Assembly (NCBI GenBank): GCA_026683435.1
Contig: GCA_026683435.1_4866.1
From: a phage
Length of the DNA stretch: 64,000 bases
Reading direction: 5' to 3' (one strand)
The translations under genes and the position numbers were made by a program. The first letter of the stretch is position 1. Every line of letters starts with the position of its first letter. The notes below the pieces were generated by a model. The model was given only the letters and a program-made list of their open reading frames with translations. It was not told the DNA's origin and made no database searches. This document shows, one piece after another, positions 1-64,000 of this stretch.

Positions 1-393
1 ATCGGCATCGATATCATCGTATAGTTTACCCTGACGGTTTAATACGTTCAGAATACGTTGCAGGGACTTGATACAGTTACCGCGTCCTGCGTTGATGCCG
101 AAGTCAAACATCCGGTCAGCTAGCAGGACATTCATTTTCATAATCTGGTCTAAGCGCATCCGCTGCCACCAGAGCTTGTTGTAAATGTCTAACGCGATTT
201 CTAAGCTCAGGTCACGCATATCCCCTTTATAGCCATATTCTCGCGCAGTGAGTTCAGTGACACCGCGGTTCGTTGCTTTGCCCAAATCTTTCGGGTTATT
301 AACGTAACCGGCTTCGATGTTTACTTTGGCACGAATAATGCCCTCTTTACTCCAACGATCGACCACGATAACCTCCTGAGTTGATAGGGTCAT
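1..393 (-). CDS. endolysin, GH108-type lysozyme catalytic domain (partial; 3' end lies beyond window start)
   Basis: ATG at 393-391, open to window edge (131 codons). Translation ...SKEGIIRAKVNIEAGYVNNPKDLGKATNRGVTELTAREYGY... fits the GH108 signature E-G-G-Y-V-x-D-P-x-D-P-G-G-x-T-x-x-G-I-T. Confidence 0.7.
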   Translation of the reverse strand, partial: MTLSTQEVIVVDRWSKEGIIRAKVNIEAGYVNNPKDLGKATNRGVTELTAREYGYKGDMRDLSLEIALDIYNKLWWQRMRLDQIMKMNVLLADRMFDFGINAGRGNCIKSLQRILNVLNRQGKLYDDIDAD

Positions 394-428
394 AAAAAGA
401 AAGCCTCTTCCCCGTGGGGAAGAGGGCA
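394..428 (-). terminator. rho-independent terminator after gene 472..2649
   Basis: Stem cctcttcccc / ggggaagagg with GTG loop; T-run on minus strand (plus-strand aaaaagaaag precedes the stem). Confidence 0.65.
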
Positions 429-471
429 TGGATTATCTTTAGGCTTTAAACCCGTCAAGTTCCTCGTTAAA

Positions 472-2649
472 TTACGATAACGGTATCGTTGGCCGCACCC
501 ACGGTTTAGGGGCAGATTTGGTATACGGATTACATTCCATCATTTTACCGAGATACGCATCGTAATACACGAAGCGATCGACGTAGAACTTCTCCACCGG
601 TGCACTACTGGTAGCCGATTTCACCCGGTTGCGTTCCACAGCGAGGCTAATCGCCCCGGTAGGTGCGGGTTTTAGCGTGAACATCACCGCGCGGTTGTAA
701 CGCCAAGTGTCGTGCACAATATCAAACTCCGATACACAGTGTGCCATGATACCAAACAATGTGGTGGCTGGTAAGTTGGCTACAGCATCGCCGTATGGTG
801 TTCCCACCAAACCGCCGGGTATGTTTTGCTTTTGGAACAGCGTACCTGAAATAATCGTACCTAAGAACTCCACAACTACAGGCTTGGTTGGGTCGGTGAC
901 TTTATCTATCCCATCCGCACTGGCCAATCGGTTGGCATCTAAATCTGCGAGGTAGTCGAGGAACTCTTGGTACTCGTTGGTGACATTCGGTTTCACCGTT
1001 CCGACGGATACCCAGTTGACGATACTTTTATTCCCACCGACGGCTTCGCCTGCCATCCCAGGGCGAGTCCATGACATCCCGTCTTCACGACCGTAGACAT
1101 AGATCGGCGAGCCGGTAGCCGGGGTGTTCCATTGCTCGAACGCTGTATATCGTCCCGGCTGGCCCCAATCCCCACCCGGACCGCCATAGTAGCGACTCTG
1201 GTAGCCGGTAAATTGTGCGACGACTAACTGAGTAGCACCGCCTTTGTCACGGGACCCAGCTAAGCCGTTACGGTTATTGGTGCCGCTGGGCACCACCGCG
1301 CCTGTCCCGAGTGGCGCACCACCAGCTCCACCGATCTTGGTGGTGCTAAACGCATAGTAGTCGCCCCCACCCCCACCTCCGGCGATGGTGCCGTAGTTTT
1401 CGATGGTGACTTTGCCACGGAAGGCATCGGTAATGTGGATTGCGTCAGCTCCGTCTGCTGATGTGTTCGCAGGCAGAGAATAGACCATACCCGAACCACC
1501 ACGACCAAGAATGGTTCCCCGGTTAACGAAGTTCCAAACCACCTCGCCAATTTGCGGCAATTCGTCGATAACGAACGTCGGTTTCAGGTTGCTGTCGCGA
1601 TAAACGAAAGCCCCCGCATCTACGGTCACGTTAACAAACAAACGCCCGCACGCCGCATGGTTGGTCAACGTCGTGGCCCAGTAGCTGTCCGAAACTTGCG
1701 ACGTAGTTGTGTAGTTCAGGTTAAGGGTTTGCTCGTTATCTTGATAGCGTGCCACATTCAACGTGGCACTGCCCATGACTTTGTACGAACCCTCCACGGG
1801 TGCCAATTGCACTTGTCTTGGCCACTCGCCTGTCAAGTTCTCTACAGGAGCAATTTCGTTTACATCAAAAACACTCCGAATGCCGAGTGTCTCGATGGCC
1901 AGAGCATCGTGCAGGCTACCGGTGAAATCATCCGGGACGTATGTGGTTTTGCCTGCATATGTCTCGAGTTTGTTACGTGAAAAGAACACATACTTCGTTC
2001 CAAACATCCCGCTCCCCGGTCTAGCGGTCAAAGCTACGACGCTGTTATACGCAGAGGTTTGGCCTATATCCTCCGGGGACATAGGGGAGCTGACATCGAC
2101 TTTATCAAGATCCACGATCCGTTTGGTTGCATTAGAGTAGAAGTTAATCCACTGCTGTTTATTCGCAGCCTTTAGCGTGAGAATGATGTTGGTAACAGTG
2201 TAGACGGTGTTGATATCCACGTCACCGTTTATCACATCTAGCGTTTGGCTGCCGTACCAGATAAGACTTGTCTGTTTCGTCTGGAACGTGATGCGCGCAG
2301 CATTGTTTGTCCAAGTGATAGGCAGGTCTTCAAAGTCGTCAGTTAAAAAGGTAATCCCTAGTAGAGTGTCTAAATGCGGCAACAGTTCGTGGATGGACGC
2401 ACAAGTGGGAATGGCATCCAACTTAACCTTGGCGAAATAATCAGCAATATTTTGCTTCGTGACTTGGGCCGTAATTTGACCGTAATTTGAATACCCCGGA
2501 CCCCCTGTCAGTGTGACGTCTAGGGTTTTTTCGTCACGATGCGCCACGGACACCAGGCGTACGTTAGCGGGGTCTACTGCTTTGGCGACCGCGTTTTTAC
2601 GGTTGAGCGACCGAATCACGGTCGCCACTAAATCAGGAGTGTAGGACAT
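472..2649 (-). CDS. N-module paralog family, 725 aa, glycine-rich; putative tail-fibre/virion protein
   Basis: ORF track 725 aa. N-terminal blocks (TLTGGPGYSNYGQIT...NIADYF; LLGITFLTDDF) shared with array paralogs; Gly tracts; C-terminal ...SAPKPWVRP resembles the end of the 2664..3983 product. Confidence 0.6.
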   Translation of the reverse strand: MSYTPDLVATVIRSLNRKNAVAKAVDPANVRLVSVAHRDEKTLDVTLTGGPGYSNYGQITAQVTKQNIADYFAKVKLDAIPTCASIHELLPHLDTLLGITFLTDDFEDLPITWTNNAARITFQTKQTSLIWYGSQTLDVINGDVDINTVYTVTNIILTLKAANKQQWINFYSNATKRIVDLDKVDVSSPMSPEDIGQTSAYNSVVALTARPGSGMFGTKYVFFSRNKLETYAGKTTYVPDDFTGSLHDALAIETLGIRSVFDVNEIAPVENLTGEWPRQVQLAPVEGSYKVMGSATLNVARYQDNEQTLNLNYTTTSQVSDSYWATTLTNHAACGRLFVNVTVDAGAFVYRDSNLKPTFVIDELPQIGEVVWNFVNRGTILGRGGSGMVYSLPANTSADGADAIHITDAFRGKVTIENYGTIAGGGGGGDYYAFSTTKIGGAGGAPLGTGAVVPSGTNNRNGLAGSRDKGGATQLVVAQFTGYQSRYYGGPGGDWGQPGRYTAFEQWNTPATGSPIYVYGREDGMSWTRPGMAGEAVGGNKSIVNWVSVGTVKPNVTNEYQEFLDYLADLDANRLASADGIDKVTDPTKPVVVEFLGTIISGTLFQKQNIPGGLVGTPYGDAVANLPATTLFGIMAHCVSEFDIVHDTWRYNRAVMFTLKPAPTGAISLAVERNRVKSATSSAPVEKFYVDRFVYYDAYLGKMMECNPYTKSAPKPWVRPTIPLS

Positions 2650-2663
2650 GGTGACACCTTAGT

Positions 2664-3983
2664 CTATAGCGGTGGATACCAAGGGACCGGGGCGGTTTTG
2701 CTATATGGACTGTAGACCATATAGCCGCCTTTGCTTGGGTCGTAATAGATGAAATAGTTACAGTAATTCGAGTAGAGGCTCGTCATTTGTTTGGATTGGT
2801 ATCCGTTACGGTATAGTCCCTGGTAAGTAGTAGCTGATGTCGTGGTGGTGTAAGCAGTGTGGTACAGTACCCGACGCCGGTTAGCAATACTTTCTTGGAA
2901 CATCTCTTCGGTCGGAAACGCGTGTTGCATCAGCCGTCGAATACTCCCGGTACAGTATCGAGTGCCATACGGGGAACCCGTTAAATCATCCGCCGTTTCA
3001 GGCGATTCTGCCCGAGTCAACACGTACTCGTTTTGATACAACGTGACGCTCATCGAATTTGGGCTGGTTTCCCGGAAACTCATGTAACGCGCATAACGTT
3101 CGACGTCCTCTTCCTGCGCCAAATAGGCCACGTTATTTTTCGGACCAAAGTGCAAGAAGAACGGACGACGGAGATTACCCATATCCTCAGGTGGCGTCAA
3201 CTTCACGCAGTAATTGTACTCCCCACGCATATCAGGGTCTAAGCCTGGGTTGTTATTGCGTGTAGCGACATACCCATAGAGGTCATACGGGTTATCAGTA
3301 GCAGCATTACCGATAGTGAACGGGATGCCCGACCATGCCGACAGCGCCGCGATGAACTGGGTCATGTACGAGTTACTGTTTAGTCGCAGCGGGGTACCCA
3401 TTGGAATATTGATTATCTGTTGGGTGTACATGCTCCAGTCGAGTCGATAGACCGTGCTGTAAACATCCATGGGTTCCCAAGCCCCGGTTTCGGTGGTGTG
3501 GTACAAGTCGGCAAAGCTGGGCTCTTCACGAATAAAGCTAATAGGAATGTGACCCGTGAATGCGGGGTTATCCGATTTAATCGCCACCGTCCGATCGCCC
3601 GTTGCCACAGTGATCATTGCAAACTGGCTGTCGGGATACGTTAAATCGTCAGCAGTAAGCACCAACCCACAAGCTGCGGAAATCCGGTCGATGATGTCGC
3701 GGTAGGACGTCGCCCGATAAGGTACTTTAACCGGTACGCTGACGCCTTTAAAATACTGCGAAAGGTTTAAGCGGTCGTAGTAGATGTCCATCTTACCGCT
3801 GTAACCACCACCCTGTAATCCGTTTACCACTATACGGCTGTTGCGGCCATCGCGCAAGGCATTGGTTAAAGGACCTTGTAATAACGCCACGTTTGTTGCG
3901 TTGAGTGGTTTCTTGAGCTGCGGGTTATCACGATTAATCTGATCCCAAACCAGCTGCATGACAGGTTTGTTATAGTTGATCAT
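2664..3983 (-). CDS. N-module paralog family (A-type), 439 aa; putative tail-fibre/receptor-binding-like protein
   Basis: N-terminus MINYNKPVMQLVWDQINRDNP...GRNSRIVVNGLQGGGYSGKMDIYYDRLNLSQYF...CGLVLTADDL matches the family module; ATG at 3983. Confidence 0.6.
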   Translation of the reverse strand: MINYNKPVMQLVWDQINRDNPQLKKPLNATNVALLQGPLTNALRDGRNSRIVVNGLQGGGYSGKMDIYYDRLNLSQYFKGVSVPVKVPYRATSYRDIIDRISAACGLVLTADDLTYPDSQFAMITVATGDRTVAIKSDNPAFTGHIPISFIREEPSFADLYHTTETGAWEPMDVYSTVYRLDWSMYTQQIINIPMGTPLRLNSNSYMTQFIAALSAWSGIPFTIGNAATDNPYDLYGYVATRNNNPGLDPDMRGEYNYCVKLTPPEDMGNLRRPFFLHFGPKNNVAYLAQEEDVERYARYMSFRETSPNSMSVTLYQNEYVLTRAESPETADDLTGSPYGTRYCTGSIRRLMQHAFPTEEMFQESIANRRRVLYHTAYTTTTSATTYQGLYRNGYQSKQMTSLYSNYCNYFIYYDPSKGGYMVYSPYSKTAPVPWYPPL

Positions 3984-3993
3984 TGCAACGTCC

Positions 3994-4030
3994 TAAAAAA
4001 AGAAAATAGGCCCTTCGGGGCCTATTTTTA
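3994..4030. terminator. hairpin terminator (TTCG loop) upstream of gene 2664..3983, A/T runs on both sides
   Basis: aataggccc-ttcg-gggcctatt flanked by aaaaaaagaaa and ttttt. Confidence 0.6.
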
Positions 4031-4034
4031 GCTG

Positions 4035-4637
4035 TTATGGTGAAGTACGCTATCCCTTTAACTCCAGCTGATTCGACCTGCGTGTTGGGGATTATCCCGC
4101 TGAATGAGCCGACACAACAGCTCAAGTGCAGTGGATGAGTAAAACCCCATATTAGCTCCTGTTAGCTAAGAACCAATTCGATAACGTGGACTACCGACGC
4201 GCTACTGTTCGAAGAGATGTACGATGGTGAGTCTGGATAAGTGGCGCGATAATACCACGTGTTGGCGTTGCCAGCGATTTGATAGGCGCGTCTACCGACT
4301 GTACACTGCTATCAGATAACCAAACACCGTATAAATCACGTAGAGCTGGGAGAAGATCCCGCACGGTCTTGGCCGTTTGTGGTACGTAGACGCGCGGAGC
4401 TATTTAAAATAGATCTGATAATGTTAAACGGTCGTAATAAACCGTGCACTCCCCAGAGAAACCTTTACCGGGTTTACCTACCAACGTAATTACCGTGTTA
4501 CGACCATTCTTAGTGGTCTCGGCAGGAATACCCCTCACCCCAATCGAATCAGCGCTGATTCTTCCTGCGAGTTCAGGGTTATCCCTTACAACCTGTTGGC
4601 AGAGCAGTTCCAGTTCGGGTGCGCTATACAATCCCAT
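4035..4637 (-). pseudogene. decayed array copy: intact 77-codon N-module fragment (4404..4637) followed by non-coding remnant
   Basis: Fragment MGLYSAPELELLCQQVVRDNP...VYYDRLTLSDLF is about 74% identical by eye (57/77) to the N-terminus of the 6550..7968 product; no ORF in 3984..4403; 4130..4400 keeps residual nucleotide similarity to the 3' end of gene 4649..5548. Confidence 0.55.
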
Positions 4638-4648
4638 GAAGTCTCCTG

Positions 4649-5548
4649 TTAAGGCAGAACGAGTTCAAGTACCGCAATAGAACGTATTGTATCGGTTTCG
4701 TATCTACCGTTCGACGGCGACTCTGGGTAAGGTGGACGGCTGTACCACTGATTGTAAATGTCAGACATAGTCGCAAAGAGTGCAGATTGCGGGGCAGTAG
4801 TCGAATCGGTTGGACCGACCGGAAGGTCGTCAAAGCGCGGCAACTGCCCACTGTAGTTGTACAGGCGCGCGAAAGTGTTAAACCACTCACCGTCGAGATA
4901 CAGCTCGGTCTTACCGCTTCTAACGTTAGTCGTCCAGAATCTGTAGTCGAACAAATACGGCAAACGCACCACGTATTCGTAACCGTTCTTCGCCACCGTG
5001 CGGCGTTGGTTACGTGCAGTGGCCCAGCTCGGTACAAATCCATTGCCATCCTGGCCGTACATCAGCCCCTGGTTATAAATGAACTGCGGGCTAGCGTATA
5101 TTATCGCGTTATCGGACATAAACAGAATACGGTTTTTGTAAATGAACTTATGCCAGGCACCAACGGCGGAACTGAACATATTCACCACGAGGCTGTTCAG
5201 TTCCGTGTTAGTGAATAACTCTGTTGGCGTTACTGTTCCAAAGTATCCAGCGTGCCAGTCGCCGTATAACAGCTTCTGGGGGCCAGGCCCGGTGTCTAAA
5301 AAGAACCCTTGGGCGGTAGGGGTGTTGAAGACACGCTCACCGTCTTTAACCGCAGCTATCCAATAACGGTAAGTGGTGTTGTTTTCCACAGCGTTGTCTT
5401 CGTACGATGTAGCGTCACCCGGAAGGGTTGCCAGAGGCGTTCCCGGTGCATTAACATCAATGGTGGCGTTGCCCGGCGTCTTGCGATAGATTTCGATGCT
5501 ATCGAGCGCCTGTGGCTTCCGTTGTGCAAAGTTTAATGTAATAGGCAT
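4649..5548 (-). CDS. array paralog B'-type (beta-sandwich-like N-terminus + shared core domain)
   Basis: Track ORF 4649..5584 starts at TTG; first ATG at 5548 (MPITLNF...) 2 nt after the upstream stop. Motifs IEIYRK...TYRYWIAAVKD, GPGPQKLL...GYFGTV, C-terminal ELVLP shared with 7982..8905. Confidence 0.6.
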   Translation of the reverse strand: MPITLNFAQRKPQALDSIEIYRKTPGNATIDVNAPGTPLATLPGDATSYEDNAVENNTTYRYWIAAVKDGERVFNTPTAQGFFLDTGPGPQKLLYGDWHAGYFGTVTPTELFTNTELNSLVVNMFSSAVGAWHKFIYKNRILFMSDNAIIYASPQFIYNQGLMYGQDGNGFVPSWATARNQRRTVAKNGYEYVVRLPYLFDYRFWTTNVRSGKTELYLDGEWFNTFARLYNYSGQLPRFDDLPVGPTDSTTAPQSALFATMSDIYNQWYSRPPYPESPSNGRYETDTIRSIAVLELVLP

Positions 5549-5550
5549 GA

Positions 5551-6537
5551 TTAATCCTCGATAAGCTCGATTACTGGAATCCAAACACCGCCCGCGGTCG
5601 CACCAGCGACATGTTGTATACGCTGGAGGTTATCCACGGTATCAGTGGAACCCGCCGCCGTTCCGCGCGTCAGCCCCAACTTACGGTCTGGGTCAAACTC
5701 CTGACAATGCGCCCCGCGGCCACTCACCGCCGATCCACTTCCGAATATGCTGGTGTTCGACCACTTTATCAGGGACATCACTTTTTTCTTTTCTGGGAAC
5801 CAGCTACTTATCCCATAGATGAGTCGGTTGTATTCGCTATCGGCAGTATACGGTGACGCGTCATGGAGTTTACCGTCCCACTGTGCATCGAGTGTCATGA
5901 CCGGGCTTTCACTGTCGAGTGTTAAACCGCGCAGCAGGCGCATCCGATAGCGGTCACCCAACCACGTAAACTCCCCAGCCTGGTCAACGTCAGGTAAATC
6001 ACCATGACCGCCTTCCGGACCAGGTCCCGCCACACCGTACAGCAAACCCGCGTTATAAATCGCATCACGGCTATACAGCGTGTTGCCGTTCACACGAAGA
6101 CCACTAAACAGATACAGAATTTTACCGTCTAGCTGGAACTTCATCAAGCCCGGCTTAACAGTTGGGTCGTATCCAGAAAGGGCCACAAACCCTGGCGGAT
6201 AATCAGCCGCGCTAGGCAATTCACCGTACGCCACATACCCGTAATACGCAAAGCGGTCATCACCGTACTGTGGAGCCACGATGCCGATACCGCGACGGTT
6301 CTGAATTAGAATTGATTTCTGCGGACTGAACAGTGTCCGACTTCCCACTGTCACGGTGGTCATGTAGTAATACGTTGTCCCCAGTATCGCTGTTCGGTCA
6401 GTATACTCAGTTTCCCCGTTAGTGAACGTTGCCAGGGGTTCAGGTAATGCCGTACGCACCAGAGGTTTGGTGTCGCGGTACAGCTTCACGGTCGAAGCCC
6501 CAGGGTTATTGTTCGTCCAACGAATTGTAAAAGCCAT
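5551..6537 (-). CDS. array paralog B-type
   Basis: 328 aa; MAFTIRWTNNNPG...VKLYRD...TYYYMTTVT; core motifs AIYNAGLLYGVAGPGPEGGHG, RMRLLRG; paralog of 8915..9913. Confidence 0.6.
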   Translation of the reverse strand: MAFTIRWTNNNPGASTVKLYRDTKPLVRTALPEPLATFTNGETEYTDRTAILGTTYYYMTTVTVGSRTLFSPQKSILIQNRRGIGIVAPQYGDDRFAYYGYVAYGELPSAADYPPGFVALSGYDPTVKPGLMKFQLDGKILYLFSGLRVNGNTLYSRDAIYNAGLLYGVAGPGPEGGHGDLPDVDQAGEFTWLGDRYRMRLLRGLTLDSESPVMTLDAQWDGKLHDASPYTADSEYNRLIYGISSWFPEKKKVMSLIKWSNTSIFGSGSAVSGRGAHCQEFDPDRKLGLTRGTAAGSTDTVDNLQRIQHVAGATAGGVWIPVIELIED

Positions 6538-6549
6538 TGTCGTTACCTC

Positions 6550-7968
6550 TTATTGGAATCCATCCAACTCACCGTTAGTATCGCCCAGAGTAATTTTTGA
6601 AGGTTGGGCGATTTGGTCAGTCGTGAGAATAATCGGTCTAATCTTAACGCTAGCCATGCCTGTTACCGCGACGGAATATGCACGTTCATCATTGTCCGTC
6701 GTGGCAAGCAGAGGACGTGGATTCGCTGCAGCGGAGGTTTCCGTAATAGGCACCACACGAAGCGATTCGTTTTGGTCGATGTCTGTCAGAGTAACCACGG
6801 ACGGTGCCCATGTCAGTTCTGCACCTTCGTCAATCAACGGCACAGGTTCATTGGCAACATCAAACATCTCCAGGATTGGCCAAAAGCCAGAAGAGGTGTG
6901 GATGTATGTGTATGAACGATAGCTCCCACTGATAGACTGGTAATACGCTTGGTCGGCACCGAACTGGTGTCGTAACCACACGTAATCCAGGAAGTTAGCA
7001 TCAGTCGTGCTAAGAGTTCCCCATTCCCCATATACGTTCACCGACCCCAATTTGCTGGTCAGTGACAGGATAGAGGTGATTGACGGCGGTTTACTCCAAT
7101 CAGGCGCGGCGGCGTTCTCGGTGTAATACGGGATAGACATTCTGAAATAATGCGTTCCTTCATCATCCCGTTTTACCATGTATTTCAACTGTTCAACATC
7201 GACAGGTGTGTAAGTCGACTTCGGGCGAGGTCCTGCGTCTCCGGAATCAAATATTGCACCCTTGTTGTACAGGTCTGCCCAGGTAACGTTGCAAATCGCA
7301 CGGGTCGGAACAAACACTACCGCCCCATTCAGAAAGAATTTGAGCCACTTGATAGCGTAGCGGTTAGGCCAGTTGGTGCCGTTATAGAGGGCATACACCA
7401 TTTCATCAGATGTGAATAACTCTTCCGCGCTTACCAACCCAAAGAATCCGTATAACTCATTACCGGCCATTAATCCTTTTGGCCCAGGACCCGATTTCGG
7501 ATACATCGCAATCGGTTCGTAAACATAGGTCATCTTGCATGACCCGGTATAACACAAGGAGTTAGCGTGCGCCGTCAGAGTTACAGTTTCCGGCGTAGCG
7601 TATTTCATTAATGCAACGTTTGGACTGGTGATGTCACTCGCGGTTAAGTTCAACCCGTTCAATTCATTGAACGCCGGTAACGCTTCCGCATGGGTTTGTG
7701 CGCTACGTGGAATACTCACCATATTCGGGCCAGACTTGAACAGACTGGCCAGATTCAACCGGTCGTAATATACCGTTATTTCCCCAGCAAATCCTTTACC
7801 GGGTTTTCCTACCAACGTAATCTGTGTGTTTCGTCCGTTAACGTTTTTCGCAACAGGAACACCCCTGACCCCAATGGAGTCAGCGGTGATTTTTCCTGCT
7901 AAACCGGGATTGTCACGCACAATTTGTTGGCAGAGCAGTTCCATTGAAGGTTCTGTATACAACCCCAT
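6550..7968 (-). CDS. array paralog A-type (N-module + core domain), 472 aa
   Basis: N-module MGLYTEPSMELLCQQIVRDNP...GRNTQITLVGKPGKGFAGEITVYYDRLNLASLF; core GPGPKGLMAGNELYGFFG; C-terminal NGELDGFQ shared with 9925..11337. Confidence 0.6.
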   Translation of the reverse strand: MGLYTEPSMELLCQQIVRDNPGLAGKITADSIGVRGVPVAKNVNGRNTQITLVGKPGKGFAGEITVYYDRLNLASLFKSGPNMVSIPRSAQTHAEALPAFNELNGLNLTASDITSPNVALMKYATPETVTLTAHANSLCYTGSCKMTYVYEPIAMYPKSGPGPKGLMAGNELYGFFGLVSAEELFTSDEMVYALYNGTNWPNRYAIKWLKFFLNGAVVFVPTRAICNVTWADLYNKGAIFDSGDAGPRPKSTYTPVDVEQLKYMVKRDDEGTHYFRMSIPYYTENAAAPDWSKPPSITSILSLTSKLGSVNVYGEWGTLSTTDANFLDYVWLRHQFGADQAYYQSISGSYRSYTYIHTSSGFWPILEMFDVANEPVPLIDEGAELTWAPSVVTLTDIDQNESLRVVPITETSAAANPRPLLATTDNDERAYSVAVTGMASVKIRPIILTTDQIAQPSKITLGDTNGELDGFQ

Positions 7969-7981
7969 GGTATTTACTCCA

Positions 7982-8905
7982 TTACGGTAAGACTAATTCA
8001 AAAGCAAAGAACATCGTGGCCGAGTTCCCGACACCTGAGGTGTTACTAATCCCCATAGGCGCATAACCGTACGCATAAGCGAAAATGTTGTTGCTCCATA
8101 AAGGAGCTAATGCAGCAGCACCTGTTTCGTTAGGCTGGTAAGTTGAACCTTGCGCCGGTATTGAATCGATGGCACCAAGACCAATAGGCGGGAACTGTGA
8201 ACCGACAGGATACAAACGGCCCATTGTGTTTCGCCATTCACCGTTGTTGTAATCCTGTCCTGAGAGTGCCGCGTCGTACGGGACTGCGTAAGGTAACCGG
8301 ATACGGTACGTACGACCATCCTTCGTGACCTTACAATCTTGTTTGGTCGCCGTGGCCCCCAGCGGAACAATACTTCCGTCATCATCGGTCCCGTACATCA
8401 TGCCGTACTGATACGCCATTTGTACCGAGTTGCTTTTCGAATGCATCGTCGCTGGGAAGAAGACAATTCGCCCACGGAAAATAAACTTGTGCCATTCCTG
8501 AGGGTCGTAAGTAAACATGTTTCCCTGCTGCGCGGTTAACATGAGTTTTAACTCGGCAGTATTAAAGAACTCGGTATTAGATACCGTACCGAAATAGCCT
8601 GACGCCCAATCGCCACGCAAAATAGTTTGTGGCCCCGGTCCAGTGTCCGGATAGAACCCTTGCGTAATCGGATTGCCGATAAGTCGTTCATTATCTTTCA
8701 CAGCAGCTACCCAGTAACGATAAGTTGTATTCTTCGTCAGGGTATCGATATTATCTACGAACTCTACCGCGCTACCGGATAAGGTGGCGTGGGGTGTACC
8801 TGGGTTGTAAACGTCGATTGTTGCGTTCCATCCTTCCTTGCGGTAGATTTCAATCGCGGTAAGACCTTTGCTGGCTTGGGACGGCCAGCTTAACCGTATA
8901 GTCAT
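7982..8905 (-). CDS. array paralog B'-type
   Basis: 307 aa; IEIYRKEGWNATIDVYNPGTP...TYRYWVAAVKD...GPGPQTILRGDWASGYFGTV; C-terminal FELVLP. Confidence 0.6.
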   Translation of the reverse strand: MTIRLSWPSQASKGLTAIEIYRKEGWNATIDVYNPGTPHATLSGSAVEFVDNIDTLTKNTTYRYWVAAVKDNERLIGNPITQGFYPDTGPGPQTILRGDWASGYFGTVSNTEFFNTAELKLMLTAQQGNMFTYDPQEWHKFIFRGRIVFFPATMHSKSNSVQMAYQYGMMYGTDDDGSIVPLGATATKQDCKVTKDGRTYRIRLPYAVPYDAALSGQDYNNGEWRNTMGRLYPVGSQFPPIGLGAIDSIPAQGSTYQPNETGAAALAPLWSNNIFAYAYGYAPMGISNTSGVGNSATMFFAFELVLP

Positions 8906-8914
8906 GACTGCCCC

Positions 8915-9913
8915 TTACTCGACCAGTTCAAAGATAGGGTAGTAGCGCCCTTTCGTGGTGGGTGATAAATAGTTTATACGCTGAATCGTGGATACGGGTG
9001 TTCCACCGGCATTGTTAAAAATACCACGATGGAGCACACGGTCTTCCGCGGTATCGTGTTCCATACAGAGAACACCACCGCCGAAATACTGTGCCAAGGT
9101 TCCCAAAGTACCCTGTCCCAGATAAGTATAACCGATTGTTGCCCAGTTAGCCCAACGCTGTTTCTTCGGCACCTCGTTAACCATCGTGTAAAGTAAATCG
9201 TTATACTCACACGGGTTGGTTAGAGAAGCGATTTCATCATGGGTTTTCCCATTATAGTCAGCTACGAAAGGATACGCAGGAGGCTCGCTAGACGTCGTCA
9301 GGCCGCGAGGAAGACGCATAATGTACGTATCCCCTTTGTGGACTATCTTAGCGTCTTGTGGAGTGGCCGGTAGCGTTCCATGGCCGTTCTCTGGGCCAGC
9401 ATCGCCCGTACCATAGACTAAACCAGCTTGATAGAGGGAAGCCCAGTCCACAGGCGTATTCGGGAACTGCGACGTGTTAGATAGCATGTAATAGATCTTC
9501 CCGTTTCGGGTAAATTTATACAACGCCACACGATCGGTTAGTAGGTTAGGGAACATCGCCAAAAATGCAGGTGGCATTTGCGACGGAAGCCACTGTTCGT
9601 CGTAAGGAACCGCACCCATAAACCCTAAACGGTCGTCACCGTTTAGAATAGTCATTGGGCCTATCCCGCGTTTTACCTCAACAGTATATTTCTGGCTAGA
9701 CGATGCCACTGTTTTACCGTTGGCGGTTACCGTCAGAAGGTAATAATAGGTTGCGCCTGGTGTGGCGGTGGTATCACGCCATTCTGTCTCGCCATTTGAG
9801 AGCGTTGCAATCGGTTCAGGCAAAGCGCCTGGTGTGATATCTTTAACATCACGGTAGATTTTTACTACCGTAGGGATTACGTTTGGATTTTTCCAACGCA
9901 AAGTAAAAGACAT
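8915..9913 (-). CDS. array paralog B-type
   Basis: 332 aa; MSFTLRWKNPN...VKIYRD...TYYYLLTVT; LYQAGLVYGTGDAGPENGHG; C-terminal PIFELVE. Confidence 0.6.
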   Translation of the reverse strand: MSFTLRWKNPNVIPTVVKIYRDVKDITPGALPEPIATLSNGETEWRDTTATPGATYYYLLTVTANGKTVASSSQKYTVEVKRGIGPMTILNGDDRLGFMGAVPYDEQWLPSQMPPAFLAMFPNLLTDRVALYKFTRNGKIYYMLSNTSQFPNTPVDWASLYQAGLVYGTGDAGPENGHGTLPATPQDAKIVHKGDTYIMRLPRGLTTSSEPPAYPFVADYNGKTHDEIASLTNPCEYNDLLYTMVNEVPKKQRWANWATIGYTYLGQGTLGTLAQYFGGGVLCMEHDTAEDRVLHRGIFNNAGGTPVSTIQRINYLSPTTKGRYYPIFELVE

Positions 9914-9924
9914 GGATGATACCT

Positions 9925-11337
9925 CTACTTAAAGCCGTCCAGTTCACCGTTAAGAGACGTTAACGTTGTCTTGTCGGGGGGAGTATACATTTCAGCGGTA
10001 GCCGCAATAGGTTGGAAGTCGACTGTCTTCGGCAGCATTAATGCAGGCGGATGCAGTGCGAAACTGTTTTCTGAAGTAACAACTACCGGTTCGAAATCGG
10101 TAGTATCTGGATTACCGAGCACCAACGGCTTGAGACTAAACGTGTTTTCTGCGGACACGCTGCACGGTTGGAGGCTGTAATCTACCGCGCCGTGGATATC
10201 TTCTAAGCCCAAGGTAACCGTGGACTTATCCACCAACTCTAGCACCGGGAACCAGTAGTAGTTGCCTGCGCTCGATGATTTTTCTAAGTTTGTCCAACTG
10301 GCTCCAGACAACGTCGCCATGCGATGATAGGCGACGTTGGTCTTCAGTGTATCTTTCAATAAACAGAACAGCGTCCAGTAACTGTTAATCGGTTTGTCCC
10401 ACGTTCCATTATACAGAAAGTTGAACATCTCAAACTCACTACCTGCTAACTCAGCGGCAGTTGGGGTGCCGCTGACGTATGGGTCTTTCCCGGCACTAGG
10501 TAGACGAACACGGAAGTAAAACCTTTTGTTGTCTGCGCCTGTAAAGCTAATGATGCGTCCCTGGTTAACGGGCGTCGCCGCAGGGTATTTACCATTATCA
10601 TCTGTTCCGTAAACGAGTCCGTTTGTATATAATGTATTCCAGGAGATGGAGCTAGCGACAGGACTGATCGGGAGGTAAATAACCCTACCCTGGTAAAAGA
10701 ACTTGTACCAACCTTCGGCACCAGAATGTACCGGTGGTAACGCACCGGCCGATATAGTGGCATTAAGAAGTTGAGAGTGTGTAAACAACTCTGCAATTGT
10801 GGTTGTTCCGAAATAACCCGCAATAGTGTTACCTTGCAGCAACGTTTTAGGGCCAGGTCCAGAATCGGGGTAAATTGCACCGCTCGGGACGGTATAACGT
10901 ATCGTTAAGCTGCCTGTAAACGCAGGGCAATTACCTGAGATATTTAATTTCAGCGTCTGCGGCGAAGCGCTCGGTTTAGGTAGACTTGCGTCAGGTAACT
11001 GCAAATCAGAAGCAACTAATGTAAGCCCCAATGCGTCGTTTATTGCAGGTAGCGCGTCTCGTACCGTTAAGACTGTATCTTTGATAGCCACAGTCGGCAC
11101 AAAATTAAATAAAGTGGCCAGGTTAATCCGGTCGTAGTACACGGTAACATTACCTTGTACACCTGTCCCTGGATACCCGGTGAAAACAGCTTTGGTGTTA
11201 CGTTGGTTTAACGTAACTGAAGTTGGGCCGCTGGTTAAAGCAGCGATAGCCGGCGTCAGCTTAACAACTAAATCAGGGTTATCCCGATTGACTTGGTCGT
11301 ATACAAGCAGTGCCGACTCCTTCGAGTAAAATAGCAT
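9925..11337 (-). CDS. array paralog A-type, 470 aa
   Basis: ATG at 11337; N-module ...NQRNTKAVFTGYPGTGVQGNVTVYYDRINLATLF; core DSGPGPKTLLQGNTIAGYFG, LYTNGLVYGTDDNG; C-terminal NGELDGFK. Confidence 0.6.
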   Translation of the reverse strand: MLFYSKESALLVYDQVNRDNPDLVVKLTPAIAALTSGPTSVTLNQRNTKAVFTGYPGTGVQGNVTVYYDRINLATLFNFVPTVAIKDTVLTVRDALPAINDALGLTLVASDLQLPDASLPKPSASPQTLKLNISGNCPAFTGSLTIRYTVPSGAIYPDSGPGPKTLLQGNTIAGYFGTTTIAELFTHSQLLNATISAGALPPVHSGAEGWYKFFYQGRVIYLPISPVASSISWNTLYTNGLVYGTDDNGKYPAATPVNQGRIISFTGADNKRFYFRVRLPSAGKDPYVSGTPTAAELAGSEFEMFNFLYNGTWDKPINSYWTLFCLLKDTLKTNVAYHRMATLSGASWTNLEKSSSAGNYYWFPVLELVDKSTVTLGLEDIHGAVDYSLQPCSVSAENTFSLKPLVLGNPDTTDFEPVVVTSENSFALHPPALMLPKTVDFQPIAATAEMYTPPDKTTLTSLNGELDGFK

Positions 11338-11352
11338 AGGGACTCCGCATCG

Positions 11353-11382
11353 CCAAAAGAGGGGGGGCTCCGAAGAGCCCCT
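11353..11382 (-). terminator. hairpin terminator after gene 11387..12214
   Basis: ggggctc-cgaa-gagcccc, G7 run in 5' arm; T-rich on minus strand. Confidence 0.55.
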
Positions 11383-11386
11383 ACAC

Positions 11387-12214
11387 TTAGCTGTTATAGT
11401 GGTAGTACGCCACGCCTTTCACGCCTTCCTCATCGATACCCGTTTGGACAACCACGCGGTCGTACGATTTGTTAGCGAACTGAGCGGTGGATGTCGGCAC
11501 ATCCTGAACGGTGTTACTGTTCAGTGGCCCCGCGTAGTTCGGAATACCCAGGTCATCCAACACCTTACGCAAACCAGCCCACTGCGGTAGGCCAGAAGCA
11601 TCTACTGTCAGTAGGTTTTTATACGCGGTAAAGTCAATACCGTACGTCAACAAATCAATACACTTCTTACCGAGAGACGGTGAAATAGGCTCTTGAATCG
11701 CATTCAAGACATCCGATTTCACCGAAGTGTCTAGTACCGGTAAACCACGGTTATAACGCAACGTCGCAGAACCGATATAAGCCGGAGATGTCGATAGCGC
11801 TACGATGTTCTGTGTATTGGTGTAATTTGGGGTATTGGGACCCGCCAGTGGGAGGTTATAGATATCGATTGCAGAGAAGTTTACTCCGTAAGTATCCAAG
11901 AGCACCGAAAAGGCTGAGTGGAGGTTGGGAGCGTCAAACGTGACGAACTGCGCCTGGACAGAAGGACCCCACGGCAATAACCGCGCTAAGTTCACACGGT
12001 CGTAGTAAACGGTGATTGCGTCTCGAAATCCAGAACCCTGAATACCGCGCAAGCGTGCCGACGTATTGCGGTTGTTGGAAGCTGCATTAACGGGAACCTG
12101 TGTCACTTTCTCCACGTAGCAGTTTGCCGGCGACGCTTTAATAGGTAGGTTTGGGTTATCCCGGTTAATGAGGTCAAAGACCAACTCGTTTGACGGCTTA
12201 GCATAGTTGATCAT
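11387..12214 (-). CDS. N-module paralog, 275 aa, C-terminal YYHYNS (C-type end motif)
   Basis: Track start 12217 is TTG; ATG at 12214, 4 nt after upstream stop. MINYAKPSNELVFDLINRDNP...NNRNTSARLRGIQGSGFRDAITVYYDRVNLARLL. Confidence 0.6.
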   Translation of the reverse strand: MINYAKPSNELVFDLINRDNPNLPIKASPANCYVEKVTQVPVNAASNNRNTSARLRGIQGSGFRDAITVYYDRVNLARLLPWGPSVQAQFVTFDAPNLHSAFSVLLDTYGVNFSAIDIYNLPLAGPNTPNYTNTQNIVALSTSPAYIGSATLRYNRGLPVLDTSVKSDVLNAIQEPISPSLGKKCIDLLTYGIDFTAYKNLLTVDASGLPQWAGLRKVLDDLGIPNYAGPLNSNTVQDVPTSTAQFANKSYDRVVVQTGIDEEGVKGVAYYHYNS

Positions 12215-12217
12215 CAA

Positions 12218-13105
12218 TTATACCTCGCTTGGATCGTCCAGATCGTTGAACTGGAGATACAACGTTCCGACGATGGTGGTACAGGTAACAGGCAGTTTCA
12301 ACACCAGCGCATACTTGTACTTCGCGTTTGTCGGCATTGCAACAGGGTCATTCAGACCAACGCTGATAACCTCCGCGCCCGCCAAACCGTAGGAAGCGGA
12401 AGTGGTCGCTACCCATGCAGTACCCGTGATATCTTTCAGCAGGTTAACCATATCCGTCAACGGCTGTCCAGACAGAATACCCGGCTTGTATGCCAGCAGA
12501 GCATCTCGGTACTTAGTGAAGTTGTACGGGTAGGAATAGACCTCTGCAATGACCGCAGTAACATTTTCGGAACCCATCTGACCGTTCGGGTATTTCAGAC
12601 CGGTCAGGACGTTAGTAGTGACCGCAGAGACTAACGACTCATCGCCTTTCACGACTTTAAATGTCGCCTGTCCAACCCAACCGATAGACTCTGGATGTGC
12701 AACAACACGCACAGTACCTTCGGTCTTATCACCGTTCCATTCGATATCTGCGTCCTGCAGGTCAGCTTCTTCCAGAACAAAACCGTAACGTTGGTTCAGT
12801 CCAGGAATGGCCGCATACAAGGTTTCGTTGGATGGGCCGATCGCCAACGTGTCACCAATCAACACTAACAAGTCTTCGACTTTCATGCGGTTGTAGAAGA
12901 CATTTTTCTTACCCGACCAGGTAGAGCCCGTTACCCCATCTGCCGTAATTTTAATTTGCGTGTTACGGTTAGTCAGCGTTTCCTTTTCCGTACCACGGAT
13001 GTCCTTTGGCGTGGACCAGATGATGTCAGTCATCTTAACAGCAAGCGAGTTCTGTGCGTTCACTGCTGCCAACAGGACGTCTTTAGAAGGTTGATAAATA
13101 GCCAT
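12218..13105 (-). CDS. N-module paralog C-type, 295 aa
   Basis: MAIYQPSKD...TNRNTQIKITADGVTGSTWSGKKNVFYNRMKVEDLL...RYGFVLEEADL; C-terminal LYLQFNDLDDPSEV. Confidence 0.6.
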   Translation of the reverse strand: MAIYQPSKDVLLAAVNAQNSLAVKMTDIIWSTPKDIRGTEKETLTNRNTQIKITADGVTGSTWSGKKNVFYNRMKVEDLLVLIGDTLAIGPSNETLYAAIPGLNQRYGFVLEEADLQDADIEWNGDKTEGTVRVVAHPESIGWVGQATFKVVKGDESLVSAVTTNVLTGLKYPNGQMGSENVTAVIAEVYSYPYNFTKYRDALLAYKPGILSGQPLTDMVNLLKDITGTAWVATTSASYGLAGAEVISVGLNDPVAMPTNAKYKYALVLKLPVTCTTIVGTLYLQFNDLDDPSEV

Positions 13106-13115
13106 TCGCTAATTC

Positions 13116-13955
13116 CTAGTTGTTGTAGTGCAACATACACTCGCCGATTACTTTCGGGTCGTTCTGAATGCCGGTAATCAGCAATACGTTATCGTACGCT
13201 TTATTGGCGGTCGCCAACTCACTCGTTTTGTAGCGGGTAATTGTGCAGTTCGTCGGATCAAACGACGGTACCCCACGTGCGACCAATGTGGCCATCAGAT
13301 TGGACGTGTAACCCAAATCAAAGTTACTTCCTACGTCCATTCGCCCGTTCTTAAACGAGGCCATAACCTGCACTTCATCGGTAAAGTCTTCCCCGTACGT
13401 CAAGAAGCCCATGTATTTCTTACCAGTGCTTGCTGCTGCAGGGTGGTTCAAAGCCAACAAGATGTCGTTTACCACGAGGTCTTCGAGGCTATTCTTACCC
13501 CGGATAGACATAAAGGTGATGCTGCCAGTGTATTGGATACAGCTAGCGTTAATACGCATCGTGTTGTTTACGTTCAGATAAACGTATTGTTCTGGGATAT
13601 CATCTGCAACCAGGTTTAATCCATAACGACCGTTCAGGTTCTGCGCAAACGCAGTACGTTTCGACTCCACGTTCAACCAACCGTAGGCATTCGGTGCAGT
13701 TACCTGAGGTGTCATGTTCTTAAATAAGTCGTTCAGCGACAAGCGCTTATAACGGAACGTTTGAGGACCGATATAACCACGACCTTGACGACCACGAATG
13801 ATAATCTCGGTGTTGGCACCGCTTGCTGTCGGTGTGATTGCTTTCGGCGTACCGATGATAGCATTGTCTAAACCCATCGGTAGAACAGCATCCGGGTTTT
13901 CGGCATTAATCGCATCGTACAGATATTGTCGCTGAGACAGACTATATAAAGCCAT
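13116..13955 (-). CDS. N-module paralog C-type, 279 aa
   Basis: Track start 13973 is TTG; ATG at 13955 with GAGGAGG 4 nt upstream (MALYSLSQRQ...). Module ...GRQGRGYIGPQTFRYKRLSLNDLF...RYGLNLVADDI; C-terminal MLHYNN. Confidence 0.65.
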   Translation of the reverse strand: MALYSLSQRQYLYDAINAENPDAVLPMGLDNAIIGTPKAITPTASGANTEIIIRGRQGRGYIGPQTFRYKRLSLNDLFKNMTPQVTAPNAYGWLNVESKRTAFAQNLNGRYGLNLVADDIPEQYVYLNVNNTMRINASCIQYTGSITFMSIRGKNSLEDLVVNDILLALNHPAAASTGKKYMGFLTYGEDFTDEVQVMASFKNGRMDVGSNFDLGYTSNLMATLVARGVPSFDPTNCTITRYKTSELATANKAYDNVLLITGIQNDPKVIGECMLHYNN

Positions 13956-13970
13956 AATAGCCTCCTCGGC

Positions 13971-14012
13971 CAAAAAAGAAAGGAGTAGCCAGGAGGAGGA
14001 TTTCCTCCTCCC
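13971..14012 (-). terminator. hairpin terminator after gene 14025..14936
   Basis: ggaggagg-attt-cctcctcc; minus-strand T-run (plus caaaaaagaaagg). Confidence 0.6.
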
Positions 14013-14024
14013 AGCGAGGCCTAA

Positions 14025-14936
14025 TTAGGCATTAAAGTGCAGGTACATGATACCCTGGAAGTTGGTGCACAGAGTGTCATCCAGCTGCAGCAGCAGAACC
14101 TGGTTGTAAGCAGTGTTTGCACCTTCAACCGGTTTCTTAGGTTCGTCGCCTGAAGCAGTGCCATCGTCAGTAGTAGAACCAACGTACAACACGTTAGCGC
14201 CTTTCAGGTTATAATCCGCAGGCTTATCAGATGCAACCCACAGTTCCGGCACAACTTTATTCAGCTCAACCGGGAATGCAGAGTCGCCAGCGATAACACC
14301 TTTCGCCTGTACTTTCAGGAATGCTGCGATTGCTGTGCAGTCTACACCGTAAGAGTAGATGTAACCCTGACCCTTCGCAGCGCTTGGACCATCTGGGTAA
14401 ACCAGGCCGTCGAGCTTGGTTTGTGTTACCACCAGACTCAGACGTTCACCAACCTGAGGCTTAGCACCGATTTTAACCGGGATGCTGCCCAGATAAGCGT
14501 AGCAGTCTTCTTTGAAAGTAATGACGTGGTCAACCGGTGCTGGGTCCGGATCGTTCGGGTTAGTCAGCGGCGGGTTGGTATTTTCCGGAATAGCCGCCGG
14601 AACGATATCGTCTTCGGTCAGCTTCAATCCGTATTGGGTGTTCAGGGTCGTCAGCAGGTCGGTGGTGGTTTTCGGCAGTTTAACGTCGAGGTATGCGGTT
14701 ACATTACGGAACAGCGCACTGCCTTCCAGGCGATTATAAGTCACGTCCTGAGTACCGATGTACCCGGAGTTCTTTTTCGCAGTCAGGGTCATGCTGGTAT
14801 TGCGATCGGCACCTTCATCGCTAATAGGGGTCGGTGTGCCGAGCGTTATTTTAGAAAGTTCCAGTTCTGCGTCTGGGTTTTTCTCATTAATAAAATCCAG
14901 AACCAGCTTATCGGACGTTTTGTTTAAAGGTTTCAT
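14025..14936 (-). CDS. N-module paralog C-type, 303 aa
   Basis: MKPLNKTSDKLVLDFINEKNP...ADRNTSMTLTAKKNSGYIGTQDVTYNRLEGSALF...QYGLKLTEDDIV; C-terminal MYLHFNA. Confidence 0.6.
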   Translation of the reverse strand: MKPLNKTSDKLVLDFINEKNPDAELELSKITLGTPTPISDEGADRNTSMTLTAKKNSGYIGTQDVTYNRLEGSALFRNVTAYLDVKLPKTTTDLLTTLNTQYGLKLTEDDIVPAAIPENTNPPLTNPNDPDPAPVDHVITFKEDCYAYLGSIPVKIGAKPQVGERLSLVVTQTKLDGLVYPDGPSAAKGQGYIYSYGVDCTAIAAFLKVQAKGVIAGDSAFPVELNKVVPELWVASDKPADYNLKGANVLYVGSTTDDGTASGDEPKKPVEGANTAYNQVLLLQLDDTLCTNFQGIMYLHFNA

Positions 14937-14957
14937 TCTTACTTCCTTTACTCAGGA

Positions 14958-15803
14958 TTAATCAGGGTCGTTGTAATGCAAATACAAACGCCCGCCAAAA
15001 TTCAGACAGTACAACGACAGCTCCACAATCAGCACGTTGTCGACTGCTGGGTTGGTTGGTAATTCCGCTTTGTTACGCCCGTTATAGACGACGACGGCTT
15101 CACGAAGGTTAAAGTCGATAGGGTTGCGGTACGTTGTCCAGTTATCACCGGTGACCGTTTTGAGAATCTGTGCCAGACGTTCTGTGGTTATCGCAGCACC
15201 TAGTCGTTGAAATTCCTCCGCGAAATTATCAAAGCGCCAGGGATACGAATAAACTGCACCTTGACCGACCTTGATGTTAAAATACGGATACTCGTAAGGC
15301 ATCACTGTTAACGGTTCGAAGTTTGCAGGAAGCAACGCATCGCCTGGTAACAGCTGTACCTGTTGTTGCCCTATCCAACCTAAAGAAGTGGGCGTGGCAA
15401 TCAGATCCACACGCCATGTCTTCCTGTCGATTTCGGTATTCACCACATCTGCAGGTTTAAGGCTGAGACCGTAATACTGGTTAATTAACCCGACCACGTC
15501 ATGCATCTGGTAAACAGCATCGAGACGTGCAGGAACACGTAGAGGTTGAATCCCGTCCGGATCGGTAAACATGTCTGCGAAGTCAACACGATCGTAGTAC
15601 ACGGTAGTGGCACCGATAGCATTAGCCGTGGCCAATGCCTGAATGCGCACCATCGCGTTGTGACCGTTAGCTTTTGCCAGGTCTTCGTCAGACGTCGGAA
15701 TCGCAGGGACACCAAAAACAACATCTTCGACTTTTAAATCGAGATTGTTTTCGACGTTAACTTCCGCGATAATAATCTTTTCAGCTGTGGCTAAAAGTGG
15801 CAT
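14958..15803 (-). CDS. N-module paralog C-type, 281 aa
   Basis: ...TTVYYDRVDFADMF...YYGLSLKPADVV; C-terminal LYLHYNDPD. Confidence 0.6.
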   Translation of the reverse strand: MPLLATAEKIIIAEVNVENNLDLKVEDVVFGVPAIPTSDEDLAKANGHNAMVRIQALATANAIGATTVYYDRVDFADMFTDPDGIQPLRVPARLDAVYQMHDVVGLINQYYGLSLKPADVVNTEIDRKTWRVDLIATPTSLGWIGQQQVQLLPGDALLPANFEPLTVMPYEYPYFNIKVGQGAVYSYPWRFDNFAEEFQRLGAAITTERLAQILKTVTGDNWTTYRNPIDFNLREAVVVYNGRNKAELPTNPAVDNVLIVELSLYCLNFGGRLYLHYNDPD

Positions 15804-15813
15804 GTCAAAATCC

Positions 15814-16656
15814 TTATATCGGGAGATAATGAAGGATGAGATTACCGGCGTAGTTGCTGTCCGCAGCTAGCTTGATAATCGCCACACGCTGATAATCGGG
15901 GTTGTAACTATCGTTCGGTGTGACTGAAGTTATCCCCATAAATCGTGCACCTTGGAGTGCAATTTGTTCAGGTTGCGCATTCGCCCCCGTCACATATGCA
16001 AACTTTAATGGCACCACTTCATTCAACAACTCAACATCCGCTGCAGTGATTGCACGGTTGTAAACCCAATCGGTGGTGAACTGTTTTTGCAGTTCAGTCC
16101 AATCGTAACCATACGCCACATACTCAGCCTGCGGTTTACTAGCAACCACGAACGGCGCGATAATTGCGCTGAGGTCAACATCCGTCACCACATCCGCCAA
16201 GTTCGGGAAGAACTTCGCAAAGCGTAAACGGAAACCACCTTGCCAGGCCAAGCAACCGGGCTTAATAGTCACATCGATTAACCAGCTTTCTCCCAAATCT
16301 TTTACTGACTGGTCAACGATATCGTCGGCAACTAAAGACAAGCCGTATTTCGCATTCAGAAACGGCAACAACTCAGAGAGTTTATTTACCGGGTCGGCAA
16401 CGACTACCGGTATTACGTTCCTGAACAGAATTTCCATTTCGATACGGTCGTATTCGAGCGTAACGTTGCCTTTGTAGCCCTTGCCGTTCAACCCGTATAA
16501 GAGCACACGCGTATTCCGGTCAGCGCCAGGCGTTTGGACAGACTCAGGGAAGCCAGTTGCAACCTGCTCCCATGTGAGTGGATTGGCCGTTAATCCGTTC
16601 TGTCGGTTAATAGCATCTAACAACATCTCTTTCGAGGGCTTATCGTAAATAGACAC
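15814..16656 (-). CDS. N-module paralog C-type, 280 aa
   Basis: MSIYDKPSKEMLLDAINRQNG...ADRNTRVLLYGLNGKGYKGNVTLEYDRIEMEILF...KYGLSLVADDIV; C-terminal LILHYLPI. Confidence 0.6.
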   Translation of the reverse strand: MSIYDKPSKEMLLDAINRQNGLTANPLTWEQVATGFPESVQTPGADRNTRVLLYGLNGKGYKGNVTLEYDRIEMEILFRNVIPVVVADPVNKLSELLPFLNAKYGLSLVADDIVDQSVKDLGESWLIDVTIKPGCLAWQGGFRLRFAKFFPNLADVVTDVDLSAIIAPFVVASKPQAEYVAYGYDWTELQKQFTTDWVYNRAITAADVELLNEVVPLKFAYVTGANAQPEQIALQGARFMGITSVTPNDSYNPDYQRVAIIKLAADSNYAGNLILHYLPI

Positions 16657-16666
16657 CTATACCCTC

Positions 16667-17464
16667 CTAGTTGTTAAAGTGTAGGTTGAGGCTGCCCTGG
16701 AAGTTCGTACATTTATCGGTCAGTTGCACTGACACGACTTTCGCGAACGCCGTATTTGCTCCCGGCAAGTCTGCAGGTACGCCGTCGAATACGACAGTGG
16801 CACCACGCAGGTTATACGGGGATGGGGTATCTTCAGCTACCCAAATCTCAGGAACACATTTGTTGAGTTCGATTGCCAACGCCGTGTCATCTACCTCGAT
16901 ACCGACCGCTAAGAGGCTCAGGAAACGAGAGATGTGGCTACAATCGATGTCACGCGAATAGATATACGCCTGACCCAACTGGATGTCCTGGTGATCCGGG
17001 TACAGAAGACCGCTCAACTCTGTATTGGTTACTACTTCTGCCAGAGGTGTAGCAGGTTTCAGCTCGATGACCGCTTGACTTCGCCACTCGTGGGAAGTTT
17101 CAACAGCAACGACTGTGTGCGTCTGTCCATCAATGGGGTTATCTTCGATATCCTCAGGTAAGATAGACAGATTAAAACGCTCGTTAATCGCCGCGAGTAA
17201 GTCGTGCGTGGTTTGCACGTCCTCGTCTCCAAAGGCAACATCGCCTGTAAGGTAGTCCTCTAATGGGCGACGATGGTAGTCCACAATCACTTGCGTACCT
17301 TCATCACCGCGCATCTTCGAGGTAAGGACTACCTCCGAATCACGACCGTCTACTGACACAACCTCCGGCAGTCCGATATCAACATCGTCAAAGGTAAGCG
17401 GTGGGCTTATCTTATTCTCTTCGTTGATGAGTTTTAGCAGATTCTGTTTTGAAGTAAAAGACAT
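16667..17464 (-). CDS. N-module paralog C-type (first gene of array), 265 aa
   Basis: MSFTSKQNLLKLINEENK...; C-terminal SLNLHFNN; divergent N-module. Confidence 0.55.
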   Translation of the reverse strand: MSFTSKQNLLKLINEENKISPPLTFDDVDIGLPEVVSVDGRDSEVVLTSKMRGDEGTQVIVDYHRRPLEDYLTGDVAFGDEDVQTTHDLLAAINERFNLSILPEDIEDNPIDGQTHTVVAVETSHEWRSQAVIELKPATPLAEVVTNTELSGLLYPDHQDIQLGQAYIYSRDIDCSHISRFLSLLAVGIEVDDTALAIELNKCVPEIWVAEDTPSPYNLRGATVVFDGVPADLPGANTAFAKVVSVQLTDKCTNFQGSLNLHFNN

Positions 17465-17565
17465 CGCGTTAACTCGAGTTAAGGGATTATTGAGGTCGTA
17501 AGATTTTTAGACCCCCTGCCAGCATATTAAAAGCGTAGTGCGTACCAGAATCCGAACAAGAGCAA

Positions 17566-17618
17566 ACAAAAAAAGAAAAGGAAACAAAAAAGAAGGGGAG
17601 CCGAAGCTCCCTTTTCTT
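17566..17618. terminator. hairpin terminator after gene 17643..17861; T-run also on plus side
   Basis: gggagc-cgaa-gctccc preceded by long A-rich tract and followed by ttttcttc. Confidence 0.6.
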
Positions 17619-17642
17619 CACGACTATATCCTCAATCGTCGA

Positions 17643-17861
17643 TTAACAGACCCACACAAGGCCGTTATTCTTTGGGCGGTCTTTAACACCGTAGGTTACT
17701 TCAACATTGTCAATCTTTTTTTCGTCGTCTTTCATTGTATTCATGAAAGCTTTGGCTTCTGCTGCAGACATTTTCAGCAGCAGGTCAATCATGTCGGGCT
17801 TACGTTTGGCTGCGGTTTCAACAACAGGTTTGATTTCAGATTTGGAGAACAGGTTGCGCAT
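17643..17861 (-). CDS. small hypothetical protein (72 aa)
   Basis: ORF with AAGGAA-type SD before ATG at 17861; lysine-rich. Confidence 0.45.
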   Translation of the reverse strand: MRNLFSKSEIKPVVETAAKRKPDMIDLLLKMSAAEAKAFMNTMKDDEKKIDNVEVTYGVKDRPKNNGLVWVC

Positions 17862-17922
17862 GGGATATTCCTTTTTTGTAGATTGCGGGTGAATTGGCGG
17901 GACTTTGCCCGCCGGGTTATTA

Positions 17923-18369
17923 TTAGTGTACTTCTTTTTCTAAACGCAGGCGATGCGTCGCTAAGGCAACCGCGCGGTTTTCGAATTCAAGACTGAATGG
18001 ACTGATTTGTGCCATGTATTTCTTTACAACATCGTCAGAGACAACTTGACGACGATAATCACGAATCATTTCAGCGAAGCTGCTAGTAGGAAGTTCGTCG
18101 TATTCGATTTCCATACCACGTCTATTGATGTAATACGAAGCAACCATGTCGTTAAACATTACGTCACCGGCTTCACCTAAAGGGAACTCGTCACGTGTGG
18201 GTTCCGTAGTCTGGAACGTGGCTTCTTTGGCGTTGGCGATAATCTCTTCGAAGTCCTCAGTAGTGAATTCGCTAGGGTCTTGTTTGTTGGCCGCCATCAC
18301 GATTAGGAAAGAAATCATAATCGGGTTTTTGCTAGCGTACTTAGTAAGTTCGTTATTCAGAATGTACAT
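17923..18369 (-). CDS. hypothetical protein (148 aa)
   Basis: ATG at 18369 preceded by AAGGAG; downstream of promoter-like element copy 1. Confidence 0.7.
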   Translation of the reverse strand: MYILNNELTKYASKNPIMISFLIVMAANKQDPSEFTTEDFEEIIANAKEATFQTTEPTRDEFPLGEAGDVMFNDMVASYYINRRGMEIEYDELPTSSFAEMIRDYRRQVVSDDVVKKYMAQISPFSLEFENRAVALATHRLRLEKEVH

Positions 18370-18370
18370 G

Positions 18371-18450
18371 TTAAAACTCCTTAAGATAATGGTCGATTAG
18401 ATAAGAGTTAATGGTTAACTCTCACCTAAGTAATATATATCTGAAAATAA
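18371..18450 (-). repeat. duplicated promoter-leader unit (copy 1 of 2; partner 37126..37205)
   Basis: About 80% identity by eye with small indels; both contain the core motif, a stem-loop (agagttaa...ttaactct) and an AAGGAG SD. Confidence 0.6.
18424..18448 (-). promoter_or_regulatory. conserved quasi-palindromic promoter/operator-like element, copy 1
   Basis: Plus-strand cacctaagtaatatatatctgaaaa; coding-strand core AGATATATATTACTTAGG contains a -10-like TATATT. Confidence 0.5.
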
Positions 18451-18465
18451 TTGTAATCGGACTAG

Positions 18466-18504
18466 ACAAAAAAAGAAGAAACCCTACTCCCGAAGGAGTA
18501 GGGT
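18466..18504 (-). terminator. hairpin terminator after gene 18541..18969
   Basis: ccctactcc-cgaa-ggagtaggg preceded (plus) by aaaaaaagaagaa. Confidence 0.7.
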
Positions 18505-18540
18505 ACTGCTTTATTCGCTACCCTTGGGATAAGCGTCATC

Positions 18541-18969
18541 CTAGTTGATGTGGAGTAGAGTGTCCTTCAACGCCTTCTGCTTTTCGTACGACTGACGACA
18601 CAAGGAAGTCAGCGTCGAATACGCCGTGCCGGTACGCACCGGTAATTCGCCACCCGCTTCGGTGGGTTCTGTACGAACAAAAGACCCTTCTTCAAACGGC
18701 GGCGCTGCGTGTGGGAAGTTCTTTTTCATGTATCGCTTATACCAGCCGGCTACAACACGGATAACTTTTGGCATCTGAGATCGTCGGTCACGTACTTTCT
18801 TCCCGTGCATCTGATTCATCTCGGAAGACATGCATAGCGAGGTGTACTGACTGAATCCGTCACTGACCCACTTACCGTCCTGGACCAGTAATTTCTTACC
18901 AACTGCTACAGCGATTCTCGGAGAGAAAATGACCGCACCATCTTTACGTTTCTTAGGCTTAAGCATCAT
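18541..18969 (-). CDS. hypothetical protein (142 aa), basic N-terminus
   Basis: MMLKPKKRKDG...; N-terminus resembles that of the next gene (MLKPRKQKR). Confidence 0.6.
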   Translation of the reverse strand: MMLKPKKRKDGAVIFSPRIAVAVGKKLLVQDGKWVSDGFSQYTSLCMSSEMNQMHGKKVRDRRSQMPKVIRVVAGWYKRYMKKNFPHAAPPFEEGSFVRTEPTEAGGELPVRTGTAYSTLTSLCRQSYEKQKALKDTLLHIN

Positions 18970-19762
18970 TATCGTCCTTGTATAGGGAGTCGTAAGGGCT
19001 GTTAGTGTTCATGTTAAATTCTTGTTCTACTTCAGGATGTTGTGAAAGGGAATCCAGAAAGATCGGTTGATATCCACCCTCTGTACGTTTCTTTATCATT
19101 TCAAGGAACGACTTTCCATCAGGAACATCAGGTGTTGATACTAACACCGTGTCAGAGACTGTCGGTAAACGCGTGCAGCCTTCAGTGTTCAGCTGTAGTA
19201 CCGCGTCTGGTGCGATGTGTCTGATGTTAGGAAACTTCAACGCGATCTCTTCCATCTTCGCTTTCAATGCATCACCGTTTAGCAGCGGTACAGTCGGCGT
19301 CATATAAGCGAACTCAACATCTCGATCGGCCACATAATCGCGTAAGTGTTTTCGGGCTGCTACTGTAGCAGAAACTTGCTCTTTATTAGCGTTTATGCCG
19401 ATGTCATTAAAGCGTTTTAGTTTGTCTAAGAAAACGCTAATGTTTTCCTTCGGCATAGGGCGTGGGAACTTACGCAGAAAATAAAGTTGTTCGCGGCCAG
19501 GCACCCAGCTGAGTACCCAGCACGCTTTTAGTGTACGGAAGATATCACGATAGGGTTTCTTCTCTTGAAAGAAATCCCCTTTTAACTGGCAACGGTCTTC
19601 AACCATTGCCTGGAGTTGGGTGGCTACGTTGGCCATTGCCGACCAGGTGATAAGACGACTACGGTGTTTACCCACGTAGAGACGTCCACCTGTAACACGA
19701 CGGGACTGTGGATGTACTATTTTGACAAACTGTAATCTTTTCTGTTTGCGTGGTTTTAACAT
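18959..19762 (-). CDS. hypothetical protein (267 aa)
   Basis: Track ORF extends to 19831; first ATG at 19762 (MLKPRKQKRLQ...) with AAGGAG SD. Confidence 0.6.
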   Translation of the reverse strand: MLKPRKQKRLQFVKIVHPQSRRVTGGRLYVGKHRSRLITWSAMANVATQLQAMVEDRCQLKGDFFQEKKPYRDIFRTLKACWVLSWVPGREQLYFLRKFPRPMPKENISVFLDKLKRFNDIGINANKEQVSATVAARKHLRDYVADRDVEFAYMTPTVPLLNGDALKAKMEEIALKFPNIRHIAPDAVLQLNTEGCTRLPTVSDTVLVSTPDVPDGKSFLEMIKKRTEGGYQPIFLDSLSQHPEVEQEFNMNTNSPYDSLYKDDNDA

Positions 19763-19839
19763 TTTAATACTCCTTATGGTCGTAACTAATTTGAAACTGT
19801 TGCTTTTAAGGATTAACGAACAGCCTGCCAACCTCTAAT

Positions 19840-20241
19840 TTACTCATCTTTTACCTCGAAACCGTGACTACGGAAATACTCGATGGCCGCAGAACGTTTA
19901 CCTACACAGGAGAGTTTTTCATAGAGCAACTCAAGGAGTGTTTTTGGTTCCCAACGTTGCTCTATGAAATAGATTAGGGCACCCAGGTTCCGTCCTAACA
20001 TCTTGTCACGCAGATCCGCATCTCGTCGGGCATCCCGTAGCTCATCTTCGAGTTTCCGGTTCTTAGACTGTTCCTCAGAAAGTAGTCGTGTAAGCTTACG
20101 GCGTTCTTCGAAAGATTCATCAAGATTTCTTTTCCACGCTTCTTTCGAAATTTCCAACTCAGTCTTTGATAGGCTGAGTTCCAATTCCAGTATTTCTAAT
20201 TGGCGACGCAACTGTTTTTTCTCCTGAAACAGGCCGAACAT
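19840..20241 (-). CDS. coiled-coil protein (133 aa)
   Basis: Track start 20256 is TTG; ATG at 20241 with AAGGAG SD; charged heptad-like sequence (LEILELELSLSKTELEISKEAWKRNLDESFEERRK). Confidence 0.6.
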   Translation of the reverse strand: MFGLFQEKKQLRRQLEILELELSLSKTELEISKEAWKRNLDESFEERRKLTRLLSEEQSKNRKLEDELRDARRDADLRDKMLGRNLGALIYFIEQRWEPKTLLELLYEKLSCVGKRSAAIEYFRSHGFEVKDE

Positions 20242-20306
20242 GTTTTCTCCTTGCAATAGCTCTATCGATTCTGTTACGAATTTCTGCTAACGTTAACGGT
20301 TCCCAC

Positions 20307-20627
20307 TTAAAATCCATTGCGACCTCCATGTGCGATGTATAACGCACATTTCGCATTGAGTGCTTCGATATTAGCGATAAGTATCATCACCCCGCCGAGT
20401 GTTCGTGGTACGCGAACTGCTTCGTACTCGCGACTTTGTGTACGGACACAATATTCATCGCCCAGGAACGCGATTTCGTAATACTCAGCACGTAACGGTA
20501 CAAATGACTGTAGCAACATATCTGCGGTTTGATAGTCGTCAGTCAGTTTCCCGCCCTCGAGTAAATATTTCTGAATCTCGTGAATAGTCAGTCCCCGTAA
20601 TGAAATAGACACCGGCTTCTCCTTCAT
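20307..20627 (-). CDS. hypothetical protein (106 aa)
   Basis: ORF track; start uncertain (overlaps upstream ORF). Confidence 0.5.
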   Translation of the reverse strand: MKEKPVSISLRGLTIHEIQKYLLEGGKLTDDYQTADMLLQSFVPLRAEYYEIAFLGDEYCVRTQSREYEAVRVPRTLGGVMILIANIEALNAKCALYIAHGGRNGF

Positions 20628-20970
20628 GGTCGATTAATAACAGTTCAGGTGGTACGTCGTAGTCGATGGGTGCGGACTCCTCCATCACGCTATACAATCG
20701 CTGATAGAACTCTCTGGAGGTTTCCAGGTGCCCTCTTGACACGTGTCTGACATGCGGTGTATTAGGATGATAAAACTCGCCGTAGGTTATCGCTAACTCG
20801 ACAAACCATAGACATAGTTCTCTTGGCCCGTATCGGTTATAAAACTTTATCACCCCAACATCAAACATCTTGTTGTAATGCGGTAAATCACGATAACGAA
20901 GTTTTAGTGTACCTACACCGATGCGTTGAAGCTCGATAGAGATAGCTACGTCTATGGTTAACATTATCAA
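20539..20970 (-). CDS. hypothetical protein (143 aa)
   Basis: ORF track; colinear with neighbours. Confidence 0.55.
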   Translation of the reverse strand: MIMLTIDVAISIELQRIGVGTLKLRYRDLPHYNKMFDVGVIKFYNRYGPRELCLWFVELAITYGEFYHPNTPHVRHVSRGHLETSREFYQRLYSVMEESAPIDYDVPPELLLIDHEGEAGVYFITGTDYSRDSEIFTRGRETD

Positions 20971-20987
20971 TTACCCTTATCTACCGA

Positions 20988-21371
20988 TCAGTTAAATCCG
21001 GTATATTCGTTGATGCTACCGTCCTTGATATACACGCCTGGCGTCAGTGCAACTTTACGTGGATCGTTATCAGCACGCTCGCCGTTACACTGAACGTTCC
21101 ACTCGTTGACTAAGCGCTCCATTTCGCGCGATGCATATAGGCGCACGTCTGTAACCAGCTCGCTGGCCTCACCCAGATGCGTTGCGTGAAGCACGCTATT
21201 CTCCAGGCCGTAGAGTTTAGCGAGCAGGATTTTGTTAAGTTCTAACGCTGCTTTTGCAACGAGCGCGTACCCTTGACGTTGTCCATCTATGTCTGCGTTC
21301 AGTAACGTCAGCTGATGATTTTTCATGTGCTCGATAGCCAGTGCTAAATCGGTGTTCGGTGGTGTTTCCAT
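20988..21371 (-). CDS. hypothetical protein (127 aa)
   Basis: ORF track; colinear with neighbours. Confidence 0.6.
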   Translation of the reverse strand: METPPNTDLALAIEHMKNHQLTLLNADIDGQRQGYALVAKAALELNKILLAKLYGLENSVLHATHLGEASELVTDVRLYASREMERLVNEWNVQCNGERADNDPRKVALTPGVYIKDGSINEYTGFN

Positions 21372-21691
21372 TAGTTTTTATCCTCACGTTTACTAAATTC
21401 TTCTAACATCTCGTCGTACGCACTCCTGGTATCTTTTAATCCCTGAACGGCCGCGTCATAGGCACGCCGCGCAGGGGACGTAAGATGGTAGTGCCCAATA
21501 CGTTCGATAATGTCGTGACAGCGACTTATGTGCGTGCAGAGCCTACTCGCATTAACGCCCAGTTCCGCGAGGTCGTGTCTTAACTGCAAGTTATCGGCCT
21601 GTACACGACGGTTAGCGGCAGCTAATTCTCGGTTTTCTTCGTACAGTTGTTTTTGTCGCTTGTTAATCAGCGCCAGTAACCAGTTCAACAT
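21371..21691 (-). CDS. hypothetical protein (106 aa), helical/coiled-coil
   Basis: ORF track; start/stop overlap with neighbours. Confidence 0.6.
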   Translation of the reverse strand: MLNWLLALINKRQKQLYEENRELAAANRRVQADNLQLRHDLAELGVNASRLCTHISRCHDIIERIGHYHLTSPARRAYDAAVQGLKDTRSAYDEMLEEFSKREDKN

Positions 21692-21701
21692 CCTGTCCCC
21701 C

Positions 21702-22220
21702 TTAACGCTTCAGATAGATAACGTTATGGTTTTCGTACTTCGCGTCTACCCAGGAAAATTCCCAGTAATGTCTCGGACGATCGGCGATTTTCATGTCCAG
21801 TTCCAGTATACCGTCTAAAGGTACCTGTCTGAGCACCTCTACGATGCTCTGCAGCTCGTTACGAGGCCGGTCGTGGATTAGCTCCAGATAACGCTCCAAA
21901 CGCGCAGGCGTCGCTACAGTGCGAATATGAGTACGTTTATCATCGTCGTGCAGGTAAAGGAAGTTTGGTGTGCGTGGAACGTACCAGTGCCAGGTACCGA
22001 TATACGGACCGGGCTGATAATCAGACAGTTGTTTGATTGCATTTAATACCGACGAACAACGGAAATACCAGATGTCCCATTCATCACGAGGGAACAGTTC
22101 CGCGACTTTCACTTTCAATGGGTCGATACTAATATCCCCCGCAGCCAATACTTCCGGGGCAACGCCCGATTCTAAAACGTTACGTTCCCGTTTGGTATAC
22201 AGGTTCATGATAATATTCAC
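21702..22220 (-). CDS. hypothetical protein (172 aa)
   Basis: ORF track. Confidence 0.6.
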   Translation of the reverse strand: MNIIMNLYTKRERNVLESGVAPEVLAAGDISIDPLKVKVAELFPRDEWDIWYFRCSSVLNAIKQLSDYQPGPYIGTWHWYVPRTPNFLYLHDDDKRTHIRTVATPARLERYLELIHDRPRNELQSIVEVLRQVPLDGILELDMKIADRPRHYWEFSWVDAKYENHNVIYLKR

Positions 22221-22247
22221 TTAATGCTCCTTAGGATTTAAAATAGC

Positions 22248-22583
22248 TTACTGTTTAGCCCAGTATTCGGCTAACGTTTGGTCACCTTTACCGATGCGAG
22301 CATGAATGCCCATTTTACGCAGCCGGTACAGTTCAAGGGACATGGTGTTTAGTTTGATAAGATTTACGTCCGTTGGGCTCTTAAGGCAATCGTCTAATAC
22401 ATTAACGAATTTATCCAGCGCCTCTTGCGGAACTTTGCCTTCTGGGTAGTCGTACAGTGTTATCACTTTAAAGGTGTAACCGTCGATATTCGACAACTGT
22501 TTTACAGCTTCACCGATATCACGATTTATCATTGGTGTCCTATTGAGACGCATTGGTCTGGCAACACGGATTACTCTACCCAT
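22248..22583 (-). CDS. hypothetical protein (111 aa)
   Basis: ORF track. Confidence 0.6.
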   Translation of the reverse strand: MGRVIRVARPMRLNRTPMINRDIGEAVKQLSNIDGYTFKVITLYDYPEGKVPQEALDKFVNVLDDCLKSPTDVNLIKLNTMSLELYRLRKMGIHARIGKGDQTLAEYWAKQ

Positions 22584-22908
22584 TGACCACCCCCAAATCG
22601 CTTACAGTGGATGCTGCGGGGACATCCAGGTTATTCATCCATAACGACAGCTTGTTCATCTTCGCCGCGGTTTCAGGACTAGGGTTATTGCGCAAGTCAC
22701 TTAAAGCCATCGCAAACTGGGTTGCCAGGATTTGACTGCCGTAGAAAGCACTGCGGCTTACTGGTAACGCTTCGAAGCGTGCATCGAAATTGTTTGCTTG
22801 GTTAAGTTCTTTAACAGTGCTCAGAATGGCTTCCTGCATTCGAAGTTCACCGTCGCCTTCAAGGTCAGTTGCCTGACGCAATACCGCAATGTGATAGACT
22901 TTAGACAT
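22576..22908 (-). CDS. hypothetical protein (110 aa)
   Basis: ATG at 22908 with AAGGAG SD; downstream of promoter-like element copy 2. Confidence 0.65.
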   Translation of the reverse strand: MSKVYHIAVLRQATDLEGDGELRMQEAILSTVKELNQANNFDARFEALPVSRSAFYGSQILATQFAMALSDLRNNPSPETAAKMNKLSLWMNNLDVPAASTVSDLGVVNG

Positions 22909-22967
22909 TTTAAGTGCTCCTTAATACATGACATAAGCTCTGATTGAAACGTAAATTTCAGAGGTTC

Positions 22968-22992
22968 ACTGAGATAATATCTATCTGAAATA
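22968..22992 (-). promoter_or_regulatory. promoter/operator-like element, copy 2
   Basis: Plus cactgagataatatctatctgaaat; leader stem ctctga...tcagag follows. Confidence 0.5.
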
Positions 22993-23031
22993 AAATAAAG
23001 GTTAGGTGGTACCTCGTAGAGGTACCACCTA
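22991..23031 (-). terminator. hairpin terminator after gene 23037..25196
   Basis: aggtggtacctc-gta-gaggtaccacct (12-bp stem) followed on minus strand by a T-rich run. Confidence 0.7.
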
Positions 23032-23036
23032 GACAC

Positions 23037-25196
23037 TTACTGATATATTTTGATTTGTGGGTAACTATAGCTATAGCTATCGCTATCAACATCCTGACCG
23101 ACAAACAAAATGCCTGTGTTAGAAAACGCCGCGCTGCAATACAATGTTAGCCCGGCGGGGTTAGAAATCGTATTACCGTAGTAGGCGCTGTAGCGCATGT
23201 ACTTACCGTCATTCTTCACAAACAGGCTGCCTAACGATCCAACCATTCCGAAGATCAAACAAGCACCATCGGGAGAAACACAGACATTGCCGTTCGGATA
23301 TCGAGTGGATGTTACACTATAATCAATTTCCGTGTAATCCAACTCACGTGTCGCCACCCAACCATCGGCGCGTTTTTCGAAGATGTTGTATTTGTGGGTT
23401 TCAAGGACGGATACCAGTATGACTGAAAAGTTCGAAGATGCTGCCACCTTCAACGTCGAGGCTTCTGCTAACCCTGGGATGTCTAGCTTAGCGGTTTCAA
23501 CATAGAGTCCTTCTGAACCTTTAGTTACGATATGAACAGATTTTCCATTGTGCTCTGAAAAAGCAACGCTGGTGCCATCGGCGGTCATCGCAATACTGTC
23601 GTACGAACCACACAGAGCACCAGAATCGTCGAAGTCAAACGTGAGCGTTTCGTAATTTGAAAACCCATCACTTTTTTGGTAAACAGCTATTTCGCGCGTA
23701 CCATTCCCAACGAACAGTGTCTCTCCGTCCGGGGTGAGTTTGACCAACTTACCGTTTACACCGGTGGCCGGGAGATTGGTAATTGCTGTTGGCGTCACTT
23801 TGCCCCACGGCATGTCGGCACTGTTGTCGTAAACCAGCACTGCGCCCTTCGTTGTTTCCCCAGTTATCGCGGAAGGAATCCCGACGACGAACAAATCGCC
23901 TGACTTGTTTATCGATACCGGACAACGCCCATCGGTTTCCGCATTTTCACCAGTATCAAAAGTTAGATCCATCAGAATGCTGGCATCGTGTCTATAGCCT
24001 GGGAAATCTTTTCTATATATAGAAATTGTAGTTGAACGCTTTGCAAGTGGAGTGGTAATCAGTACATTTGCATCGCTACTACAATCCAATTCTGCACCCA
24101 ACGAATAATTATTTTCCGAAGACACGTTCAACGACTGGAATTCATTCGATGGGTATACGTTTCGGCTTATCTTTATCCGATAAGGATCGGACCACTGTCC
24201 GACGGTGTCCTCACCACGATATCTGACGCGTAGCCAATAACTACTACCGTATTGAAGCACGTTATCCGGCAGAGTTATCGTTGTAAGGTTTCGCATATCG
24301 AACAATGAAGAGAATGGTAGGTTGCTACTAGGACTAAAATCTAACGTATCGCCATAGTTATAATAGAGTTTCCAATCTGTAGCAATATGCGTTTCCGTGC
24401 CTGAAGTTTCAAACGTCGATGTTTCTATCGTTAAACCTGACGGTCCGTTCACATCGGTTGGGGTTGGCGACACTATCGTCGGTTTTTGGATTGTGGTCTC
24501 TATTACCGAAAACATGGTTACTGACCAGTCACTATTAACCGTATCTGAGTGAAATTTAGCACGGGCGTAATACGTCTTGTTTCCTACCAGTGTGCCGGGT
24601 GGTAAAGTTAGAAATTTTTTAGCATCCTGAGATTCGAGCAATTGGTAAACCGTAGTGGAAAAATCTTCATTTTCAGACACTTCCCAACTCGTCGCTCTAT
24701 GAGGTGTTGTTTGAAACGGCCTTGCAGTGAAGCCATTGAGGATAAAATCCAGATCACTAGCTGAACTAGAACCGTAGTACGGGGAAATCCATGTAGGCGC
24801 GTCCACTACATTAGAGACCACCTCAATTTCATAGGTTTTGGTGATGCCGTTAGCAGAAACGGTCAGCGTAATAATTTGTCCTAACTGCCGAGGATCTTCG
24901 ATAAACAACGTATAGTTTAAACCTCCATAATGCCTGATTATTGCTTCAGGGCACGTTACCTGATAAACCGACGGTTCTTCATTACCGGCAATGTAAAAAA
25001 ACGTTTCCCTGCCTAGAATGCATTTTTTTTCATCTCCGTCGGAAAAGATTACAGTGAATGATGACTCTGCAGAAGCATCTGACAACGGTATCTTGTATTC
25101 GATTCCATCCTTACTAAATAAAACAACCCCACCCGTTTTATCCCCAGTAAATTCAGGCAGTTCGTGTAAACGTTTCTTTTTGACTACAGTTGCCAT
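23037..25196 (-). CDS. large structural-type protein (719 aa) with beta-sandwich-like and beta-propeller-like repeats; putative fibre/adhesin
   Basis: Repeated segments ending ...W(S/E)...Y (HRATSWEVSENEDFSTTVY, SSYWLRVRYRG...WSDPYRI); C-terminal repeats TADGTSVAF / SPDGACLIF; start overlaps the upstream N-module gene. Confidence 0.55.
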   Translation of the reverse strand: MATVVKKKRLHELPEFTGDKTGGVVLFSKDGIEYKIPLSDASAESSFTVIFSDGDEKKCILGRETFFYIAGNEEPSVYQVTCPEAIIRHYGGLNYTLFIEDPRQLGQIITLTVSANGITKTYEIEVVSNVVDAPTWISPYYGSSSASDLDFILNGFTARPFQTTPHRATSWEVSENEDFSTTVYQLLESQDAKKFLTLPPGTLVGNKTYYARAKFHSDTVNSDWSVTMFSVIETTIQKPTIVSPTPTDVNGPSGLTIETSTFETSGTETHIATDWKLYYNYGDTLDFSPSSNLPFSSLFDMRNLTTITLPDNVLQYGSSYWLRVRYRGEDTVGQWSDPYRIKISRNVYPSNEFQSLNVSSENNYSLGAELDCSSDANVLITTPLAKRSTTISIYRKDFPGYRHDASILMDLTFDTGENAETDGRCPVSINKSGDLFVVGIPSAITGETTKGAVLVYDNSADMPWGKVTPTAITNLPATGVNGKLVKLTPDGETLFVGNGTREIAVYQKSDGFSNYETLTFDFDDSGALCGSYDSIAMTADGTSVAFSEHNGKSVHIVTKGSEGLYVETAKLDIPGLAEASTLKVAASSNFSVILVSVLETHKYNIFEKRADGWVATRELDYTEIDYSVTSTRYPNGNVCVSPDGACLIFGMVGSLGSLFVKNDGKYMRYSAYYGNTISNPAGLTLYCSAAFSNTGILFVGQDVDSDSYSYSYPQIKIYQ

Positions 25197-25747
25197 TATA
25201 CATCGTCTCCGTAGGTTAACACTGCATCATCACCGATGCATAAAACAGTTTCTTCATCCAGACTTGCCACAGCTTCTTTTTCATTAAACGCCGTGAATGT
25301 AAAGGTAGCCGTCCAAGCCGGTGAATCGTCACTCATCGCTGCAATCAATGGCTCGTTTGTTGGTGTAATAACCCCTGTCGAGATGTCTTCACGTGACAAG
25401 TTTAAACCGCATAACTGGTTTACAACTGTCGCTAAATCAGCATAGGTGTCGCCGGGAGCTACAGTAACCAGTATCGGTCCTTGCGGGTCGATAATCTTAT
25501 TAGCGACTAGACGGTCGTAATAGACGGTAACCTTCTTGCCGTTAGGTTTACGTGCTTTCGCAATGTACGCTTGCGAGGTACGGGCACTTTCAACACCTAA
25601 GTCGATTGGCCCTACTCCGCTTATCACAATCTCGTCAGGCGATAATGACAAGCCGTTATCGTGATTAATCAACGCCACGACAAGCGCTTTCGACGAGAGT
25701 GTTAGGTCTGGCTGATAGCGGTCTGCCATTAACGCCTCCAGAAACAA
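25196..25747 (-). CDS. stand-alone N-module protein (183 aa)
   Basis: ...KVTVYYDRLVANKII...QLCGLNLSREDIS matches both N-module blocks; followed directly (overlapping start/stop) by the 719-aa gene. Confidence 0.6.
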   Translation of the reverse strand: MFLEALMADRYQPDLTLSSKALVVALINHDNGLSLSPDEIVISGVGPIDLGVESARTSQAYIAKARKPNGKKVTVYYDRLVANKIIDPQGPILVTVAPGDTYADLATVVNQLCGLNLSREDISTGVITPTNEPLIAAMSDDSPAWTATFTFTAFNEKEAVASLDEETVLCIGDDAVLTYGDDV

Positions 25748-25784
25748 AAAAATAAGCTACCACACATATGATCGTGTGGTAGCC
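25744..25784 (-). terminator. hairpin terminator after gene 25798..26193
   Basis: gctaccacac...gtgtggtagc with T-run on minus strand. Confidence 0.6.
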
Positions 25785-25797
25785 TACTCGTACGCTG

Positions 25798-26193
25798 TTA
25801 GTGCAGTGTAGCACTGTGCACAACAGTTAACCCGCGACGTTTGATCTCATCCGCGATGGATTGCAATAGCTTATCGTAACCCACCTTTACAAATTCAGGT
25901 AAGCCACGGTCAACCATCTCCATCTCGGTGATTTCTTCACGGAAAACTTGACAACAGCCTTCTAAATAACGTTTAGCTTCTGTCACGTCATCGACATACC
26001 GCGCATAACTCAGGGCGATCGCGTAACCTTCTGCAATAAACGCATACTTCATGAAGACTTCAGGGTCGAGTTCTTCAACTGCCACGTCTAGACGTGAAGC
26101 GGTCTGACGTACAGAGTTGCGTAATGATTCAGAAAACAGTGTAGTCGTAACCATATCCTGATTAGGAACGGTTTTAGGCATAATCAATTTCAC
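25798..26193 (-). CDS. hypothetical protein (131 aa)
   Basis: ORF track; last gene of the 27537..28022 operon. Confidence 0.6.
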   Translation of the reverse strand: MKLIMPKTVPNQDMVTTTLFSESLRNSVRQTASRLDVAVEELDPEVFMKYAFIAEGYAIALSYARYVDDVTEAKRYLEGCCQVFREEITEMEMVDRGLPEFVKVGYDKLLQSIADEIKRRGLTVVHSATLH

Positions 26194-26204
26194 GAGGACT
26201 CTCC

Positions 26205-26588
26205 TTACGATAACTCGCCCATGTAAATTACTTCATAACCGAACCACTCACCGATTTCAATAAGGTAAGAAACTAGCAAGTGGCGATGACAGAATTTCCC
26301 CGGTGGGCAATAGCACATTAGTACGACCTCGCCCTGGCGGAGAATCTCTATCAACTTATCAGTGTCTTCATCAAACAACCGACTAAGTTTCTGCAGGTAG
26401 CGTTTGGTATACGCAGCTTCTGCGTCGGGGCCTTTGTCAGACTTCTTGTAGTCCATCAGAAAGTCCCAGTCGGGTGCCAAATATTTCAGCCCCGACTTAA
26501 CCGTTATATCCAGCTTTGGCAAATTCCGTTTTTCAGCTATCCGCCACTTCGCCAGTTGGAGCGTCCACAGCTTTACTTGCTTTGGCAT
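26205..26588 (-). CDS. DUF488-family protein
   Basis: C-terminal LMCYCPPGKFCHRHLL and central KYLAPDWDFL...YTKRYLQKL fit the DUF488 pattern. Confidence 0.5.
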   Translation of the reverse strand: MPKQVKLWTLQLAKWRIAEKRNLPKLDITVKSGLKYLAPDWDFLMDYKKSDKGPDAEAAYTKRYLQKLSRLFDEDTDKLIEILRQGEVVLMCYCPPGKFCHRHLLVSYLIEIGEWFGYEVIYMGELS

Positions 26589-27540
26589 TTTTCGCTATCT
26601 CTTTTTCTTTCTCCTGAAGCGCTTTAAAATGTGGCGCATACGCGCACCACTCTTCCGCGGTAAACGATGTGATACATAACCGGTTAGTATCTTCACTTAC
26701 CGTAAAGGTCGTGTGGTTTCTTTCCGGGTCCTTAAAGTTAGCAAAAGCCGGTACGCCCAAACCCATAGCAGAAATAGCACTACCGAGAGCAGAACACCAT
26801 ACCCGTCTGTAAGCATCGTTGATTTTAATCTCCCATCCCACAGACGGTGTAATACCAAGACTACGATAATTCTGCGACTTTGCCGACGGATGGGCATAAA
26901 CGATGAGCACGTTATTCTCACGGTCTATCGCGAATTCGTAGTTGTTGTTGTTACTGACCTGTACCAACCTACGAATATCTTCCGGCAACTCCTGCCACAT
27001 TTCCAGTTTCTCTTTATCCCACGCAGGTGTTAGAAGCGGTGGAACGCGACCGGCATGATCTTGGAAATACATCAATTCGCTATAGAGGTTCTTTAAGCGA
27101 GCGTACTCGTCTAATGTCCAATCTCCCAGCTCTAGACTATTCTCCAACGCATCTAGCTTATTCCAACCAACAACTGCATAGGCGTGGTGCTGTTTGCGCG
27201 TAATACCACACATCAGTTTAGCGAGACCGTTAACAACATTGCCCTGCTGAACCAGAGGCGACCAGCCGTTAGCATATCCAGCGGTAACGACAGGCTGGAA
27301 GTTCTCTTCCCCGAGCACCGCCCATGTAACATGTTCGGTTTGTGCATGGTGTCTATCCATCAACCGTTCAACAATGGCCACGCTACAAAGAATTTCCATG
27401 AAGTTCGCGTTACCTCCATTCCACATGGAGAAATATGCAGGACGGACATGTCGCGCTTCATTGGCCGGTGCTTTGCACAACAGCTGATACATTATCCAGG
27501 TGGAATCCAACCCTGCTGAAAACGAAACAAGCTTTGTCAT
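26533..27540 (-). CDS. PP-loop superfamily ATP pyrophosphatase-like protein
   Basis: Track start 27609 is TTG; ATG at 27540 forms an ATGA overlap with the upstream stop. N-terminus MTKLVSFSAGLDSTW resembles the SGGxDS PP-loop. Confidence 0.4.
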   Translation of the reverse strand: MTKLVSFSAGLDSTWIMYQLLCKAPANEARHVRPAYFSMWNGGNANFMEILCSVAIVERLMDRHHAQTEHVTWAVLGEENFQPVVTAGYANGWSPLVQQGNVVNGLAKLMCGITRKQHHAYAVVGWNKLDALENSLELGDWTLDEYARLKNLYSELMYFQDHAGRVPPLLTPAWDKEKLEMWQELPEDIRRLVQVSNNNNYEFAIDRENNVLIVYAHPSAKSQNYRSLGITPSVGWEIKINDAYRRVWCSALGSAISAMGLGVPAFANFKDPERNHTTFTVSEDTNRLCITSFTAEEWCAYAPHFKALQEKEKEIAKNAKASKAVDAPTGEVADS

Positions 27541-28022
27541 TGTTTCACCGTATGTAGAAATTGATAACGTGGGGTTTCTTCTGCCACAACATCGAAAGAT
27601 GGGATGCAAACAATCTTCCCATATCCATCGAGTTCTATACGTGGAGAAATCGTGATGGTGCCTGCACGCATCACTTCAATCGCTAACGCTTTGAGTGGGC
27701 CGTGTGGTGTGAATTCACCGCGGAGTTGAAAGTAACCATCGACAACGCCATAGCAGACGTTCGATACATAACCGCAAACGCGTACGAGTTCAATACAACG
27801 TATCCGATCAATGGCGGCCTTTACTTCCCCGAACGATTGACACGGTTTAATCACAGGCGCGTCGAATTCACAGAAAACGTGTCCGCGACGTAATGCTAAC
27901 GATATCGTTTCGTCGGGACGGGCCGAGTCTTTAAATTCGTCGCACGGTATAGACAGTATCAGTCCACTCGCGGATGCCACGGTTTGTGCGGGTATTTCCT
28001 TAACCTCGGTTTGTAGTTTCAT
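27537..28022 (-). CDS. Cys-rich hypothetical protein (161 aa)
   Basis: ORF track; translationally coupled to the PP-loop gene. Confidence 0.55.
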   Translation of the reverse strand: MKLQTEVKEIPAQTVASASGLILSIPCDEFKDSARPDETISLALRRGHVFCEFDAPVIKPCQSFGEVKAAIDRIRCIELVRVCGYVSNVCYGVVDGYFQLRGEFTPHGPLKALAIEVMRAGTITISPRIELDGYGKIVCIPSFDVVAEETPRYQFLHTVKQ

Positions 28023-28112
28023 TTATTCACTCGATAATTAATGGGGTTAAAATCAAATCCATGTAACCTAGGGTTAATAGCGCCACTATCTCAATCGGCG
28101 TGAGGTTTTCCA

Positions 28113-28322
28113 TTATTTTTCCTCTTTCAATATCTCAGCAACCGCTTTGCGACACGCGTTCACAGCGTCAGGATAAGTGCTATTGTTCGGGTCTACTCGA
28201 TCAATACACATTCTGAACGTGCTGGTTGCGGTCTCTCGACGTTCTGCAGTGCGGGTACTGGTACTGACGGCGATATAAATACAGAACAACACAGCAGCTG
28301 CGATCGGCCAACGTAGATTCAT
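28113..28322 (-). CDS. small membrane protein (69 aa, one N-terminal TM helix)
   Basis: WPIAAAVLFCIYIAVS hydrophobic segment followed by a charged tail. Confidence 0.45.
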   Translation of the reverse strand: MNLRWPIAAAVLFCIYIAVSTSTRTAERRETATSTFRMCIDRVDPNNSTYPDAVNACRKAVAEILKEEK

Positions 28323-29020
28323 CAGTAATCCCCTGTTGCCCCTATCGCAGTCGCTACTTTACCGACGACCTCGTCAACCGGAAGTACCACCTCGTCTTTC
28401 TTGCTCACAATCTCTGGTACTTCTTTGACATGTTCAACGGTCACGTCAAACTTCCGAGTATAACCAACAAGTAACTTTGCCATATCTGCACGACTAACGA
28501 ACTGTTGTTCTTCCGACAGATGTAACGACGTATCAAGTAGTCCAGAATGCATGAAGTTTTCAATGAGTTGGTCTTCTTCCTCTTTGAAGTCGTACCGCTC
28601 GTTCGGGGCGGCCACAAATGCATAACCGAAATACTTCCCCTCTTCCTGTTCAGGGCGTAACGATTTAACTAACTCCTCAGCGTGTTCACAGAAGTCCGCC
28701 AAAGTATAATCGTCAAGTGTGGCAACTGCGGTTTCTGTTACAATTTCACCGGTGTCGAGTTCAGTGAGGTGCATCACCCAAAGATGCCATGGTCGCGGTT
28801 GGTCGAACAGCCCACCGACTAACATATCTGTGGCGATAGCACGAATGCGAGGACTTGCCGTAAAGTGAAAACCACGGCCCGCGTACGGCCCGAGGCGACG
28901 AATCGAACTGCCGATAAACGTGATACGATTCAGAGCGTTTTCAGCGACGGTGTGTGCCGTACGTTCTGTGGCAACTTTCGGGTTATACTTTTTGTTACGG
29001 GGTTTCTTTTGCTTAGCCAT
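28322..29020 (-). CDS. hypothetical protein with basic N-terminus (232 aa)
   Basis: Track ORF extends to 29149; ATG at 29020 (MAKQKKPRNKKYNPK...) avoids overlap with the upstream gene. Confidence 0.55.
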   Translation of the reverse strand: MAKQKKPRNKKYNPKVATERTAHTVAENALNRITFIGSSIRRLGPYAGRGFHFTASPRIRAIATDMLVGGLFDQPRPWHLWVMHLTELDTGEIVTETAVATLDDYTLADFCEHAEELVKSLRPEQEEGKYFGYAFVAAPNERYDFKEEEDQLIENFMHSGLLDTSLHLSEEQQFVSRADMAKLLVGYTRKFDVTVEHVKEVPEIVSKKDEVVLPVDEVVGKVATAIGATGDY

Positions 29021-29063
29021 GTTCTGATTCTCTTTGTGGGTTACATTAAATGTGGCGGTGATG

Positions 29064-29621
29064 TTAAAAATAGTCTTTCTTATTTTCGCTACGCGGGAAC
29101 TCAGCGAAGGGGACGGTTCCGTTTTCATCGAGCTTTGCAACCAGCTCACTGAATTTCATGAACGGTACAAAACGGTTATTGCCGGGGAACACCGAACAGA
29201 TTTTCTCAATGCGCTCAATCGTCCAGTTCCCGTTTTCAGGATCAAGGTCAGGGTTTAATGCGAGGTGCTCAATAAAGGTCGACAGCAGCGACGATTCTCT
29301 ATCTTCGGGAATCACCACTACGCGATGATGACTGTGGGTTGAAACCAAACGATAGTTCGGCCCCGCTAACTTGACGTCTAAGATTTCACCCCCTGCTCGA
29401 ATCAACGTACCGGCGTAAGTGATTTCTTCATGACGCAGGTTATCCTTACCCGTGTTCAGTACGTCCGTTAACATCCGTACGTTTTCCGTTGGGAACCACC
29501 AACCGTGTATGGTGAAGTGTTCTTCTGGGTTACTGGGCATGGGTAGGTTTAAGCCAACGTGGTTCGTGTTGACGTAAATCTGGTCGTCGATAATAACGCC
29601 TGAGATATAAACGTTATTCAT
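29064..29621 (-). CDS. hypothetical protein (185 aa)
   Basis: ORF track; ATGA-type overlap with upstream gene. Confidence 0.6.
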   Translation of the reverse strand: MNNVYISGVIIDDQIYVNTNHVGLNLPMPSNPEEHFTIHGWWFPTENVRMLTDVLNTGKDNLRHEEITYAGTLIRAGGEILDVKLAGPNYRLVSTHSHHRVVVIPEDRESSLLSTFIEHLALNPDLDPENGNWTIERIEKICSVFPGNNRFVPFMKFSELVAKLDENGTVPFAEFPRSENKKDYF

Positions 29622-30142
29622 TTACGCAAATCCTCTCTGTAAACCACGTCGCATTTACGACTGGTCATGGGGTCAATGTACGATACCAACTGAACGATGT
29701 TCTTCGGCTCCATCCCGCAAGCCCAACCACAGATTGCTAAATCCCCTCCGCTACCAAACCCAATAGGTGCACGCAAGTCCAGCTCATCAACCATCAGTAT
29801 TTTGTTGGGTTCTGGCATGTTGGTGTTCGGGTCTTCCAACGACATCATGGAGTTATGCAATTTAAAGGATTTGGTGCGGGTCATTATCAGCAACGTATCG
29901 AATGCAATGAACTGGTTGATAAATGCTTCCGCTGCTTCGCGTGCTTTACGCTTGCCAAATACGAAAGCGTAGACCGCCTTGTCGAGTTTTACACGTTGTT
30001 CGGTAGTTGGGTGGCTGGAACCAAAGAAATACGCTATACGGCCTTTTAAGACCTGTATTTTCGTATCATCAACAACCATTCCATTCAGCAACACTGCGCG
30101 GTCACCAACGAGGTAGTCTTGAGTGAATAATACCGTGGTCAC
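29618..30142 (-). CDS. HslV/proteasome-beta-like Ntn-hydrolase (tentative)
   Basis: GTG start with AAGGAGG SD; N-terminus M-TTVLFTQDYLVGDRAV (compare HslV TTIVSVRRNGHVVIAGDG) and PIGFGSGGDLAI (compare HslV IAIGSGG). Confidence 0.4.
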   Translation of the reverse strand: MTTVLFTQDYLVGDRAVLLNGMVVDDTKIQVLKGRIAYFFGSSHPTTEQRVKLDKAVYAFVFGKRKAREAAEAFINQFIAFDTLLIMTRTKSFKLHNSMMSLEDPNTNMPEPNKILMVDELDLRAPIGFGSGGDLAICGWACGMEPKNIVQLVSYIDPMTSRKCDVVYREDLRK

Positions 30143-30152
30143 GCGACCTCCT

Positions 30153-30194
30153 TAAAAAAGAAAAAAGACGTCCTACTCCCGAAGGAGTAGGACA
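30153..30194 (-). terminator. hairpin terminator after gene 30200..30544
   Basis: gtcctactcc-cgaa-ggagtaggac preceded (plus) by aaaaaagaaaaaag. Confidence 0.7.
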
Positions 30195-30199
30195 CCGAA

Positions 30200-30544
30200 T
30201 TAGAAGTGCTTACGGAAGATAGACTCGTTGCAGGTCTCCCCACGCGTCTTACCACGAGACACGGTGGTTTTGTTTGCAGCAGTTTTACCATCACCCACAG
30301 CGGTCTTCGCCAGCGGCAGACGTTCGCTTGCACCACGGAATGCGTAGTAGCGAATGTTTTCTGGGGCAGCGACATCGCCTTCGAACTGGAAGGTGATACC
30401 TTTACGCAGTGACTTGTAGGTGTAGCCTTTCAAGTCCAGCGTCTGCGGCAGTGCATTTTCATCGGCACCATGTTGGTAGTGGATAACCGTACCTACACGT
30501 TTGATGACGATATACATCTGCGCTGCTTTTGGTGCTTTGGCCAT
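30200..30544 (-). CDS. small, apparently highly expressed protein (114 aa), N-terminus MAKAPK
   Basis: ATG at 30544 with AAGGAG SD; strongly biased codon choice (ctg, cgt, ggt, aaa); own promoter-like element and terminator. Confidence 0.65.
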   Translation of the reverse strand: MAKAPKAAQMYIVIKRVGTVIHYQHGADENALPQTLDLKGYTYKSLRKGITFQFEGDVAAPENIRYYAFRGASERLPLAKTAVGDGKTAANKTTVSRGKTRGETCNESIFRKHF

Positions 30545-30592
30545 TCTCGATACTCCTTATAGATTAAAATGTGAGGGAGAAAACAATCTTCT

Positions 30593-30618
30593 CCCCTAGA
30601 TAACATCTATCTGAAAAG
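30593..30618 (-). promoter_or_regulatory. promoter/operator-like element, copy 3
   Basis: Plus cccctagataacatctatctgaaaag; leader stem gggagaa...ttctccc. Confidence 0.5.
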
Positions 30619-30625
30619 TAATGCG

Positions 30626-30952
30626 TTAGAGGCGGATTTGCAGCTGGATAGGATCGCTGTTTTCTCTGTGGGTATCAGGCCAGCAGAAAATACGATGATG
30701 TACGCGACTTATCTCAACCACTAACCCGATAGCGGGTACAAACAGGAACACGTTCAGCGGCATGGTGAAGTCAATCTTACTTTCAAGATTGGTGAAGTGG
30801 ACTTCTTTGTTATCCACCCCAATCACCTGTGCGTACACCTGCCGTGCTTCCGGCGGACACCCTAACGACTTCTGAAACGCAGACTGCATCCGAATGAGTA
30901 GCTCACTCGGCGACAGTTCATCGCGGACATCAATGAGGGATGGGCTCGACAT
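30626..30952 (-). CDS. hypothetical protein (108 aa)
   Basis: ORF track. Confidence 0.55.
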   Translation of the reverse strand: MSSPSLIDVRDELSPSELLIRMQSAFQKSLGCPPEARQVYAQVIGVDNKEVHFTNLESKIDFTMPLNVFLFVPAIGLVVEISRVHHRIFCWPDTHRENSDPIQLQIRL

Positions 30953-31244
30953 GGTGGTTGGTATCCAGTACGAAGGAGTTCTCGCCGGTCTTTTTCGCCA
31001 GCGCCCACATCCACTTGTCGGTGGACTTGTCGTGCCACGATGCTAACCACACGCCATCGACAATGCCTGCGGTGTCAACTTCCGGGTGGAACAGCATGTA
31101 TTCGTTTTCTTCCGCATCGAGGACAACGAACTGCCCTTCCTCCATACGGTCGAAGTTAGCGACACCAACGGTAATCGGTTCCGCATCGACAGAAAGGGTC
31201 ACTTCACGTTTTGGCAGGTCACGATGAATAGCACTTAACCACAT
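30930..31244 (-). CDS. hypothetical protein (104 aa)
   Basis: ORF track. Confidence 0.55.
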   Translation of the reverse strand: MWLSAIHRDLPKREVTLSVDAEPITVGVANFDRMEEGQFVVLDAEENEYMLFHPEVDTAGIVDGVWLASWHDKSTDKWMWALAKKTGENSFVLDTNHHVEPIPH

Positions 31245-31340
31245 TCTCTTAATTCCTCTTTACGTGGGTTGTTTCACATAAGTTAGTGGACTGATGTAAA
31301 TAAAAAGGGACCCCCTCACCCGTGGGCAAGGAGGCAAACC

Positions 31341-31835
31341 TTACAGTTGGTTTTCTTCGCGGTCGTCTGTCAGGACGGCTGCGCAGATAAAGCGCGCGAG
31401 TTTCAATTTCGCAGCCGCTGTCTCCTCTGCAGACGGATTCGGGTCAACCGGCGCAGCCAAATCAACATCTGCCAGCTCTTCCGCGTATTTCTCAGCAGCT
31501 TCATCGAAGCCTGCACGGATACCTGCCAGAAGGTCTTGTACTTCATCGCTTGGCACAGGACCATCGATAAGAATCTTCTGAGCATCTGATGGCTCTACAT
31601 CGGCAAAGTTCATTTCGTTCAACATGCCAATGCGTTCTGCGTTAGAGGTGATGAGTTGTGCCAACAGTTTTTCAAAACGGTTGATATACTCATCGTCCAA
31701 CGGTTGACCGGTCAGTAGCTCGTAGTAGCGGGCCATTAGTGTGTTCGCGTCGGCCCCTTCCTCATGACGCACGCCTAAATCAAAATCGTGCTGAGGGAGC
31801 TGACCTAATTCGATCATATCCATAGTTAACCTCAA
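31341..31835 (-). CDS. acidic hypothetical protein (164 aa)
   Basis: ORF track; D/E-rich. Confidence 0.6.
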   Translation of the reverse strand: MRLTMDMIELGQLPQHDFDLGVRHEEGADANTLMARYYELLTGQPLDDEYINRFEKLLAQLITSNAERIGMLNEMNFADVEPSDAQKILIDGPVPSDEVQDLLAGIRAGFDEAAEKYAEELADVDLAAPVDPNPSAEETAAAKLKLARFICAAVLTDDREENQL

Positions 31836-31863
31836 CGGTGTTTAAGGGTCATACAATGGCGAA

Positions 31864-32154
31864 TTACGCCGTTACCGGAACAGGGGTGATTAACAGCTCC
31901 CCTTCCACCTCACGTAACTGATAACCGTACATAACGTTGTAGGATTTAATGCCGTCGCGCTGTTTGGCTTTCGCGACGAGCTTTTCCAACACGCGACTAT
32001 GTGCACGAGTCATCTCTTCTTTCGAATAAACAACTTGGAGTACGTGCTGTTCGTCAATAACGGCACGGAACTGCATTACGTCGCCATCCTCAACGTTGTA
32101 AACGACTTCTTTAGACTTCGACACTGTACGATTAATTTGCATTATTTTCTCCAT
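31864..32154 (-). CDS. hypothetical protein (96 aa)
   Basis: ORF track. Confidence 0.55.
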   Translation of the reverse strand: MEKIMQINRTVSKSKEVVYNVEDGDVMQFRAVIDEQHVLQVVYSKEEMTRAHSRVLEKLVAKAKQRDGIKSYNVMYGYQLREVEGELLITPVPVTA

Positions 32155-32944
32155 TAGTAGTTTTCAGGGCACGTCCGTACACATAACTTTCGGGTAGCCA
32201 ACCGTTTTCTAATAACCACATTGCGGCTGGTCCCCCAGTATATTGGTGGTAAGTGTAAACTAATTCATCCCCCACCGGTAATTCAGACTGGATACAATGC
32301 ATCAACAGTCCGAACTCCTCTCGAGTTAGAGTAACCACCCCTTCTGCGGTAAACCATCCACCAATAACCCAGCGTTGTCCACGATGTGAGAGCACTGTCA
32401 ACTTGTAGCTATCAGCGTTTCGCCACGACATCAGCCTCCCACCCATGACAAGCGTTGAGTAGATTGAGCTTGTACCGTAAAGCATCCTAACCCAATCCAA
32501 GAACGCTTTCTTACTATCGAACAACGAACTGACATCCCCACAGAAATCCTCATCGTGGCTAGGCACCGATGAATTAATTTTGCGGTAGTTTATCGTTTCG
32601 CAACAAAAGCCCATGCGAGCATATTCGTCCCCTTCAGAACGAGTAAAATGCATCGCGTAGTTACGCCCAGCTGCACGAAGTAAGGAATCCGCAAGCGAGG
32701 TTAACTGGGCGTCTAAAGCACGAACCATATTGATAACTTCTAACATGTATCCGTGGTCCAGACAGAGCACGATCGCATCAGGCGCAACTGTGTCCCGACT
32801 GAAAACTTCAAAGATTCGGTAGTAAAGACGACGTTCATCTTGTAACGTGGAAGGATCGATATCATTTAACAACGATAACGCTTTACGGTCTTCCAACCAC
32901 GTTCGGTCCAGAATCCTCTCCGTGCGTTCGATAACTCTCAGCAT
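32132..32944 (-). CDS. hypothetical protein (270 aa)
   Basis: ORF track. Confidence 0.6.
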   Translation of the reverse strand: MLRVIERTERILDRTWLEDRKALSLLNDIDPSTLQDERRLYYRIFEVFSRDTVAPDAIVLCLDHGYMLEVINMVRALDAQLTSLADSLLRAAGRNYAMHFTRSEGDEYARMGFCCETINYRKINSSVPSHDEDFCGDVSSLFDSKKAFLDWVRMLYGTSSIYSTLVMGGRLMSWRNADSYKLTVLSHRGQRWVIGGWFTAEGVVTLTREEFGLLMHCIQSELPVGDELVYTYHQYTGGPAAMWLLENGWLPESYVYGRALKTTNGENNAN

Positions 32945-32953
32945 ATTCTCTCC

Positions 32954-33757
32954 TTACGCAAGGGTGTAGTGATGCGTGATTACACGATACTCTAACCCAT
33001 CGATAGAAGGAAACTCGTGCTCTATCGCAACACCCATGTTGACCTTCTTACCTTTCTGTCCCGCCAAATGCAAAATGGCGTGGTAGTGTTTTAGAAACTC
33101 TACCGAGTAGGCAATCGGGTCAAAAGTTTGGCAGCAGAATTGCTCAGTAATGATGCTCTTCGGGAACTCCTTATAAAGCATTAATGAAAACGGTTTCTGA
33201 CCGTGCAACCCCACGAACGCAGAGACAAAACCATTTGCTAATTCACCCAACATCTCACGCGTTCCTGCGTCTTTTAGCGTAGGTCGCATTAGATAGCAAA
33301 CATCTTGGGTTTGTTCTAATGACAATGTCTCCAACGGGACAACCGATGGGTCTGACGTAAAACCGTATTTCGGACTGACAGTAATCTCCACACGCTTCGT
33401 TACAGCTTCGAACCCCAGACGTTGGTACAATGCCGCATGTTCGGTGTCATGCGGAAAACAGGTAATATCAAGCATCTGCACTTCCAGGAGTCGCGTTAAA
33501 CGCTTCCACTCGTGGAACAGGGGCTCGGAAAGCACGTGCAACTCGTAGATGTAGTAAACAATACCTGAACGACATCCACGAAAATACATTTGCGCACGAC
33601 CGCTATTGCTCAACACTAACCAATGATCGTCTTCTTGGTCTGCGACGGGTCGCAAATCTTGAATCCGTTCACGGAGTTGCCCCAAGGTGGTCAATCGACC
33701 ACTAAACTCTACGGTCAGGTCATTTTTGTCCATACCGTATAGATTAAATAGTTGCAT
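32954..33757 (-). CDS. hypothetical protein (267 aa), possible GNAT-like N-terminal half
   Basis: ...TEHAALYQRLGFEAV resembles a GNAT C-terminal motif; weak. Confidence 0.5.
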   Translation of the reverse strand: MQLFNLYGMDKNDLTVEFSGRLTTLGQLRERIQDLRPVADQEDDHWLVLSNSGRAQMYFRGCRSGIVYYIYELHVLSEPLFHEWKRLTRLLEVQMLDITCFPHDTEHAALYQRLGFEAVTKRVEITVSPKYGFTSDPSVVPLETLSLEQTQDVCYLMRPTLKDAGTREMLGELANGFVSAFVGLHGQKPFSLMLYKEFPKSIITEQFCCQTFDPIAYSVEFLKHYHAILHLAGQKGKKVNMGVAIEHEFPSIDGLEYRVITHHYTLA

Positions 33758-33766
33758 GTTGGTACC

Positions 33767-34585
33767 TTATAAGGTGCCGATTAGCTCTGTCACCGCTTTA
33801 CGTTTATTCGCATCCGCAGACATATATCGACCTACTTGAACTTCGCGCCAAGTAAAGCCGTAATAAATATCGCGTGTGAGTAACGTATCTGCGTTTGACA
33901 GAACGATCTTATTGCCATCGGCAGCTTGTTGTTTTAAAAGTTTCGCTAACTCGCGGTGGTCAGCTTGTGAAAATTCCTTGCTGTGATACTGCGCATGTTT
34001 AGCCGTATCCGAAAGTGGGATGTATGGCGGGTCAGCGTATATCACTGCGTTAGATGGGCACTTATTTAAGATGTCGCGGAAGTCGGCGCAGAGCAGCTCG
34101 ACGTTGGTTTCCGAACAACGTTTCGCCCACGCCAGAATTTCCTCTTCAGGGAAATAGACACCGTTCGGATGTTGACCATAAGGCACGTTAAACCCACCCG
34201 ACTGATTGTATCTGCACAAGCCGTTGTAACCATGACGTGTAAGATACAGGAACATCGCAGCGCGCTGGAGATTAGGTTTCCCCGTGGTTGTCTCGCTGTT
34301 AAATTCCTCGCGTCGTTTCATGTACAGACCGCGGTCCGTCCCATTTGCAAAGAGCGCCTTTGCTTCCAGTATCAACGCCTCCGGACGATCGCGCGCCATG
34401 GTCAATAACTCGATTAAGTCCGGGTTCGTGTCGCCGAGAATATAGTTCGGGTATTTAGTGTTTAAAAACACTGACCCTGCACCCACAAACGGTTCAACGA
34501 AATACTCAGCATCTGGAAGCACCTGTAGCAGCTCGGGAAGTACGCGACTCTTACCACCCATCCATTTTAAAATTGGTCTTATCAC
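33767..34585 (-). CDS. dam: DNA adenine methyltransferase (Dam-type, GATC-specific family)
   Basis: KWMGGKSRVLPEL...VEPFVGAGSVFLNT...YILGDTNPDLIEL and IYADPPYIPLS (DPPY motif) closely match E. coli Dam blocks. Confidence 0.9.
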   Translation of the reverse strand: MIRPILKWMGGKSRVLPELLQVLPDAEYFVEPFVGAGSVFLNTKYPNYILGDTNPDLIELLTMARDRPEALILEAKALFANGTDRGLYMKRREEFNSETTTGKPNLQRAAMFLYLTRHGYNGLCRYNQSGGFNVPYGQHPNGVYFPEEEILAWAKRCSETNVELLCADFRDILNKCPSNAVIYADPPYIPLSDTAKHAQYHSKEFSQADHRELAKLLKQQAADGNKIVLSNADTLLTRDIYYGFTWREVQVGRYMSADANKRKAVTELIGTL

Positions 34586-34591
34586 CCGTTA

Positions 34592-35620
34592 TCATCCTCT
34601 CATGCCAGATTGAAACATATCACTGATAGTCAGCCTGGTTGTAGTCTCCACCGGAATGCTAGGTTCTTCTTTCAGCACTCGATCGGCGCGGTTCCCATTC
34701 ACCCGTTTCCAGCTAATAAGTTCAGGATCGCGTTTCAACGTTAGTGTACGCAGTACCTGCTTGCAACGTAAGATGTTACCGTACAGGTGATTTGCTGGAT
34801 TATTATCAGCAGCTGTTTCAATATAGACTTGGTCGGAATGACGTTGTGCGAAATCGAACAGCGCGCCCATTAGCCGGCGACCAATGCCACGTTTACGATG
34901 CGTAGGTGCAACCGTCAAGCCAGAGAGTTCAACGACGCCTGGCGCGACCAAACGCATTTGGGCAATGCCGACGATATCACGACCGTCTCGCCAAATCGCG
35001 GTTTCCACATTAGCGTGCTGAATTCTTGCTATCACGGTTTCTGCCAAAGGACCAATGTGTGTATAATAGCCACGAATGTCATACCCCAGTTCCTCGCAAA
35101 TTGCACCACTGACCAGATTCAGGATAACGTCTTTGTCGTCCTTGGAAAGTTCTGCGTATGCGTCACCAGAAATAATCTTGATTTCCGATGCAGTTATTAC
35201 TTTATCAAACAGTTTAGAATGACATGCCCAGACGATATCTGAAAGAACAAACCCTTTTTCGACCAGTTTTTGTTCAACATCGCCAGTAGGTGCCGGGCAC
35301 GACATATATTCGAAGCCTGTGTGGTCGAGCACAAGGGCTAAACCAACTTTATCGAATGCCCCAGGTACAAACTCCTCAAAATAGTGACAGGTTAGTGTAG
35401 GGTCACCGTGTCGATAGGTGGCCACTAAATAACCCTCCCAGGTTTCTCTATTCCGTACCACGTAAACAGAATAAGTCTCGTCCTTTAGAAACTCTTTTAG
35501 GCGGCGTGCTCGTACAGTATCGCTACCGACGTTATTTTGGAACTCGGCAGAGCGAATGCTGCTGCGGAACAATTTAGCCACAGTTTTCATTGTAATGCCC
35601 TCAAAAGGTAATGCTGTCAC
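34592..35620 (-). CDS. two-domain protein with C-terminal GNAT acetyltransferase domain
   Basis: GNAT motif A LTVAPTHRKRGIGRRLMGALFDFAQ; start may be GTG at 35620 or ATG at 35590. Confidence 0.65.
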   Translation of the reverse strand: MTALPFEGITMKTVAKLFRSSIRSAEFQNNVGSDTVRARRLKEFLKDETYSVYVVRNRETWEGYLVATYRHGDPTLTCHYFEEFVPGAFDKVGLALVLDHTGFEYMSCPAPTGDVEQKLVEKGFVLSDIVWACHSKLFDKVITASEIKIISGDAYAELSKDDKDVILNLVSGAICEELGYDIRGYYTHIGPLAETVIARIQHANVETAIWRDGRDIVGIAQMRLVAPGVVELSGLTVAPTHRKRGIGRRLMGALFDFAQRHSDQVYIETAADNNPANHLYGNILRCKQVLRTLTLKRDPELISWKRVNGNRADRVLKEEPSIPVETTTRLTISDMFQSGMRG

Positions 35621-35640
35621 AACATGAGGATAATGCGTAA

Positions 35641-35677
35641 AAAGACAAAAAATTAAGGGGTCCGAAGACCCCTTAAT
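35641..35677 (-). terminator. hairpin terminator after gene 35680..36336
   Basis: ttaaggggtc-cgaa-gaccccttaa preceded (plus) by aaaaagacaaaaaa. Confidence 0.7.
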
Positions 35678-35679
35678 GA

Positions 35680-36336
35680 TTACAGTTCAGGTTTGGAGAC
35701 AAGCGCCGTCCAAGTTTCAGAATGTTTGATACTGACGTGCGCCAAGCGATTCACCATGAACGCAAATTTGTCCATATGCTTCTGCACTTCGTTATCAGTC
35801 AGATTACCAGCGATAACTTTACCGTCTTTGGTCAGCACGATATAACCGTGGTTGTTGTCTACAGTAGTAAACGCCACGTCAATCGTAACTGGGTACAGTT
35901 TCACCAGCGTCGGCAGAATATGACCAACACGATCCGCCATACCCGCAAGCTGACCACAAAGGTCGGCTTTATCCTGCATGAACAAACGCAACATCGCTAC
36001 TGCAAACACCGGATAGATGTTTTCGATTTGCGTGTCGTAACGAGACAGACCGATAACTTCATCACCACGGGTTAGCACCATGTTGTTCAGATGCGCGCCT
36101 TTATAGATGGTAAAGCGTACGTCGCTACCAAGGTTAACCGCAACGATTTCCTGACCAAGGTCAATCGGATATTCGCGCTCGATGTGAATTGTTTTCAGAC
36201 GTTCACTGATTGGTACAATTACATCCGGTTTAGGAATGGTAGGTGGGCGTGGAGATTCGGTAGTACGCGTTTTTGTGGCTTTAATCGCGTTGCTTGCCGT
36301 TGAATCTTTTGCTACAGTTTTAGGGGCCTTCGCCAT
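35680..36336 (-). CDS. hypothetical protein (218 aa), N-terminus MAKAPK
   Basis: Track ORF extends to 36414; ATG at 36336 with AAGGAG SD. Confidence 0.6.
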   Translation of the reverse strand: MAKAPKTVAKDSTASNAIKATKTRTTESPRPPTIPKPDVIVPISERLKTIHIEREYPIDLGQEIVAVNLGSDVRFTIYKGAHLNNMVLTRGDEVIGLSRYDTQIENIYPVFAVAMLRLFMQDKADLCGQLAGMADRVGHILPTLVKLYPVTIDVAFTTVDNNHGYIVLTKDGKVIAGNLTDNEVQKHMDKFAFMVNRLAHVSIKHSETWTALVSKPEL

Positions 36337-36358
36337 GATATACTCCTTAAGGGTTATA

Positions 36359-36748
36359 TTAGTTATCCCAGAAAGCTGCTTCTGGAAAGTCGTGTTCAAA
36401 TGCCCGACGGTCATTCTCTACACGGTTTAAATGTGTCGGTAAAGACACACAGTTATTACAGATACAAAGTTCTTTATCCCCTTGACTGGGGTCAAAGTCG
36501 TGCCATTTCCACTCAACAGTATCCCGTTTCGGGAAGGTACCTTTGCAATCGTCGCAGACCACTTCTTCAGCTGCAATTTCAGCCTGCAGTTTTTCCCAGC
36601 AGTCTTCGCACATGTAATACGTTTCGCGGCCCCATGGGTCGCACTCTGCCGTATAGCGCGGGGCTATAGAGCCCACTTTAAGATGTTTACATCGATCATC
36701 CTCTTCCGTCATCACGCGACGGGTGATACCATTTACAAACCAATTCAT
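36359..36748 (-). CDS. Cys-rich zinc-ribbon protein (129 aa)
   Basis: Multiple CxxC pairs (CEDCW, CDDCKG, CICNNC). Confidence 0.55.
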   Translation of the reverse strand: MNWFVNGITRRVMTEEDDRCKHLKVGSIAPRYTAECDPWGRETYYMCEDCWEKLQAEIAAEEVVCDDCKGTFPKRDTVEWKWHDFDPSQGDKELCICNNCVSLPTHLNRVENDRRAFEHDFPEAAFWDN

Positions 36749-36759
36749 ATGTTTGCTCC

Positions 36760-37125
36760 CTACATTACTGCAGAAGGTTTACGTGCCATGACTTTGAGTC
36801 CTGTTTCTCGTACCCGGATAGGACAGTTATTCATGTAGTCGGTGCAGGATTCAATTTTGAAGCTATGGCGGCATTTGCCGTTGATGGAACGGTAAACGAT
36901 TTCGTAATTCAGGCGCAGTGTATCGGCAACACGCATCAGAGTTTCGATAGTCACGGCTTTCTCGCGTTCATTTTTAATCGCAGAGATTTGTGACGGTGAG
37001 CAGCCTACCAACAATGCAATGTCTTTCTGCGTAACATCCTTCGCAGTGACACGAGTAATAATGTAAGAGAGACGAACCAGAAATGCTTTCTTTGCCAACA
37101 CAACGGTTTGATGTTTAAAACGCAT
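36760..37125 (-). CDS. XRE-type helix-turn-helix DNA-binding protein
   Basis: TQKDIALLVGCSPSQISAIKNEREKAVTIETLMRVADTL fits the Cro/C1 HTH pattern; ATG at 37125 with AAGGAG SD, directly downstream of element copy 4. Confidence 0.7.
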   Translation of the reverse strand: MRFKHQTVVLAKKAFLVRLSYIITRVTAKDVTQKDIALLVGCSPSQISAIKNEREKAVTIETLMRVADTLRLNYEIVYRSINGKCRHSFKIESCTDYMNNCPIRVRETGLKVMARKPSAVM

Positions 37126-37205
37126 TAGAATACTCCTTTAGATTAATAGTCGATTAGAGAGTTTAGTAGTAACTCTCACCTAAGTAATATATATCTGAAA
37201 TTTAG
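37126..37205 (-). repeat. duplicated promoter-leader unit (copy 2 of 2; partner 18371..18450)
   Basis: Shares core motif, stem-loop (gagagtt...aactctc) and SD with the 18.4-kb copy. Confidence 0.6.
37177..37201 (-). promoter_or_regulatory. promoter/operator-like element, copy 4
   Basis: Plus cacctaagtaatatatatctgaaa (identical core to copy 1). Confidence 0.5.
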
Positions 37206-37243
37206 TGGAGTGGAAGCAAAAAGCATAAGACTGTTCTGATCTG

Positions 37244-37283
37244 TAAAAAAAGACAATACCCTCTTACCCGAAGGTAAGAGGGG
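37244..37283 (-). terminator. hairpin terminator after gene 37289..37912
   Basis: ccctcttacc-cgaa-ggtaagaggg preceded (plus) by aaaaaaagacaa. Confidence 0.7.
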
Positions 37284-37288
37284 TACAA

Positions 37289-37912
37289 CTAACCTGCCAG
37301 AATACGTTCAACGATACGCGCGGCTTGTAACGCTATATCGTCGTCAGCCGTAACACGCATCAGCGGGAACTTATCGCCGCCATCTGTGGTGATGTGGAAA
37401 GCAAAACGGTAATGGTCGCGTAAGGCGTCCCAATCGGTCTGTGAGCGCAGATACTTCGCTGTCAGTACCTCATCATCCCAGTTCTTACCTTGTGCCTCTA
37501 CGCGCTTCTTAAAGCGTTCTGTGGCGGTTTCGTAAGATACATCGGTTGCCACGTAAAGCTTTGGTGCGTTAATGTGGTCTAATACCCGCGAACGGAAAAC
37601 TTCCCCTTTACCATCGACGCCCTGGTAGACAATAGTCGATTGACAAAAACGGTCAAAAATAACGACATCGTGCTCTGGTACAACGAGGTCCATCGTGTAT
37701 TGGAAATCCAGACACATCGCTTTAGCAATGCGTTCGTTAGAAGCGTGCTGGATAACCAGAGAACGTGCACTAATACCGGCTTCAGTGGTATTCGTCGGGT
37801 GATTGACGATGATGACATTAACGCCAGCGGAGCGCAACATCGCTTGAATCATTTTCGCGAGTGTTGATTTGCCAGAAAAATCTGGACCATCCAGCGCCAC
37901 TGAGTTTAACAT
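37289..37912 (-). CDS. tmk: thymidylate (dTMP) kinase-like P-loop kinase
   Basis: Walker A DGPDFSGKST; DRFCQSTIVYQG matches the Tmk DR...ST.AYQG block; track start 37954 is GTG, first ATG at 37912. Confidence 0.65.
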   Translation of the reverse strand: MLNSVALDGPDFSGKSTLAKMIQAMLRSAGVNVIIVNHPTNTTEAGISARSLVIQHASNERIAKAMCLDFQYTMDLVVPEHDVVIFDRFCQSTIVYQGVDGKGEVFRSRVLDHINAPKLYVATDVSYETATERFKKRVEAQGKNWDDEVLTAKYLRSQTDWDALRDHYRFAFHITTDGGDKFPLMRVTADDDIALQAARIVERILAG

Positions 37913-37973
37913 TTTATTCTTCCCCAAAAGTTTAATTAATTGTAGTGGTGTCACAATATAGCGAGCATACGTA

Positions 37974-38009
37974 AAGAAAAAAAATAATAGGCACTCCGAA
38001 GAGTGCCTA
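37974..38009 (-). terminator. hairpin terminator after gene 38016..38780
   Basis: aggcactc-cgaa-gagtgcct preceded (plus) by an A-run. Confidence 0.7.
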
Positions 38010-38015
38010 GCTTAC

Positions 38016-38780
38016 TTAGAAGTCAACTCGCGTTTTCGATTTTTCCTCAATGCCTTCTGGCCATGAATCAATCCACGCTTGCAGCACCGCAGCTACACGG
38101 GGCTCAGCTAAGAACCTCTTCAATAACGGCCATGACTGGAGAGGATATAAAAACTTCAACGAAACTTGACCTGGGTCAAACTCATTCCGAACAGTAAACG
38201 GTAAACGGAAATCATAAGTTACCTGAACAACTGGCTCACTGAAAGGCTGGCCAAAGAAACTCAGGTTCCGAGTTACCGAAAGGACATGCCCTGCAAACTC
38301 ACCCCGAATCAGTTCGCTGCTCTTAACGGAGACAAACGAATAACCGTCGGTGTTCGGCTTACGCAGTCGTTCGGTTTTCATCACGTTAGCGAAGAAGTTA
38401 TCAATCACTTCTTCGACCAATACGTAATTCAGACACTCCCCACGCAACGCCTCGAGATTGTGTTGAGACCATGCATCCCATAGCGCCGGTTTTCTGGCAA
38501 TCAGCTTAAAGAACAGACGTGCAGAAACCGCCCGGAGTTCGCCGAGCATTTTCTTGGTCAGTTCAGTTTGATCCCAACTGGGGGCACAAAAGATTGTCCT
38601 TCCGCCGGAACCTACTAAGGTGGCACCGGTCACGCTGTTAATCAGTTTGTGACTTAACATGTGCGGAATACCTTTTGCCGTCAGGTCATTTTCGTCATAC
38701 GTGAATACGTAGCGATACTGACCATCTGCGGTAGGTACGGAAAGCCATTCTTTGGTTGCTGCTTTATTGAGTTTTGACAT
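38016..38780 (-). CDS. hypothetical protein (254 aa)
   Basis: ORF track; own promoter-like element (copy 5) and terminator. Confidence 0.6.
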   Translation of the reverse strand: MSKLNKAATKEWLSVPTADGQYRYVFTYDENDLTAKGIPHMLSHKLINSVTGATLVGSGGRTIFCAPSWDQTELTKKMLGELRAVSARLFFKLIARKPALWDAWSQHNLEALRGECLNYVLVEEVIDNFFANVMKTERLRKPNTDGYSFVSVKSSELIRGEFAGHVLSVTRNLSFFGQPFSEPVVQVTYDFRLPFTVRNEFDPGQVSLKFLYPLQSWPLLKRFLAEPRVAAVLQAWIDSWPEGIEEKSKTRVDF

Positions 38781-38876
38781 TTTGTTTACTCGCTTTTAAG
38801 TTTAAGTTGGTGAGTTTTAACCGACTCACAACGGCTTCTAGCATATGCTAAGGATGAAACGTAATTTTTGCACGTC

Positions 38877-38904
38877 TCCCTAAGATAACATCTATCCAAA
38901 AAAG
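38877..38904 (-). promoter_or_regulatory. promoter/operator-like element, copy 5
   Basis: Plus tccctaagataacatctatccaaaaaag. Confidence 0.45.
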
Positions 38905-38936
38905 AATAGAGTCGACCCACTCCCGAAGGAGTGGGT
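38898..38936 (-). terminator. hairpin terminator after gene 38942..39541
   Basis: cccactcc-cgaa-ggagtggg preceded (plus) by aaaaaagaatag. Confidence 0.7.
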
Positions 38937-38941
38937 ATAAC

Positions 38942-39541
38942 TCACTGATGATCAACTGTCGGTTCAGACCACTCTGGGACTGGCGGAAGCTTAATATCAG
39001 CTGCATACTCTGAAGGTACTGCAAGTGTGGTAAAGCCTCGACATGCTAAATAGTGCTGCATTCGTGCTGCCTGGTTTGGTGTATCAGTAATCACCAAATG
39101 GGTCTTACGCATAAGTGCGAGTACCGCCTGTCCTTCTTGCGGTGTAGGTGTACGTGGATGCTTACTGATAATGCTCATTAACCAGTCACGTGCAATACCG
39201 CCTACATTACAACTGGCCTCACGCAAATCAACCACACCTTCTCCCTCACCGACCACCTGTTTCGTGGAGTTAGGATAAAAGCGATACGGTGCACGACGAC
39301 GCTTACGACGTACTTCTGAAATAGCACGCCCGAGTATCATCTGTGCATGTTTAACGCTACAGCCTTCCACCGGTCTACGCATGTTCGTTACTAAACAGGC
39401 AATCTCTAGTACCTTACCGATTTGATAACGACGCTTAAAGCCATGACGACTTATGTCTACGTATTCTGGAAGATTGCCGTTTTTATTGATGTTTGCAACC
39501 GTAATCAAAAACAGCGAATCGAGAATCATCTCAGACATCAC
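38942..39541 (-). CDS. hypothetical protein (199 aa)
   Basis: ORF track. Confidence 0.6.
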   Translation of the reverse strand: MMSEMILDSLFLITVANINKNGNLPEYVDISRHGFKRRYQIGKVLEIACLVTNMRRPVEGCSVKHAQMILGRAISEVRRKRRRAPYRFYPNSTKQVVGEGEGVVDLREASCNVGGIARDWLMSIISKHPRTPTPQEGQAVLALMRKTHLVITDTPNQAARMQHYLACRGFTTLAVPSEYAADIKLPPVPEWSEPTVDHQ

Positions 39542-39550
39542 AGTCTCCCC

Positions 39551-39922
39551 TTAAAACCCCGCAACGACTGCAGCCATAAAGTCATGGACGACTTTACGTT
39601 GTTCTGCAAGCGGGTAGCCAAATTTAGTAATGTCGTGCATCCACCGAACTCGGTGGGTCCGACCATCGTGACTGAATGTGGAGCGCAGTACCAGGAAATA
39701 ATCCGCACTGACTCGAAAATGTAACGAGCAGCTGCCATGTTTGGCTCGCACGGTCAACTGAATACGCTTTACACCGCCGCCTAAATACTTAGCGTCGATG
39801 TCGACCTGGTCAACCTCCGGCACAGCCCGTAAGGCTTGCGCGACGTCTTCCAGGTCCCCGTTCTTGCTCACATTAGCGCCATGGAGCGCTGCGGTACAGA
39901 GTTGAAGCTCTCGATAGAACAT
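39551..39922 (-). CDS. hypothetical protein (123 aa)
   Basis: ORF track; overlaps next ORF by about 55 nt, start uncertain. Confidence 0.5.
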   Translation of the reverse strand: MFYRELQLCTAALHGANVSKNGDLEDVAQALRAVPEVDQVDIDAKYLGGGVKRIQLTVRAKHGSCSLHFRVSADYFLVLRSTFSHDGRTHRVRWMHDITKFGYPLAEQRKVVHDFMAAVVAGF

Positions 39923-40476
39923 CCTTCTAGTCTCCTGTCCCTCCCATAGTTCAAGGGATTTTTATAATACCAATCTTCATGCACAGGAGTCACGCGGATA
40001 TACCGGCTGTAAAACAACAAGTATTTGTAAAAGGTATCAATACTGACGTCTTTGTCCACTGATAAAAAGTAGTTTAAAGACGGGTCGTCTGGGAACGACA
40101 CAAAGATACCGGTGAAGTGCGCATCGGAATAGGGGCCATTAAACGGCGTCACTTCACACTTCAGGCAAGGTAAGCCAACCTGAAACGCGTTCTGTCCTGT
40201 CCAGTAGATTCCACGTGTGGTTGCATCGCGTGTTTTCCCATCGGGACGACAAACGATCCCTGCCATAAAACTGGAGCGTTGACTTGGGTCAGCCGCATTT
40301 AAGAACCGGATTATTCTGTCTACTGAAAAATATTTTAACGTGCCGGGCGGTAATTGCCAGAACTGTCCCATCGCACGTACCACCTTCCAACCAGGGCGAT
40401 TTCTTGCCCCGAAACGCTTTACACAAAAAGTATATCGCGAGCCAGTCTGATGTGGCACGCTGCGGACAGCCACCAT
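39868..40476 (-). CDS. hypothetical protein (202 aa)
   Basis: ORF track. Confidence 0.55.
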   Translation of the reverse strand: MVAVRSVPHQTGSRYTFCVKRFGARNRPGWKVVRAMGQFWQLPPGTLKYFSVDRIIRFLNAADPSQRSSFMAGIVCRPDGKTRDATTRGIYWTGQNAFQVGLPCLKCEVTPFNGPYSDAHFTGIFVSFPDDPSLNYFLSVDKDVSIDTFYKYLLFYSRYIRVTPVHEDWYYKNPLNYGRDRRLEGCSIESFNSVPQRSMALM

Positions 40477-40477
40477 G

Positions 40478-40954
40478 TTAAAGCTCCTTTACCATATCCT
40501 GGTATTCAGTTCGAAAACCGAAACGTTCATAAAACGCAATAGCACGGTCATTATTACCGAGCACGTTAAGCTGCATCCATGCGCAGCCTTTTGATTTGCC
40601 GTAATTTTCTACGGCTTCAATTAACTCATGACCGACGCCTTGAGAGCGAACTGATTCATCTACAAAAAAGTTATATACCCAGAGGAAACGTTGTCCCTTT
40701 TTGGTGTAGCCGAAGGTGATGAAACCAACAGCCACACCACGGTCATCAACGGCGCAAGCGCACAGCGTACCTTCACCCCAAACCTCCTCCAGTTTTGAGA
40801 TTTGATTAAACCCTTCACGACCGTTTAAGTCGGCGAGTTTTATTTTCTGATCGTCGTATAACTTGTTGTGTAGTCCTAACAAGTCGGCGTAGTATTTCTT
40901 TCCATACGGGGAGTTGGGCTTGGTGACAAAAACGATTTTCATCACACCCTCCAA
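40478..40954 (-). CDS. GNAT-family N-acetyltransferase (tandem paralog 1)
   Basis: Motif A RSQGVGHELIEAVENYGKSKGCAWMQLNVLGNNDRAIAFYERFGF; N-terminus MKIVFVTKPNSPYGKKY parallels the neighbouring paralog. Confidence 0.75.
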   Translation of the reverse strand: MEGVMKIVFVTKPNSPYGKKYYADLLGLHNKLYDDQKIKLADLNGREGFNQISKLEEVWGEGTLCACAVDDRGVAVGFITFGYTKKGQRFLWVYNFFVDESVRSQGVGHELIEAVENYGKSKGCAWMQLNVLGNNDRAIAFYERFGFRTEYQDMVKEL

Positions 40955-41436
40955 TACATCTGGTAAGCACCTACCTTAAAGCCAGCTTTGTCGTAGAGCG
41001 ACTTCGCGGCAGCGTTACCGGCGTTCACGGACAGGTGAACAACTGTACACCCTTTTTCCGTTGCGGATTTCTTTACCGCATCCATCAACGCGGTGCCGTA
41101 ACCTTTACCACGTGCGCTGCTGCTAACGACCAGTGAGGATACCGACATCATCGTCACACCCTCTTCAGTCATCGTGCGGTATTGCGCAAAGCCATACAAG
41201 ACACCGTCGTCCACGACCGCCAGTAAACGACCCCGGAAGCGCTCGGCTAACGATTTAGCCGGCGTAAAACGGACATTAATACCCGTCTCTTTTCGATAGC
41301 TTTCTATTTCGCTTTTGTCCAGCTCGTTATAAAGCGCGAGGATATCTGTGGAATATTTCCTGCCGTTAGCCGTGTCTGGCCCCACTATGGTAATAATCTT
41401 CATCAGTTCACCTCGGCCAGCGATTGCTTCGTCCAC
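40942..41436 (-). CDS. GNAT-family N-acetyltransferase (tandem paralog 2)
   Basis: SARGKGYGTALMDAVKKSATEKGCTVVHLSVNAGNAAAKSLYDKAGF; N-terminus MKIITIVGPDTANGRKY. Confidence 0.75.
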   Translation of the reverse strand: MDEAIAGRGELMKIITIVGPDTANGRKYSTDILALYNELDKSEIESYRKETGINVRFTPAKSLAERFRGRLLAVVDDGVLYGFAQYRTMTEEGVTMMSVSSLVVSSSARGKGYGTALMDAVKKSATEKGCTVVHLSVNAGNAAAKSLYDKAGFKVGAYQMYWRV

Positions 41437-42536
41437 TCCATTAGACCCTCCGCCACGCGTACCAGTGCCGTGGTGAATGCGTCTTCCATTGCCATTGCAT
41501 TGCGATAGCGCAGAGTAGCTTCCTTCAGCTCAGCCCCTTCCAGGTTCTTAAGCTCGGACTTCATCGCTTCCACTTCTTCGTAAATGCCGGTGTAACCCAC
41601 AACACGGTTCTTTGTTCCACGTGCAGCAATAGATTTGATAAGTGCTTCCACAGCCTCTATTGCTTTCCCACACTGATGCATATCCAGCGACTTAATGGTT
41701 TCACCATACTCACCGTCACGCGCAATTGCCCAACTGACCTTACCACTATGGTGCTCAACCACAACGATATTTCCAGGGACAGGAAAAGCTTCCACCTTTT
41801 TAAAGGGATCGATGATGCCAAGCAACCCAGCAGCACGCTTAACTGCCCAGTTCGTGGACTTGCTGATTTGTTTTAAGCCCGGCCCTTCGAATGCTTTGCT
41901 TTTCTTCAGAGCAGTGCGTGTGTAAACCGTGTACTTTTGCACGACGCCTTCGTACGCATTTGTTTGTTTAGAAAACTTAACACACGCTTCAAAATCGGGT
42001 CGATCTTCAAAGCAAATTTTAGACGTCCAGCTACTCGTGTGAACGTCGACCGCAGCGAGTGTTTTGTGGTCATCTAACAGCGACATTCGCGTTTTAAGCT
42101 TATTGAGCTTACGTTCCATGAAAGCAGCTTTCGAAGTTATTTCTTTCAAACGGTCGGCTTGTTCTTTCGCTAGCGCTTCCGCGAAATCGTAAAAGCGTAA
42201 TGCGAGCTTTTTCGAGAGTTTACCCGCGCCCTTTGCGGTTGCACCTAGTCCGGCACCCACTAACTTTCCAGTACCTTTAACAGCTTTCGCAGTAATGCGC
42301 CCTGCTGCGCGATGGATGCCAGCCCGCGGGTCAGTATCAGTCATAAACTGAGCACGCTCCATCGCTTCGCGCGATTCACGAGCAACCAACATATCTTCAC
42401 CGTCGTCGGTTAAGCACCAACGCTGACGAATCGCGCAAACCGCAGGGAAGTCGGGCTTAACTCCCAGACCTTCGAGTGCGACCAGGCGATCGTAGTCGTC
42501 AGTCAGGACTTCTAAATCTAAATCGAGCGTCGACAT
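41403..42536 (-). CDS. hypothetical protein (377 aa)
   Basis: ORF track. Confidence 0.6.
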   Translation of the reverse strand: MSTLDLDLEVLTDDYDRLVALEGLGVKPDFPAVCAIRQRWCLTDDGEDMLVARESREAMERAQFMTDTDPRAGIHRAAGRITAKAVKGTGKLVGAGLGATAKGAGKLSKKLALRFYDFAEALAKEQADRLKEITSKAAFMERKLNKLKTRMSLLDDHKTLAAVDVHTSSWTSKICFEDRPDFEACVKFSKQTNAYEGVVQKYTVYTRTALKKSKAFEGPGLKQISKSTNWAVKRAAGLLGIIDPFKKVEAFPVPGNIVVVEHHSGKVSWAIARDGEYGETIKSLDMHQCGKAIEAVEALIKSIAARGTKNRVVGYTGIYEEVEAMKSELKNLEGAELKEATLRYRNAMAMEDAFTTALVRVAEGLMEWTKQSLAEVN

Positions 42537-42546
42537 CCCCTGCTCC

Positions 42547-42819
42547 TTACATCTGCGTCAAAGTATAGTAGTAGTTGCGATGTGGCCATCGAACACACAA
42601 GGCAAATATCTCTCCCGTATCCGGCGTGGTGTAAACTGTCTGAATTGGGTCATTTTCTTGTGGTGCGACTTTCGAATCAAAACCGTGGCGTTCCAGGTAA
42701 TCGAAGAACTCATCCTCGGAGCCTGGGAACAAGCGAAGGCTAGTCACCTTCTTAATCGGTTTTGACGGCGTAGGGAAGAATGCTTCCCACAAACGACGAG
42801 CTAAACTGGTAGTTTGCAT
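42547..42819 (-). CDS. hypothetical protein (90 aa)
   Basis: ORF track. Confidence 0.5.
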   Translation of the reverse strand: MQTTSLARRLWEAFFPTPSKPIKKVTSLRLFPGSEDEFFDYLERHGFDSKVAPQENDPIQTVYTTPDTGEIFALCVRWPHRNYYYTLTQM

Positions 42820-42849
42820 AATAGCGACCTCTGATTAAAGGCAACGTGG

Positions 42850-43449
42850 TCATAATAAGCACAAGCTCTCAAGCCACAGATGTCCTTCAAGCGCATGGTG
42901 GTAACAAGGAATACCACACTGCTTAGCGTATTTCACGCCCATGGCAGTACCGCCGGTCGGATTACCTTGTTTATCTAAAGGCGCAGAGTAATAAACTGCG
43001 TCTACAGGCGTTGCTAAATCATCGCCCATAATTATATTCAGATTACGGCCATGAAGCGCCCAGGCGAACTCCTGGAGCTTTTCTGGCGCGGGATGAAGCT
43101 TACCTACTATCTCACGATAGCGGTCATCCTGAGGGATTACACGGAACTCTACGTTGGGATTCTGTTTCTTGAGCCAGAGCTTTTTCTCATCGGGTAGGTA
43201 ACAAATGAACTCATCATCCCACGCCACTTTCTTGCCGGTATCTTGGTCTATTGTATTCGCCCACTGTCGGGCAAATCGGAATTGCAATTGGTCTGGACCA
43301 CACCAGCAGCCGCCAGAAGAAAAATGAATCGTGTAATCTTTGGCGTGCAGCGCATTAAACCCACGTAACAATCGCATGTACATTTCAGACATGGTATCTT
43401 CATCAGTCTTCCGAGAACCGATTACCGCAATTTTATAAATCTTTTTCAT
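42850..43449 (-). CDS. DprA/SLOG-like Rossmann-fold protein (tentative)
   Basis: IAVIGSRKT...FSSGGCWCGPDQ resembles the DprA/SLOG GSR...SGG.G.D pattern. Confidence 0.35.
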   Translation of the reverse strand: MKKIYKIAVIGSRKTDEDTMSEMYMRLLRGFNALHAKDYTIHFSSGGCWCGPDQLQFRFARQWANTIDQDTGKKVAWDDEFICYLPDEKKLWLKKQNPNVEFRVIPQDDRYREIVGKLHPAPEKLQEFAWALHGRNLNIIMGDDLATPVDAVYYSAPLDKQGNPTGGTAMGVKYAKQCGIPCYHHALEGHLWLESLCLL

Positions 43450-43484
43450 GGACTTACCTCCTATACGGAGTGGACGATTCGTAA

Positions 43485-43527
43485 GAAAAAAATAAATACC
43501 TACCCTCGCTAAACGGGCGAGGGTAGT
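43485..43527 (-). terminator. hairpin terminator after gene 43531..44148
   Basis: taccctcgc...gcgagggta preceded (plus) by aaaaaaataaat. Confidence 0.6.
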
Positions 43528-43530
43528 GTC

Positions 43531-44148
43531 TTAAACAAACTCACGATAACGAAAACCGTTAAGCTTCGTGATAGTCACTTCTTCTAACAGCTTACGCCCC
43601 CAGAAACCAGCCAAGTCGTATTCCAGACCAGGCAGCGTTGTCTTGGTTAAGTCTTGGCCGATATGGTACGGTAGCGTAATGCGTGTGCGCGATTCGTAAA
43701 CAAATGATTCACATTCATAGACGAGGACGTATCGATCAGTCGGGATGTCGTACTCTACGTGGCATTGCGCGGGGTTTTCCCACGCCTTACTTACAACGAT
43801 GCCGCGTTCTGCACACGCCGATTCAAAACTGACCATTGCAGGTTCAGACCATACGCGCAAATCGGCCGGTTTACCTTTCGACAAATCAAACCATGTGAGA
43901 TGTTCAGGCTTCAACGTGATTATATCATTTAAGCTCAATTTGCGGTAACGCACAACCACATAGTCATCTGGCTTACTCTTATTAGTCAGCAAAGCACTTA
44001 CACGACCGTCCGGTTCCGGTGGACCATAACTCTCCACTCGGATACGTTCTGTGGTCAGGGGCGTATAAACGGTTTCAGCATTAAAAGCATTGACTAAATC
44101 GAGCAAGGTTTGACTATGATGGTGGTTAAAGTCAATAACAAAAGACAT
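43531..44148 (-). CDS. stand-alone N-module-like protein (205 aa; weaker match)
   Basis: ...DYVVVRYRKLSLNDIITL resembles module block 1; own terminator. Confidence 0.5.
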   Translation of the reverse strand: MSFVIDFNHHHSQTLLDLVNAFNAETVYTPLTTERIRVESYGPPEPDGRVSALLTNKSKPDDYVVVRYRKLSLNDIITLKPEHLTWFDLSKGKPADLRVWSEPAMVSFESACAERGIVVSKAWENPAQCHVEYDIPTDRYVLVYECESFVYESRTRITLPYHIGQDLTKTTLPGLEYDLAGFWGRKLLEEVTITKLNGFRYREFV

Positions 44149-44195
44149 GCCTCGCTCCTGGTATTTGATTAAGGGGGGTCATAATACTTCACAGG

Positions 44196-44231
44196 AAAAT
44201 AATAAACAGTATAGGGGCCGAAGCCCCTATA
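44196..44231 (-). terminator. hairpin terminator after gene 44240..44629
   Basis: ataggggc-cgaa-gcccctat preceded (plus) by aataataaacag. Confidence 0.65.
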
Positions 44232-44239
44232 CGCTGTGT

Positions 44240-44629
44240 TTAATAATCGTACAAAGGATACCGTGCGGAAATTTCTTTACCTACCCAAAAAGTTAACTGG
44301 TGGGTATTAACGCTGCGGTGTGTTCGTACTGACGGGACAATTGTCGCTTTAACTTTCGGCGAACACGTACCGGCATCTATTGGCTGGTACGTCTTGCGCT
44401 TTGTGTTAACGAGATAAAAGCCACCGCCCGGACACAGTTCAGAACGCCCGTAGTTGACCACGGCAAACTCACCCTTCTCCACTGTCACGACTGGTTCATC
44501 TTTGTCGCTAAATTTTACAGGTGCGTCAGTTTCCCACATCGGTTTATACTGCGGGAAGTCCTGAATGGTAAAGGCGTTTACTGGCGCAGTAACGCAGACT
44601 ATAAACACAGCTAATACAGCACGCATCAT
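44240..44629 (-). CDS. secreted/periplasmic protein with cleavable signal peptide (129 aa)
   Basis: MMRAVLAVFIVCVTAPVNA|FT: basic n-region, hydrophobic core, A-x-A-like cleavage site. Confidence 0.6.
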   Translation of the reverse strand: MMRAVLAVFIVCVTAPVNAFTIQDFPQYKPMWETDAPVKFSDKDEPVVTVEKGEFAVVNYGRSELCPGGGFYLVNTKRKTYQPIDAGTCSPKVKATIVPSVRTHRSVNTHQLTFWVGKEISARYPLYDY

Positions 44630-44631
44630 AT

Positions 44632-45108
44632 CTAGTCCTCTTCCAGATAGGGTAGAAGCCAGTCCATTTTCTCCAAACGGTGAATCATGTTGCGAGTGTT
44701 TGGCGATACCTGTAGGGCATCATGGAACTGTTTTTTGAAGTGATGCCAGTGATAAGAGAAAGGTTTTGTTGGATAGCCCGCTTCCTTGAGAACTTCTTCC
44801 CACTCCAACCTCTGGATAAGGTGCTCGTCGACCAAAACCTCAACTAAAGCCTTCCAGGCACTCCGACGAAAATGCCGGGACAACCGACGTTTTAAATCGG
44901 CATAACTTTTTCTTTTACTGGACCGTATTGCTGGTGATGTCTTACTGTGATGAAAAGAACGTCTCGTAAGATTCAGAATCTTAACAGGAGTGCCCCTAAG
45001 CGAACTGTCTGCAATATTCAGTTCATGCTGAGGAACAAGCTCCACACGGCGGATGACGTTTATACGGGTTCCATCCGTATCTCGTGTTTCGTAAGCAACA
45101 CGTATCAT
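44632..45108 (-). CDS. basic hypothetical protein (158 aa)
   Basis: ORF track; R/K-rich. Confidence 0.55.
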   Translation of the reverse strand: MIRVAYETRDTDGTRINVIRRVELVPQHELNIADSSLRGTPVKILNLTRRSFHHSKTSPAIRSSKRKSYADLKRRLSRHFRRSAWKALVEVLVDEHLIQRLEWEEVLKEAGYPTKPFSYHWHHFKKQFHDALQVSPNTRNMIHRLEKMDWLLPYLEED

Positions 45109-45125
45109 TATACACTCTCGCTCGT

Positions 45126-45611
45126 TTAGACGAAATGACCTTCTGCCATCGAAAGAAAAATGGGAACGCTTTCAGCGTAATGAGTTAAAAACTTTTCCTC
45201 CGGTGGCGTGTGTGACGAAATAACATTGTAGTTCGTCATACGAAAATACCGTTGGCCGTCAGCAGCAATATACCATCGGTCAATCTGGAAGCCTTGTTGG
45301 TGAAAGAATCCTAGCGCGGGAATGTTGGTCGGGTGAACACGACAGCTGATGTGTTTACGATCGGAGTTCTGCTGAAGATACTTAAGCATAAATCTGCCGA
45401 CACCGCCCCGCCGCGATTCTTCGGGCACTACCATATAGACCAAATGGCCAGGTTCCCATGCCATGATTCCCCGCACGATATCATCCTCAACAAACATCGT
45501 GAGTTTAATAGGCTCCTCGCGGATACTGTTTAAGTCGCGCACCCATTCAACCAGTTCAGGATAAACATTCGCGGGAATCTTATCCTCGACCACATTAATA
45601 ACAAGCATCAC
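45126..45611 (-). CDS. GNAT-family N-acetyltransferase
   Basis: Motif A VVPEESRRGGVGRFMLKYLQQ and ...ALGFFHQQGF. Confidence 0.65.
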   Translation of the reverse strand: MMLVINVVEDKIPANVYPELVEWVRDLNSIREEPIKLTMFVEDDIVRGIMAWEPGHLVYMVVPEESRRGGVGRFMLKYLQQNSDRKHISCRVHPTNIPALGFFHQQGFQIDRWYIAADGQRYFRMTNYNVISSHTPPEEKFLTHYAESVPIFLSMAEGHFV

Positions 45612-46246
45612 TTCTCTCCACTAAGCAGGTATCTGGCTTCTGCCAATGACAGGGACGGTTTTAACAGCATGTGTAGCGGCAGGATTGTTGAACGGTGAAA
45701 CTGTGCCGGTGTTTTTGCCAGGTGTTCCAGATAGCGATTGACCGACATTTCTTGCCAATCGATAGTAGGACGAACCCAACTTATCTGTAACCATTTCCCC
45801 AATGAGACGTCACGCTTACCGCGTGGCATAATTATACTTAACTTGTACCCGTGGTCAAACTGACGCGGCGGATGGCCTGGCTCCCAAGGAACTTCGGGAC
45901 CTAACGCATCTGCAAGAAACCCTTCTTTAATTAACACATTTCTGACGGCAGCGAATATCCGTCCACGTTGCGCGGTGATCTCTTTGACGTGTGCCATGGC
46001 ATTTAGTTTACGTTTGGTAATTGCAGCGGAAAGCGCGCTGACAAACTGCCCTTCAACATACGGGGCGTTTAAGCAGCTACGAAACGGCACTACGTAAAAC
46101 GCCTCCCACAATACTTCTTCGACTGCCGCCAATAACAACGCTTCTTTCTCAGCTGCAGTAAAATCCACAGACAGCATTTTGGTAAACGAACCTAATATAG
46201 CGCTAAACGGTAGTAGTACAGACCGTTGACGAAATTGTAATTGCAT
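45608..46246 (-). CDS. hypothetical protein (212 aa)
   Basis: ORF track; ATGA-type overlap with downstream GNAT gene. Confidence 0.6.
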   Translation of the reverse strand: MQLQFRQRSVLLPFSAILGSFTKMLSVDFTAAEKEALLLAAVEEVLWEAFYVVPFRSCLNAPYVEGQFVSALSAAITKRKLNAMAHVKEITAQRGRIFAAVRNVLIKEGFLADALGPEVPWEPGHPPRQFDHGYKLSIIMPRGKRDVSLGKWLQISWVRPTIDWQEMSVNRYLEHLAKTPAQFHRSTILPLHMLLKPSLSLAEARYLLSGEK

Positions 46247-46295
46247 TTTTATATTCCTTTTGGGCCGTGCTTACACAGTAATTTACGTAGACGTA

Positions 46296-46339
46296 ATAAA
46301 AAAATAAGAAGCCTCTTCTCCAGGAGGAGAAGAGGGCTT
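46296..46339 (-). terminator. hairpin terminator after gene 46342..46914
   Basis: agcctcttctcc-agga-ggagaagagggct (12-bp stem) preceded (plus) by aaaaaaataagaa. Confidence 0.7.
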
Positions 46340-46341
46340 AA

Positions 46342-46914
46342 TTACACTTTAGGTGCGGTAGTCTGTTGCTTCGCGTTGCTCTTATTCAGCTTGTATTCAA
46401 CAACCTTGGCACCAATGGCCATCGAATTGTAAGCAAGTGTCTTAATCGGCCATGTAAAGAACACGGCCTGAGCAAACAAAGGTAAGAGCGCCACAATCAG
46501 CACATCCGTTAACTCCTGTGGATAATGTAGGTGCGTGTCCCAGGCCATCGCGCCAGTAATCACCACAGTGGTCAGCACCAACAAAACGATAAGGACTTTC
46601 TGCGGACCTTTCAAATTTGGCCACAGGGTCAATAACGTTTCTTTGGCGAGCTTTTCATCCATGCTTTCTACGGCGGCTTTTGCTTGCGATTCAAACGTTT
46701 TCGCCATGTTCCCTACCTGCTCAAGGATGAGGGGGCGTAAAGAAGTAAGAATCACGTTAGCAGGTTTAGTGACATCAATTTCAACATCACTTCCCAAAGC
46801 GGTCTGGGCGGCTGTTTTTAGTCGGTTACTCTCTTCCAGGCTTAATTTATTGGTGCCCGCCTGGATAAGAACATCCAACACATCCGTCGAGGCTTCTTGC
46901 AAAGACTGCGACAT
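46342..46914 (-). CDS. membrane protein with two C-terminal TM helices (190 aa)
   Basis: Hydrophobic segments VLIVLLVLTTVVITGAMAW and VLIVALLPLFAQAVFFTWPI. Confidence 0.55.
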   Translation of the reverse strand: MSQSLQEASTDVLDVLIQAGTNKLSLEESNRLKTAAQTALGSDVEIDVTKPANVILTSLRPLILEQVGNMAKTFESQAKAAVESMDEKLAKETLLTLWPNLKGPQKVLIVLLVLTTVVITGAMAWDTHLHYPQELTDVLIVALLPLFAQAVFFTWPIKTLAYNSMAIGAKVVEYKLNKSNAKQQTTAPKV

Positions 46915-46916
46915 CG

Positions 46917-47567
46917 CTATTTCCTCCGGCGTCTTCCTTTCCGCTTACCGGCCTTAGCTTTAGGAACTTTAACCTTGGGCGGAAGAAGACTATTTAGGTT
47001 TAATAAGTTGACCCTGACGAAGATATTGCCCACCGCCACGGCATCGATACTGTGTTCATCCAATACCGATAAGTCGCACCGGGTATGGTTCGCGTAGAGT
47101 TTGGTCACCGCTTGTTGCATATGCGATTTATCTGTACCCTTTGCTTCCACACCAACGTACGACTTCACAATAATAGGATTAAACCCATGGAGATATTTTT
47201 CGGGAAACACGTCCCAAAGCGTTCGCCGCAACATCAGTTGCAACTCCACCCCAGATTCGTACGCTGAGAGCTTAGCTCTTCGCATGAACGGTGTTTCGGT
47301 AGCGACAAAAGTCGGCCTTGCCAGTTTTAAAAACTCACGAAAGCGTTCTTCTAATTCTACCAAACGCGCATCGCGTTTCCCTACGCACTCACCAAAAGAG
47401 CCATTGTGCGTAGGGTCCGCAACATGAGCCGTGCCCGCCCAGACAACTTCACCTTGAGGTTGGCCAAATTCCCAGTCGATAACCGCCATCCCAAGATGGG
47501 CAGTACCGGGGTCAACAGCCGCAATCCTCACCATACTGTCGGGTAACCTCGGCTCAGGAATCAGCAT
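46917..47567 (-). CDS. RuvC-like Holliday-junction resolvase with polybasic C-terminal tail
   Basis: IAAVDPGTAHLGMAVID (compare RuvC IGIDPGSRVTGYGV); ...ATETPF...; C-terminal DEHSIDAVAVG; tail KAKAGKRKGRRRRK. Confidence 0.55.
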   Translation of the reverse strand: MLIPEPRLPDSMVRIAAVDPGTAHLGMAVIDWEFGQPQGEVVWAGTAHVADPTHNGSFGECVGKRDARLVELEERFREFLKLARPTFVATETPFMRRAKLSAYESGVELQLMLRRTLWDVFPEKYLHGFNPIIVKSYVGVEAKGTDKSHMQQAVTKLYANHTRCDLSVLDEHSIDAVAVGNIFVRVNLLNLNSLLPPKVKVPKAKAGKRKGRRRRK

Positions 47568-48454
47568 CAGTTAGCTGTCCCTAAGAACCACGGTGCCGGC
47601 TGGCCGATACGGATGGTCAGTGACAGACGATCGTTGGTCTGTGCCAGGTTAGTGAACAGGGAGATGTAGTACAACGCCTGCACACCGATAGCTTCGTCGT
47701 AGCTGAACTGTGAACCGGTAGCCGACTCACCCGTTTCAGGGGTATCAACGCCAGAGCACAGCGCAATTTCAGAGATAATCGAACTGCGTGGCGTACCACG
47801 TAGAATCGCCGTCACGTTCATGTATTCCTGAACATCAAACTCAGTCCATGGAATCACCAGGTCTGCGCCCGATTCAACATAACGACCGTCGGGGATCTCT
47901 ACAGTGCCGTCATCGTCGTAATCGTAGTCTGGGAGTTCTTTCGGTACCGGGTTCAGTTCCGCATCGGTATAGACGAAATCTTTGACGGTTTCAACACCGT
48001 TTTCGCGAGTGATATCCAGGTCAGTGGTCTTCACTGCGCGCATGTCGATACGTTTCAGATAATACGCCCAGTAATCCCGCGCGCCGATAGTTTCACGAGT
48101 ACGGAAAGCGTACTGTTTACGTTGCTCATCAGACAAGTCATTATCCAACGTACGCAGTACCAATGGAACGCGCGAGAACATCCCTGACGCAATCGGGGAT
48201 TTCGCGACGGGAACAACGTCTGCCACAACATCAGACTGATCAACGATGTGACCACGGTTACCCACGCACATGTATCCTAAATGCGGACGTGTAGCGCCAT
48301 CGGGAACTTTCGAGGTCATGAGTTTATAAAACTCGTTCATCGTGGATTTCTGTGGGTACTGCACGTCAGCACCTGTCAATAACGCGGTCGTAAGTCGCAT
48401 CGCGTTAAGAGTCACTGTTGACAGTTTACCATCGTAAACTTTGGTGTTAGCCAT
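47567..48454 (-). CDS. structural-type hypothetical protein (295 aa), biased codon usage
   Basis: ORF track; preceded by a stand-alone N-module gene. Confidence 0.6.
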   Translation of the reverse strand: MANTKVYDGKLSTVTLNAMRLTTALLTGADVQYPQKSTMNEFYKLMTSKVPDGATRPHLGYMCVGNRGHIVDQSDVVADVVPVAKSPIASGMFSRVPLVLRTLDNDLSDEQRKQYAFRTRETIGARDYWAYYLKRIDMRAVKTTDLDITRENGVETVKDFVYTDAELNPVPKELPDYDYDDDGTVEIPDGRYVESGADLVIPWTEFDVQEYMNVTAILRGTPRSSIISEIALCSGVDTPETGESATGSQFSYDEAIGVQALYYISLFTNLAQTNDRLSLTIRIGQPAPWFLGTAN

Positions 48455-48974
48455 TTAAAAATTCTCCTGGGCGAAACCCGTCGAGTGCCCGTTTAGTTAC
48501 CAGCTGCGCCAGCTTACGGGGAGTTGGGTCAACAAAAGTAATCGCAATCGTGCCTTTGAAAGATAGATGGTGCGGGATTAAGCGCGCCTCATACGATTCC
48601 ATTTCTGGGGTAATCGGTTCAACCATGATATCGTAGGTGTCAAGCTGGAGACCCAGCTCATCGACAATATACGGAACTAATTCATGGCTCCACTCCGTTG
48701 CACCCTTCGGGACTTCAACCGTTACGCCTCTAAGTAACTTGTTTAAATCCGCGCGAGTCAGGTAAAACTCTTGGGTGCCGTGTACCCCGTTTACAAAGCG
48801 CGCTGCAACTTTAGACTCCACGCCTTTAGCGCGTCGCTCTGCTCGTGTCAGTGGCCACACCCCACGTGGGTTAAACTCGTAGTTATTTTCACTATACGAT
48901 AACTTAAAAACGTAATTGATTCTCTCAACCAGAATCTGTTTCGGGGTTTTTGATAAATCTATACGGTATCCCAT
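48447..48974 (-). CDS. stand-alone N-module protein (175 aa)
   Basis: ...TQEFYLTRADLNKLL...VDELGLQLDTYDI matches both module blocks. Confidence 0.55.
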   Translation of the reverse strand: MGYRIDLSKTPKQILVERINYVFKLSYSENNYEFNPRGVWPLTRAERRAKGVESKVAARFVNGVHGTQEFYLTRADLNKLLRGVTVEVPKGATEWSHELVPYIVDELGLQLDTYDIMVEPITPEMESYEARLIPHHLSFKGTIAITFVDPTPRKLAQLVTKRALDGFRPGEFLNG

Positions 48975-48981
48975 AAGTCTC

Positions 48982-51165
48982 TCACTTTGGTAATTGGTCT
49001 AGCCGGAAGCCATCCATGTCACGGTCGGCCACGCGCTCGGCAAGCGTCCACTCCTCAAATGACGTCCGCACACGGATAATATCAATAGGCGGCTGTACCA
49101 TATCGACCACAACATCCTGCTCGACCTTCACGCGGATACCAGGGTAGACATTCATCCGCAACTTAATACGTTGCGGGATTGCCATTTCCTTTATCACGGG
49201 AGCGACAGGGATGGGCTTATCCGTCGTCATGAATGAACTACGGCTCACACGCTGCACGTCTGTCAGAGGGTAAATGATATTTGTTGTATCGGCAGCCTCT
49301 GCGAGAATATCATCCAGAATCGGGATGACTGGGTCGGTGACATCGTAGGTGTCAGAACCCATACGTGCGGCAAAATGGACAGTATACGACGAGAGTTTCG
49401 TCATTAACCGCACCATCGCGCGTTGTATTTCAGCTTGTGAGACAGACGCACGTGTTTCCAGATTAGTGGCCACGTTTAAAGCGTCGGTGGCGATGTCCTG
49501 CCAGGTTTCCGCAGAGACTAACTCGTAATCAAAACCAAACGTTTTGAAGAACTCGTCGTAATCGCGGTAAGGTAGGTCAAGATCGCACTTATAGTCACGG
49601 TAGTGGTAGGTAAACAACATTGTGCCGGCAGCACGGTCGGCTAGCTTGTGTCGATTATACGAGTAACGGTAACGACGACGCTTCTGCACCATGATTTCGC
49701 TGATTTCATCGTACAACTCATCTGCAGACGTCAAATTACCGATAACTTCATGATGTGTGTCCGTGTAGTAGTTAATCAACGCATTAAAACGGCCGGGCCA
49801 TGAGCTTGGCAGATGCTGCTCCATCTCATCAAAACCAACCCAGCGTTTGATTAGCACACCAAACACGTTCCACACCGGGATCTTATCCAGTGCTACACCC
49901 GAATAACCTTTGAAGCTCGCATACAAGAACAGTGCCAGCAGCTCTTTTGAAGTGAGCTTTAGCGTATCCCCGTTCGTTGGGTTAAGAATTTCGTGGTAAA
50001 TCTTGTACTGTCCACGTGCCACGATATGCATCCACTCGTTGAACAAGCCATGCATAAATTCCCAACGTTCGATGGCCTCTGGGTCAATCGCCGTTACCTC
50101 AACTAACTTCGTTGGCAGGTTCGGATACTGCGTCAAGCTCAAACGCCGATCGAGGTCTTCCTGATAGTCAGGTTCGTGCACTGGGTTATTGTACGCCAGA
50201 TTGATTTCTTTCTGGATGATGTCAGTTGTGCTAACAATGTCCAGGTCACGGCCCGAGTCACGTTCAGTATAGTTAAGCGATGACTGGTAGCCGATCGGGA
50301 GTGGTGTCAGGTCATCATCACTGCCCGTCGTCGGGTCGTGAATCTGCTGGGCGACCTTATATCCAACAGCAGGCATACCCCAACCCGTCAGCAGGGTGTC
50401 AATCATCCAGGTAAAGATTTCTTCCTTACCAGAGTTACGTTCCCAGTAACGGATATTGCGATACAGTGTGAATTTCTGCTTGAGGGTCAGGTACGGCATG
50501 AACTCGTGCAGTTCTTGGTGTGAAGCCAAGAACTCGGTCACGTAGTAGGAGTGCGTTTCGGTCGTAAACTGTAACCGTTTGCGGATGTACATGATAAGCC
50601 CCGGCCACACCGGGTACTGTTGCATGTAAAAGGCCAGTACGAAACAGTCGTTGTGAACTTTCCAGCCATCGGCCATGAAACGCACATGTGCTGCACGAAT
50701 AAAGTTCTCAATATGTGTAATTAACGACGTCTCCTGCGGTTCAACTAAAGCAGGATCGTAATACAAAATTGAGCAGTCATCGACACGTATCGCATATGCA
50801 ATATCAATCGGATTGAAAGTACCGCGAATATATACTGCGTAGTCCGGATACTCGGCGATTAAGTCGTCGATATACTCCGGGTTAGAACGATATACGTTTG
50901 AGGTCTTTTTATGACGGGAGAGGTTCTGCGTCGTTAACTCTATCTGCTCTTGCGTGTCGAGTGACGTAATGTATATCGGCTTGTCGATTGCATGTCGTTT
51001 ACCTGCTAAGTGTAGGTAATACCGCCACGTCTCACGGTTCTCGGAAACGAAACCGCCGTTTTTGGTTATTGCCAGGTTCATCTGTTGTGCGATGCTCTCT
51101 GATTTGACAATCAGGGATTTCGCTAACTGGATAGCCTGGTCACGAAAAATGTTAAATCTCTGCAT
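48982..51165 (-). CDS. large hypothetical protein (about 728 aa)
   Basis: Track start 51177 is TTG; ATG at 51165 (MQRFNIF...); no nucleotide-binding motif seen. Confidence 0.7.
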   Translation of the reverse strand: MQRFNIFRDQAIQLAKSLIVKSESIAQQMNLAITKNGGFVSENRETWRYYLHLAGKRHAIDKPIYITSLDTQEQIELTTQNLSRHKKTSNVYRSNPEYIDDLIAEYPDYAVYIRGTFNPIDIAYAIRVDDCSILYYDPALVEPQETSLITHIENFIRAAHVRFMADGWKVHNDCFVLAFYMQQYPVWPGLIMYIRKRLQFTTETHSYYVTEFLASHQELHEFMPYLTLKQKFTLYRNIRYWERNSGKEEIFTWMIDTLLTGWGMPAVGYKVAQQIHDPTTGSDDDLTPLPIGYQSSLNYTERDSGRDLDIVSTTDIIQKEINLAYNNPVHEPDYQEDLDRRLSLTQYPNLPTKLVEVTAIDPEAIERWEFMHGLFNEWMHIVARGQYKIYHEILNPTNGDTLKLTSKELLALFLYASFKGYSGVALDKIPVWNVFGVLIKRWVGFDEMEQHLPSSWPGRFNALINYYTDTHHEVIGNLTSADELYDEISEIMVQKRRRYRYSYNRHKLADRAAGTMLFTYHYRDYKCDLDLPYRDYDEFFKTFGFDYELVSAETWQDIATDALNVATNLETRASVSQAEIQRAMVRLMTKLSSYTVHFAARMGSDTYDVTDPVIPILDDILAEAADTTNIIYPLTDVQRVSRSSFMTTDKPIPVAPVIKEMAIPQRIKLRMNVYPGIRVKVEQDVVVDMVQPPIDIIRVRTSFEEWTLAERVADRDMDGFRLDQLPK

Positions 51166-51176
51166 CGGAGACCCCA

Positions 51177-53921
51177 ATGGAAGATATTAGTAAATTAACG
51201 GGCGACCCCGCGGTAGCTGCCATACTGCGTAAGTCCACGAGCCCGTCGGCTCAGCAGCAACGCGGTAAGCGTGAAGATGGCGGTGTTACACCAACCCGTA
51301 CAGAACTCACGGGCATTGCGAGTAGCCGCATTCGCACCGTTAAAAATGCCGAACGTATCTTTGATGCGCTCCCTGAGTTAGAGGTCATTGTTACCATCGC
51401 GACCTCCTCGCTCCTGTCCACAAAAGATTTGATTAACACCACGCTGATTTACGACAACGTGGCTGATATCCCGATCGACCTGCGTCAGCAGTTATTGGAA
51501 CCTGTGCGTGAATTCCATGACCACACGCGTCAGTTACCCAACAAACTGTATCAGTGGATTTACGATGCACTGAAATCCAAAGGCGCGAGCCCGGTGTTGC
51601 TGATTTCAGATACCGGATTCGATGAACTCTTCGGCTTAAAGCCGTCTGTTGCAACCGAATCGTTGCGCCGTAGCCAATCCGACTTCTTTGAACGTCAGTT
51701 GGGTATCCTGGGCAAGATTGGCGGTGAAAACAAACCGAAGGTTGGTGTAGAAAGTATTCTGGGTCGTGCACGTGGAGCTGACAAGCCCACCAAGCCACAA
51801 ACCATTAAACTTAACTTTGCAGCAGCCCCTAACAGTCCGTTTAAAGCAGACGGTATGTTAGCTTCCCTGGATATCGTTATCACCGACAACCCGCGTATTA
51901 CCCTGCTACCAGAGGCTTATCGCCGTGTGGCACAGGAGAATGCTCGCACCGGCCTGTTCGGTCAGTTAGAGCAGTACGCATATGAACAACCTTCTACGCC
52001 GACAGGTGCGTCAGCGTATAACGCTGACCAGTTCACAGACAGCGAACAAGAGAAGGCAAAACTCGGTTTAATCAACATCGGCGACCTCAACGAAGCGTAC
52101 CAGAAAACGCCTGAGCAAAAGCTTTACGGCGAAGTACCGAAGATGAGTTTCTCCGATGCCAACAAAATCGAATACACGGAACGATTACTGCCAGCAGAGT
52201 CCACACTCCCACTCGTTATCGGTGACGATGTTCGTAACCCCATAGGTTATCTGGCCATCGTTGACGAAATGGGTAACTTCATTAACTCGCGTTCCACACT
52301 TTACGGTGATGCGAACTTCATGAACTACCTGAACAACGACGGTATGGTGGATTCAACAATCAACCGTGCAAATCTGGGGATGGGCAACACAACCCGAATC
52401 ACACCAGACATTGCTAACCGCTTAACAGCGCGTTATGGTGAGATTGCTGAAGACCAGCTAACCAAAGCTCTGGGTGAGGCGTTGGGTGGTGCTGAGATTA
52501 GCATGACAGTAACCGAAACGTTCAGCCGTATCATGTTAGCACGCCATCTGGCAAAACGCCACACGCAGGTTATCTATATTCCTGCGGAAAACCTTTGCTA
52601 CTTCGCCACAGACTTTGATGAAGACGGCATCGGTGTGTCTATTACCGAACGTTCGTTCGTTATCTCTACTGTCCGTATGGCGCTGCTGTTCGCTACCATG
52701 AACTCTGCGGTGTTAAACTCTGCCCGTCACATGCAGTACGACATTGAGTTGGCACCAGACGACATGAACGGTCAGAAAACAATTGACCAGCTGAAAACAG
52801 ACATCATGAACTCCTATAACCGTCGTCAACCGATGTGGGGGGACATGAACGACACCTGGGCAATGACGACAAACGCAGGTATTGCGTTTAACGTTATTGG
52901 TAACGACTACTACGGTAGTACCAAAGTGTCTGTGTCGGATACTACGCCGGATTATAAATACCCGGATAAGGATTTCGACGAAGGTCTGTTACGTCGCACT
53001 TGTCACATCGCTGGCGTTGACCCCGACCTGGTAATGACCCCCGAGAACATCGAATTCGCTTCACAGATTTTCTCTAAATCGTTACTGGTCACCCAGCAGG
53101 TTGTTAAGAAGCAAGAGATTCTCTCTAAGCCGCTGACACGTTACGTAGTTAATGGGATGTTGGCCTCTCCGTCGTTGCAATCAGCGATGATTAAAATCAT
53201 TGCAGAGTACATCAACGCTAACGGTAATGGGATGACTACTGACCAGATTACGAAAAAGGTCTCTGAGTACCTGGCTGCGTTTATCAACGGTATGAAAGTA
53301 ACCTTACCACCGCCAGACACCTCTGCAGCAGCTTCGCAGATGGAGCTGTTCGATAAACGTACGGAGTTCTTTGAGAAGCTGGCTGATCTGGTTGTAACGG
53401 ATGACATTGCTGCGCAACTCCAGCAAGAAGGCATCACGATGGACCCGAACGATCTGAAGACGATGATCAAGTCCTTCTATACGCGCAACTGGCTGCGTAA
53501 ACAAGGCATTGAAACCGACTTCTTCGATCTGGTTTACGACGATGATTCTCGTCAGGACAACATCACCATGATGACTGATGAAGCGATGGCTGCTTCGAAA
53601 ACGCTGATTCAATTGGCGAAACGTTTTACAGGTCGTCTGGAAACGTTGGCGAAAAATGCTGACCTTGACCCTAACGAATCTGCTGGCGGATTCAGCGGTG
53701 GTTTTGATGCGGGCGGTGACACCGGTGGCGGCGAGGGAGATCTCGGTGGTGGAGGTGACGATGATTTAGACCTCGATTTCGATACGGATAACGGAACCGA
53801 CGGGGATAGTACAGGGGAAACGACTGAGTCGACCGAAACCACGGAAACAACTACCGAGGGAACGGAAGGCACAGAAGGTGGTGAAGGAACTACCGACGAC
53901 AACCCAGACAACGTCCTCTAA
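51177..53921 (+). CDS. 914-aa protein with acidic low-complexity C-terminal tail; candidate portal protein (speculative)
   Basis: ATG at 51177 with GGAG SD; C-terminus DLDLDFDTDNGTDGDSTGETTESTETTETTTEGTEGTEGGEGTTDDNPDNVL; one of only two plus-strand genes. Confidence 0.65.
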   Translation: MEDISKLTGDPAVAAILRKSTSPSAQQQRGKREDGGVTPTRTELTGIASSRIRTVKNAERIFDALPELEVIVTIATSSLLSTKDLINTTLIYDNVADIPIDLRQQLLEPVREFHDHTRQLPNKLYQWIYDALKSKGASPVLLISDTGFDELFGLKPSVATESLRRSQSDFFERQLGILGKIGGENKPKVGVESILGRARGADKPTKPQTIKLNFAAAPNSPFKADGMLASLDIVITDNPRITLLPEAYRRVAQENARTGLFGQLEQYAYEQPSTPTGASAYNADQFTDSEQEKAKLGLINIGDLNEAYQKTPEQKLYGEVPKMSFSDANKIEYTERLLPAESTLPLVIGDDVRNPIGYLAIVDEMGNFINSRSTLYGDANFMNYLNNDGMVDSTINRANLGMGNTTRITPDIANRLTARYGEIAEDQLTKALGEALGGAEISMTVTETFSRIMLARHLAKRHTQVIYIPAENLCYFATDFDEDGIGVSITERSFVISTVRMALLFATMNSAVLNSARHMQYDIELAPDDMNGQKTIDQLKTDIMNSYNRRQPMWGDMNDTWAMTTNAGIAFNVIGNDYYGSTKVSVSDTTPDYKYPDKDFDEGLLRRTCHIAGVDPDLVMTPENIEFASQIFSKSLLVTQQVVKKQEILSKPLTRYVVNGMLASPSLQSAMIKIIAEYINANGNGMTTDQITKKVSEYLAAFINGMKVTLPPPDTSAAASQMELFDKRTEFFEKLADLVVTDDIAAQLQQEGITMDPNDLKTMIKSFYTRNWLRKQGIETDFFDLVYDDDSRQDNITMMTDEAMAASKTLIQLAKRFTGRLETLAKNADLDPNESAGGFSGGFDAGGDTGGGEGDLGGGGDDDLDLDFDTDNGTDGDSTGETTESTETTETTTEGTEGTEGGEGTTDDNPDNVL

Positions 53922-53922
53922 A

Positions 53923-53986
53923 CAAAAAAAAGAAAAAGAAATAAGGTTTACCTCTCCCTTCGGGGAGAGGTACCTTTTCTTTTTTA
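53923..53986. terminator. bidirectional hairpin terminator between convergent genes
   Basis: acctctccc-ttcg-gggagaggt flanked by an A-run upstream and ttttcttttttaat downstream. Confidence 0.75.
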
Positions 53987-54286
53987 ATCTTCTGTAGCAG
54001 CTTTGGGTTTATTAACCAGTTCGTCGAGCATGATACCAATCGCCAGAGGGTCGTTCTGGAAAGGTTCTAGCTTTTCCAATACCTTTGTATCCTTTGCTGC
54101 TTTTAACGCCTTCAGGAGGCCTTTACGGGCGTTATAGAAGATTTGCCAGCGACGTCCATGACTGATCGCTGTTTTGGCTTTGTGGAAGTCGGCTAAGAAA
54201 GCTTCAGTCGCTTTGTTTTCAGGTAACTCAAAGCGAAAACGCACACTACGCTCAAAATCCATATTGACAACAATGAACTTTACCAT
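53984..54286 (-). CDS. hypothetical protein (100 aa)
   Basis: ORF track. Confidence 0.6.
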   Translation of the reverse strand: MVKFIVVNMDFERSVRFRFELPENKATEAFLADFHKAKTAISHGRRWQIFYNARKGLLKALKAAKDTKVLEKLEPFQNDPLAIGIMLDELVNKPKAATED

Positions 54287-54320
54287 GCTCGAACCTCATT
54301 ATAGAGCTACTCTATAATAA

Positions 54321-54605
54321 TTACGCCAGCGTAATGTGGTACTTATCAATGTCAGGGAATCGCTCTTTGATCATCCCGCAGAACATATCCAACACCGGAT
54401 CAGTTTTTGCGGCCTTCTCCATCTCAGGAAAAACACTACGCAGTGGCACGCCAGGGTTCTGCCCTGCCGTTTTCTTAAGCTCTTCTTTATACTTTGCCAA
54501 CAGAGATTTAACCCCTGTTGTCTTCGGGAAGCCACACCCTGCGACCCCATCGTTTTCAAAATAGATTACTGCTTCAACACTAGACATTTTAATACTCCTT
54601 TTCAT
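54321..54605 (-). CDS. hypothetical protein (94 aa)
   Basis: ORF track. Confidence 0.6.
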   Translation of the reverse strand: MKRSIKMSSVEAVIYFENDGVAGCGFPKTTGVKSLLAKYKEELKKTAGQNPGVPLRSVFPEMEKAAKTDPVLDMFCGMIKERFPDIDKYHITLA

Positions 54606-54610
54606 GATAG

Positions 54611-54646
54611 AATAAAAAATAATAATAGGAGACCCGAAGGTCTCCG
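54611..54646 (-). terminator. hairpin terminator after gene 54653..56323
   Basis: ggagacc-cgaa-ggtctcc preceded (plus) by aaaaaataataatag. Confidence 0.65.
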
Positions 54647-54652
54647 TATTAC

Positions 54653-56323
54653 TTAGTACAACACTGGTGCAGTTTTCTCACCATTGCTCAGAAGCAGGTA
54701 GGTGCGCTGCGGCAGCTGCATTAACACAATTGCATGTGGCACGTTTTCCTGTACTGCTTCGTAGATAGACACAACCGGGTCTGCGGTATTGCCCAGAGAC
54801 GCTACCGTAACTACGTCGTGTTTATCAACAGAATGGTACATGCCTGGAATCACGATGGTGAACTGGCTCTGAATCAGGTTAACCACCTTGCCAGAATCGC
54901 TCAGCTTGATAGTCAGTTTGCGCAGAGAGTTCGCTACCATCAGGAACAGGTCACGGAACCAGTCTTCATATTCACTTACGCCGTTGTCGCCAGCGGTTGC
55001 AGTGAACAGATCTTTTACGAAGAAATCAATATCGCTGATCTTCCGTTCGAAATCGATAGCTTTGAACTTCGGCACATCTTTACCGCGCTTAGTGCCCAGC
55101 GACAGCGCGTTGTGTACCAGGAAAGTGATATTCGCCAGGTACGCATTAGCAAAGCGAGAAATCTCACTGATAACCACTTCTGCTTCACTGCTGTTCGCAA
55201 TCGCATATTCGTGCAGTTCTTTCGTGTTCTTACGCAGTTCATCGATCGTACGCTTCACCTTAGCCATGATAGTTTCAACATCTTCTACCAACGCCAAGTT
55301 GTCGAGATCGGATTTCAGTGCGTCGTGCTTAGCAACAAATTGTTTCATACGCTCGCACATATCAGTGTTAACACCGACCAGATACGCGCGATAACTATCC
55401 CGTGCACGCACAATCAGGTCAGCCCCGTCGTAGAAAACAACCTCTTCATTACCGTTAAAGATATCTTGCAACGGTGTAGCCCAATCACGCGTTTCCGCGT
55501 AAACAGATTGCTTAATGCGACTGTTAGCTTCCTTCGCTGGAATCGACATTTTAAGCTCGGGGGTTTTCAGCTCGTGAAGTGCGTAGTCTTCCATCAAATC
55601 AATCTCCTGCAGAATGTTGTTAATTGGGCCATTGATAGTGTCCTTCTCGGTTTCTTCTGTTGCGCCGAGTGGGGAAAGCACTGGGTTATTAACTGTAGCA
55701 TTAGACACCGGCATTGGTTGTACAGGCACCGGTGCTGGTTCAGGCCGGGGCTGTTGTGCTGGGGCTACTTGCGCCGGTTGCGGGTTCAGAATAGGATCAT
55801 TGACCAGGTTAAGACCTTCACCGCCAGCAATCACGGTTAGTGCCGCATCTGTGTTACCAATCTTAACACCACCAGATGGCGCAGAAGACATGGTCAGGCC
55901 ATCAGTAACACGAACACCGCCAGAACTGTTACCGCCCAGTAACCCACCTGCGTTGCTACCACCACCTAAACCACCACTGCCACCCAAACCGCCAGACTGC
56001 TGAGAACGAATTTCGGCAAGAATCTTACCGACTTGTTCCCAAGCATTAACCAGTTTGGTGTGACGATCGTCGTTGTACGCGTCGCCTGCGTTATGCACCT
56101 GCTGATAGGCAGCTGCTTTATACGCATCGACCGCATATGCGATAACCTGTGCTTCACTACCCCCTTTGGATGCTGCCCATGCCGCAACATACGTCGCAAT
56201 CTTTAACGCCTGATCTGGCGGAATGCTACGGCTGCGCATCACATTATTCAGCTGCGACAGTACCGCGTCCTGATCGAGGTGTTTAACGATGACGTTTTTG
56301 ATTTGTTCAACAGTAATGCTCAT
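54653..56323 (-). CDS. structural-type protein (556 aa) with Gly-rich linker
   Basis: QQSGGLGGSGGLGGGSNAGGLLGGNSSGG linker, then Pro/Ala/Gln-rich stretch. Confidence 0.7.
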   Translation of the reverse strand: MSITVEQIKNVIVKHLDQDAVLSQLNNVMRSRSIPPDQALKIATYVAAWAASKGGSEAQVIAYAVDAYKAAAYQQVHNAGDAYNDDRHTKLVNAWEQVGKILAEIRSQQSGGLGGSGGLGGGSNAGGLLGGNSSGGVRVTDGLTMSSAPSGGVKIGNTDAALTVIAGGEGLNLVNDPILNPQPAQVAPAQQPRPEPAPVPVQPMPVSNATVNNPVLSPLGATEETEKDTINGPINNILQEIDLMEDYALHELKTPELKMSIPAKEANSRIKQSVYAETRDWATPLQDIFNGNEEVVFYDGADLIVRARDSYRAYLVGVNTDMCERMKQFVAKHDALKSDLDNLALVEDVETIMAKVKRTIDELRKNTKELHEYAIANSSEAEVVISEISRFANAYLANITFLVHNALSLGTKRGKDVPKFKAIDFERKISDIDFFVKDLFTATAGDNGVSEYEDWFRDLFLMVANSLRKLTIKLSDSGKVVNLIQSQFTIVIPGMYHSVDKHDVVTVASLGNTADPVVSIYEAVQENVPHAIVLMQLPQRTYLLLSNGEKTAPVLY

Positions 56324-56354
56324 TGTAAATAATACTCCTTAAGAGATGTAATAA

Positions 56355-58133
56355 TTAGCGGCCGATTTTAGCAATGTCTTCTTCGGTCGGTCTGATGTAC
56401 GGGTCCAGTTTAGGATTCCGCATCATTACCAAACTTGGGTTGGTCTTCATGTACGGGTTGAGGATGTTTGCCTTAAACGGTGCCGACTTAGGAATATAGT
56501 AGACGTTACCGCATTCCAGATGCGACGCAGATGCGTGCTTAGTACGGTCGTTCAAGTTAACGGTCTTGCCTCCTTTCTTCGAACGCTTAGCATCGGTTTC
56601 GGTTTGACCGATGGCGTGCGTAGACACTGCCAATACCATTGATTCTGTAGAGGCATTGAAGAAACTGATACCGCCGTTGCTCGTAATGGTGCGCATCACC
56701 AGATTGAGCACGATCTGTTTGTTCAGTGCGTCTCGAATAGACTTCGCCGCTGTCTCTGGAGTCCGATGTTCCAGCTGCCCCAGTTTCCAACGTATTTTCG
56801 AGATCGTTGTGGTAAAGCCGCGTTGACCCAACAGTAAATAATCGGTTACCGTGAGACGTTTTCCGTACATAGACGGAATATCATCTTGTTTGGTAAGACG
56901 AGTACGCACCATCAGCTGCGTGGTGTACCAGAGGAAATCAAACATATCCAAATCATCAGGGATGGACGGATCGTTTGCCATCAGCTCACCACGGAAGGTG
57001 CTGTTGACATAGCGTTCGCATTCCTGGAAGTGGCTGTCCATACTGCGACTCAGTTCGATATCCGAGGGCTTCAGTCCGCGAATACTACGACCCAACACTT
57101 CGCGCCAGGAGGCTGCAGAGTTGAGGTTCGCAATATCTTCGTCCATTGCCATTTCGTTAATCTGTGTAAACAGCCCCGGCAGTGTTGGTGCACGACCGTT
57201 CTTACTGTTCTGTTTACCTGCGTAGTAGTGCGCTGCTTTGAAGAACGCAGCAGTCGCTACCAGCAACAGATGTTCATTCTGATCCCAACGCCCTGCATCG
57301 GTGTTAGGCATATCTTCACGTTTAACCAACAGTACGTACTGGATGGTCTTCGCGAGTTGTGGCTCACCGGACTGAATCACCACATACTTCGTTAAGTCCA
57401 CATCACGTACTTTAATCGCTGGCCAAATCGCCACATCAACACCCGCATAACGCTTCACAGCTTGTTTAAAGCCGTAGCGCCCGAAGAGCCAATACATCAA
57501 CGGCTTCTCATCGGTGTCGTGTCCAATCTGTCCGGTTGAGACAAACAGATTCGATGTACCTGGCAAGAACAGCTGCTCAGGGCGACCATTCACCAGAATC
57601 TTCGTTGGTTTCTTACAGAACTTGATAGACACCTTGCGGGTGAAGTCAAAGTTAATAAAGATACCACCGTGCTCACGACAAATACCAGGTTGGTGGATTA
57701 CAGGTGCTACGTGGTACGTTGTACCGTAGTAGTTCATTAAGCCGCCACGACGAATAAACGGCAGGCTCATTGGTCGTTGCACCGGGCGAGGATCGCCTGG
57801 AACTCGGAACGAGGCCATTACCATATACGTGTCAGTGGATGAGATGTTAATAATTGACCGGCCACGATTGTTTCGTGAATTGTTATCCGACTTCGATAAC
57901 TTAAAGATAAAAGCTTCAAACGGGGACATCTGACGGCAGCCTAACACCGTTAACCCTTCTGGTAATTTCGGGTTATCGATTTCATCATACGTCAACTCAC
58001 GACGTAGAATGGTTGCCACACGATCATGTATCCCGTCTTTAGCTTGTGTGTACCCAACTCCTTCTGCAATTGCACGATTAAAAGGCACTATTTCGCCTGC
58101 CTCTTTAATCTTCCTAATCGCATCTTTAAACAC
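56355..58133 (-). CDS. large hypothetical protein (592 aa)
   Basis: ORF track; no recognisable motif. Confidence 0.7.
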   Translation of the reverse strand: MFKDAIRKIKEAGEIVPFNRAIAEGVGYTQAKDGIHDRVATILRRELTYDEIDNPKLPEGLTVLGCRQMSPFEAFIFKLSKSDNNSRNNRGRSIINISSTDTYMVMASFRVPGDPRPVQRPMSLPFIRRGGLMNYYGTTYHVAPVIHQPGICREHGGIFINFDFTRKVSIKFCKKPTKILVNGRPEQLFLPGTSNLFVSTGQIGHDTDEKPLMYWLFGRYGFKQAVKRYAGVDVAIWPAIKVRDVDLTKYVVIQSGEPQLAKTIQYVLLVKREDMPNTDAGRWDQNEHLLLVATAAFFKAAHYYAGKQNSKNGRAPTLPGLFTQINEMAMDEDIANLNSAASWREVLGRSIRGLKPSDIELSRSMDSHFQECERYVNSTFRGELMANDPSIPDDLDMFDFLWYTTQLMVRTRLTKQDDIPSMYGKRLTVTDYLLLGQRGFTTTISKIRWKLGQLEHRTPETAAKSIRDALNKQIVLNLVMRTITSNGGISFFNASTESMVLAVSTHAIGQTETDAKRSKKGGKTVNLNDRTKHASASHLECGNVYYIPKSAPFKANILNPYMKTNPSLVMMRNPKLDPYIRPTEEDIAKIGR

Positions 58134-58144
58134 ACCGGCCTCCC

Positions 58145-59149
58145 TCAGAGAATCATCCCAACGAGTGCTACCCCTGCAGCCAAATACGCGGGAATGGATT
58201 TCAAGAACTCCGAGCTATCTTTTCGCTGATAAGCTCGGGACTCGTATTGGTCTTTACGAACATCGGAACGCAACTTAAGCTCATTCGTCTGGATTGTGTT
58301 AAGGGTGTTAATCCTCTCCTTCTCTAGCGCCAGATTATTAAGTTGTGTACGATAATCGAGGTCTTGCCGATTCTTTTTCTCATCGAGATCTTGCAACTTG
58401 GCCTGATACGTGGCTTCCAGCTTCGCACGAACATCTCGCAACTCTGGAATGTTATCGAGCCACCGATAACGCCTCGCTTCATCTTCAGATGCAAACGCCC
58501 GGAACGGGGACATCGGGTCATCGAAAGAGTACATTATCATCTTACCCCCTTCGACGCACTCCGCACCACCGATTACCATGTAAATACCCTCGTCGTAATA
58601 CTTCGATCGAATCGGTTCGACTTCCAACATCGTTGTATAGAACCTCAGCCACTTTAAAGGTGCTGGGTCTTCGTACTTCTGTACAACTACCACGCCCAAG
58701 GCAAATTCTTTACGATCCCCTCCTGGCTTACCAATGACCTCAGAATCGAGTTTTACTGGTTGGGTAGAGAAAGCCATTCCTAGCTTCTTCAACACCACCA
58801 AGTCGCCTCGCATTAACGCACCGATATCATCAACTACATACATCAGCGTTGTTTCGCCGTTCGTAGTTAATTCCTTACATATCTGCGCATACTGCTTTGG
58901 CGAATGTGCGTCGCGCAAACCAGATAGGTTAGCACCGTTCGCAAACACCGTATAGGTCACGTAAATAACAATCCCAAATTCCGCCGCTGTGGTGGACGAC
59001 GGGGCTAAAACAAAATGCCCGCCACTGAGTTCAGTGACGTATATGGGAAACCCGGTATTATTTTCGTACGTGATAGTCTTCGACACGGCACCACGGTGCA
59101 TGGGCCGCTGGGTTAGCGTTGGCTGAACGTCTAAATCATAACGGTTCAT
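58145..59149 (-). CDS. coiled-coil protein with C-terminal transmembrane anchor (334 aa)
   Basis: Track start 59173 is TTG; ATG at 59149 (MNRYDL...); C-terminal IPAYLAAGVALVGMIL. Confidence 0.65.
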   Translation of the reverse strand: MNRYDLDVQPTLTQRPMHRGAVSKTITYENNTGFPIYVTELSGGHFVLAPSSTTAAEFGIVIYVTYTVFANGANLSGLRDAHSPKQYAQICKELTTNGETTLMYVVDDIGALMRGDLVVLKKLGMAFSTQPVKLDSEVIGKPGGDRKEFALGVVVVQKYEDPAPLKWLRFYTTMLEVEPIRSKYYDEGIYMVIGGAECVEGGKMIMYSFDDPMSPFRAFASEDEARRYRWLDNIPELRDVRAKLEATYQAKLQDLDEKKNRQDLDYRTQLNNLALEKERINTLNTIQTNELKLRSDVRKDQYESRAYQRKDSSEFLKSIPAYLAAGVALVGMIL

Positions 59150-59183
59150 TGAACATCCCAGTAATAATACCAAAAGAATTATT

Positions 59184-59209
59184 CACGTAGATAATATCTA
59201 TCTCAGATT
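59184..59209 (-). promoter_or_regulatory. promoter/operator-like element, copy 6
   Basis: Plus cacgtagataatatctatctcagatt, about 40 nt upstream of ATG 59149. Confidence 0.5.
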
Positions 59210-59262
59210 ACTTTGGGCACGGGTTCATACCCAGTGCCCTTAACGTAAAAAACTTTAGGGTA

Positions 59263-59346
59263 TCAAACGTGGTGACCGTTCGCCATAGAACCGCGCCCAT
59301 CAAACATCGGTGCAACTAGTCTTGATCTCTCTAAATTGACTTCCAT
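59263..59346 (-). CDS. possible 27-codon small ORF between two promoter-like elements
   Basis: ATG at 59346 with AAGGAG SD; MEVNLERSRLVAPMFDGRGSMANGHHV. Confidence 0.3.
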   Translation of the reverse strand: MEVNLERSRLVAPMFDGRGSMANGHHV

Positions 59347-59380
59347 TACTGTCTCCTTAAGTTAAAACCGAATGACTCTC

Positions 59381-59406
59381 TCCCTAAGATAATATCTATC
59401 TATAAA
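59381..59406 (-). promoter_or_regulatory. promoter/operator-like element, copy 7
   Basis: Plus tccctaagataatatctatctataaa, just downstream (minus sense) of the terminator. Confidence 0.5.
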
Positions 59407-59410
59407 TTTT

Positions 59411-59451
59411 TAGAAAAAAAGAAAAAGCTTACTCCCCGAAGGGAGTAAGCT
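59411..59451 (-). terminator. hairpin terminator after gene 59482..61782
   Basis: gcttactccc-cgaa-gggagtaagc preceded (plus) by aaaaaaagaaaaa. Confidence 0.75.
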
Positions 59452-59481
59452 AATCTTAGGCAACGTAATCCTTACGGATTA

Positions 59482-61782
59482 TTAGCCGCCAGCGCCTTCA
59501 CCGCCAGTACCTGGCTGGGTAGCGCCGCCGCCAACATCACCCGCATTACCGCCATTAGTACCGCCAGTACCGTTGGAAGTAGTAGTGACGTTGAACGCCA
59601 GTTTCTCTTCCACGAACTTGGTGATACCTTTAATCCAGATCAGACCAGTGATCGGGCAGTGGCAGATGTGTGCGTTACGAGGCTGTACTGCCAGCTCTTT
59701 GCTGGTAGCGCCGTTACGCTGGATGTTGATGTTGGTTACCATGATCGGAGACCAGAAGTGGTTACCCCAGTTCAGAACACAGTAAGAACCATCATCAGCG
59801 GTTGGAACTTTCAGAACCCACTGCAGGCGGCGAGTCCAGCTGCCGTCAGCTTCGTTCTTCACACGCCAGCGGTCATCGTTGGTGGTGATAACTTCGTACT
59901 CGTAGCGATCGCCCAGCAGACGCTGGTCACCCTGAACCAGCAGCAGCATTGCAGCAGTCGGTTCGTCAGTTGCGATAACAACTTTCGGCAGTGCGTTCGG
60001 ATCCGCGGTCAGCAGGCGCAGAGCCGGCATGAAACGAGAATCCTGGATAGCACGAGTTACCTGGTCGCCGATACGCTGTACCAGACCCTGACGGGCGTTG
60101 ATGAGCGCATCTTTGGTATCCAGAGACTGGATCACTTTGTCCACTTCGTAGTCGCTTTCGCTGTACCACGGAGCAACCCAGTGACGGCCCAGGCCGCGGA
60201 TAGCAGGTTTGTCCCACGGAGTGATCATGGACGCAGCTGCGTTCTTAACCGCTTCGGTGTAAGACAGAGTCTGAGTGATAGCCAGCATTTCGTTACGGAT
60301 GTTAACCGCAGAAACGAGGTCGTCCAGACGTTCGGTGTCGTCGTATTCAACGCCAACCGGAGATTTGGTCATGATCGGAGAACCGTACTGCAGTTTGTAG
60401 TTCTCTTGTTCCCAAATCGGGTCGAGCAGAAGACCCTGGGTTCTCCGGTTCTCGTTGGTACGAGTACCGTCGAAGCGCCAGCCCAGCAGCTCCAGTTTCA
60501 GGTTGTCGATGATCACTTTACCGGTGCCGCTTTCGATATCAACAGCAGTACCAGTTGCGTCGTACAGACCTTCGATTTCCAGAGACGGTGCAGTCACGTC
60601 AACACGACCAGAGAACTGACCGTTGGTGAACAGAGACATGCTGATGTTCATGGAATAACGAATGGTGTAATCGTTCTGTGCCAGAGCGGCCAGTGCCGGG
60701 ATTTCAGCACCTTTCCAGTCCAGAGACTTGGCGTTCAGGGAGAACACAGTGCGACGGAACTGCAGGACCAGCTCACGGCCATCACCTTCAGGAGGACGCT
60801 GGAAGGTAGCGAACTGCATGTCGCGTACGTTCAGTTTGATCAGCGCACCATCTTTCGCTTCTTCAGTCGGCTTACGCACAGACAGCAGCAGGCTACCCAG
60901 CGCTGCACCCGGTGCGATTTCGTCGGTTTCATCGTAACCTTCCTGCACGATACCTGGATGGGCAGACAGCTGGAACAGATTCAGACGACGTTCAGAGAAG
61001 CTCAGGTAGTTGGTCGGATACGCCGGCACACGACCCAGCTGAACGTTTTCGTTTTCGATGATGTCTTCGGATACGAAGAACTTCGCGTTCTCACCGGTTT
61101 CCATCACGTAAGGTACGATACGGATAGCATCGTCCTGCAGGACTTTGTGGTTAGACAGCGCGTTATGCAGCGGCTGACGGTTGTCTTCAACCACGTCTTT
61201 GGTCAGCAGGGCGTTCAGGATACCACGAGTTACAGTAGTAACTTTGGTACGAACGGTGATGCCGACGTCGTTGGTGTCCACAGTGATGGTCGGGAACAGG
61301 GTTTCTGCAAACTTGGATTGAGTTTCCAGAGCACGCACGTTCAGCGTCCAGGTCAGACCCAGGTTTTTGTCCAGGTCTTTGTTGGTGTAGTATTCGGTTG
61401 CGACCAGCGGAGTTTTACCGTAGTCAGCAGCCAGAGATGCTGCACCAGAAATAGCGATCGGCATGTAGCTGGCATATTCCGGCTTCGCGCTCTCAGCAGC
61501 AACACGGGTCATGAAGTCGTCTTCGTGACCGGCAGCAGCCAGAATCATCGCAGAAGCAACCTGAGCAGCGTGGCTCATGGTTTTGCCAGGGTTTACAGCT
61601 TCGTAGTGCTGCTGAGCAGTGTCACGCAGGTTGGTGAAGCCGGCAGCATTTTTACGTACAGATTCGCCAACGGCTACGGTTTGCCATACGTCATTAGCGG
61701 AAGAGCCTGCCTTGGCAGCAGCGACCAGAGCATTGCCCTGCTGAACCAGCTGGTCCAGACTAGCGATACGGGTATCTTTCAT
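59482..61782 (-). CDS. abundant structural protein, 766 aa; candidate major capsid protein of a large phage (speculative)
   Basis: Strongly optimised codon usage (ctg, cgt, ggt, acc, gaa); Gly-rich C-terminal tail; strong terminator; a capsid protein of this size would suggest a jumbo phage. Confidence 0.7.
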   Translation of the reverse strand: MKDTRIASLDQLVQQGNALVAAAKAGSSANDVWQTVAVGESVRKNAAGFTNLRDTAQQHYEAVNPGKTMSHAAQVASAMILAAAGHEDDFMTRVAAESAKPEYASYMPIAISGAASLAADYGKTPLVATEYYTNKDLDKNLGLTWTLNVRALETQSKFAETLFPTITVDTNDVGITVRTKVTTVTRGILNALLTKDVVEDNRQPLHNALSNHKVLQDDAIRIVPYVMETGENAKFFVSEDIIENENVQLGRVPAYPTNYLSFSERRLNLFQLSAHPGIVQEGYDETDEIAPGAALGSLLLSVRKPTEEAKDGALIKLNVRDMQFATFQRPPEGDGRELVLQFRRTVFSLNAKSLDWKGAEIPALAALAQNDYTIRYSMNISMSLFTNGQFSGRVDVTAPSLEIEGLYDATGTAVDIESGTGKVIIDNLKLELLGWRFDGTRTNENRRTQGLLLDPIWEQENYKLQYGSPIMTKSPVGVEYDDTERLDDLVSAVNIRNEMLAITQTLSYTEAVKNAAASMITPWDKPAIRGLGRHWVAPWYSESDYEVDKVIQSLDTKDALINARQGLVQRIGDQVTRAIQDSRFMPALRLLTADPNALPKVVIATDEPTAAMLLLVQGDQRLLGDRYEYEVITTNDDRWRVKNEADGSWTRRLQWVLKVPTADDGSYCVLNWGNHFWSPIMVTNINIQRNGATSKELAVQPRNAHICHCPITGLIWIKGITKFVEEKLAFNVTTTSNGTGGTNGGNAGDVGGGATQPGTGGEGAGG

Positions 61783-61794
61783 TTCAAGTTTACC

Positions 61795-62319
61795 TTATTT
61801 AGATAAATGACATGCGTACAACTGCGTCAGCACTTCGTGCGCAGCAAACTGCGTCGACGTACTGAACGTATCATCCACGACACGAGTCTTGGGACGCATA
61901 TATTTAAAAAGTTCTGCGCAGAACATCTTTTTCGCAGCGTGGTCTTCACTTAAAGAAAAACCCGGTCCGGATTTAGCTTCTGCAAAAGACGCCACAACAA
62001 CATCGCCACGTTGTGAGAACACCCAACGTAAACGACCGTCGAATGATTCCCCATATAAATCAGCAAGGGTTTCATTCGTACCTTTCTCAACCAGGTTTAA
62101 GACCTGGTCATAATAAAGAGTCGGAAGTGCAGGTGGTGCCATAATCGATTTATAAATCGAAATAGGGTCACTCACTGGCAGTATGATGGAACTAAAGCCC
62201 GACGAGCAGTCATATAACCAGTTAAAGAAGCTTGCTTGGAGTTCCTCCAACTTTTTAACGCCAGCCCCTTTATCTATGTTAGATTGAACTTCCCACGGTG
62301 GACTAAAACGAATTTGCAT
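61795..62319 (-). CDS. hypothetical protein (about 174 aa)
   Basis: Track ORF extends to 62373; first ATG at 62319 (MQIRFSPPWEV...). Confidence 0.55.
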   Translation of the reverse strand: MQIRFSPPWEVQSNIDKGAGVKKLEELQASFFNWLYDCSSGFSSIILPVSDPISIYKSIMAPPALPTLYYDQVLNLVEKGTNETLADLYGESFDGRLRWVFSQRGDVVVASFAEAKSGPGFSLSEDHAAKKMFCAELFKYMRPKTRVVDDTFSTSTQFAAHEVLTQLYACHLSK

Positions 62320-62333
62320 TTTAAGGATGCTCC

Positions 62334-63896
62334 ATGAATAGTAAAATGATGTTGATAACCGCCTTAGCCGCACTGTATACAGAATCTATGCTGACGGACC
62401 CTAGCAAGGATCATGATGTCATAAGAAAAGTTCTGATGCAGATCAAGCTTCCGGAATATGCGGAAGATGGCGAAGAGCGCTTTGCACTCATCGAGATCAA
62501 GGACATTATCACATCTATCATAGACGGCGGCATGGAATACGACCACGCGAGCGTTATGAAGCGCTTGAAGCTGGCCACCACTCAAGTACGTCCTCTATAC
62601 GATACGATTACCAAATTCCTCGAAGACGATTTGCCCGAGGAAGAAGACAAACGTACCGAGCATCTTAATCGACAACTGTCTCAATATTATTTCCAATTAC
62701 GTCAATGTTTACAGAGCGTCGAACTCAAAACAAAAATGGGTCGCGCGTTTGGAGCATTGAATGGAACTGAGACACGTGTTGATCTGAACACCGCAGTGCT
62801 CGAACTCAAAGAGGCGCTATCTACGTTCGGTGAACGCTCTCATAATAAGATTCCATCATTGGTCGGTGAGCTGGTTACAGATAATCGGGCTCCGTTTGTT
62901 AAAGTGTTCGACTCGATTAACAAGAAAGCTGCAGGTAATGGTTTGCAGACGGGCTGGAAAGCCATTAACCAAATGCTCGGTTGTAACAAAGGGATTACCG
63001 AAGAACTGTGGCTAATGCCAGCGTTACCTTTTAACTGTAAGTCTTTGTTCAGTCTCTTGCTGAGCCTATCGATTCCTATCTTCAACACGCCTGAGAAAGT
63101 AATGGCGGATGTGAAGGGCACACTGCAACCAATTATTCTTGACTTGAGTTTAGAAAACGAACTCGACGTTAACTTAGCTTACGGCTATCAAGCACTGTAC
63201 GGTCATTTTGAAGGACAAGTTCCACAGATGACCATTTCACAGGATGCAACCGCTGAAGAGAAGTTAGCACACACAACAGCAATGTCTGATTACCTCTGTG
63301 GTAAGATTCGCGCAAACGGTTGGGACTACGTTTTCCAAAAGCACACCAACTCCGATTTTAAAGTGCACTACATCAACGACCTTATTCTCGACTTACGTCG
63401 TCGTGGTTATCATGTTGTTGGCATTCGCGCAGACTACTTAGGCACAATCAGCAAAGCAGGACACGGCAACGGTATTGCCGGGAGTGATATCAAAGAAATT
63501 TATCGTATTGCTCGTAACATTCAAGTGGTACGCAACCGTGGGTTCTTAATTGCCCCACACCAGATTTCCCCAGAAGGTAAGCGCTTAAAAGCGTTAGACC
63601 CGGTAGGCTTCTGTAAGAACTTACCTGGTCGTGGTCTTTACGATAGTTGTTCGAGCCTTGATAACGAGGCCGATGGTGAAATGTATTTTAACAAGCGTGT
63701 GGTCAACGGCCATAGCTTCTTAGAAGTTCAACGCGGTAAACACCGCACCATTATCGATACTAAAGAATCTTATCACTACACAGTGATACCTTTCCAGGAT
63801 GTTGGCATCCTGCCATGGGATTGTGATAAAGAAGAAACCGTAACAGCGTCGTCTATCAACTTCTTCACCGGTGGAATGGGTGATGATTTGTTCTAA
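62334..63896 (+). CDS. hypothetical protein (520 aa), plus strand
   Basis: ATG at 62334 with AAGGA SD; head-to-head with 61795..62319. Confidence 0.7.
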   Translation: MNSKMMLITALAALYTESMLTDPSKDHDVIRKVLMQIKLPEYAEDGEERFALIEIKDIITSIIDGGMEYDHASVMKRLKLATTQVRPLYDTITKFLEDDLPEEEDKRTEHLNRQLSQYYFQLRQCLQSVELKTKMGRAFGALNGTETRVDLNTAVLELKEALSTFGERSHNKIPSLVGELVTDNRAPFVKVFDSINKKAAGNGLQTGWKAINQMLGCNKGITEELWLMPALPFNCKSLFSLLLSLSIPIFNTPEKVMADVKGTLQPIILDLSLENELDVNLAYGYQALYGHFEGQVPQMTISQDATAEEKLAHTTAMSDYLCGKIRANGWDYVFQKHTNSDFKVHYINDLILDLRRRGYHVVGIRADYLGTISKAGHGNGIAGSDIKEIYRIARNIQVVRNRGFLIAPHQISPEGKRLKALDPVGFCKNLPGRGLYDSCSSLDNEADGEMYFNKRVVNGHSFLEVQRGKHRTIIDTKESYHYTVIPFQDVGILPWDCDKEETVTASSINFFTGGMGDDLF

Positions 63897-63902
63897 CGAA
63901 CA

Positions 63903-63925
63903 CTGGGGAGCTTAGGCTCCCCTAC
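63903..63925 (+). terminator. possible stem-loop/terminator after plus-strand gene
   Basis: ggggagc-ttag-gctcccc; weak T-run, low confidence. Confidence 0.4.
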
Positions 63926-64000
63926 GGGCAGTTTATGCGTCCTGCCAAGATCAAAAAAAAATACGACGAACTATTTATATGCATGGAATTACCCGAGTGT

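Follow-up and report, generated by a model that had tools for sequence, protein, structure and literature searches.

Hairpins of one stereotyped design stand at the gene ends of this phage DNA, which raises the question of whether they end transcripts, protect them, bind a protein factor or serve as elements of the DNA itself. The window (the whole stretch analysed, 64,000 nt) comes from a Seoulvirus, a jumbo phage that resembles SPN3US and is related to phiKZ. It shares 97% identity with Escherichia phage vB_EcoM_Lh1B (Lh1B), a Seoulvirus related to SPN3US. Nearly all window genes lie on the minus strand, the capsid gene gives a Pfam hit to PhiKZ_MCP (E = 7.7e-226), and about 5.5% of the sequence (at most 3.5 kb) is non-coding. 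Transcription in this phage family has been described as entirely host-independent, and nucleus formation has been reported for SPN3US and Asesino (PMC13282480, PMC7598289).

Hairpin Census and Placement

An exhaustive hairpin search, refined on both strands, found 20 strong intergenic hairpins between positions 404 and 59451, which agrees with the roughly 20 of one design described in the first-pass annotation. All are confined to the non-coding fraction, with 19 of the 27 gaps of at least 20 nt holding one; the twentieth (404) is outside these gaps, in non-coding sequence at lower coordinates than the first curated gene (472..2649). Perfect tetraloop hairpins (stem of at least 7 bp, 4-nt loop, at least 4 G-C pairs) number 20 in the window vs. 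1.86 +/- 1.47 (maximum 7) in 100 dinucleotide-preserving shuffles. Free energies of the hairpins range from -10.8 to -21.9 kcal/mol.

Each hairpin is located 2-46 nt downstream of a minus-strand stop codon, in keeping with the gene-end placement first noted, and the A-rich plus-strand run is indeed present on the low-coordinate side of each, where it corresponds to a U-rich tail in minus-strand RNA. Stems span 6-13 bp rather than 8-12 bp, and the punctuation, first called regular, is frequent but not periodic, with spacings of 0.7 to 7.6 kb. Two hairpins had been considered bidirectional; functionally this applies only to 53949-53972, which separates convergent genes, and not to 17596-17611, as both neighbouring genes are on the minus strand. 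A terminator scan flagged 18 of the 20 on the minus strand, and tails contain 8-13 T per 15 nt in 18 of 20. The U-rich tail follows the stem directly, and on the sense strand only, in 17 cases; the three without a good adjacent U-tract are 11364, 13992 and 38915, and many U-tracts are broken by C or G near the stem.

Individual hairpins are given below, with one further plus-strand hairpin.

404..425 (-): CCUCUUCCC-CACG-GGGAAGAGG, then CUUUCUUUUU; -16.1 kcal/mol; 46 nt past stop of gene 472..2649
4003..4028 (-): 11 bp, loop CGAA in the gene's sense (inverted UUCG), then CUUUUUUU; loop UUCA in Lh1B orthologue
11364..11381 (-): C(UUCG)G, 7 bp, weak U-tract (CCCUCUUUUG); stop of 11387..12217 lies 5 nt before
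13992..14011 (-): GGAGGAGG-AAAU-CCUCCUCC, up to 12 bp on extension; U-rich tail non-adjacent, hence a weaker terminator candidate
17596..17611 (-): C(UUCG)G, 6-8 bp, then CUUCUUUUUU; small minus-strand ORF ends 31 nt before; A/T runs on both sides, no plus-strand gene needing termination
18481..18504 (-): C(UUCG)G, stem ACCCUACUCC/GGAGUAGGGU, then UUCUUCUUUUUU; 36 nt past stop of 18541..18969; loop inverted to CGAA in Lh1B
23003..23031 (-): 13 bp, 3-nt loop, then ACCUUUAUUUUAUUU; 5 nt past stop of 23037..25196 (tail-associated protein); adjoins a mosaic breakpoint with Lh1B
25756..25783 (-): 10 bp (17 bp extended), 8-nt loop GAUCAUAU, then UUAUUUUUUU; sequence including loop kept in Asesino
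30167..30196 (-): C(UUCG)G, 13 bp, then UUUUUUCUUUUUU; 3 nt past stop of 30200..30544
31310..31335 (-): 11 bp including G-U pairs, loop CACG, then CCCUUUUUAUUUAC; 5 nt past stop of 31341..31835; loop UACG in Asesino orthologue
35652..35677 (-): C(UUCG)G, 11 bp, then UUUUUGUCUUUUUAC; 2 nt past stop of 35680..36414
37259..37282 (-): C(UUCG)G, CCCUCUUACC/GGUAAGAGGG, 3' of thymidylate kinase gene; identical copy at two other Lh1B sites
37988..38009 (-): C(UUCG)G, 9 bp, then UUAUUUUUUUUC; 6 nt past stop of 38016..38780
38915..38936 (-): C(UUCG)G, 9 bp; 5 nt past stop of 38942..39541; U-tract starts ~10 nt downstream and fuses with a promoter-like motif
43500..43526 (-): 10 bp, 7-nt loop, then GUAUUUAUUUUUUU; UUCG hairpin in Asesino orthologue
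44209..44232 (-): C(UUCG)G, 10 bp; GCAA loop in Asesino orthologue
46312..46335 (-): 10 bp, loop UCCU, then CUUCUUAUUUUUUU; loop AUGU in Asesino orthologue
53949..53972 (both strands): 10 bp, bidirectional, between convergent 51177..53921 (+) and 53984..54286 (-); loop UUCG in plus sense, CGAA in minus sense; U-rich tails on both strands; kept in Asesino
54628..54645 (-): C(UUCG)G, 7 bp, then UAUUAUUAUUUUUU; 7 nt past stop of 54653..56323
59426..59451 (-): C(UUCG)G, 11 bp, then UUUUCUUUUUUU; 30 nt past stop of major capsid protein gene 59482..61782
63905..63922 (+): 7 bp, loop UUAG, poor tail; 8 nt past stop of plus-strand helicase gene 62334..63896; beyond the span first annotated (394-59451); stronger hairpins further downstream in Lh1B

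Loop Identity and Strand Coupling

On the plus strand the loop reads CGAA in 11 hairpins (11364, 17596, 18481, 30170, 35652, 37259, 37988, 38915, 44209, 54628, 59426), not the 12 originally counted, and all 11 are closed by a C-G pair, giving C(UUCG)G in minus-strand RNA. Both TTCG loops were recovered (4003 and 53949). The remaining seven loops are CGTG (404, 31310), ATTT (13992), AGGA (46312) and three non-tetraloops of 3 nt (23003), 8 nt (25756) and 7 nt (43500). UUCG accounts for 55% of window hairpins and ~40% of those in the Lh1B genome.

Among one-directional hairpins in the window, 11 read UUCG in the gene's sense vs. one CGAA (binomial p ~0.006); for the whole Lh1B genome the counts are 15 vs. 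1 (p ~5e-4). Downstream of the plus-strand gene 51177..53921 the loop likewise reads UUCG in that gene's sense. Both loops and U-tails track the strand of the upstream gene. This coupling, and the 15:1 ratio in Lh1B in particular, points to selection acting on RNA, not DNA.

Conservation Across Relatives

Presence or absence of a hairpin was compared per orthologous junction with Erwinia phage Asesino (~66% nucleotide identity): 8 junctions have a hairpin in both phages, 3 in the window only, none in Asesino only, and 31 in neither (Fisher p = 1.4e-6). Of the three apparent Asesino misses, one has an imperfect stem and the other two come from mapping (a gene with an unaligned C-terminus and an extra small gene). 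The junction pattern is kept and the stem sequences have turned over: at a given junction the stem is usually a different one in Asesino, UUCG has often persisted as the loop, and orthologous sites in relatives carry GCAA, AUGU, UCCU or 6-7-nt loops. Of the 17 junctions between convergent genes in Lh1B, 13 have a strong hairpin, in many cases one flanked by tails on either side.

Stem sequences mostly differ between sites as well. Some identical 10-bp stems nevertheless recur at non-homologous sites, which a purely thermodynamic model does not predict. An exact match to the stem ACCCTACTCC/GGAGTAGGGT is present in 17 stretches from ~11 jumbo-phage contigs, where the sites are not homologous and the stem carries 11 different loops, and CCCTCTTACC/GGTAAGAGGG occurs at three Lh1B and two SPN3US sites with unrelated flanks. 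Loops are inverted between close relatives, which is evidence that these palindromes recombine or undergo template switching at the DNA level. Where the window and Lh1B are mosaic to each other, two breakpoints adjoin hairpins, 23003..23031 being one of these hairpins.

Early-Promoter-Like Motifs

Motifs resembling GATAGATATTATC, which is similar to the AR9 early consensus AAATATATATTAT-N6-G (PMC5312081), are present in seven copies in the window, all minus-strand and intergenic. Lh1B has ~19-20 on the sense strand vs. 3 poor antisense matches. Such a motif stands about 20-65 nt downstream of five of the 20 hairpins.

18430..18441 (-): GATATATATTAC, early-promoter-like, ~40 nt downstream of hairpin 18481
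22974..22985 (-): GATAGATATTAT, early-promoter-like, ~18 nt downstream of hairpin 23003
30600..30611 (-): GATAGATGTTAT, early-promoter-like, upstream of gene 30200..30544
37184..37195 (-): GATATATATTAC, early-promoter-like, ~64 nt downstream of hairpin 37259
38885..38896 (-): GATAGATGTTAT, early-promoter-like, ~19 nt downstream of hairpin 38915; kept in Asesino
59191..59202 (-): second GATAGATATTAT, early-promoter-like, directly upstream of gene 58145..59173
59389..59400 (-): GATAGATATTAT, early-promoter-like, ~26 nt downstream of hairpin 59426

Six hairpins are each followed by a run of T and then TTAC(G/A), and part of the T-rich stretch might belong to downstream promoters.

Predicted Role in Transcription Termination

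Judging from sequence, the hairpins are likely to be factor-independent (intrinsic) transcription terminators for the phage's own multisubunit RNA polymerases. Such a role fits their position after stop codons, the orientation of loops and U-tails, the conservation of junctions in Asesino, the hairpins at convergent Lh1B junctions and the promoter-like motifs downstream of several. It also fits published 3'-end maps of related jumbo phages, which list terminators in comparable numbers: 133 sites in phiKZ, 61 of them with a common hairpin motif, and 132 sites in 201phi2-1, where 8 of 8 tested terminated strongly in a reporter assay in P. chlororaphis (PMC10914365, PMC11512511). Stereotyped terminators have thus already been mapped in these two phages, with a different sequence motif. 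The literature searched contained no RNA 3'-end data for Seoulvirus or Erskinevirus, so that termination in this phage group is something we infer, as are the polymerase involved and any stabilising role.

As the polymerase exits a minus-strand gene or gene block, the nascent RNA would fold a few nucleotides past the stop codon into a G+C-rich stem of 7-13 bp, with the C(UUCG)G tetraloop, which is exceptionally stable, as the folding nucleus in 11 of the 20. The U-rich stretch would then leave a weak rU:dA hybrid from which the transcript is released, and the same hairpin would cap the 3' end of the released mRNA against 3'-to-5' exonucleases; the hairpins are probably such protective caps as well. 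Early in infection the polymerase served may be the virion enzyme, and later the non-virion one. Together with the conserved AT-rich promoter-like motifs downstream, the hairpins would split the window into ~20 units of ~3 kb or 3-4 genes each. The short transcription units proposed in the first-pass annotation thus have indirect support, as they fit the comparative evidence.

Against termination we count the U-tract defects, the T-run/TTAC(G/A) recurrence and the identical stems at non-homologous sites. A terminator of the classical E. coli type would be weaker with interrupted U-tracts; the termination behaviour of the non-canonical phage polymerases is without biochemical characterisation (PMC7598289).

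Alternative Explanations

Intergenic UUCG hairpins of phage T4 are usually discussed as stabilisers or processing barriers. The hairpins here could mainly be the same, with long read-through transcripts trimmed back to the hairpin by host 3'-to-5' exonucleases or an endonuclease, and with the UUCG stem setting mRNA half-life. The strand coupling and conservation fit any RNA-level role equally, three hairpins have no adjacent U-tract, and C(UUCG)G is described as unusually stable and first found in T4 mRNA in the account given by PMC4371310. However, the immediate, sense-strand-only U-rich tail of 17 of the 20 hairpins is needless for a pure stabiliser, hairpins often with two-sided tails mark 13 of 17 convergent junctions in Lh1B, promoter-like motifs directly downstream imply that new transcripts start there, and the analogous phiKZ and 201phi2-1 hairpins were mapped or tested as terminators. 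Stabilisation in place of termination is therefore unlikely, although the two roles are not mutually exclusive.

Recognition of the stem or loop by a phage RNA-binding protein (a termination or antitermination factor, or a nuclease) appears quite improbable. The recurrence of ACCCTACTCC/GGAGTAGGGT and CCCTCTTACC/GGTAAGAGGG at unrelated sites would suit it, as would the C bias of the 5' arms (79 C vs. 41 G), but about one third of stems have G-rich 5' arms of the opposite composition, and stems and loops are quite different at orthologous sites. The eight 201phi2-1 terminators also function with host polymerase in the reporter assay, and this analysis identified no candidate factor. A shared processing or termination factor preference, as first suggested, is neither needed nor indicated given the varied loops and stems: among tetraloops C(UUCG)G is by its own nature the most stable, and UUCG has no known protein partner (PMC4371310).

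DNA-level palindromes (REP- or MITE-like repeats, operators to which a protein dimer binds, cruciforms or sites of recombination) would account for perfect inverted repeats, multi-copy stems, the two breakpoints adjoining hairpins and loop inversion between close relatives, but they are strandless and are largely refuted by the strand asymmetry, since T-tails and loops (at a ratio of 15:1 in Lh1B) follow the strand of the gene before them, and the hairpins occur only at gene 3' ends, differ in stem at most sites and at orthologous sites, and have no terminal repeats or target-site duplications, making this reading very improbable.

Comparison With Known Systems

Putative terminators of this kind have their closest counterparts in phiKZ and 201phi2-1 (Putzeys et al., 2024), which belong to the same phiKZ-related lineage encoding two multisubunit RNA polymerases; nucleus formation is reported for these two phages as for SPN3US and Asesino. 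Both, like the window, have many G+C-rich hairpins with a T-rich tail at gene ends (here about one per 3 kb), stems rich in C on the 5' side and in G on the 3' side, and bidirectional cases at convergent genes. However, the phiKZ motif BCCYCCCCHWWDGGGRRGGBYTTAT had no match in the window or in Lh1B. Loops here are mostly UUCG rather than A/T-rich as in phiKZ, stems are longer and more varied than in phiKZ and 201phi2-1, and termini are deduced from sequence rather than mapped.

In T4, according to Tuerk et al. (1988) as recounted in PMC4371310, the hexamer CUUCGG likewise caps intergenic phage mRNA hairpins and is a thermodynamically exceptional, fast folding nucleus. T4 uses host RNA polymerase, whereas the present lineage is reported to be host-independent in transcription, and the hairpins here, unlike those of T4, are systematically followed by U-tracts and placed at conserved gene junctions. 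Enterobacterial Rho-independent terminators share the G+C-rich stem, the short, often 4-nt loop, the 3' U-tract and the location directly past a stop codon, but here the responding enzyme is presumably a phage polymerase with split subunits, U-tracts are often interrupted, and the UUCG share is unusually high.

The PeSL (promoter-early stem-loop) cassettes of T4-like phages also combine a terminator stem-loop with a following early promoter in genome-wide repeats (PMC2839356, PMC4122927). The promoter-like motif here is not of the sigma-70 type, in contrast to PeSL, and resembles the AT-rich motif of jumbo-phage virion polymerases. A PeSL-like role of the hairpins in modular shuffling is only hinted at by the two breakpoints that adjoin them.

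Intergenic Hairpins and Their Placement

An exhaustive search of the window for perfect hairpins, followed by refinement on both strands, recovered 20 strong intergenic hairpins spanning positions 404 to 59451, which confirms the central observation of the first-pass annotation with minor corrections. Stems are 6–13 bp long, loops are 4 nt in 16 of the 20 and 3, 7 or 8 nt in four, and free energies range from -10.8 to -21.9 kcal/mol. The minus strand carries nearly all genes of the window, and on minus-strand RNA 11 hairpins (named by start coordinate: 11364, 17596, 18481, 30170, 35652, 37259, 37988, 38915, 44209, 54628, and 59426) have a C(UUCG)G loop; the earlier count, made as CGAA on the plus strand, was 12. 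The two plus-strand TTCG loops that had been reported were found again. One, hairpin 53949 (53949..53972), is C(UUCG)G in the plus sense with a C-G closing pair; the other, hairpin 4003 (4003..4028), reads CGAA in sense and was not counted as C(UUCG)G. The remaining loops, in minus sense, are CACG (twice), AAAU, UCCU, and one each of 3, 7, and 8 nt.

The hairpins have the sequence properties of intrinsic terminators, namely a G+C-rich stem with a short loop and a U-tract on its 3' side, located downstream of a gene and in its sense. A U-rich tail follows the stem immediately on the sense strand in 17 of the 20, and 18 have 8–13 T within the next 15 nt; the U-tract is weak or distal in hairpins 11364, 13992, and 38915. 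Terminator prediction, which had been suggested as a check, flagged 18 of the 20 on the minus strand when run with the built-in scan. All 20 lie within non-coding DNA, which makes up at most 3.5 kb (about 5.5% of the window), at a distance of 2–46 nt from a minus-strand stop codon. Nineteen of the 27 gaps of at least 20 nt are occupied by a hairpin, and the twentieth hairpin (404, at 404..425) is below the first curated gene and so outside those gaps. This confinement, together with the count of perfect tetraloop hairpins with a stem of at least 7 bp (20 observed vs. 1.86 ± 1.47 expected from 100 dinucleotide-preserving shuffles), rules out a chance origin. Spacing varies from 0.7 to 7.6 kb; the “regular punctuation” described previously is therefore frequent, and it is not periodic. 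Of the two hairpins described as bidirectional, 53949 alone is so in a functional sense, since it stands between convergent genes; 17596 is just flanked by A/T runs.

Strand Asymmetry in the Window and in Lh1B

Megablast assigned the window to the genus Seoulvirus, with 97% identity to Escherichia phage vB_EcoM_Lh1B (Lh1B) across most of its length and 95–97% identity to SPN3US, Proteus phage 7, and the SPFM and SPLA Salmonella phages. Remoter relatives, at 66–73% identity, are Salmonella phage SPAsTU and Erwinia phages Asesino and phiEaH2. The gene at 59482..61782 matches the Pfam family PhiKZ_MCP (E = 7.7e-226).

The arms of a perfect palindrome are identical on both strands, and only the loop and the tail show which strand is meant. 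Among one-directional hairpins of the window, UUCG lies in the sense of the gene in 11 cases and CGAA in one. The same census on our assembly of the whole Lh1B genome (240 kb) gave 44 perfect-stem hairpins with a T-rich tail; of the one-directional ones, 15 show UUCG when read with the upstream gene and one shows CGAA (two-sided binomial p about 5e-4). The few genes on the other strand, among them the helicase and the structural gene equivalent to window 51177..53921, have UUCG behind them in their own orientation, and a strong hairpin stands at 13 of the 17 convergent junctions of Lh1B, in many cases with T-runs to either side. Such an asymmetry of loop and tail argues for selection at the level of the transcript; it speaks against palindromes that act as DNA, for example operators, cruciforms, or REP-like repeats. 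Repeats of the REP or MITE kind are further disfavored by the uniqueness of most stems, by the coupling of loops and tails to the strand, and by Rfam, which at gathering thresholds has no match anywhere in the window.

Conservation of Hairpin Position in Asesino

Asesino shares gene order with the window at only about 66% nucleotide identity. Because the hairpins were preselected as perfectly paired, covariation statistics would be circular, and we used junctions defined by synteny instead: for every window gene with an alignable Asesino orthologue, the presence of a perfect hairpin after the stop codon was scored in each genome. The resulting two-by-two table, [[8,3],[0,31]], gives a Fisher p of 1.4e-6. 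Three junctions look like misses: behind the thymidylate kinase gene the stem is imperfect, and the other two are mapping problems, due in one case to a gene with an unaligned C-terminus and in the other to an additional small gene. The scripted censuses left out the regions fetched from SPAsTU (L003) and phiEaH2 (L004).

The stem sequence differs between window and Asesino at most of the conserved sites, so position and structure are kept while the sequence turns over. That is the signature expected of a functional RNA hairpin.

Examples of stem turnover (window vs. Asesino)
UAGGCACUC-UUCG-GAGUGCCUA in the window; AGGAGACC-UUCG-GGUCUCCU in Asesino
GUAUAGGGGC-UUCG-GCCCCUAUAC in the window; CAGGGGG-GCAA-CCCCCUG in Asesino

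The hairpin at 25756-25783 is conserved in sequence, loop included (Asesino locus L002, 10419-10448; Lh1B, 107995-108022), despite the genome identity of about 66%, whereas the other hairpins are not. Its 8-nt loop is GAUCAUAU in the window vs. GAUCUUAU in Asesino, a GATC site is present in the loop DNA, and about 8 nt separate the end of the hairpin from the gene that follows. Its role may go beyond simple termination.

Promoter-Like Motifs and Predicted Transcription Units

Folding of every gap revealed a conserved minus-strand motif of about 25 nt with the consensus TTTCAGATAGATATTATCTTAGGKGAG. The seven window copies are all intergenic.

Copies of the promoter-like motif in the window
18430-18441, minus strand, TTTCAGATAGATATTATCTTAGGKGAG motif
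22974-22985, minus strand, TTTCAGATAGATATTATCTTAGGKGAG motif
30600-30611, minus strand, TTTCAGATAGATATTATCTTAGGKGAG motif
37184-37195, minus strand, TTTCAGATAGATATTATCTTAGGKGAG motif
38885-38896, minus strand, TTTCAGATAGATATTATCTTAGGKGAG motif
59191-59202, minus strand, TTTCAGATAGATATTATCTTAGGKGAG motif
59389-59400, minus strand, TTTCAGATAGATATTATCTTAGGKGAG motif

Five of the 20 hairpins have the GATAGATATTATC motif within about 20–65 nt downstream, and Lh1B contains about 19–20 copies on the sense strand vs. three poor antisense matches. The TTTCAGATAGATATTATCTTAGGKGAG motif resembles the AT-rich early consensus recognized by the virion polymerases of related phages. In AR9 the early-promoter consensus is AAATATATATTAT-N6-G (PMC5312081), and reviews state that an AT-rich early-promoter motif precedes early operons in every polymerase-encoding jumbo phage (PMC7598289). 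From its likeness to the AR9 consensus, the GATAGATATTATC motif is a putative early promoter. Nothing points to host sigma-70 promoters in this segment, where sigma-70-like matches are not enriched (17–18 per 20 kb vs. 22–26 in shuffles). The layout of terminator followed by promoter would split the window into about 20 units, each roughly 3 kb long. Terminators and short transcription units, as the first-pass annotation proposed, are thus well supported indirectly, by placement, strand coupling, conservation, and the adjoining promoter-like motifs.

Three minor features accompany these elements. Small conserved stem-loops directly downstream of promoter-like motifs (18400-18430, 37155-37184, and 30575-30595; for example GUGAGAGUUA...UAACUCU and GGGAGAAGAUUGUUUUCUCCC) may be 5'-leader structures. 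Two large virion-protein genes, 48982-51177 (minus strand) and 51177-53921 (plus strand), diverge from a gap of at most about 11 nt, so their promoters must be located within coding sequence. Behind six hairpins the U-tract continues into TTAC(G/A), in the form T5-8 N0-4 TAC R, as it also does behind the Asesino orthologues of these hairpins. The pattern may represent another class of promoter or belong to the terminator tail; it is too short to be called as a promoter.

T-run and TTAC(G/A) sites
31295-31306, minus strand, T-run with TTAC(G/A)
37242-37251, minus strand, T-run with TTAC(G/A)
37970-37984, minus strand, T-run with TTAC(G/A)
43480-43492, minus strand, T-run with TTAC(G/A)
46292-46304, minus strand, T-run with TTAC(G/A)
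35636-35651, minus strand, T-run with TTAC(G/A)

Proposed Termination Mechanism and Comparison With Known Systems

Intrinsic termination by phage polymerases is the best-supported reading of the hairpins, with good though indirect support. A UUCG-nucleated hairpin would fold fast in the nascent RNA, the weak rU:dA hybrid behind it would let the transcript be released, and the hairpin could afterwards shield the 3' end against exonucleases. CUUCGG is the most stable tetraloop known, was first noticed in phage T4 mRNA, and has no protein known to bind it (PMC4371310), so the preference for UUCG requires no dedicated factor, and the special factor preference suggested in the first-pass annotation is not supported. 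SPN3US and Asesino are listed among the phages shown to form a phage nucleus, and transcription in their family is reported to be entirely host-independent, with a virion and a non-virion multisubunit polymerase (PMC13282480; PMC7598289; PMC5312081). Since the family is reported to be host-independent (PMC13282480), it is reasonable to suppose that the phage relies on self-sufficient terminators. Pfam did not identify the gene at 56355..58133 as a polymerase subunit, a label it owes only to the annotation of its Asesino orthologue.

In phiKZ, 133 termination sites have been mapped by ONT-cappable-seq, 61 of which share the motif BCCYCCCCHWWDGGGRRGGBYTTAT (PMC10914365); in 201phi2-1, 132 sites have been mapped and 8 of 8 tested terminators were active in vivo (PMC11512511). 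The phiKZ motif, its relaxed core included, has 0 matches on both strands of the window and of the complete Lh1B genome. Like that motif, the 5' arms of the 20 window hairpins are C-rich and G-poor (79 C vs. 41 G), but the loops are mostly UUCG and the stems are longer and more varied. The window hairpins, known from sequence, appear to be the same phenomenon as the phiKZ and 201phi2-1 terminators in a different design. Phages related to phiKZ that infect enterobacteria would then punctuate their genomes as phiKZ does, and because the punctuation is the same and the hairpin different, terminator design seems to shift between genera while positions stay fixed.

In the literature searched, terminators and transcript maps are described for neither SPN3US-like nor Erwinia jumbo phages, and 3'-end or in vitro transcription data for neither Seoulvirus nor Erskinevirus. 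The roughly 20 putative terminators and seven putative early-type promoters in 64 kb amount to an initial transcription-unit map, purely computational, of a Seoulvirus segment; none of these results overturns current understanding. The hairpins are candidate compact, strong, and insulated terminators for enterobacterial synthetic biology, and could serve as templates for testing termination by split-subunit phage polymerases.

Recurring Stems, Inverted Loops, and Breakpoints

Unrelated junctions share identical 10-bp stems (ACCCUACUCC..., CCCUCUUACC...), both within and between Seoulvirus, Erskinevirus, and uncultured relatives; the loops differ and in some cases are inverted. In IMG/VR, exact copies of the 10-bp stem ACCCTACTCC/GGAGTAGGGT were found in 17 stretches belonging to about 11 jumbo-phage contigs, at non-homologous sites and with 11 different loops. 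The stem CCCTCTTACC/GGTAAGAGGG is present at three Lh1B sites and two SPN3US sites, where identity stops at the hairpin edges. In the window these repeated 10-bp stems are at 18481-18504 and 37259-37282, and they have unrelated flanks here and in the comparison loci L011-L027 and L031-L034.

Orthologous hairpins of close relatives can have the same stems and reverse-complemented loops (UUCG/CGAA; UCCG/CGGA). Hairpin 18481-18504 is UUCG in the window vs. CGAA in Lh1B (L001, 1642-1665), and two IMG/VR orthologues (L019 vs. L023) have UCCG vs. CGGA; hairpin 4003-4028 has CGAA in the window vs. UUCA in Lh1B (record about 130585-130610). These pairs indicate that the loop within the palindrome is inverted recurrently. 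A more far-reaching interpretation, which we consider unlikely, is that the terminators form a family whose stem sequence is maintained or copied, through short-patch copying among terminators or selection on the stem sequence. With copying, short patches or template switching would spread terminator or terminator-plus-promoter cassettes in the fashion of the promoter-early stem-loop (PeSL) cassettes of T4-like phages; with selection, a non-canonical phage polymerase or a phage factor would recognize the stem sequence. If such a family exists, loop inversion followed by re-selection of UUCG in sense would be its visible trace.

The pairing of a putative terminator with a promoter-like motif is reminiscent of PeSL cassettes (PMC4122927), although the motif here, in contrast to PeSL, is not of sigma-70 type. 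Two breakpoints between window and Lh1B, 4053 and 23000, adjoin hairpins 4003 and 23003, while other breakpoints do not; a PeSL-like role in shuffling is only hinted at by these two.

Next to hairpin 4003, a 565-nt segment (4054-4618) is missing from Lh1B. Within this segment, a stretch of 213 nt has 75% identity to 7757-7969 and resembles a decayed copy of the start of a paralogous gene; the genes from 2.6 to 17.4 kb are a paralogue family. The segments 23001-25619 and 29020-31075 have no nucleotide-level alignment to Lh1B and include the gene for a tail-associated protein, 2160 nt long in the window vs. 3018 nt in Lh1B. The boundary at 23000 coincides with the hairpin at 23003-23031.

Follow-up and report, generated by a model that had tools for sequence, protein, structure and literature searches.

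A contiguous array of DUF7941 virion protein genes in an SPN3US-like giant Salmonella phage, and its probable role in forming adhesive filaments

The stretch of DNA analysed here (the window; 64,000 nt) is that of a Seoulvirus, an SPN3US-like giant Salmonella phage, and is 97-98% identical to the DNA of SPN3US and Proteus phage 7. The minus strand of 472..17464 contains 15 intact, tightly packed open reading frames (ORFs) and a decayed sequence at 3984..4648, recovering the sixteen consecutive genes, one of them decayed, of the initial annotation. The ORFs are orthologues of SPN3US gp155-gp138, with identical order and strand and 90-99.6% identity. The array is real, far above chance expectation, and belongs to a chimallivirus-specific family of virion proteins, DUF7941. 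It was already known as SPN3US "paralog family B", published in 2016-17 and called possibly the largest paralog family of any phage (PMC5105663, PMC5694885); the copy number was thus correctly described as unusual, and had been published before. Family B consists of gp83, gp138-gp154, gp160, and gp237, with gp122 as a candidate, and comprises a 17-gene run and 20-21 members, all of which are virion proteins (PMC5105663, PMC5694885, PMC10052503). The same genes are present in the window strain, except for most of the third triplet (gp151-gp153), of which a pseudogene remnant is kept. The SPN3US papers placed the family in the head and contain no domain analysis (PMC5105663, PMC5694885, PMC10052503), and the tables published in 2023 do not assign gp155 to family B (PMC10052503), even though the shared module is present.

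The shared N-terminal module was found to be the N-terminal domain (NTD) of Pfam DUF7941 (PF25613), a model that matches 13 genes in the window. Eleven array ORFs match PF25613 with E-values of 3e-22 to 7.6e-87, each above the gathering score, pairwise BLASTP between array ORFs gives E-values down to 1e-23, and the RNT, GxxGxG[YF]xG, YYDRxxLxxLF, and YGLxLxxDI motifs are seen in the alignment of the 11 copies. A custom HMM, trained on the 11 fused copies only and searched against the six-frame translation, recovered four sequences outside the training set, at 4407..4664 (E 7e-23), 25196..25747 (E 1e-19), 48447..48974 (E 3e-9), and 4061..4165 (E 5e-4); the best non-family ORF gave E 3.8. The N-terminal similarity is significant, and eleven intact genes share the module. 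Both conserved blocks proposed earlier were borne out by the motifs, but the module spans about 150 aa rather than ~110 aa. Structure comparison matched the predicted module fold to that of the phiKZ gp127 domain, known from the solved outer baseplate (gp141 orthologue, AlphaFold pLDDT 89; NTD versus 9xqd_0 by Foldseek, E 8e-6, TM 0.66). A phmmer search with the gp141 orthologue also matched phiKZ gp127 (E 0.0085) over residues 67-302 of 303, from NTD block 2 through the C-terminus, where the alignment ends in a conserved LHYN motif. The NTD profile matched 3523 protein clusters. In some of these, 8-11 NTDs occur in tandem in a single chain; in other, metagenomic homologues, the NTD is fused with Gp38, BNR/sialidase-like, arabinofuranosidase, Ig/SPRY, or cadherin-like domains. 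The linker motif VTxTKLDG[LF] is found in the gp141 linker and at the C-termini of gp83 and the A+ proteins (see below), and is kept at the C-terminus of most gp83 orthologues examined.

Seven genes of 265-303 aa, all on the minus strand, match the entire 276-position PF25613 model (NTD-linker-CTD) and carry no effector domain. These are 16667..17464 (gp138 orthologue, 99.6% amino acid identity; E 9.8e-68, positions 5-276), 14025..14936 (gp141 orthologue; E 1.7e-84), and, assigned by Pfam and orthology, 15814..16656 (gp139), 14958..15803 (gp140), 13116..13955 (gp142), 12218..13105 (gp143), and 11387..12214 (gp144). The GTG start of 15814..16656 fits the mass-spectrometry-revised start site of SPN3US gp139. 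Among the array proteins of SPN3US virions, gp141 is the most abundant (2239 PSM) and gp143 the second, and 14025..14936 is a candidate for the main chain subunit. A GC-rich hairpin with a trailing T run (11364..11381, minus strand), terminator-like by pattern match only, sits between the seven full-length genes and the triplets.

Each triplet consists of an A+, a B', and a B gene, again on the minus strand. The two A+ genes, 9925..11337 (gp145 orthologue) and 6550..7968 (gp148 orthologue; Pfam, orthology), encode the NTD and a C-type-lectin-like core (in the former at aa 1-150 and aa ~155-370), followed by a disordered tail that ends in LNGELDGFK and NGELDGFQ, respectively; the tail of the latter has a 26-aa deletion relative to gp148. 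The B' genes (8915..9913, gp146 orthologue; 5551..6537, gp149 orthologue) and B genes (7982..8905, gp147 orthologue; 4649..5548, gp150 orthologue) encode an FN3-like N-terminal domain and the lectin-like core. A profile search matched the N-terminal domain to the Fn3-like protein 3MPC (E 1e-4), in support of the beta-sandwich-like segment with which these four genes had been said to open. The middle domain of both A+ genes is common to the B/B' genes (BLASTP E 1e-8 to 1e-20), and sequence searches gave no match to any lectin or FGE family. The closest known counterparts of this core are the C-type-lectin-like binding domains of adhesins and phage receptor-binding proteins (Legionella Lcl, the Bdellovibrio Bd2740 fibre tip, intimin/invasin, Bordetella phage Mtd, and Treponema TvpA). 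The gene at 4649..5548, the most divergent of the array (90% identity to SPN3US), likely starts at the ATG at 5548, not at the TTG at 5584.

In the decayed gene (4162..4637, minus strand; HMM match at 4407..4664), the opening 127 codons of a gp151-type A+ gene, with a stop after codon 77, run directly into the final 112 nt of a gp153-type B gene. The fusion arose by a 2865-bp deletion with a 17-bp overlap at the junction (4257..4273), which is identical in phage JN03; the gene described as decayed is thus refined to a deletion remnant that fuses pieces of two genes. An older relic (4058..4150, minus strand; HMM match at 4061..4165), is a 30-codon module-start fragment (MGFYSSTALELLCRLIQRDNP...), and the DNA around it is collinear with that of Proteus phage 7 and SPN3US. 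A further terminator-like hairpin (4003..4028, minus strand; pattern match only) is found upstream of the gp154-type gene.

The last two genes, also on the minus strand, have a ~105-aa C-terminal domain in common (E 1e-6). In 2664..3983 (gp154 orthologue; Pfam E 1.5e-26; phrog_6409), it follows the NTD and a middle part. The 725-aa product of 472..2649 (gp155 orthologue; PF25613 E 3e-22) contains, ahead of this domain, the NTD, a weaker second NTD-like repeat (aa 176-318; custom HMM E 2e-5), and a glycine-rich Gp38-like adhesin domain (aa 373-553; PF05268 E 5.9e-18, 65.9 bits compared with a gathering cutoff of 25). The glycine-rich domain is shared with the T2/T6/S16-type Gp38 adhesins (PDB 6F45), and the phmmer match to S16 gp38 (6F45_D, E 1e-3) is weak and compositionally biased. 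In T-even phages, Gp38 is a protein of its own, ~260 aa long and carried on the tip of the gp37 long tail fibre, whereas the Gp38-like part of the gp155 orthologue is an internal domain headed by DUF7941 NTDs. The C-terminal parts of the array proteins are therefore not "unrelated", as had been claimed: seven proteins are full-length DUF7941, the A+, B, and B' proteins share the lectin-like core, and the gp154 and gp155 orthologues share their C-terminal domain.

Three outlying genes were also thought to carry the module alone, and two of these are members. The gene at 25196..25729 (minus strand; gp122 orthologue; Pfam E 6.4e-18; custom HMM E 1e-19; phrog_2935) encodes the NTD alone, and its stop overlaps the start of a 719-aa strain-specific gene. 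The gene at 48447..48974 (minus strand; gp83 orthologue; Pfam E 3.2e-13; hhalign probability 95.5%) encodes a short member, with the NTD and the linker motif LVTKRALDGF. It is flanked by homologues of the phiKZ baseplate proteins gp128 and gp139; the upstream neighbour is a wedge gene of 731 aa, and the downstream one a gene of 295 aa. A position immediately upstream of a large structural-type gene, proposed for two of the outliers, is thus clean only for 25196..25747. The third gene, 43531..44148, is not supported as a family member (custom HMM E 0.024, hhalign 2%, no Pfam match, own PHROG).

Two relatives bear on function. Phage Goslar encodes DUF7941 proteins of high virion copy number (gp22, gp23, gp31, gp33, gp34, gp86, gp91-93, and gp161), for which external adhesive filaments were proposed in 2026 in an unreviewed preprint: purified gp22 forms filaments, AlphaFold predicted head-to-tail dimers via the linker, more than 2500 copies are present per virion, and the filament "cloud" is a model rather than a structure observed on virions (bioRxiv 10.64898/2026.04.21.720040). 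Goslar and the array share the NTD-linker-CTD and NTD-linker-only architectures, as well as fusions of the NTD with carbohydrate-binding, hydrolase, or repeat domains. However, the 10 Goslar members are scattered, compared with a contiguous array of about 15-18 in this lineage, which also differs in its C-type-lectin-like, FN3, and Gp38-like effector domains and its NTD-less B/B' partners. In phiKZ, there are 2-3 members (gp126/gp127; PDB 9XQD, outer peripheral baseplate), and gp127, which is only about 15-18% identical in sequence to the array proteins, is present in six copies per virion at a fixed site, where it terminates the gp139 band of the outer baseplate (PMC13250141). Neighbouring baseplate genes are conserved, as seen around the gp83 orthologue. 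More distant phiKZ-sized phages (loci L021-L024) have just the full-length and short pair.

These findings suggest that the array probably encodes external, self-chaining adhesive filaments that help the virus to catch its host. The ~150-aa NTD would serve as a docking module, not a packaging signal, and would accept the linker of another family member or sit on a virion anchor. If the NTD docks the linker of another member, the seven NTD-linker-CTD proteins would form head-to-tail chains of presumed polarity, in which the gp141 orthologue would be the bulk subunit. Proteins in which a binding domain replaces the CTD would join the chains by their NTD and display that domain, perhaps at the tips: the lectin-like core of the two A+ proteins, the Gp38-like adhesin of the gp155 orthologue, and the further domain of the gp154 orthologue. 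The NTD-less B/B' proteins may ride on the neighbouring A+ partner as a triplet complex, since duplication, loss, and exchange all act on the A+/B'/B triplet as a unit. Together, the array proteins would cover the outside of the particle with flexible adhesive filaments and make capture of the host surface or a flagellum more likely; flagella are the SPN3US receptor.

The near-identical SPN3US orthologues of the array genes are all virion proteins by mass spectrometry. Tailless SPN3US heads, from two different mutants, retain every array protein at a capsid-like normalised level (0.89-1.67, compared with 1.39 for the major capsid protein), whereas baseplate and fibre proteins fall 20-200 fold in the same samples. 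Capsid-like ratios were also found for gp83 and gp160, and gp122 and gp237 behave as tail-associated. Retention on tailless heads contradicts a baseplate anchor, as proposed by the Goslar authors, and would fit an internal location equally well. The evidence on the filament anchor is thus in conflict, with the SPN3US data pointing to the head and phiKZ gp127 to the baseplate. Fibres on SPN3US heads are not mentioned in the portions of the SPN3US papers covered by a keyword search.

An unlikely alternative, close to the packaged cargo with a shared incorporation signal of the initial annotation and to the inference of the SPN3US laboratory, is that the array encodes internal head or ejection proteins, packed in the capsid with the DNA, with variable parts that act in the host after injection. 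The NTD would then be an uncleaved incorporation signal, binding a scaffold, core, or inner-shell component. Head retention in both mutants fits this model, the SPN3US authors labelled gp141 and gp160 "Head ejection?", and SPN3US heads contain much disordered internal protein and vertex "antlers". However, Goslar gp22 forms long filaments (bioRxiv 10.64898/2026.04.21.720040), the homologous phiKZ gp127 NTD lies on the baseplate exterior, and the partner domains are of extracellular adhesion or glycan-binding types (C-type-lectin-like, FN3, and Gp38; elsewhere BNR, arabinofuranosidase, and cadherin-like). Moreover, the Pfam search revealed no PF12699 or other internal-head-protein domain, and none of the SPN3US array proteins is processed by the prohead protease, unlike its shown substrates, among them gp53 and gp54, two abundant ejection proteins.

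Multivalent branched adsorption apparatuses occur in other branched-fibre phages, and each NTD-bearing product might likewise be an independent tail fibre or spike whose N-terminal anchor fits straight into a baseplate socket, which we consider quite improbable. The anchor-plus-variable-domain logic of the receptor-binding layout suggested earlier stands, as the distal domains are adhesin-like, but the classic arrangement, in which every gene supplies one trimeric fibre of the baseplate, does not, because the seven genes without an effector domain look like chain subunits and the array proteins stay with tailless heads. The defined baseplate site filled by the phiKZ gp127 NTD, the location of the gp83 orthologue between gp128 and gp139 homologues, and the tail-associated behaviour of gp122 and gp237 would be expected of such fibres; a single gp127 site in each star lobe, making six in the phiKZ virion, is hard to reconcile with rough spectral-count arithmetic, by which about 20 proteins each reach tens to hundreds of copies, and Pfam and PHROG searches detected no trimerisation, beta-helix, or intramolecular-chaperone domain in the array.

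The least likely reading, that of purely structural capsid accessory or decoration proteins (for example, a hexamer-centre protein of 260 copies or vertex complexes, in which the lectin-like and FN3 domains would cement proteins to each other and not bind the host), is consistent with head association in two mutants, rough copy numbers of tens to a few hundred, and the unassigned Hoc-like density at every hexamer centre and vertex "antler" complexes, but not with the Gp38-type adhesin domain, the Goslar capsid model of 28 proteins without DUF7941 proteins (bioRxiv 10.64898/2026.04.21.720040), the clustering of strain variation towards the distal end of the lectin-like domain, or the varying triplet number and gp154/gp155 replacement, both unlikely for fixed lattice components.

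Between strains, 6.6-13% of columns vary in the B/B' genes, clustering in the final ~100 aa of B (aa 225-300 in 7982..8905), compared with 0.7-3.3% in the chain subunits. A diversity-generating retroelement repeat pair was sought in the array region and none was found. Triplet number and array-end genes differ among SPN3US, EC001, JN03, and the window strain, and gp154/gp155 are replaced among viable strains. Another paralog family, phiKZ gp131-gp135 or SPN3US "paralog family C" (gp168-170), placed at the baseplate or fibres in the literature, is distinct from family B, with its genes outside the window; by mass spectrometry, SPN3US family C is clearly tail-associated (head/WT ratios of 0.004-0.013).

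The module array at 472..17464 is real. The minus strand carries the 15 intact ORFs that the initial annotation had described, arranged head to tail and spaced by 2-70 nt except for a 665-nt stretch (3984..4648) that holds a decayed copy and a relic. The common N-terminal module that the annotation had reported in 11 of them corresponds to Pfam PF25613 (DUF7941; E 3e-22 to 7.6e-87). Against a gathering score of 27 bits, PF25613 reached 79.8-291.7 bits in the 11 array genes, 65.6 in 25196..25747, and 50.2 in 48447..48974, and the Pfam scan gave no match in 43531..44148 or in the B and B′ genes, the array members that lack the module. All-against-all BLASTP linked the N-termini with E-values down to 1e-23. 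A custom HMM was built from the first 165 residues of the 11 genes and run on the six-frame translation of the whole window. Beyond its own members, it recovered two parts of the decayed copy (4407..4664, E 7e-23, continued in 4194..4403, E 2e-4), a second, short relic (4061..4165, E 5e-4), and the genes 25196..25747 (E 1e-19) and 48447..48974 (E 3e-9); the best unrelated ORF stood at E 3.8. Together, the Pfam, BLASTP, and HMM results make the array a solid observation. The module is longer than first proposed, ~150 residues rather than ~110, and of the three outlying members that had been suggested, 25196..25747 and 48447..48974 were retained, while 43531..44148 was removed (custom HMM E 0.024, hhalign probability 2%, no Pfam match, and a PHROG of its own).

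Matches to the array were found in 61 phage records, the best being Proteus phage 7, Salmonella phage MET_P1_082_240, and other Seoulvirus SPN3US, with 96-98% identity. Seoulvirus is a genus of nucleus-forming jumbo phages related to phiKZ. The SPN3US counterpart runs from gp155 back to gp138 (locus tags SPN3US_0155-0138); the DNA is collinear, and the genes are one-to-one orthologues with 90-99.6% amino-acid identity over the full length (gp numbers below are those of the SPN3US orthologues unless another phage is named). The array and its shared module were already known from SPN3US proteomics, Pfam, and a preprint on phage Goslar (bioRxiv 10.64898/2026.04.21.720040). The domain map, with its lectin-like core, FN3-like domain, and Gp38-type adhesin, is new here. 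Also new are the assignment of gp155 to the family, a docking motif candidate, copy-number change by whole triplets, and the explicit conflict over location.

Seven full-length genes of 265-303 aa, at 11387..17464, span model positions 1-276 of PF25613, and thus consist of the N-terminal domain (NTD, the shared module), a linker, and a C-terminal domain (CTD). The AlphaFold model of 14025..14936 (gp141 type) drops in confidence at residues 160-190, between two confident domains. The predicted NTD fold is that of the phiKZ gp127 NTD, with a TM-score of 0.66 for the gp141-type NTD model on the solved domain, and the gp141 orthologue matches phiKZ gp127 (E 0.0085) over residues 67-302 of 303, from the second conserved block of the NTD to the C-terminal LHYN motif. 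The A+ genes (6550..7968 and 9925..11337, minus strand) join the NTD to a core of ~215 aa and a tail of ~100 aa, which is disordered according to AlphaFold and ends in a conserved NGELDGF[KQ]. In 6550..7968 (minus strand), 26 aa are deleted at about residues 400-425 compared with SPN3US gp148, within this repeat-like tail, whose length in this protein differs among strains. The N-terminal ~80 residues of the B and B′ proteins gave Fn3-like matches by PDB profile search (3MPC, E 1e-4; pectate lyase 4U49, E 2e-3), a profile being needed for the match, as Pfam fn3 reached only E 0.1 on single N-termini. The core that the A+, B, and B′ proteins have in common may be of the C-type-lectin-like (FGE-sulfatase) kind, an assignment made tentatively at the level of the predicted fold only, without support at the level of sequence. 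The 'glycosyl hydrolase' label carried by the B/B′ genes in the Proteus phage 7 annotation was rejected, having no Pfam or PDB sequence support and a predicted fold that looks lectin-like instead. The DUF7941 CTD and the lectin-like core have a 'YPD' motif in common, but their homology was also rejected (hhalign probability 0.06%), and the two are regarded as unrelated. The C-terminal parts, initially described as unrelated, proved not to be so.

The gp155 orthologue (472..2649, minus strand; 725 aa) contains an NTD, a weaker second NTD-like repeat at residues 176-318 (E 2e-5), and a Gp38 domain (PF05268) at residues 373-553, which scored 65.9 bits against a gathering cutoff of 25 (E 5.9e-18). 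The protein matches phrog_2056 ('tail fiber protein; host specificity') with E 3.4e-19, and its Gp38 domain aligns to S16 gp38 (6F45_D, E 1e-3). Unlike the Gp38 adhesin at the tip of a gp37-type fibre, which stands alone, the domain is here embedded in a long protein led by DUF7941 NTDs; and unlike a Gp38 tail-fibre adhesin, SPN3US gp155 is not tail-associated. A C-terminal domain of ~105 aa is common to 472..2649 and its neighbour 2664..3983.

An exhaustive profile search with 13 NTDs against 1.84 billion representatives (E<=1e-3) revealed 3523 clusters, comprising NTD-only proteins, full-length proteins, proteins with two or three NTDs or with 8-11 in tandem, and fusions of up to 2908 aa. 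Pfam analysis of seven long examples identified Gp38, arabinofuranosidase with BNR, BNR/sialidase-like propellers, Ig with SPRY, DUF285 repeats, and cadherin-like domains; judged by these assignments, all identified partner domains are of an extracellular binding or glycan-processing kind. Two metagenomic proteins, P0193 (1166 aa) and P0136 (1496 aa), carry 8-11 NTDs in tandem on one polypeptide; one of them also has a cadherin-like region, and the other terminates in DUF285 repeats. Both resemble the filament proposed below with its subunits covalently joined, and such concatenation fits a beads-on-a-string assembly.

A conserved motif suggests how subunits might be joined. The pattern hydrophobic-x-x-V-T-x-T-K-L-D-G-[LF] lies in the linker of the full-length members; in the alignment of gp141 orthologues, no other stretch is as conserved. 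A VTxTKLDG[LF]-type motif forms the extreme C-terminus of most gp83 orthologues examined, and a shorter version ends the disordered tails of both A+ proteins. The motif may be a docking peptide, with VVTQTKLDGLVYPD and ...LNGELDGFK as candidate NTD ligands. The gene at 43531..44148 (minus strand), which fails the family tests and whose orthologue gp91 is a tail protein in SPN3US, ends in LLEEVTITKLNGFRY with a VTxTKLNGF motif. This C-terminus is much like that of gp83, LAQLVTKRALDGFRP, and the gp141 linker, and the protein may donate the same docking peptide.

The role of the family is disputed: one laboratory assigns it to the head, possibly as ejected cargo, and another to baseplate filaments for host capture. 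The two interpretations offered in the initial annotation, receptor binding and packaged cargo, mirror this dispute. The investment is large (~20 genes, ~7% of a 240-kb genome), and a rough spectral-count estimate gives about a thousand or more copies per particle. Ali et al. 2017 (PMC5694885) named paralog family B, with 20 members and gp122 as a candidate. The SPN3US orthologues were detected in virions by mass spectrometry with 132-2239 PSM each, and Scheuch et al. 2023 measured the amount of each family member in wild-type virions and in tailless heads of a tail-tube amber mutant (PMC10052503). The head/wild-type ratios of gp138-gp155 were 0.89-1.67 and that of gp83 was 1.20, against 1.39 for the major capsid protein; for the tail proteins (sheath, tube, tape measure, baseplate, and fibre) they were 0.004-0.07, and gp122 and gp91 occurred in tailed particles only (PMC10052503). 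Loss from tailless particles, the mark of classic baseplate fibres and receptor-binding proteins, was not seen for SPN3US gp138-gp155. In SPN3US, gp82 and gp84 went with the tail, but the product of the gene between them, gp83, was retained on heads (PMC10052503). In the window, the short gp83 orthologue (48447..48974) sits between homologues of phiKZ gp139, the outer-baseplate band dimer (47567..48454, minus strand; E 7e-31, Pfam DUF7208), and phiKZ gp128, a baseplate wedge protein (48982..51177, minus strand; E 1e-84). Judged by gene order, a member docked on the baseplate would be expected here, but SPN3US gp83 remains on heads.

In other phages, the baseplate is the reported or the proposed site. 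In the phiKZ structural atlas (PMC13250141), the homologue gp127 is built into the outer baseplate, with one copy in each star lobe where the gp139 band ends. The Goslar preprint, in which DUF7941 was named, reported thousands of copies per virion, filaments of purified gp22, a distant homologue, by negative-stain EM, head-to-tail dimers via the linker in AlphaFold 3, and fusions to carbohydrate-binding, hydrolase, and LRR domains; a baseplate-anchored 'fibre cloud' was proposed. The Goslar and SPN3US work stand unreconciled, as the text of the preprint does not mention SPN3US. Keyword searches of the literature found nothing on fibres on SPN3US heads or on injection of phiKZ gp126, gp127, or gp143.

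We consider that the array probably encodes self-chaining external adhesive filaments. In the proposed mechanism, the linker motif would serve as donor to the NTD as acceptor; the chain would be made of full-length paralogs, NTD-effector fusions would end or branch it, and the B and B′ proteins would join their A+ neighbour. For such head-to-tail association, the conservation of the linker motif and the natural tandem-NTD proteins speak indirectly. The polarity of the chain, the roles at its tip, the triplet complex, and surface exposure in this phage are inferred. The map itself, with its chain subunits, lectin-like triplets, and Gp38-type adhesin, indicates host recognition, as does the concentration of strain variation in the binding parts. 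The SPN3US receptor is the flagellum, which would suit long flexible capture fibres. If this model is correct, the receptor-binding apparatus would consist of self-chaining subunits, not trimeric fibres, and the array genes would determine host range in therapeutic jumbo phages of Salmonella, E. coli, and Erwinia.

The chief difficulty for this model lies in the tailless-head data, which were reproducible in two mutants, with ratios as tight as those of capsid proteins. They favour either an external anchor on the capsid or neck, or a location inside the head. A tentative possibility, to which we give less weight than to the filaments themselves, is that the array of the SPN3US lineage forms a fibre coat on the capsid or neck (a 'hairy head') and is not hung from the baseplate. 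Chain subunits of the gp138-144 types would then bear lectin-like A+/B′/B hetero-complexes and the Gp38-type adhesin at their tips, and the coat would catch flagella or surface glycans ahead of tail engagement. A coat of this kind would reconcile the head association seen by proteomics with the extracellular, adhesive domain content, and if it exists, the 2026 'baseplate fibre cloud' model would not generalise. That the proteins found on tailless heads lie internally in the capsid is improbable, although the same ratios would accommodate it: the Pfam scan found no PF12699 domain in the array, and processing by the prohead protease, the other sign of an internal head protein, is absent from family B, every member being 'unlikely cleaved by gp245', with determined N-termini intact or Met-trimmed only (Table S6 of PMC10052503).

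Strain variation is concentrated in the putative binding parts of the array. Among five strains, variable columns made up 6.6-13% of the B/B′ genes, where those of the B genes clustered in the last ~100 residues, 2-5% of A+, gp154, and gp155, and 0.7-3.3% of the full-length genes. Gene content varies in the distal part of the array. A segment of 2865 bp that Proteus phage 7 and SPN3US have is missing from the window, the junction (4257..4273) being 17 bp common to both ends. This segment begins near codon 127 of a gp151-type A+ gene and stops 112 nt short of the end of a gp153-type B gene; the surviving NTD of the decayed gene has a stop after codon 77. The array thus ends in two A+/B′/B triplets and a remnant, followed by gp154-gp155, where SPN3US and Proteus phage 7 have three triplets and then gp154-gp155. 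In phage EC001, two triplets precede gp154-gp155, the loss having occurred via another junction, and in phage JN03, two triplets and the same remnant junction are followed by a different triplet that replaces gp154-gp155. The layout of JN03 indicates that the distal end is mosaic among Salmonella, E. coli, and Proteus isolates, and the four layouts together indicate that the triplet behaves as a unit of gain, loss, and exchange. In the comparison of Salmonella phage JN03 (MT799840) 130855..134771 with 472..4648 of the window, the shared deletion junction and the further, distinct triplet at the gp154-gp155 position can both be seen. Fifteen related phages of 224-251 kb follow the same plan: first come 7-9 full-length genes, then triplets and gp154/155-type genes, whose number and order differ from phage to phage. 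In more distant phiKZ-sized contigs, there is just one pair, consisting of a full-length and a short gene.

A diversity-generating retroelement as the origin of lectin-domain variation and recent gene conversion among the paralogs were both considered and rejected. No template/variable repeat pair of a diversity-generating retroelement was found near the lectin-like domains in 1..18500. DNA repeats of at least 40 nt in the same interval were limited to the decayed module against 7757..7969 (213 nt, 75% identity) and one 46-nt pair (76%), which argues against recent gene conversion among the paralogs.

Elsewhere in the window, a 719-aa gene (23037..25196, minus strand) overlaps, at its start, the stop of the module-only gp122-type gene (25196..25747) and stands in place of SPN3US gp123 and gp124 ('tail-associated protein', 3.5 kb), with no DNA similarity to them. 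Searches of Pfam, PHROG, and PDB sequences returned no match, and the sole match in 50,697 phage records was that of its first 39 residues to an Erwinia phage 'tail fiber protein'. By these comparisons, the gene looks like a strain-specific swap of a receptor-binding protein behind a conserved N-terminal anchor. Four further segments (18533..19322, 29020..31075, 38008..38799, and 40944..41392) have no BLASTN match above 250 bp to SPN3US, within DNA that is 94-97% identical.

SPN3US-like phages are transcribed by their own RNA polymerases, and a promoter scan showed no enrichment compared with shuffled sequence. Strong sites with a GC-hairpin and a T-run, identified by pattern match only, occur on the minus strand at 17596..17611, 11364..11381, 4003..4028, and 404..425; these four candidate sites bracket the array and divide it into the seven full-length genes, the triplets, and gp154-gp155.

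Follow-up and report, generated by a model that had tools for sequence, protein, structure and literature searches.

A deletion scar in a tandem array of putative fibre genes of an SPN3US-like jumbo phage

A tandem array of DUF7941-family genes

The region studied here, positions 4035–4637, lies on the minus strand of a 64,000-nt phage contig (GCA_026683435.1_4866.1), the whole of which is referred to as the window. Positions 2600–8000 of the window are matched by 38 phage records, mostly at 95–99% identity; by sequence similarity, the source is an SPN3US-like jumbo Salmonella phage of the genus Seoulvirus. The minus-strand genes of the region form a tandem array of A-B-B' cassettes, with the following genes, remnants and signals.

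9925–11337 (A), 8915–9913 (B) and 7982–8905 (B'), minus strand: cassette 1, orthologues of SPN3US gp145–147
6550–7968 (A, here A2), 5551–6537 (B, B2) and 4649–5548 (B', B'2), minus strand: cassette 2, orthologues of gp148–150
4638–4648, minus strand: spacer after the B'2 stop, with the ribosome-binding site AGGAG of the head remnant as read from the sequence
4257–4637, minus strand: head remnant, nt 1–381 (127 codons) of the A gene of cassette 3 (gp151 orthologue)
4404–4637, minus strand: 77-codon open reading frame (ORF), the N-terminal half of the DUF7941 N-terminal domain
4401–4403, minus strand: premature stop TAA, which is AAA (Lys78) in the intact gp151 of SPN3US and phage 1252
4257–4272, minus strand: deletion junction, a 16-nt homeology patch at which gp151 and gp153 are 13/16 identical
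4162–4256, minus strand: tail remnant, the last 31 codons and stop of the cassette-3 B' gene (gp153 orthologue)
4080–4150, minus strand: head remnant of the cassette-4 A gene (A4), its first 71 nt, 93% identical to nt 1–71 of A4 in phage JN03
4150–4058, minus strand: 30-codon mini-ORF that starts in the A4 head, with its own ribosome-binding site at 4151–4161
4035–4079, minus strand: 3'-end remnant (about 45 nt) of a gene encoding a DUF7941 C-terminal domain (...AGVKGIAYF...)
3994–4028, minus strand: intrinsic terminator closing the array, a hairpin (4028–4003) with an 11-pair stem followed by a T-run
2664–3983 and 472–2649, minus strand: gp154 and gp155 orthologues, adjoining the studied region on the terminator side

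An initial annotation of this DNA, made from its letters, had recognized the 77-codon minus-strand ORF and reported no ORF between it and a terminator at about 4010. Both statements hold: no frame of 60 amino acids or more is present in that interval, and the predicted hairpin is stable and lies upstream of the gp154 orthologue. A search of Rfam at a permissive threshold returned one match only, at chance level.

The DUF7941 module scores above the Pfam threshold in the A-type proteins (105.5 bits for A2), in gp154 and gp155 and in short upstream paralogues. The B and B' proteins are without it and consist of an FN3 domain and a domain that lacks a detected structural match. In the B'2 model (pLDDT 92), the FN3 domain is followed by a domain of about 210 residues; fold searches with this model matched its N-terminal FN3 domain only and detected no structural match for the C-terminal domain, to which the central domain of the A2 model is homologous. 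The label 'glycosyl hydrolase' carried by some phage records is unsupported, as there is no structural match for the B'2 C-terminal domain. Searches of PDB sequences with A2 and B'2 returned nothing useful. The modelled N-terminal domain of A2 matches an outer peripheral baseplate chain of phiKZ (9xqd_0; E = 6e-5, 146 aligned columns), and the domain comprises residues 1–150 in both.

DUF7941 proteins have been proposed to form head-to-tail flexible filaments on the peripheral baseplate for host recognition, and the same preprint, on phage Goslar, proposes a host-recognition 'fibre cloud' of these proteins on chimalliviruses (bioRxiv 10.64898/2026.04.21.720040). The predicted fold of A2, with its match to the phiKZ outer baseplate, agrees with a baseplate placement of the DUF7941 N-terminal domain. 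In SPN3US proteomics, the same genes encode virion proteins of 'paralog family B', which were assigned to the head following their detection in tailless particles (PMC5105663, PMC5694885). This head placement (gp138–154) conflicts with the baseplate-fibre model, which draws on the phiKZ structure, the Goslar preprint and the A2 fold match. The array genes encode DUF7941 proteins, which are putative baseplate fibres, and the cassettes may act in host recognition. The gp155 orthologue (725 amino acids) combines a DUF7941 N-terminal module with a glycine-rich domain similar to the GP38 tail-fibre adhesin (PF05268; E = 6e-18), which supports a candidate receptor-binding role for at least that member of the array.

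Comparison with DUF7941 proteins elsewhere (Goslar gp22/gp23 and phiKZ gp126/gp127) shows shared and distinct features. The first 150 residues of A2 superpose on the phiKZ outer-baseplate chain and, as in some Goslar members, the N-terminal module of the array proteins precedes other domains. The A-B-B' cassette organization is absent from the description in the Goslar work, and the scar described below holds only half of the N-terminal domain. [quoted passage not shown]

Remnants of the third and fourth cassettes

A third A-B-B' cassette (gp151-gp152-gp153) is present and intact between gp150 and gp154 in SPN3US and phage 1252, and the flanking genes gp148–150, gp154 and gp155 are collinear between SPN3US and the window. 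Window positions 2600–4273 align to 3462–5135 of the SPN3US locus (L002) and positions 4257–6720 align to 8001–10467, with a 17-nt overlap of the two BLAST segments across the junction. Relative to SPN3US, 2,882 bp are absent from the window, and comparison with phage 1252 gives the same figure; the missing sequence comprises gp151 beyond nt 381, gp152 in its entirety and the greater part of gp153. The initial annotation had postulated a deletion or illegitimate recombination that fused an A-type head to a B'-type tail, and had pointed to related phages as the place to look for an intact third cassette; both the fusion and the cassette are found.

The head remnant is 98–99% identical to gp151 nt 1–381 (98% for SPN3US), and the 11-nt spacer before it is identical to that before the intact gp151 in SPN3US and phage 1252. 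Its read-through translation equals gp151 residues 1–127 except for K78* and V83I. Against phage 1252 gp151, 5 of the 381 nt differ, of which 4 are synonymous changes and 1 is the nonsense change.

The tail remnant lies in a different reading frame from the head. Its translation (4256–4165) is WYYRATYPDSPSYISSNSSASVVHVIELVLS*, identical to the B' protein of phage SPLA5c at 31 of 31 positions and to SPN3US gp153 at 24 of 31, and its DNA is identical to the SPLA5c B' allele over the compared stretch. The tail thus derives from an SPLA5c-like allele of gp153 rather than from the SPN3US allele. Decay of the B' tail can be ruled out: its differences from SPN3US gp153 are allelic, given the identity to the SPLA5c allele. 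Patchy similarity of 4130–4400 to the 3' end of the 4649–5548 gene had been noted at the outset, and it applies to part of that interval: 4256–4162 is B'-like, and 4257–4400 is A-type. Within the window, the similarity does not emerge from nucleotide alignment to the 3' end of 4649–5548, the best local alignment being 27 nt long (z = 2.0; 19 of 300 shuffles score as high); at the protein level, the tail translation matches the B'2 C terminus with z = 7.4, a score reached by 0 of 500 shuffles.

To place the junction, we compared the window with the A gene of phage 1252 and with the B' gene of SPLA5c. The patch pair reads GGCAACGCCAACACGT versus GACAACGCCACCCCGT, and the crossover was resolved within CGT (4259–4257). 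An assembly artefact is ruled out by the presence of the same junction in isolate JN03 and in dozens of independent assemblies. An exact search of IMG/VR with the 30-nt junction returned no match, and in the literature we found neither the scar nor a cassette-number polymorphism described.

The scar is therefore a direct orthologue of gp151-gp153, with the start of gp151 as its head and the end of gp153 as its tail, from which it differs in being out of frame and stopped at codon 78. Both gene ends have homologues that close relatives carry intact at this position, and coding is broken by the frame shift at the junction and by the TAA at codon 78, as expected of a pseudogene. Taken as a whole, positions 4035–4637 are very probably a non-functional deletion scar within a tandem array of DUF7941-family virion-fibre genes of an SPN3US-like jumbo phage. 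The further claim that the fusion had then decayed is barely supported: one nonsense mutation has occurred, set against a head that differs at 5 of 381 nt and a tail that is the SPLA5c allele at 31 of 31 residues.

Under the mechanism that we propose, an ancestor would have carried a third A-B-B' cassette at this position, with orthologues of SPN3US gp151, gp152 and gp153. The 2,882 bp would have been lost in a single event of short-homology (illegitimate) recombination or replication slippage between gp151 nt 366–381 and a near-identical patch some 95 nt short of the gp153 end, leaving the head of gp151 fused out of frame to the tail of gp153. The fusion ORF, at first 148 codons long, would later have been shortened to 77 by an AAA-to-TAA change. 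Either slippage or a recombinase pathway could have produced the deletion; a UvsX-like recombinase and a T4-like polymerase are both encoded by SPN3US.

The region also holds a second head fragment, absent from the initial annotation, which includes the 30-codon mini-ORF. Cassette 4 is intact in phage JN03, with the A4 gene at its head, and the A4-head remnant is also present in the gp153-gp154 spacer of SPN3US. The A4-head scar is older than the cassette-3 scar. Just before the terminator, a GTCGAA microhomology links the 4035–4079 remnant to the A4 head, and SPN3US has the same joint. We assigned this remnant by comparison with a 127-amino-acid product at locus L009, a 91-amino-acid product in SPLA5c and the C terminus of a 276-amino-acid paralogue at 11387–12217. 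The last array member shows graded erosion, from 127 amino acids in L009 through 91 in SPLA5c and 30 in SPN3US, SPLA3 and the window to a few codons in EC001, and every step is bounded by short repeats.

The 77-codon open reading frame

The product of the 77-codon ORF is identical to SPN3US gp151 at 77 of 77 positions and to A2 at 57 of 77, exactly the count that had been made by eye (about 74%). At the DNA level, the ORF and A2 are 75% identical over 213 nt, the only long direct repeat in the array. The product matches Pfam DUF7941 (PF25613) with 51.7 bits (cut-off, 27) over profile positions 1–79 of 276. It is thus about half of an N-terminal globular domain of about 150 residues, and not the intact N-module that it was first taken for.

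The stop falls just after a conserved YYDRLxL motif. A frameshift as its origin is ruled out, as it is an in-frame nonsense substitution (AAA to TAA), beyond which the gp151 frame runs unbroken for 49 more codons, to 4257. The abrupt end remarked on in the initial annotation is thus a real stop but not a module boundary. A 148-amino-acid database variant, P0016, has the same out-of-frame fusion C terminus and keeps K78. The order of events is read from this protein sequence, which indicates that the deletion probably preceded the nonsense change, because P0016 has the fusion C terminus yet retains the lysine.

The exact 77-amino-acid product is found on at least 35 public contigs from independent sources (the index lists 61 blocks of the collection), many of which belong to Salmonella enterica genome assemblies. 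The identical scar is present in isolate JN03, the only INPHARED isolate that spans the junction. A strong ribosome-binding site and the intact frame of the ORF are kept in dozens of genomes. Because the scar sits at the 3' end of an operon and this site is intact, the ORF may be transcribed and even translated, and a small expressed product is conceivable.

One alternative is that the ORF is a maintained small gene whose product modulates fibre assembly, by capping filaments or by competing for docking sites, and that the nonsense change was selected to remove the out-of-frame tail. The exact ORF occurs in four array architectures with its ribosome-binding site unchanged, and the N-terminal domain is the part through which head-to-tail docking of DUF7941 proteins has been proposed (bioRxiv 10.64898/2026.04.21.720040). 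The fragment, however, spans only the first 79 of the 276 profile positions, half of the domain, and the same head has been eroded to 30 or a few codons in relatives with no apparent consequence.

Sequence variation among 12 scar-bearing genomes also weighs against a maintained gene. Variable sites number 5 of 248 in the ORF and spacer (2.0%), 1 of 144 in the A-type part after the stop (0.7%) and 1 of 95 in the B' tail (1.1%), or 2 of 239 in the post-stop scar as a whole, compared with 79 of 987 in the intact B2 (8.0%) and 76 of 900 in the intact B'2 (8.4%). The scar varies less than its intact neighbours and conservation of the ORF does not exceed that of the non-coding remainder, although all carriers are 97–99% identical overall, which leaves conservation tests with little power and the genomes too similar for dN/dS. 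Rare ORF variants change invariant or nearly invariant positions of the family (L12H, L12F, T51R, G54C and D69V) or shift the frame (forms of 57, 63 and 76 amino acids); these come from automated assemblies and are possibly sequencing errors. The ORF is retained in a single group of 97–99% identical phages, and not across diverged relatives as a conserved functional small ORF would be. We consider a maintained small gene to be highly improbable. On the preferred reading, that of a non-functional scar, absence of function of the ORF is probable rather than proven, given that the variants may have arisen in assembly and that the carriers differ too little for dN/dS.

The low variability among the 12 carriers shows that the cassette-3 scar is a young allele of single origin. 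For annotation, the 77-amino-acid 'hypothetical protein' in many Salmonella assemblies should be read as a gene fragment.

Array architectures among related phages

Presence or absence of cassette 3 does not by itself give a direction of change, and the short form could in principle be ancestral, with cassette 3 gained by insertion in SPN3US-type phages. The window, however, retains 381 nt from gp151 and 95 nt from gp153, both 98–100% identical to intact alleles; these halves meet out of frame, a premature stop is present, and no intact gene reads across 4257/4256. Matching gene halves on both sides of an insert cannot arise from the insertion itself, and we therefore reject this polarity as scarcely credible.

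We mapped reference modules onto 20 loci and recovered at least nine architectures.

Type I, SPN3US and phage 1252: cassettes 1, 2 and 3, cassette-4 head scar, gp154, gp155
Type II, the window: cassettes 1 and 2, cassette-3 scar, cassette-4 head scar, gp154, gp155
Type III, JN03 and nine other contigs (L011–L018 and L020): cassettes 1 and 2, cassette-3 scar, cassette 4, endolysin
Type IV, L019: as type III, with cassette 4 reduced to A4[1–340]::B'4[849–897]
Type V, L007 and L008: cassette 1, hybrid A2/A3 head scar, cassette 4
Type VI, SPLA3: cassettes 1 and 2, hybrid cassette-3/cassette-4 head, gp154, gp155
Type VII, EC001: cassettes 1 and 2, 19-nt head, gp154, gp155
Type VIII, SPLA5c: cassette 1, A2, B2/B3 hybrid, B'3, longer cassette-4 head scar
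Type IX, L009: cassettes 1 and 2, in-frame 127-amino-acid fusion, gp154, gp155

The type IV locus (L019 9488–9862; GCA_010876105.1) consists of A4 nt 1–340 followed directly by the final 49 nt of B'4; the two meet at a 14-nt near-identical patch, GTTGACTGCA(G/A)ACG. As judged from this junction, it is an independent A-head::B'-tail deletion of the same shape as the cassette-3 scar. In the type V loci, the sequence switches from A2-type to scar-type at ORF nt ~26–44 and ~93–101, and cassette 2 is removed in each. Because the switch points differ, unequal crossing-over between the A2 head and the scar has occurred twice independently. It follows from these crossovers that the scar serves as a homology block for further loss; its conserved 5' head has been the block at which cassette 2 was deleted, and the scar itself would have spread by recombination among closely related phages.

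The array had been suggested to be actively gaining and losing cassettes. Loss is borne out by the nine architectures and the independent deletions; gain is not, as none was seen across the nine architectures (20 loci) and loss or replacement accounts for every polymorphism. Protein identity among the four cassettes is only 29–49%, from which we conclude that the duplications are old; the A2 and A3 heads are 74% identical, and A2 and A3 as a whole 43%. Between the A4 head and the endolysin gene, cassette 4 (A4-B4-B'4) and gp154/gp155 are apparently mutually exclusive in a comparison of JN03 (L003), L011–L018 and L020 with window 472–3983, which suggests a whole-cassette replacement.

Two routes of change are evident from the junction sequences. 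The first consists of short-homology deletions at 6–16-nt repeats, to which the cassette-3 scar, the L019 scar, the cassette-4 head erosion series and a 78-nt indel in A2 belong; the second is unequal homologous recombination between conserved heads. In T4 and other recombination-proficient lytic phages, deletions occur between short direct repeats, the classic rII deletions being an example. The array deletions resemble these in having end points in 6–16-nt direct or near-direct repeats, in the loss of kilobases and in the lack of site specificity; unlike the T4 rII laboratory mutants, they are natural, population-level alleles. Mosaic receptor-binding clusters with conserved N-terminal anchor modules are known from T-even gp37/gp38 and from multi-fibre phages. 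As in these clusters, the array has conserved 5' heads beside divergent bodies and recombination within the heads; unlike them, it shows loss and a single cassette-for-gene replacement (cassette 4 versus gp154/gp155), and receptor-binding tips were not seen to be exchanged.

A dedicated cassette-number switch (site-specific inversion or excision, or a diversity-generating retroelement) in place of accidental deletion might be suspected, as A-head::B'-tail deletions recur in two different cassettes, but we regard it as exceedingly unlikely: the junctions differ in position and sequence (CAACGCCA..CGT, GTTGACTGCAxACG, GTCGAA and AGCGxAC), the head-to-head crossovers lie at different points, and an inverted-repeat search of 400–12300 yielded one chance-level 24-nt pair and nothing meaningful, so that neither a shared recombination site at the junctions nor inverted repeats in 400–12300 point to programmed switching.

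Accidental deletion and recombination between heads could be taken a step further. The A-type heads, those of the scars included, might be maintained as 'recombination handles' by which whole fibre cassettes are dropped, swapped or re-acquired during co-infection, cassette 4 against gp154/gp155 being an example, with the 77-amino-acid fragment also expressed and tuning the assembly of DUF7941 fibres. We hold this combined proposal to be unlikely.

The type of event is well known, and the scar itself is an ordinary pseudogene scar that marks a fast-evolving, putative host-recognition locus and a hotspot. Its interest lies in the setting: the number of complete A-B-B' cassettes varies from one to three among Seoulvirus genomes that are nearly identical, and cassette 4 or gp154/gp155 is carried in addition. 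Phage pairs that are almost isogenic can be drawn from this natural deletion series to test how each cassette affects host range and adsorption: types I and II differ in the presence of cassette 3, types III and IV in that of cassette 4, and types III and V in that of cassette 2. Such tests are relevant to candidates for Salmonella phage therapy, for example, the SPFM and SPLA phages.

Further variation was observed within the array. In SPLA5c (L006 7309–8383), B2 nt 1–570 are joined to B3 nt 513–999, and this sequence stands for B2, B'2 and A3; the hybrid is annotated as two ORFs and is probably a broken recombination product. The window A2 has 472 amino acids, compared with 498 in SPN3US gp148, owing to the absence of a 78-nt in-frame segment (window 6713–6720). 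The indel is flanked in SPN3US by an 8-nt direct repeat, CCACGTCC, seen by eye; a tandem and direct-repeat search at the indel with a seed of 9 found none. The C-terminal tail, predicted to be disordered, thereby loses one of its two PRPL-containing units. The two A2 alleles both circulate, and the 472-amino-acid form is also present in SPLA5c and L009.

Two observations concern the public records. In Salmonella phage SPFM5 (L021; LR535903.1) and other SPFM records, the region consists of 60-nt blocks in reversed order and aligns as 40 BLAST pieces. The block order resembles FASTA lines reversed without complementing and gives scrambled 'proteins', such as SPFM9_00135; this scrambling is a database artefact that corrupts comparisons. 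Many Seoulvirus contigs of about 240 kb (for example, L012, L014 and L019) lie in assemblies of Salmonella enterica isolates, where they are annotated as Salmonella proteins, which suggests that lytic Seoulvirus jumbo phages often accompany or contaminate sequenced cultures.
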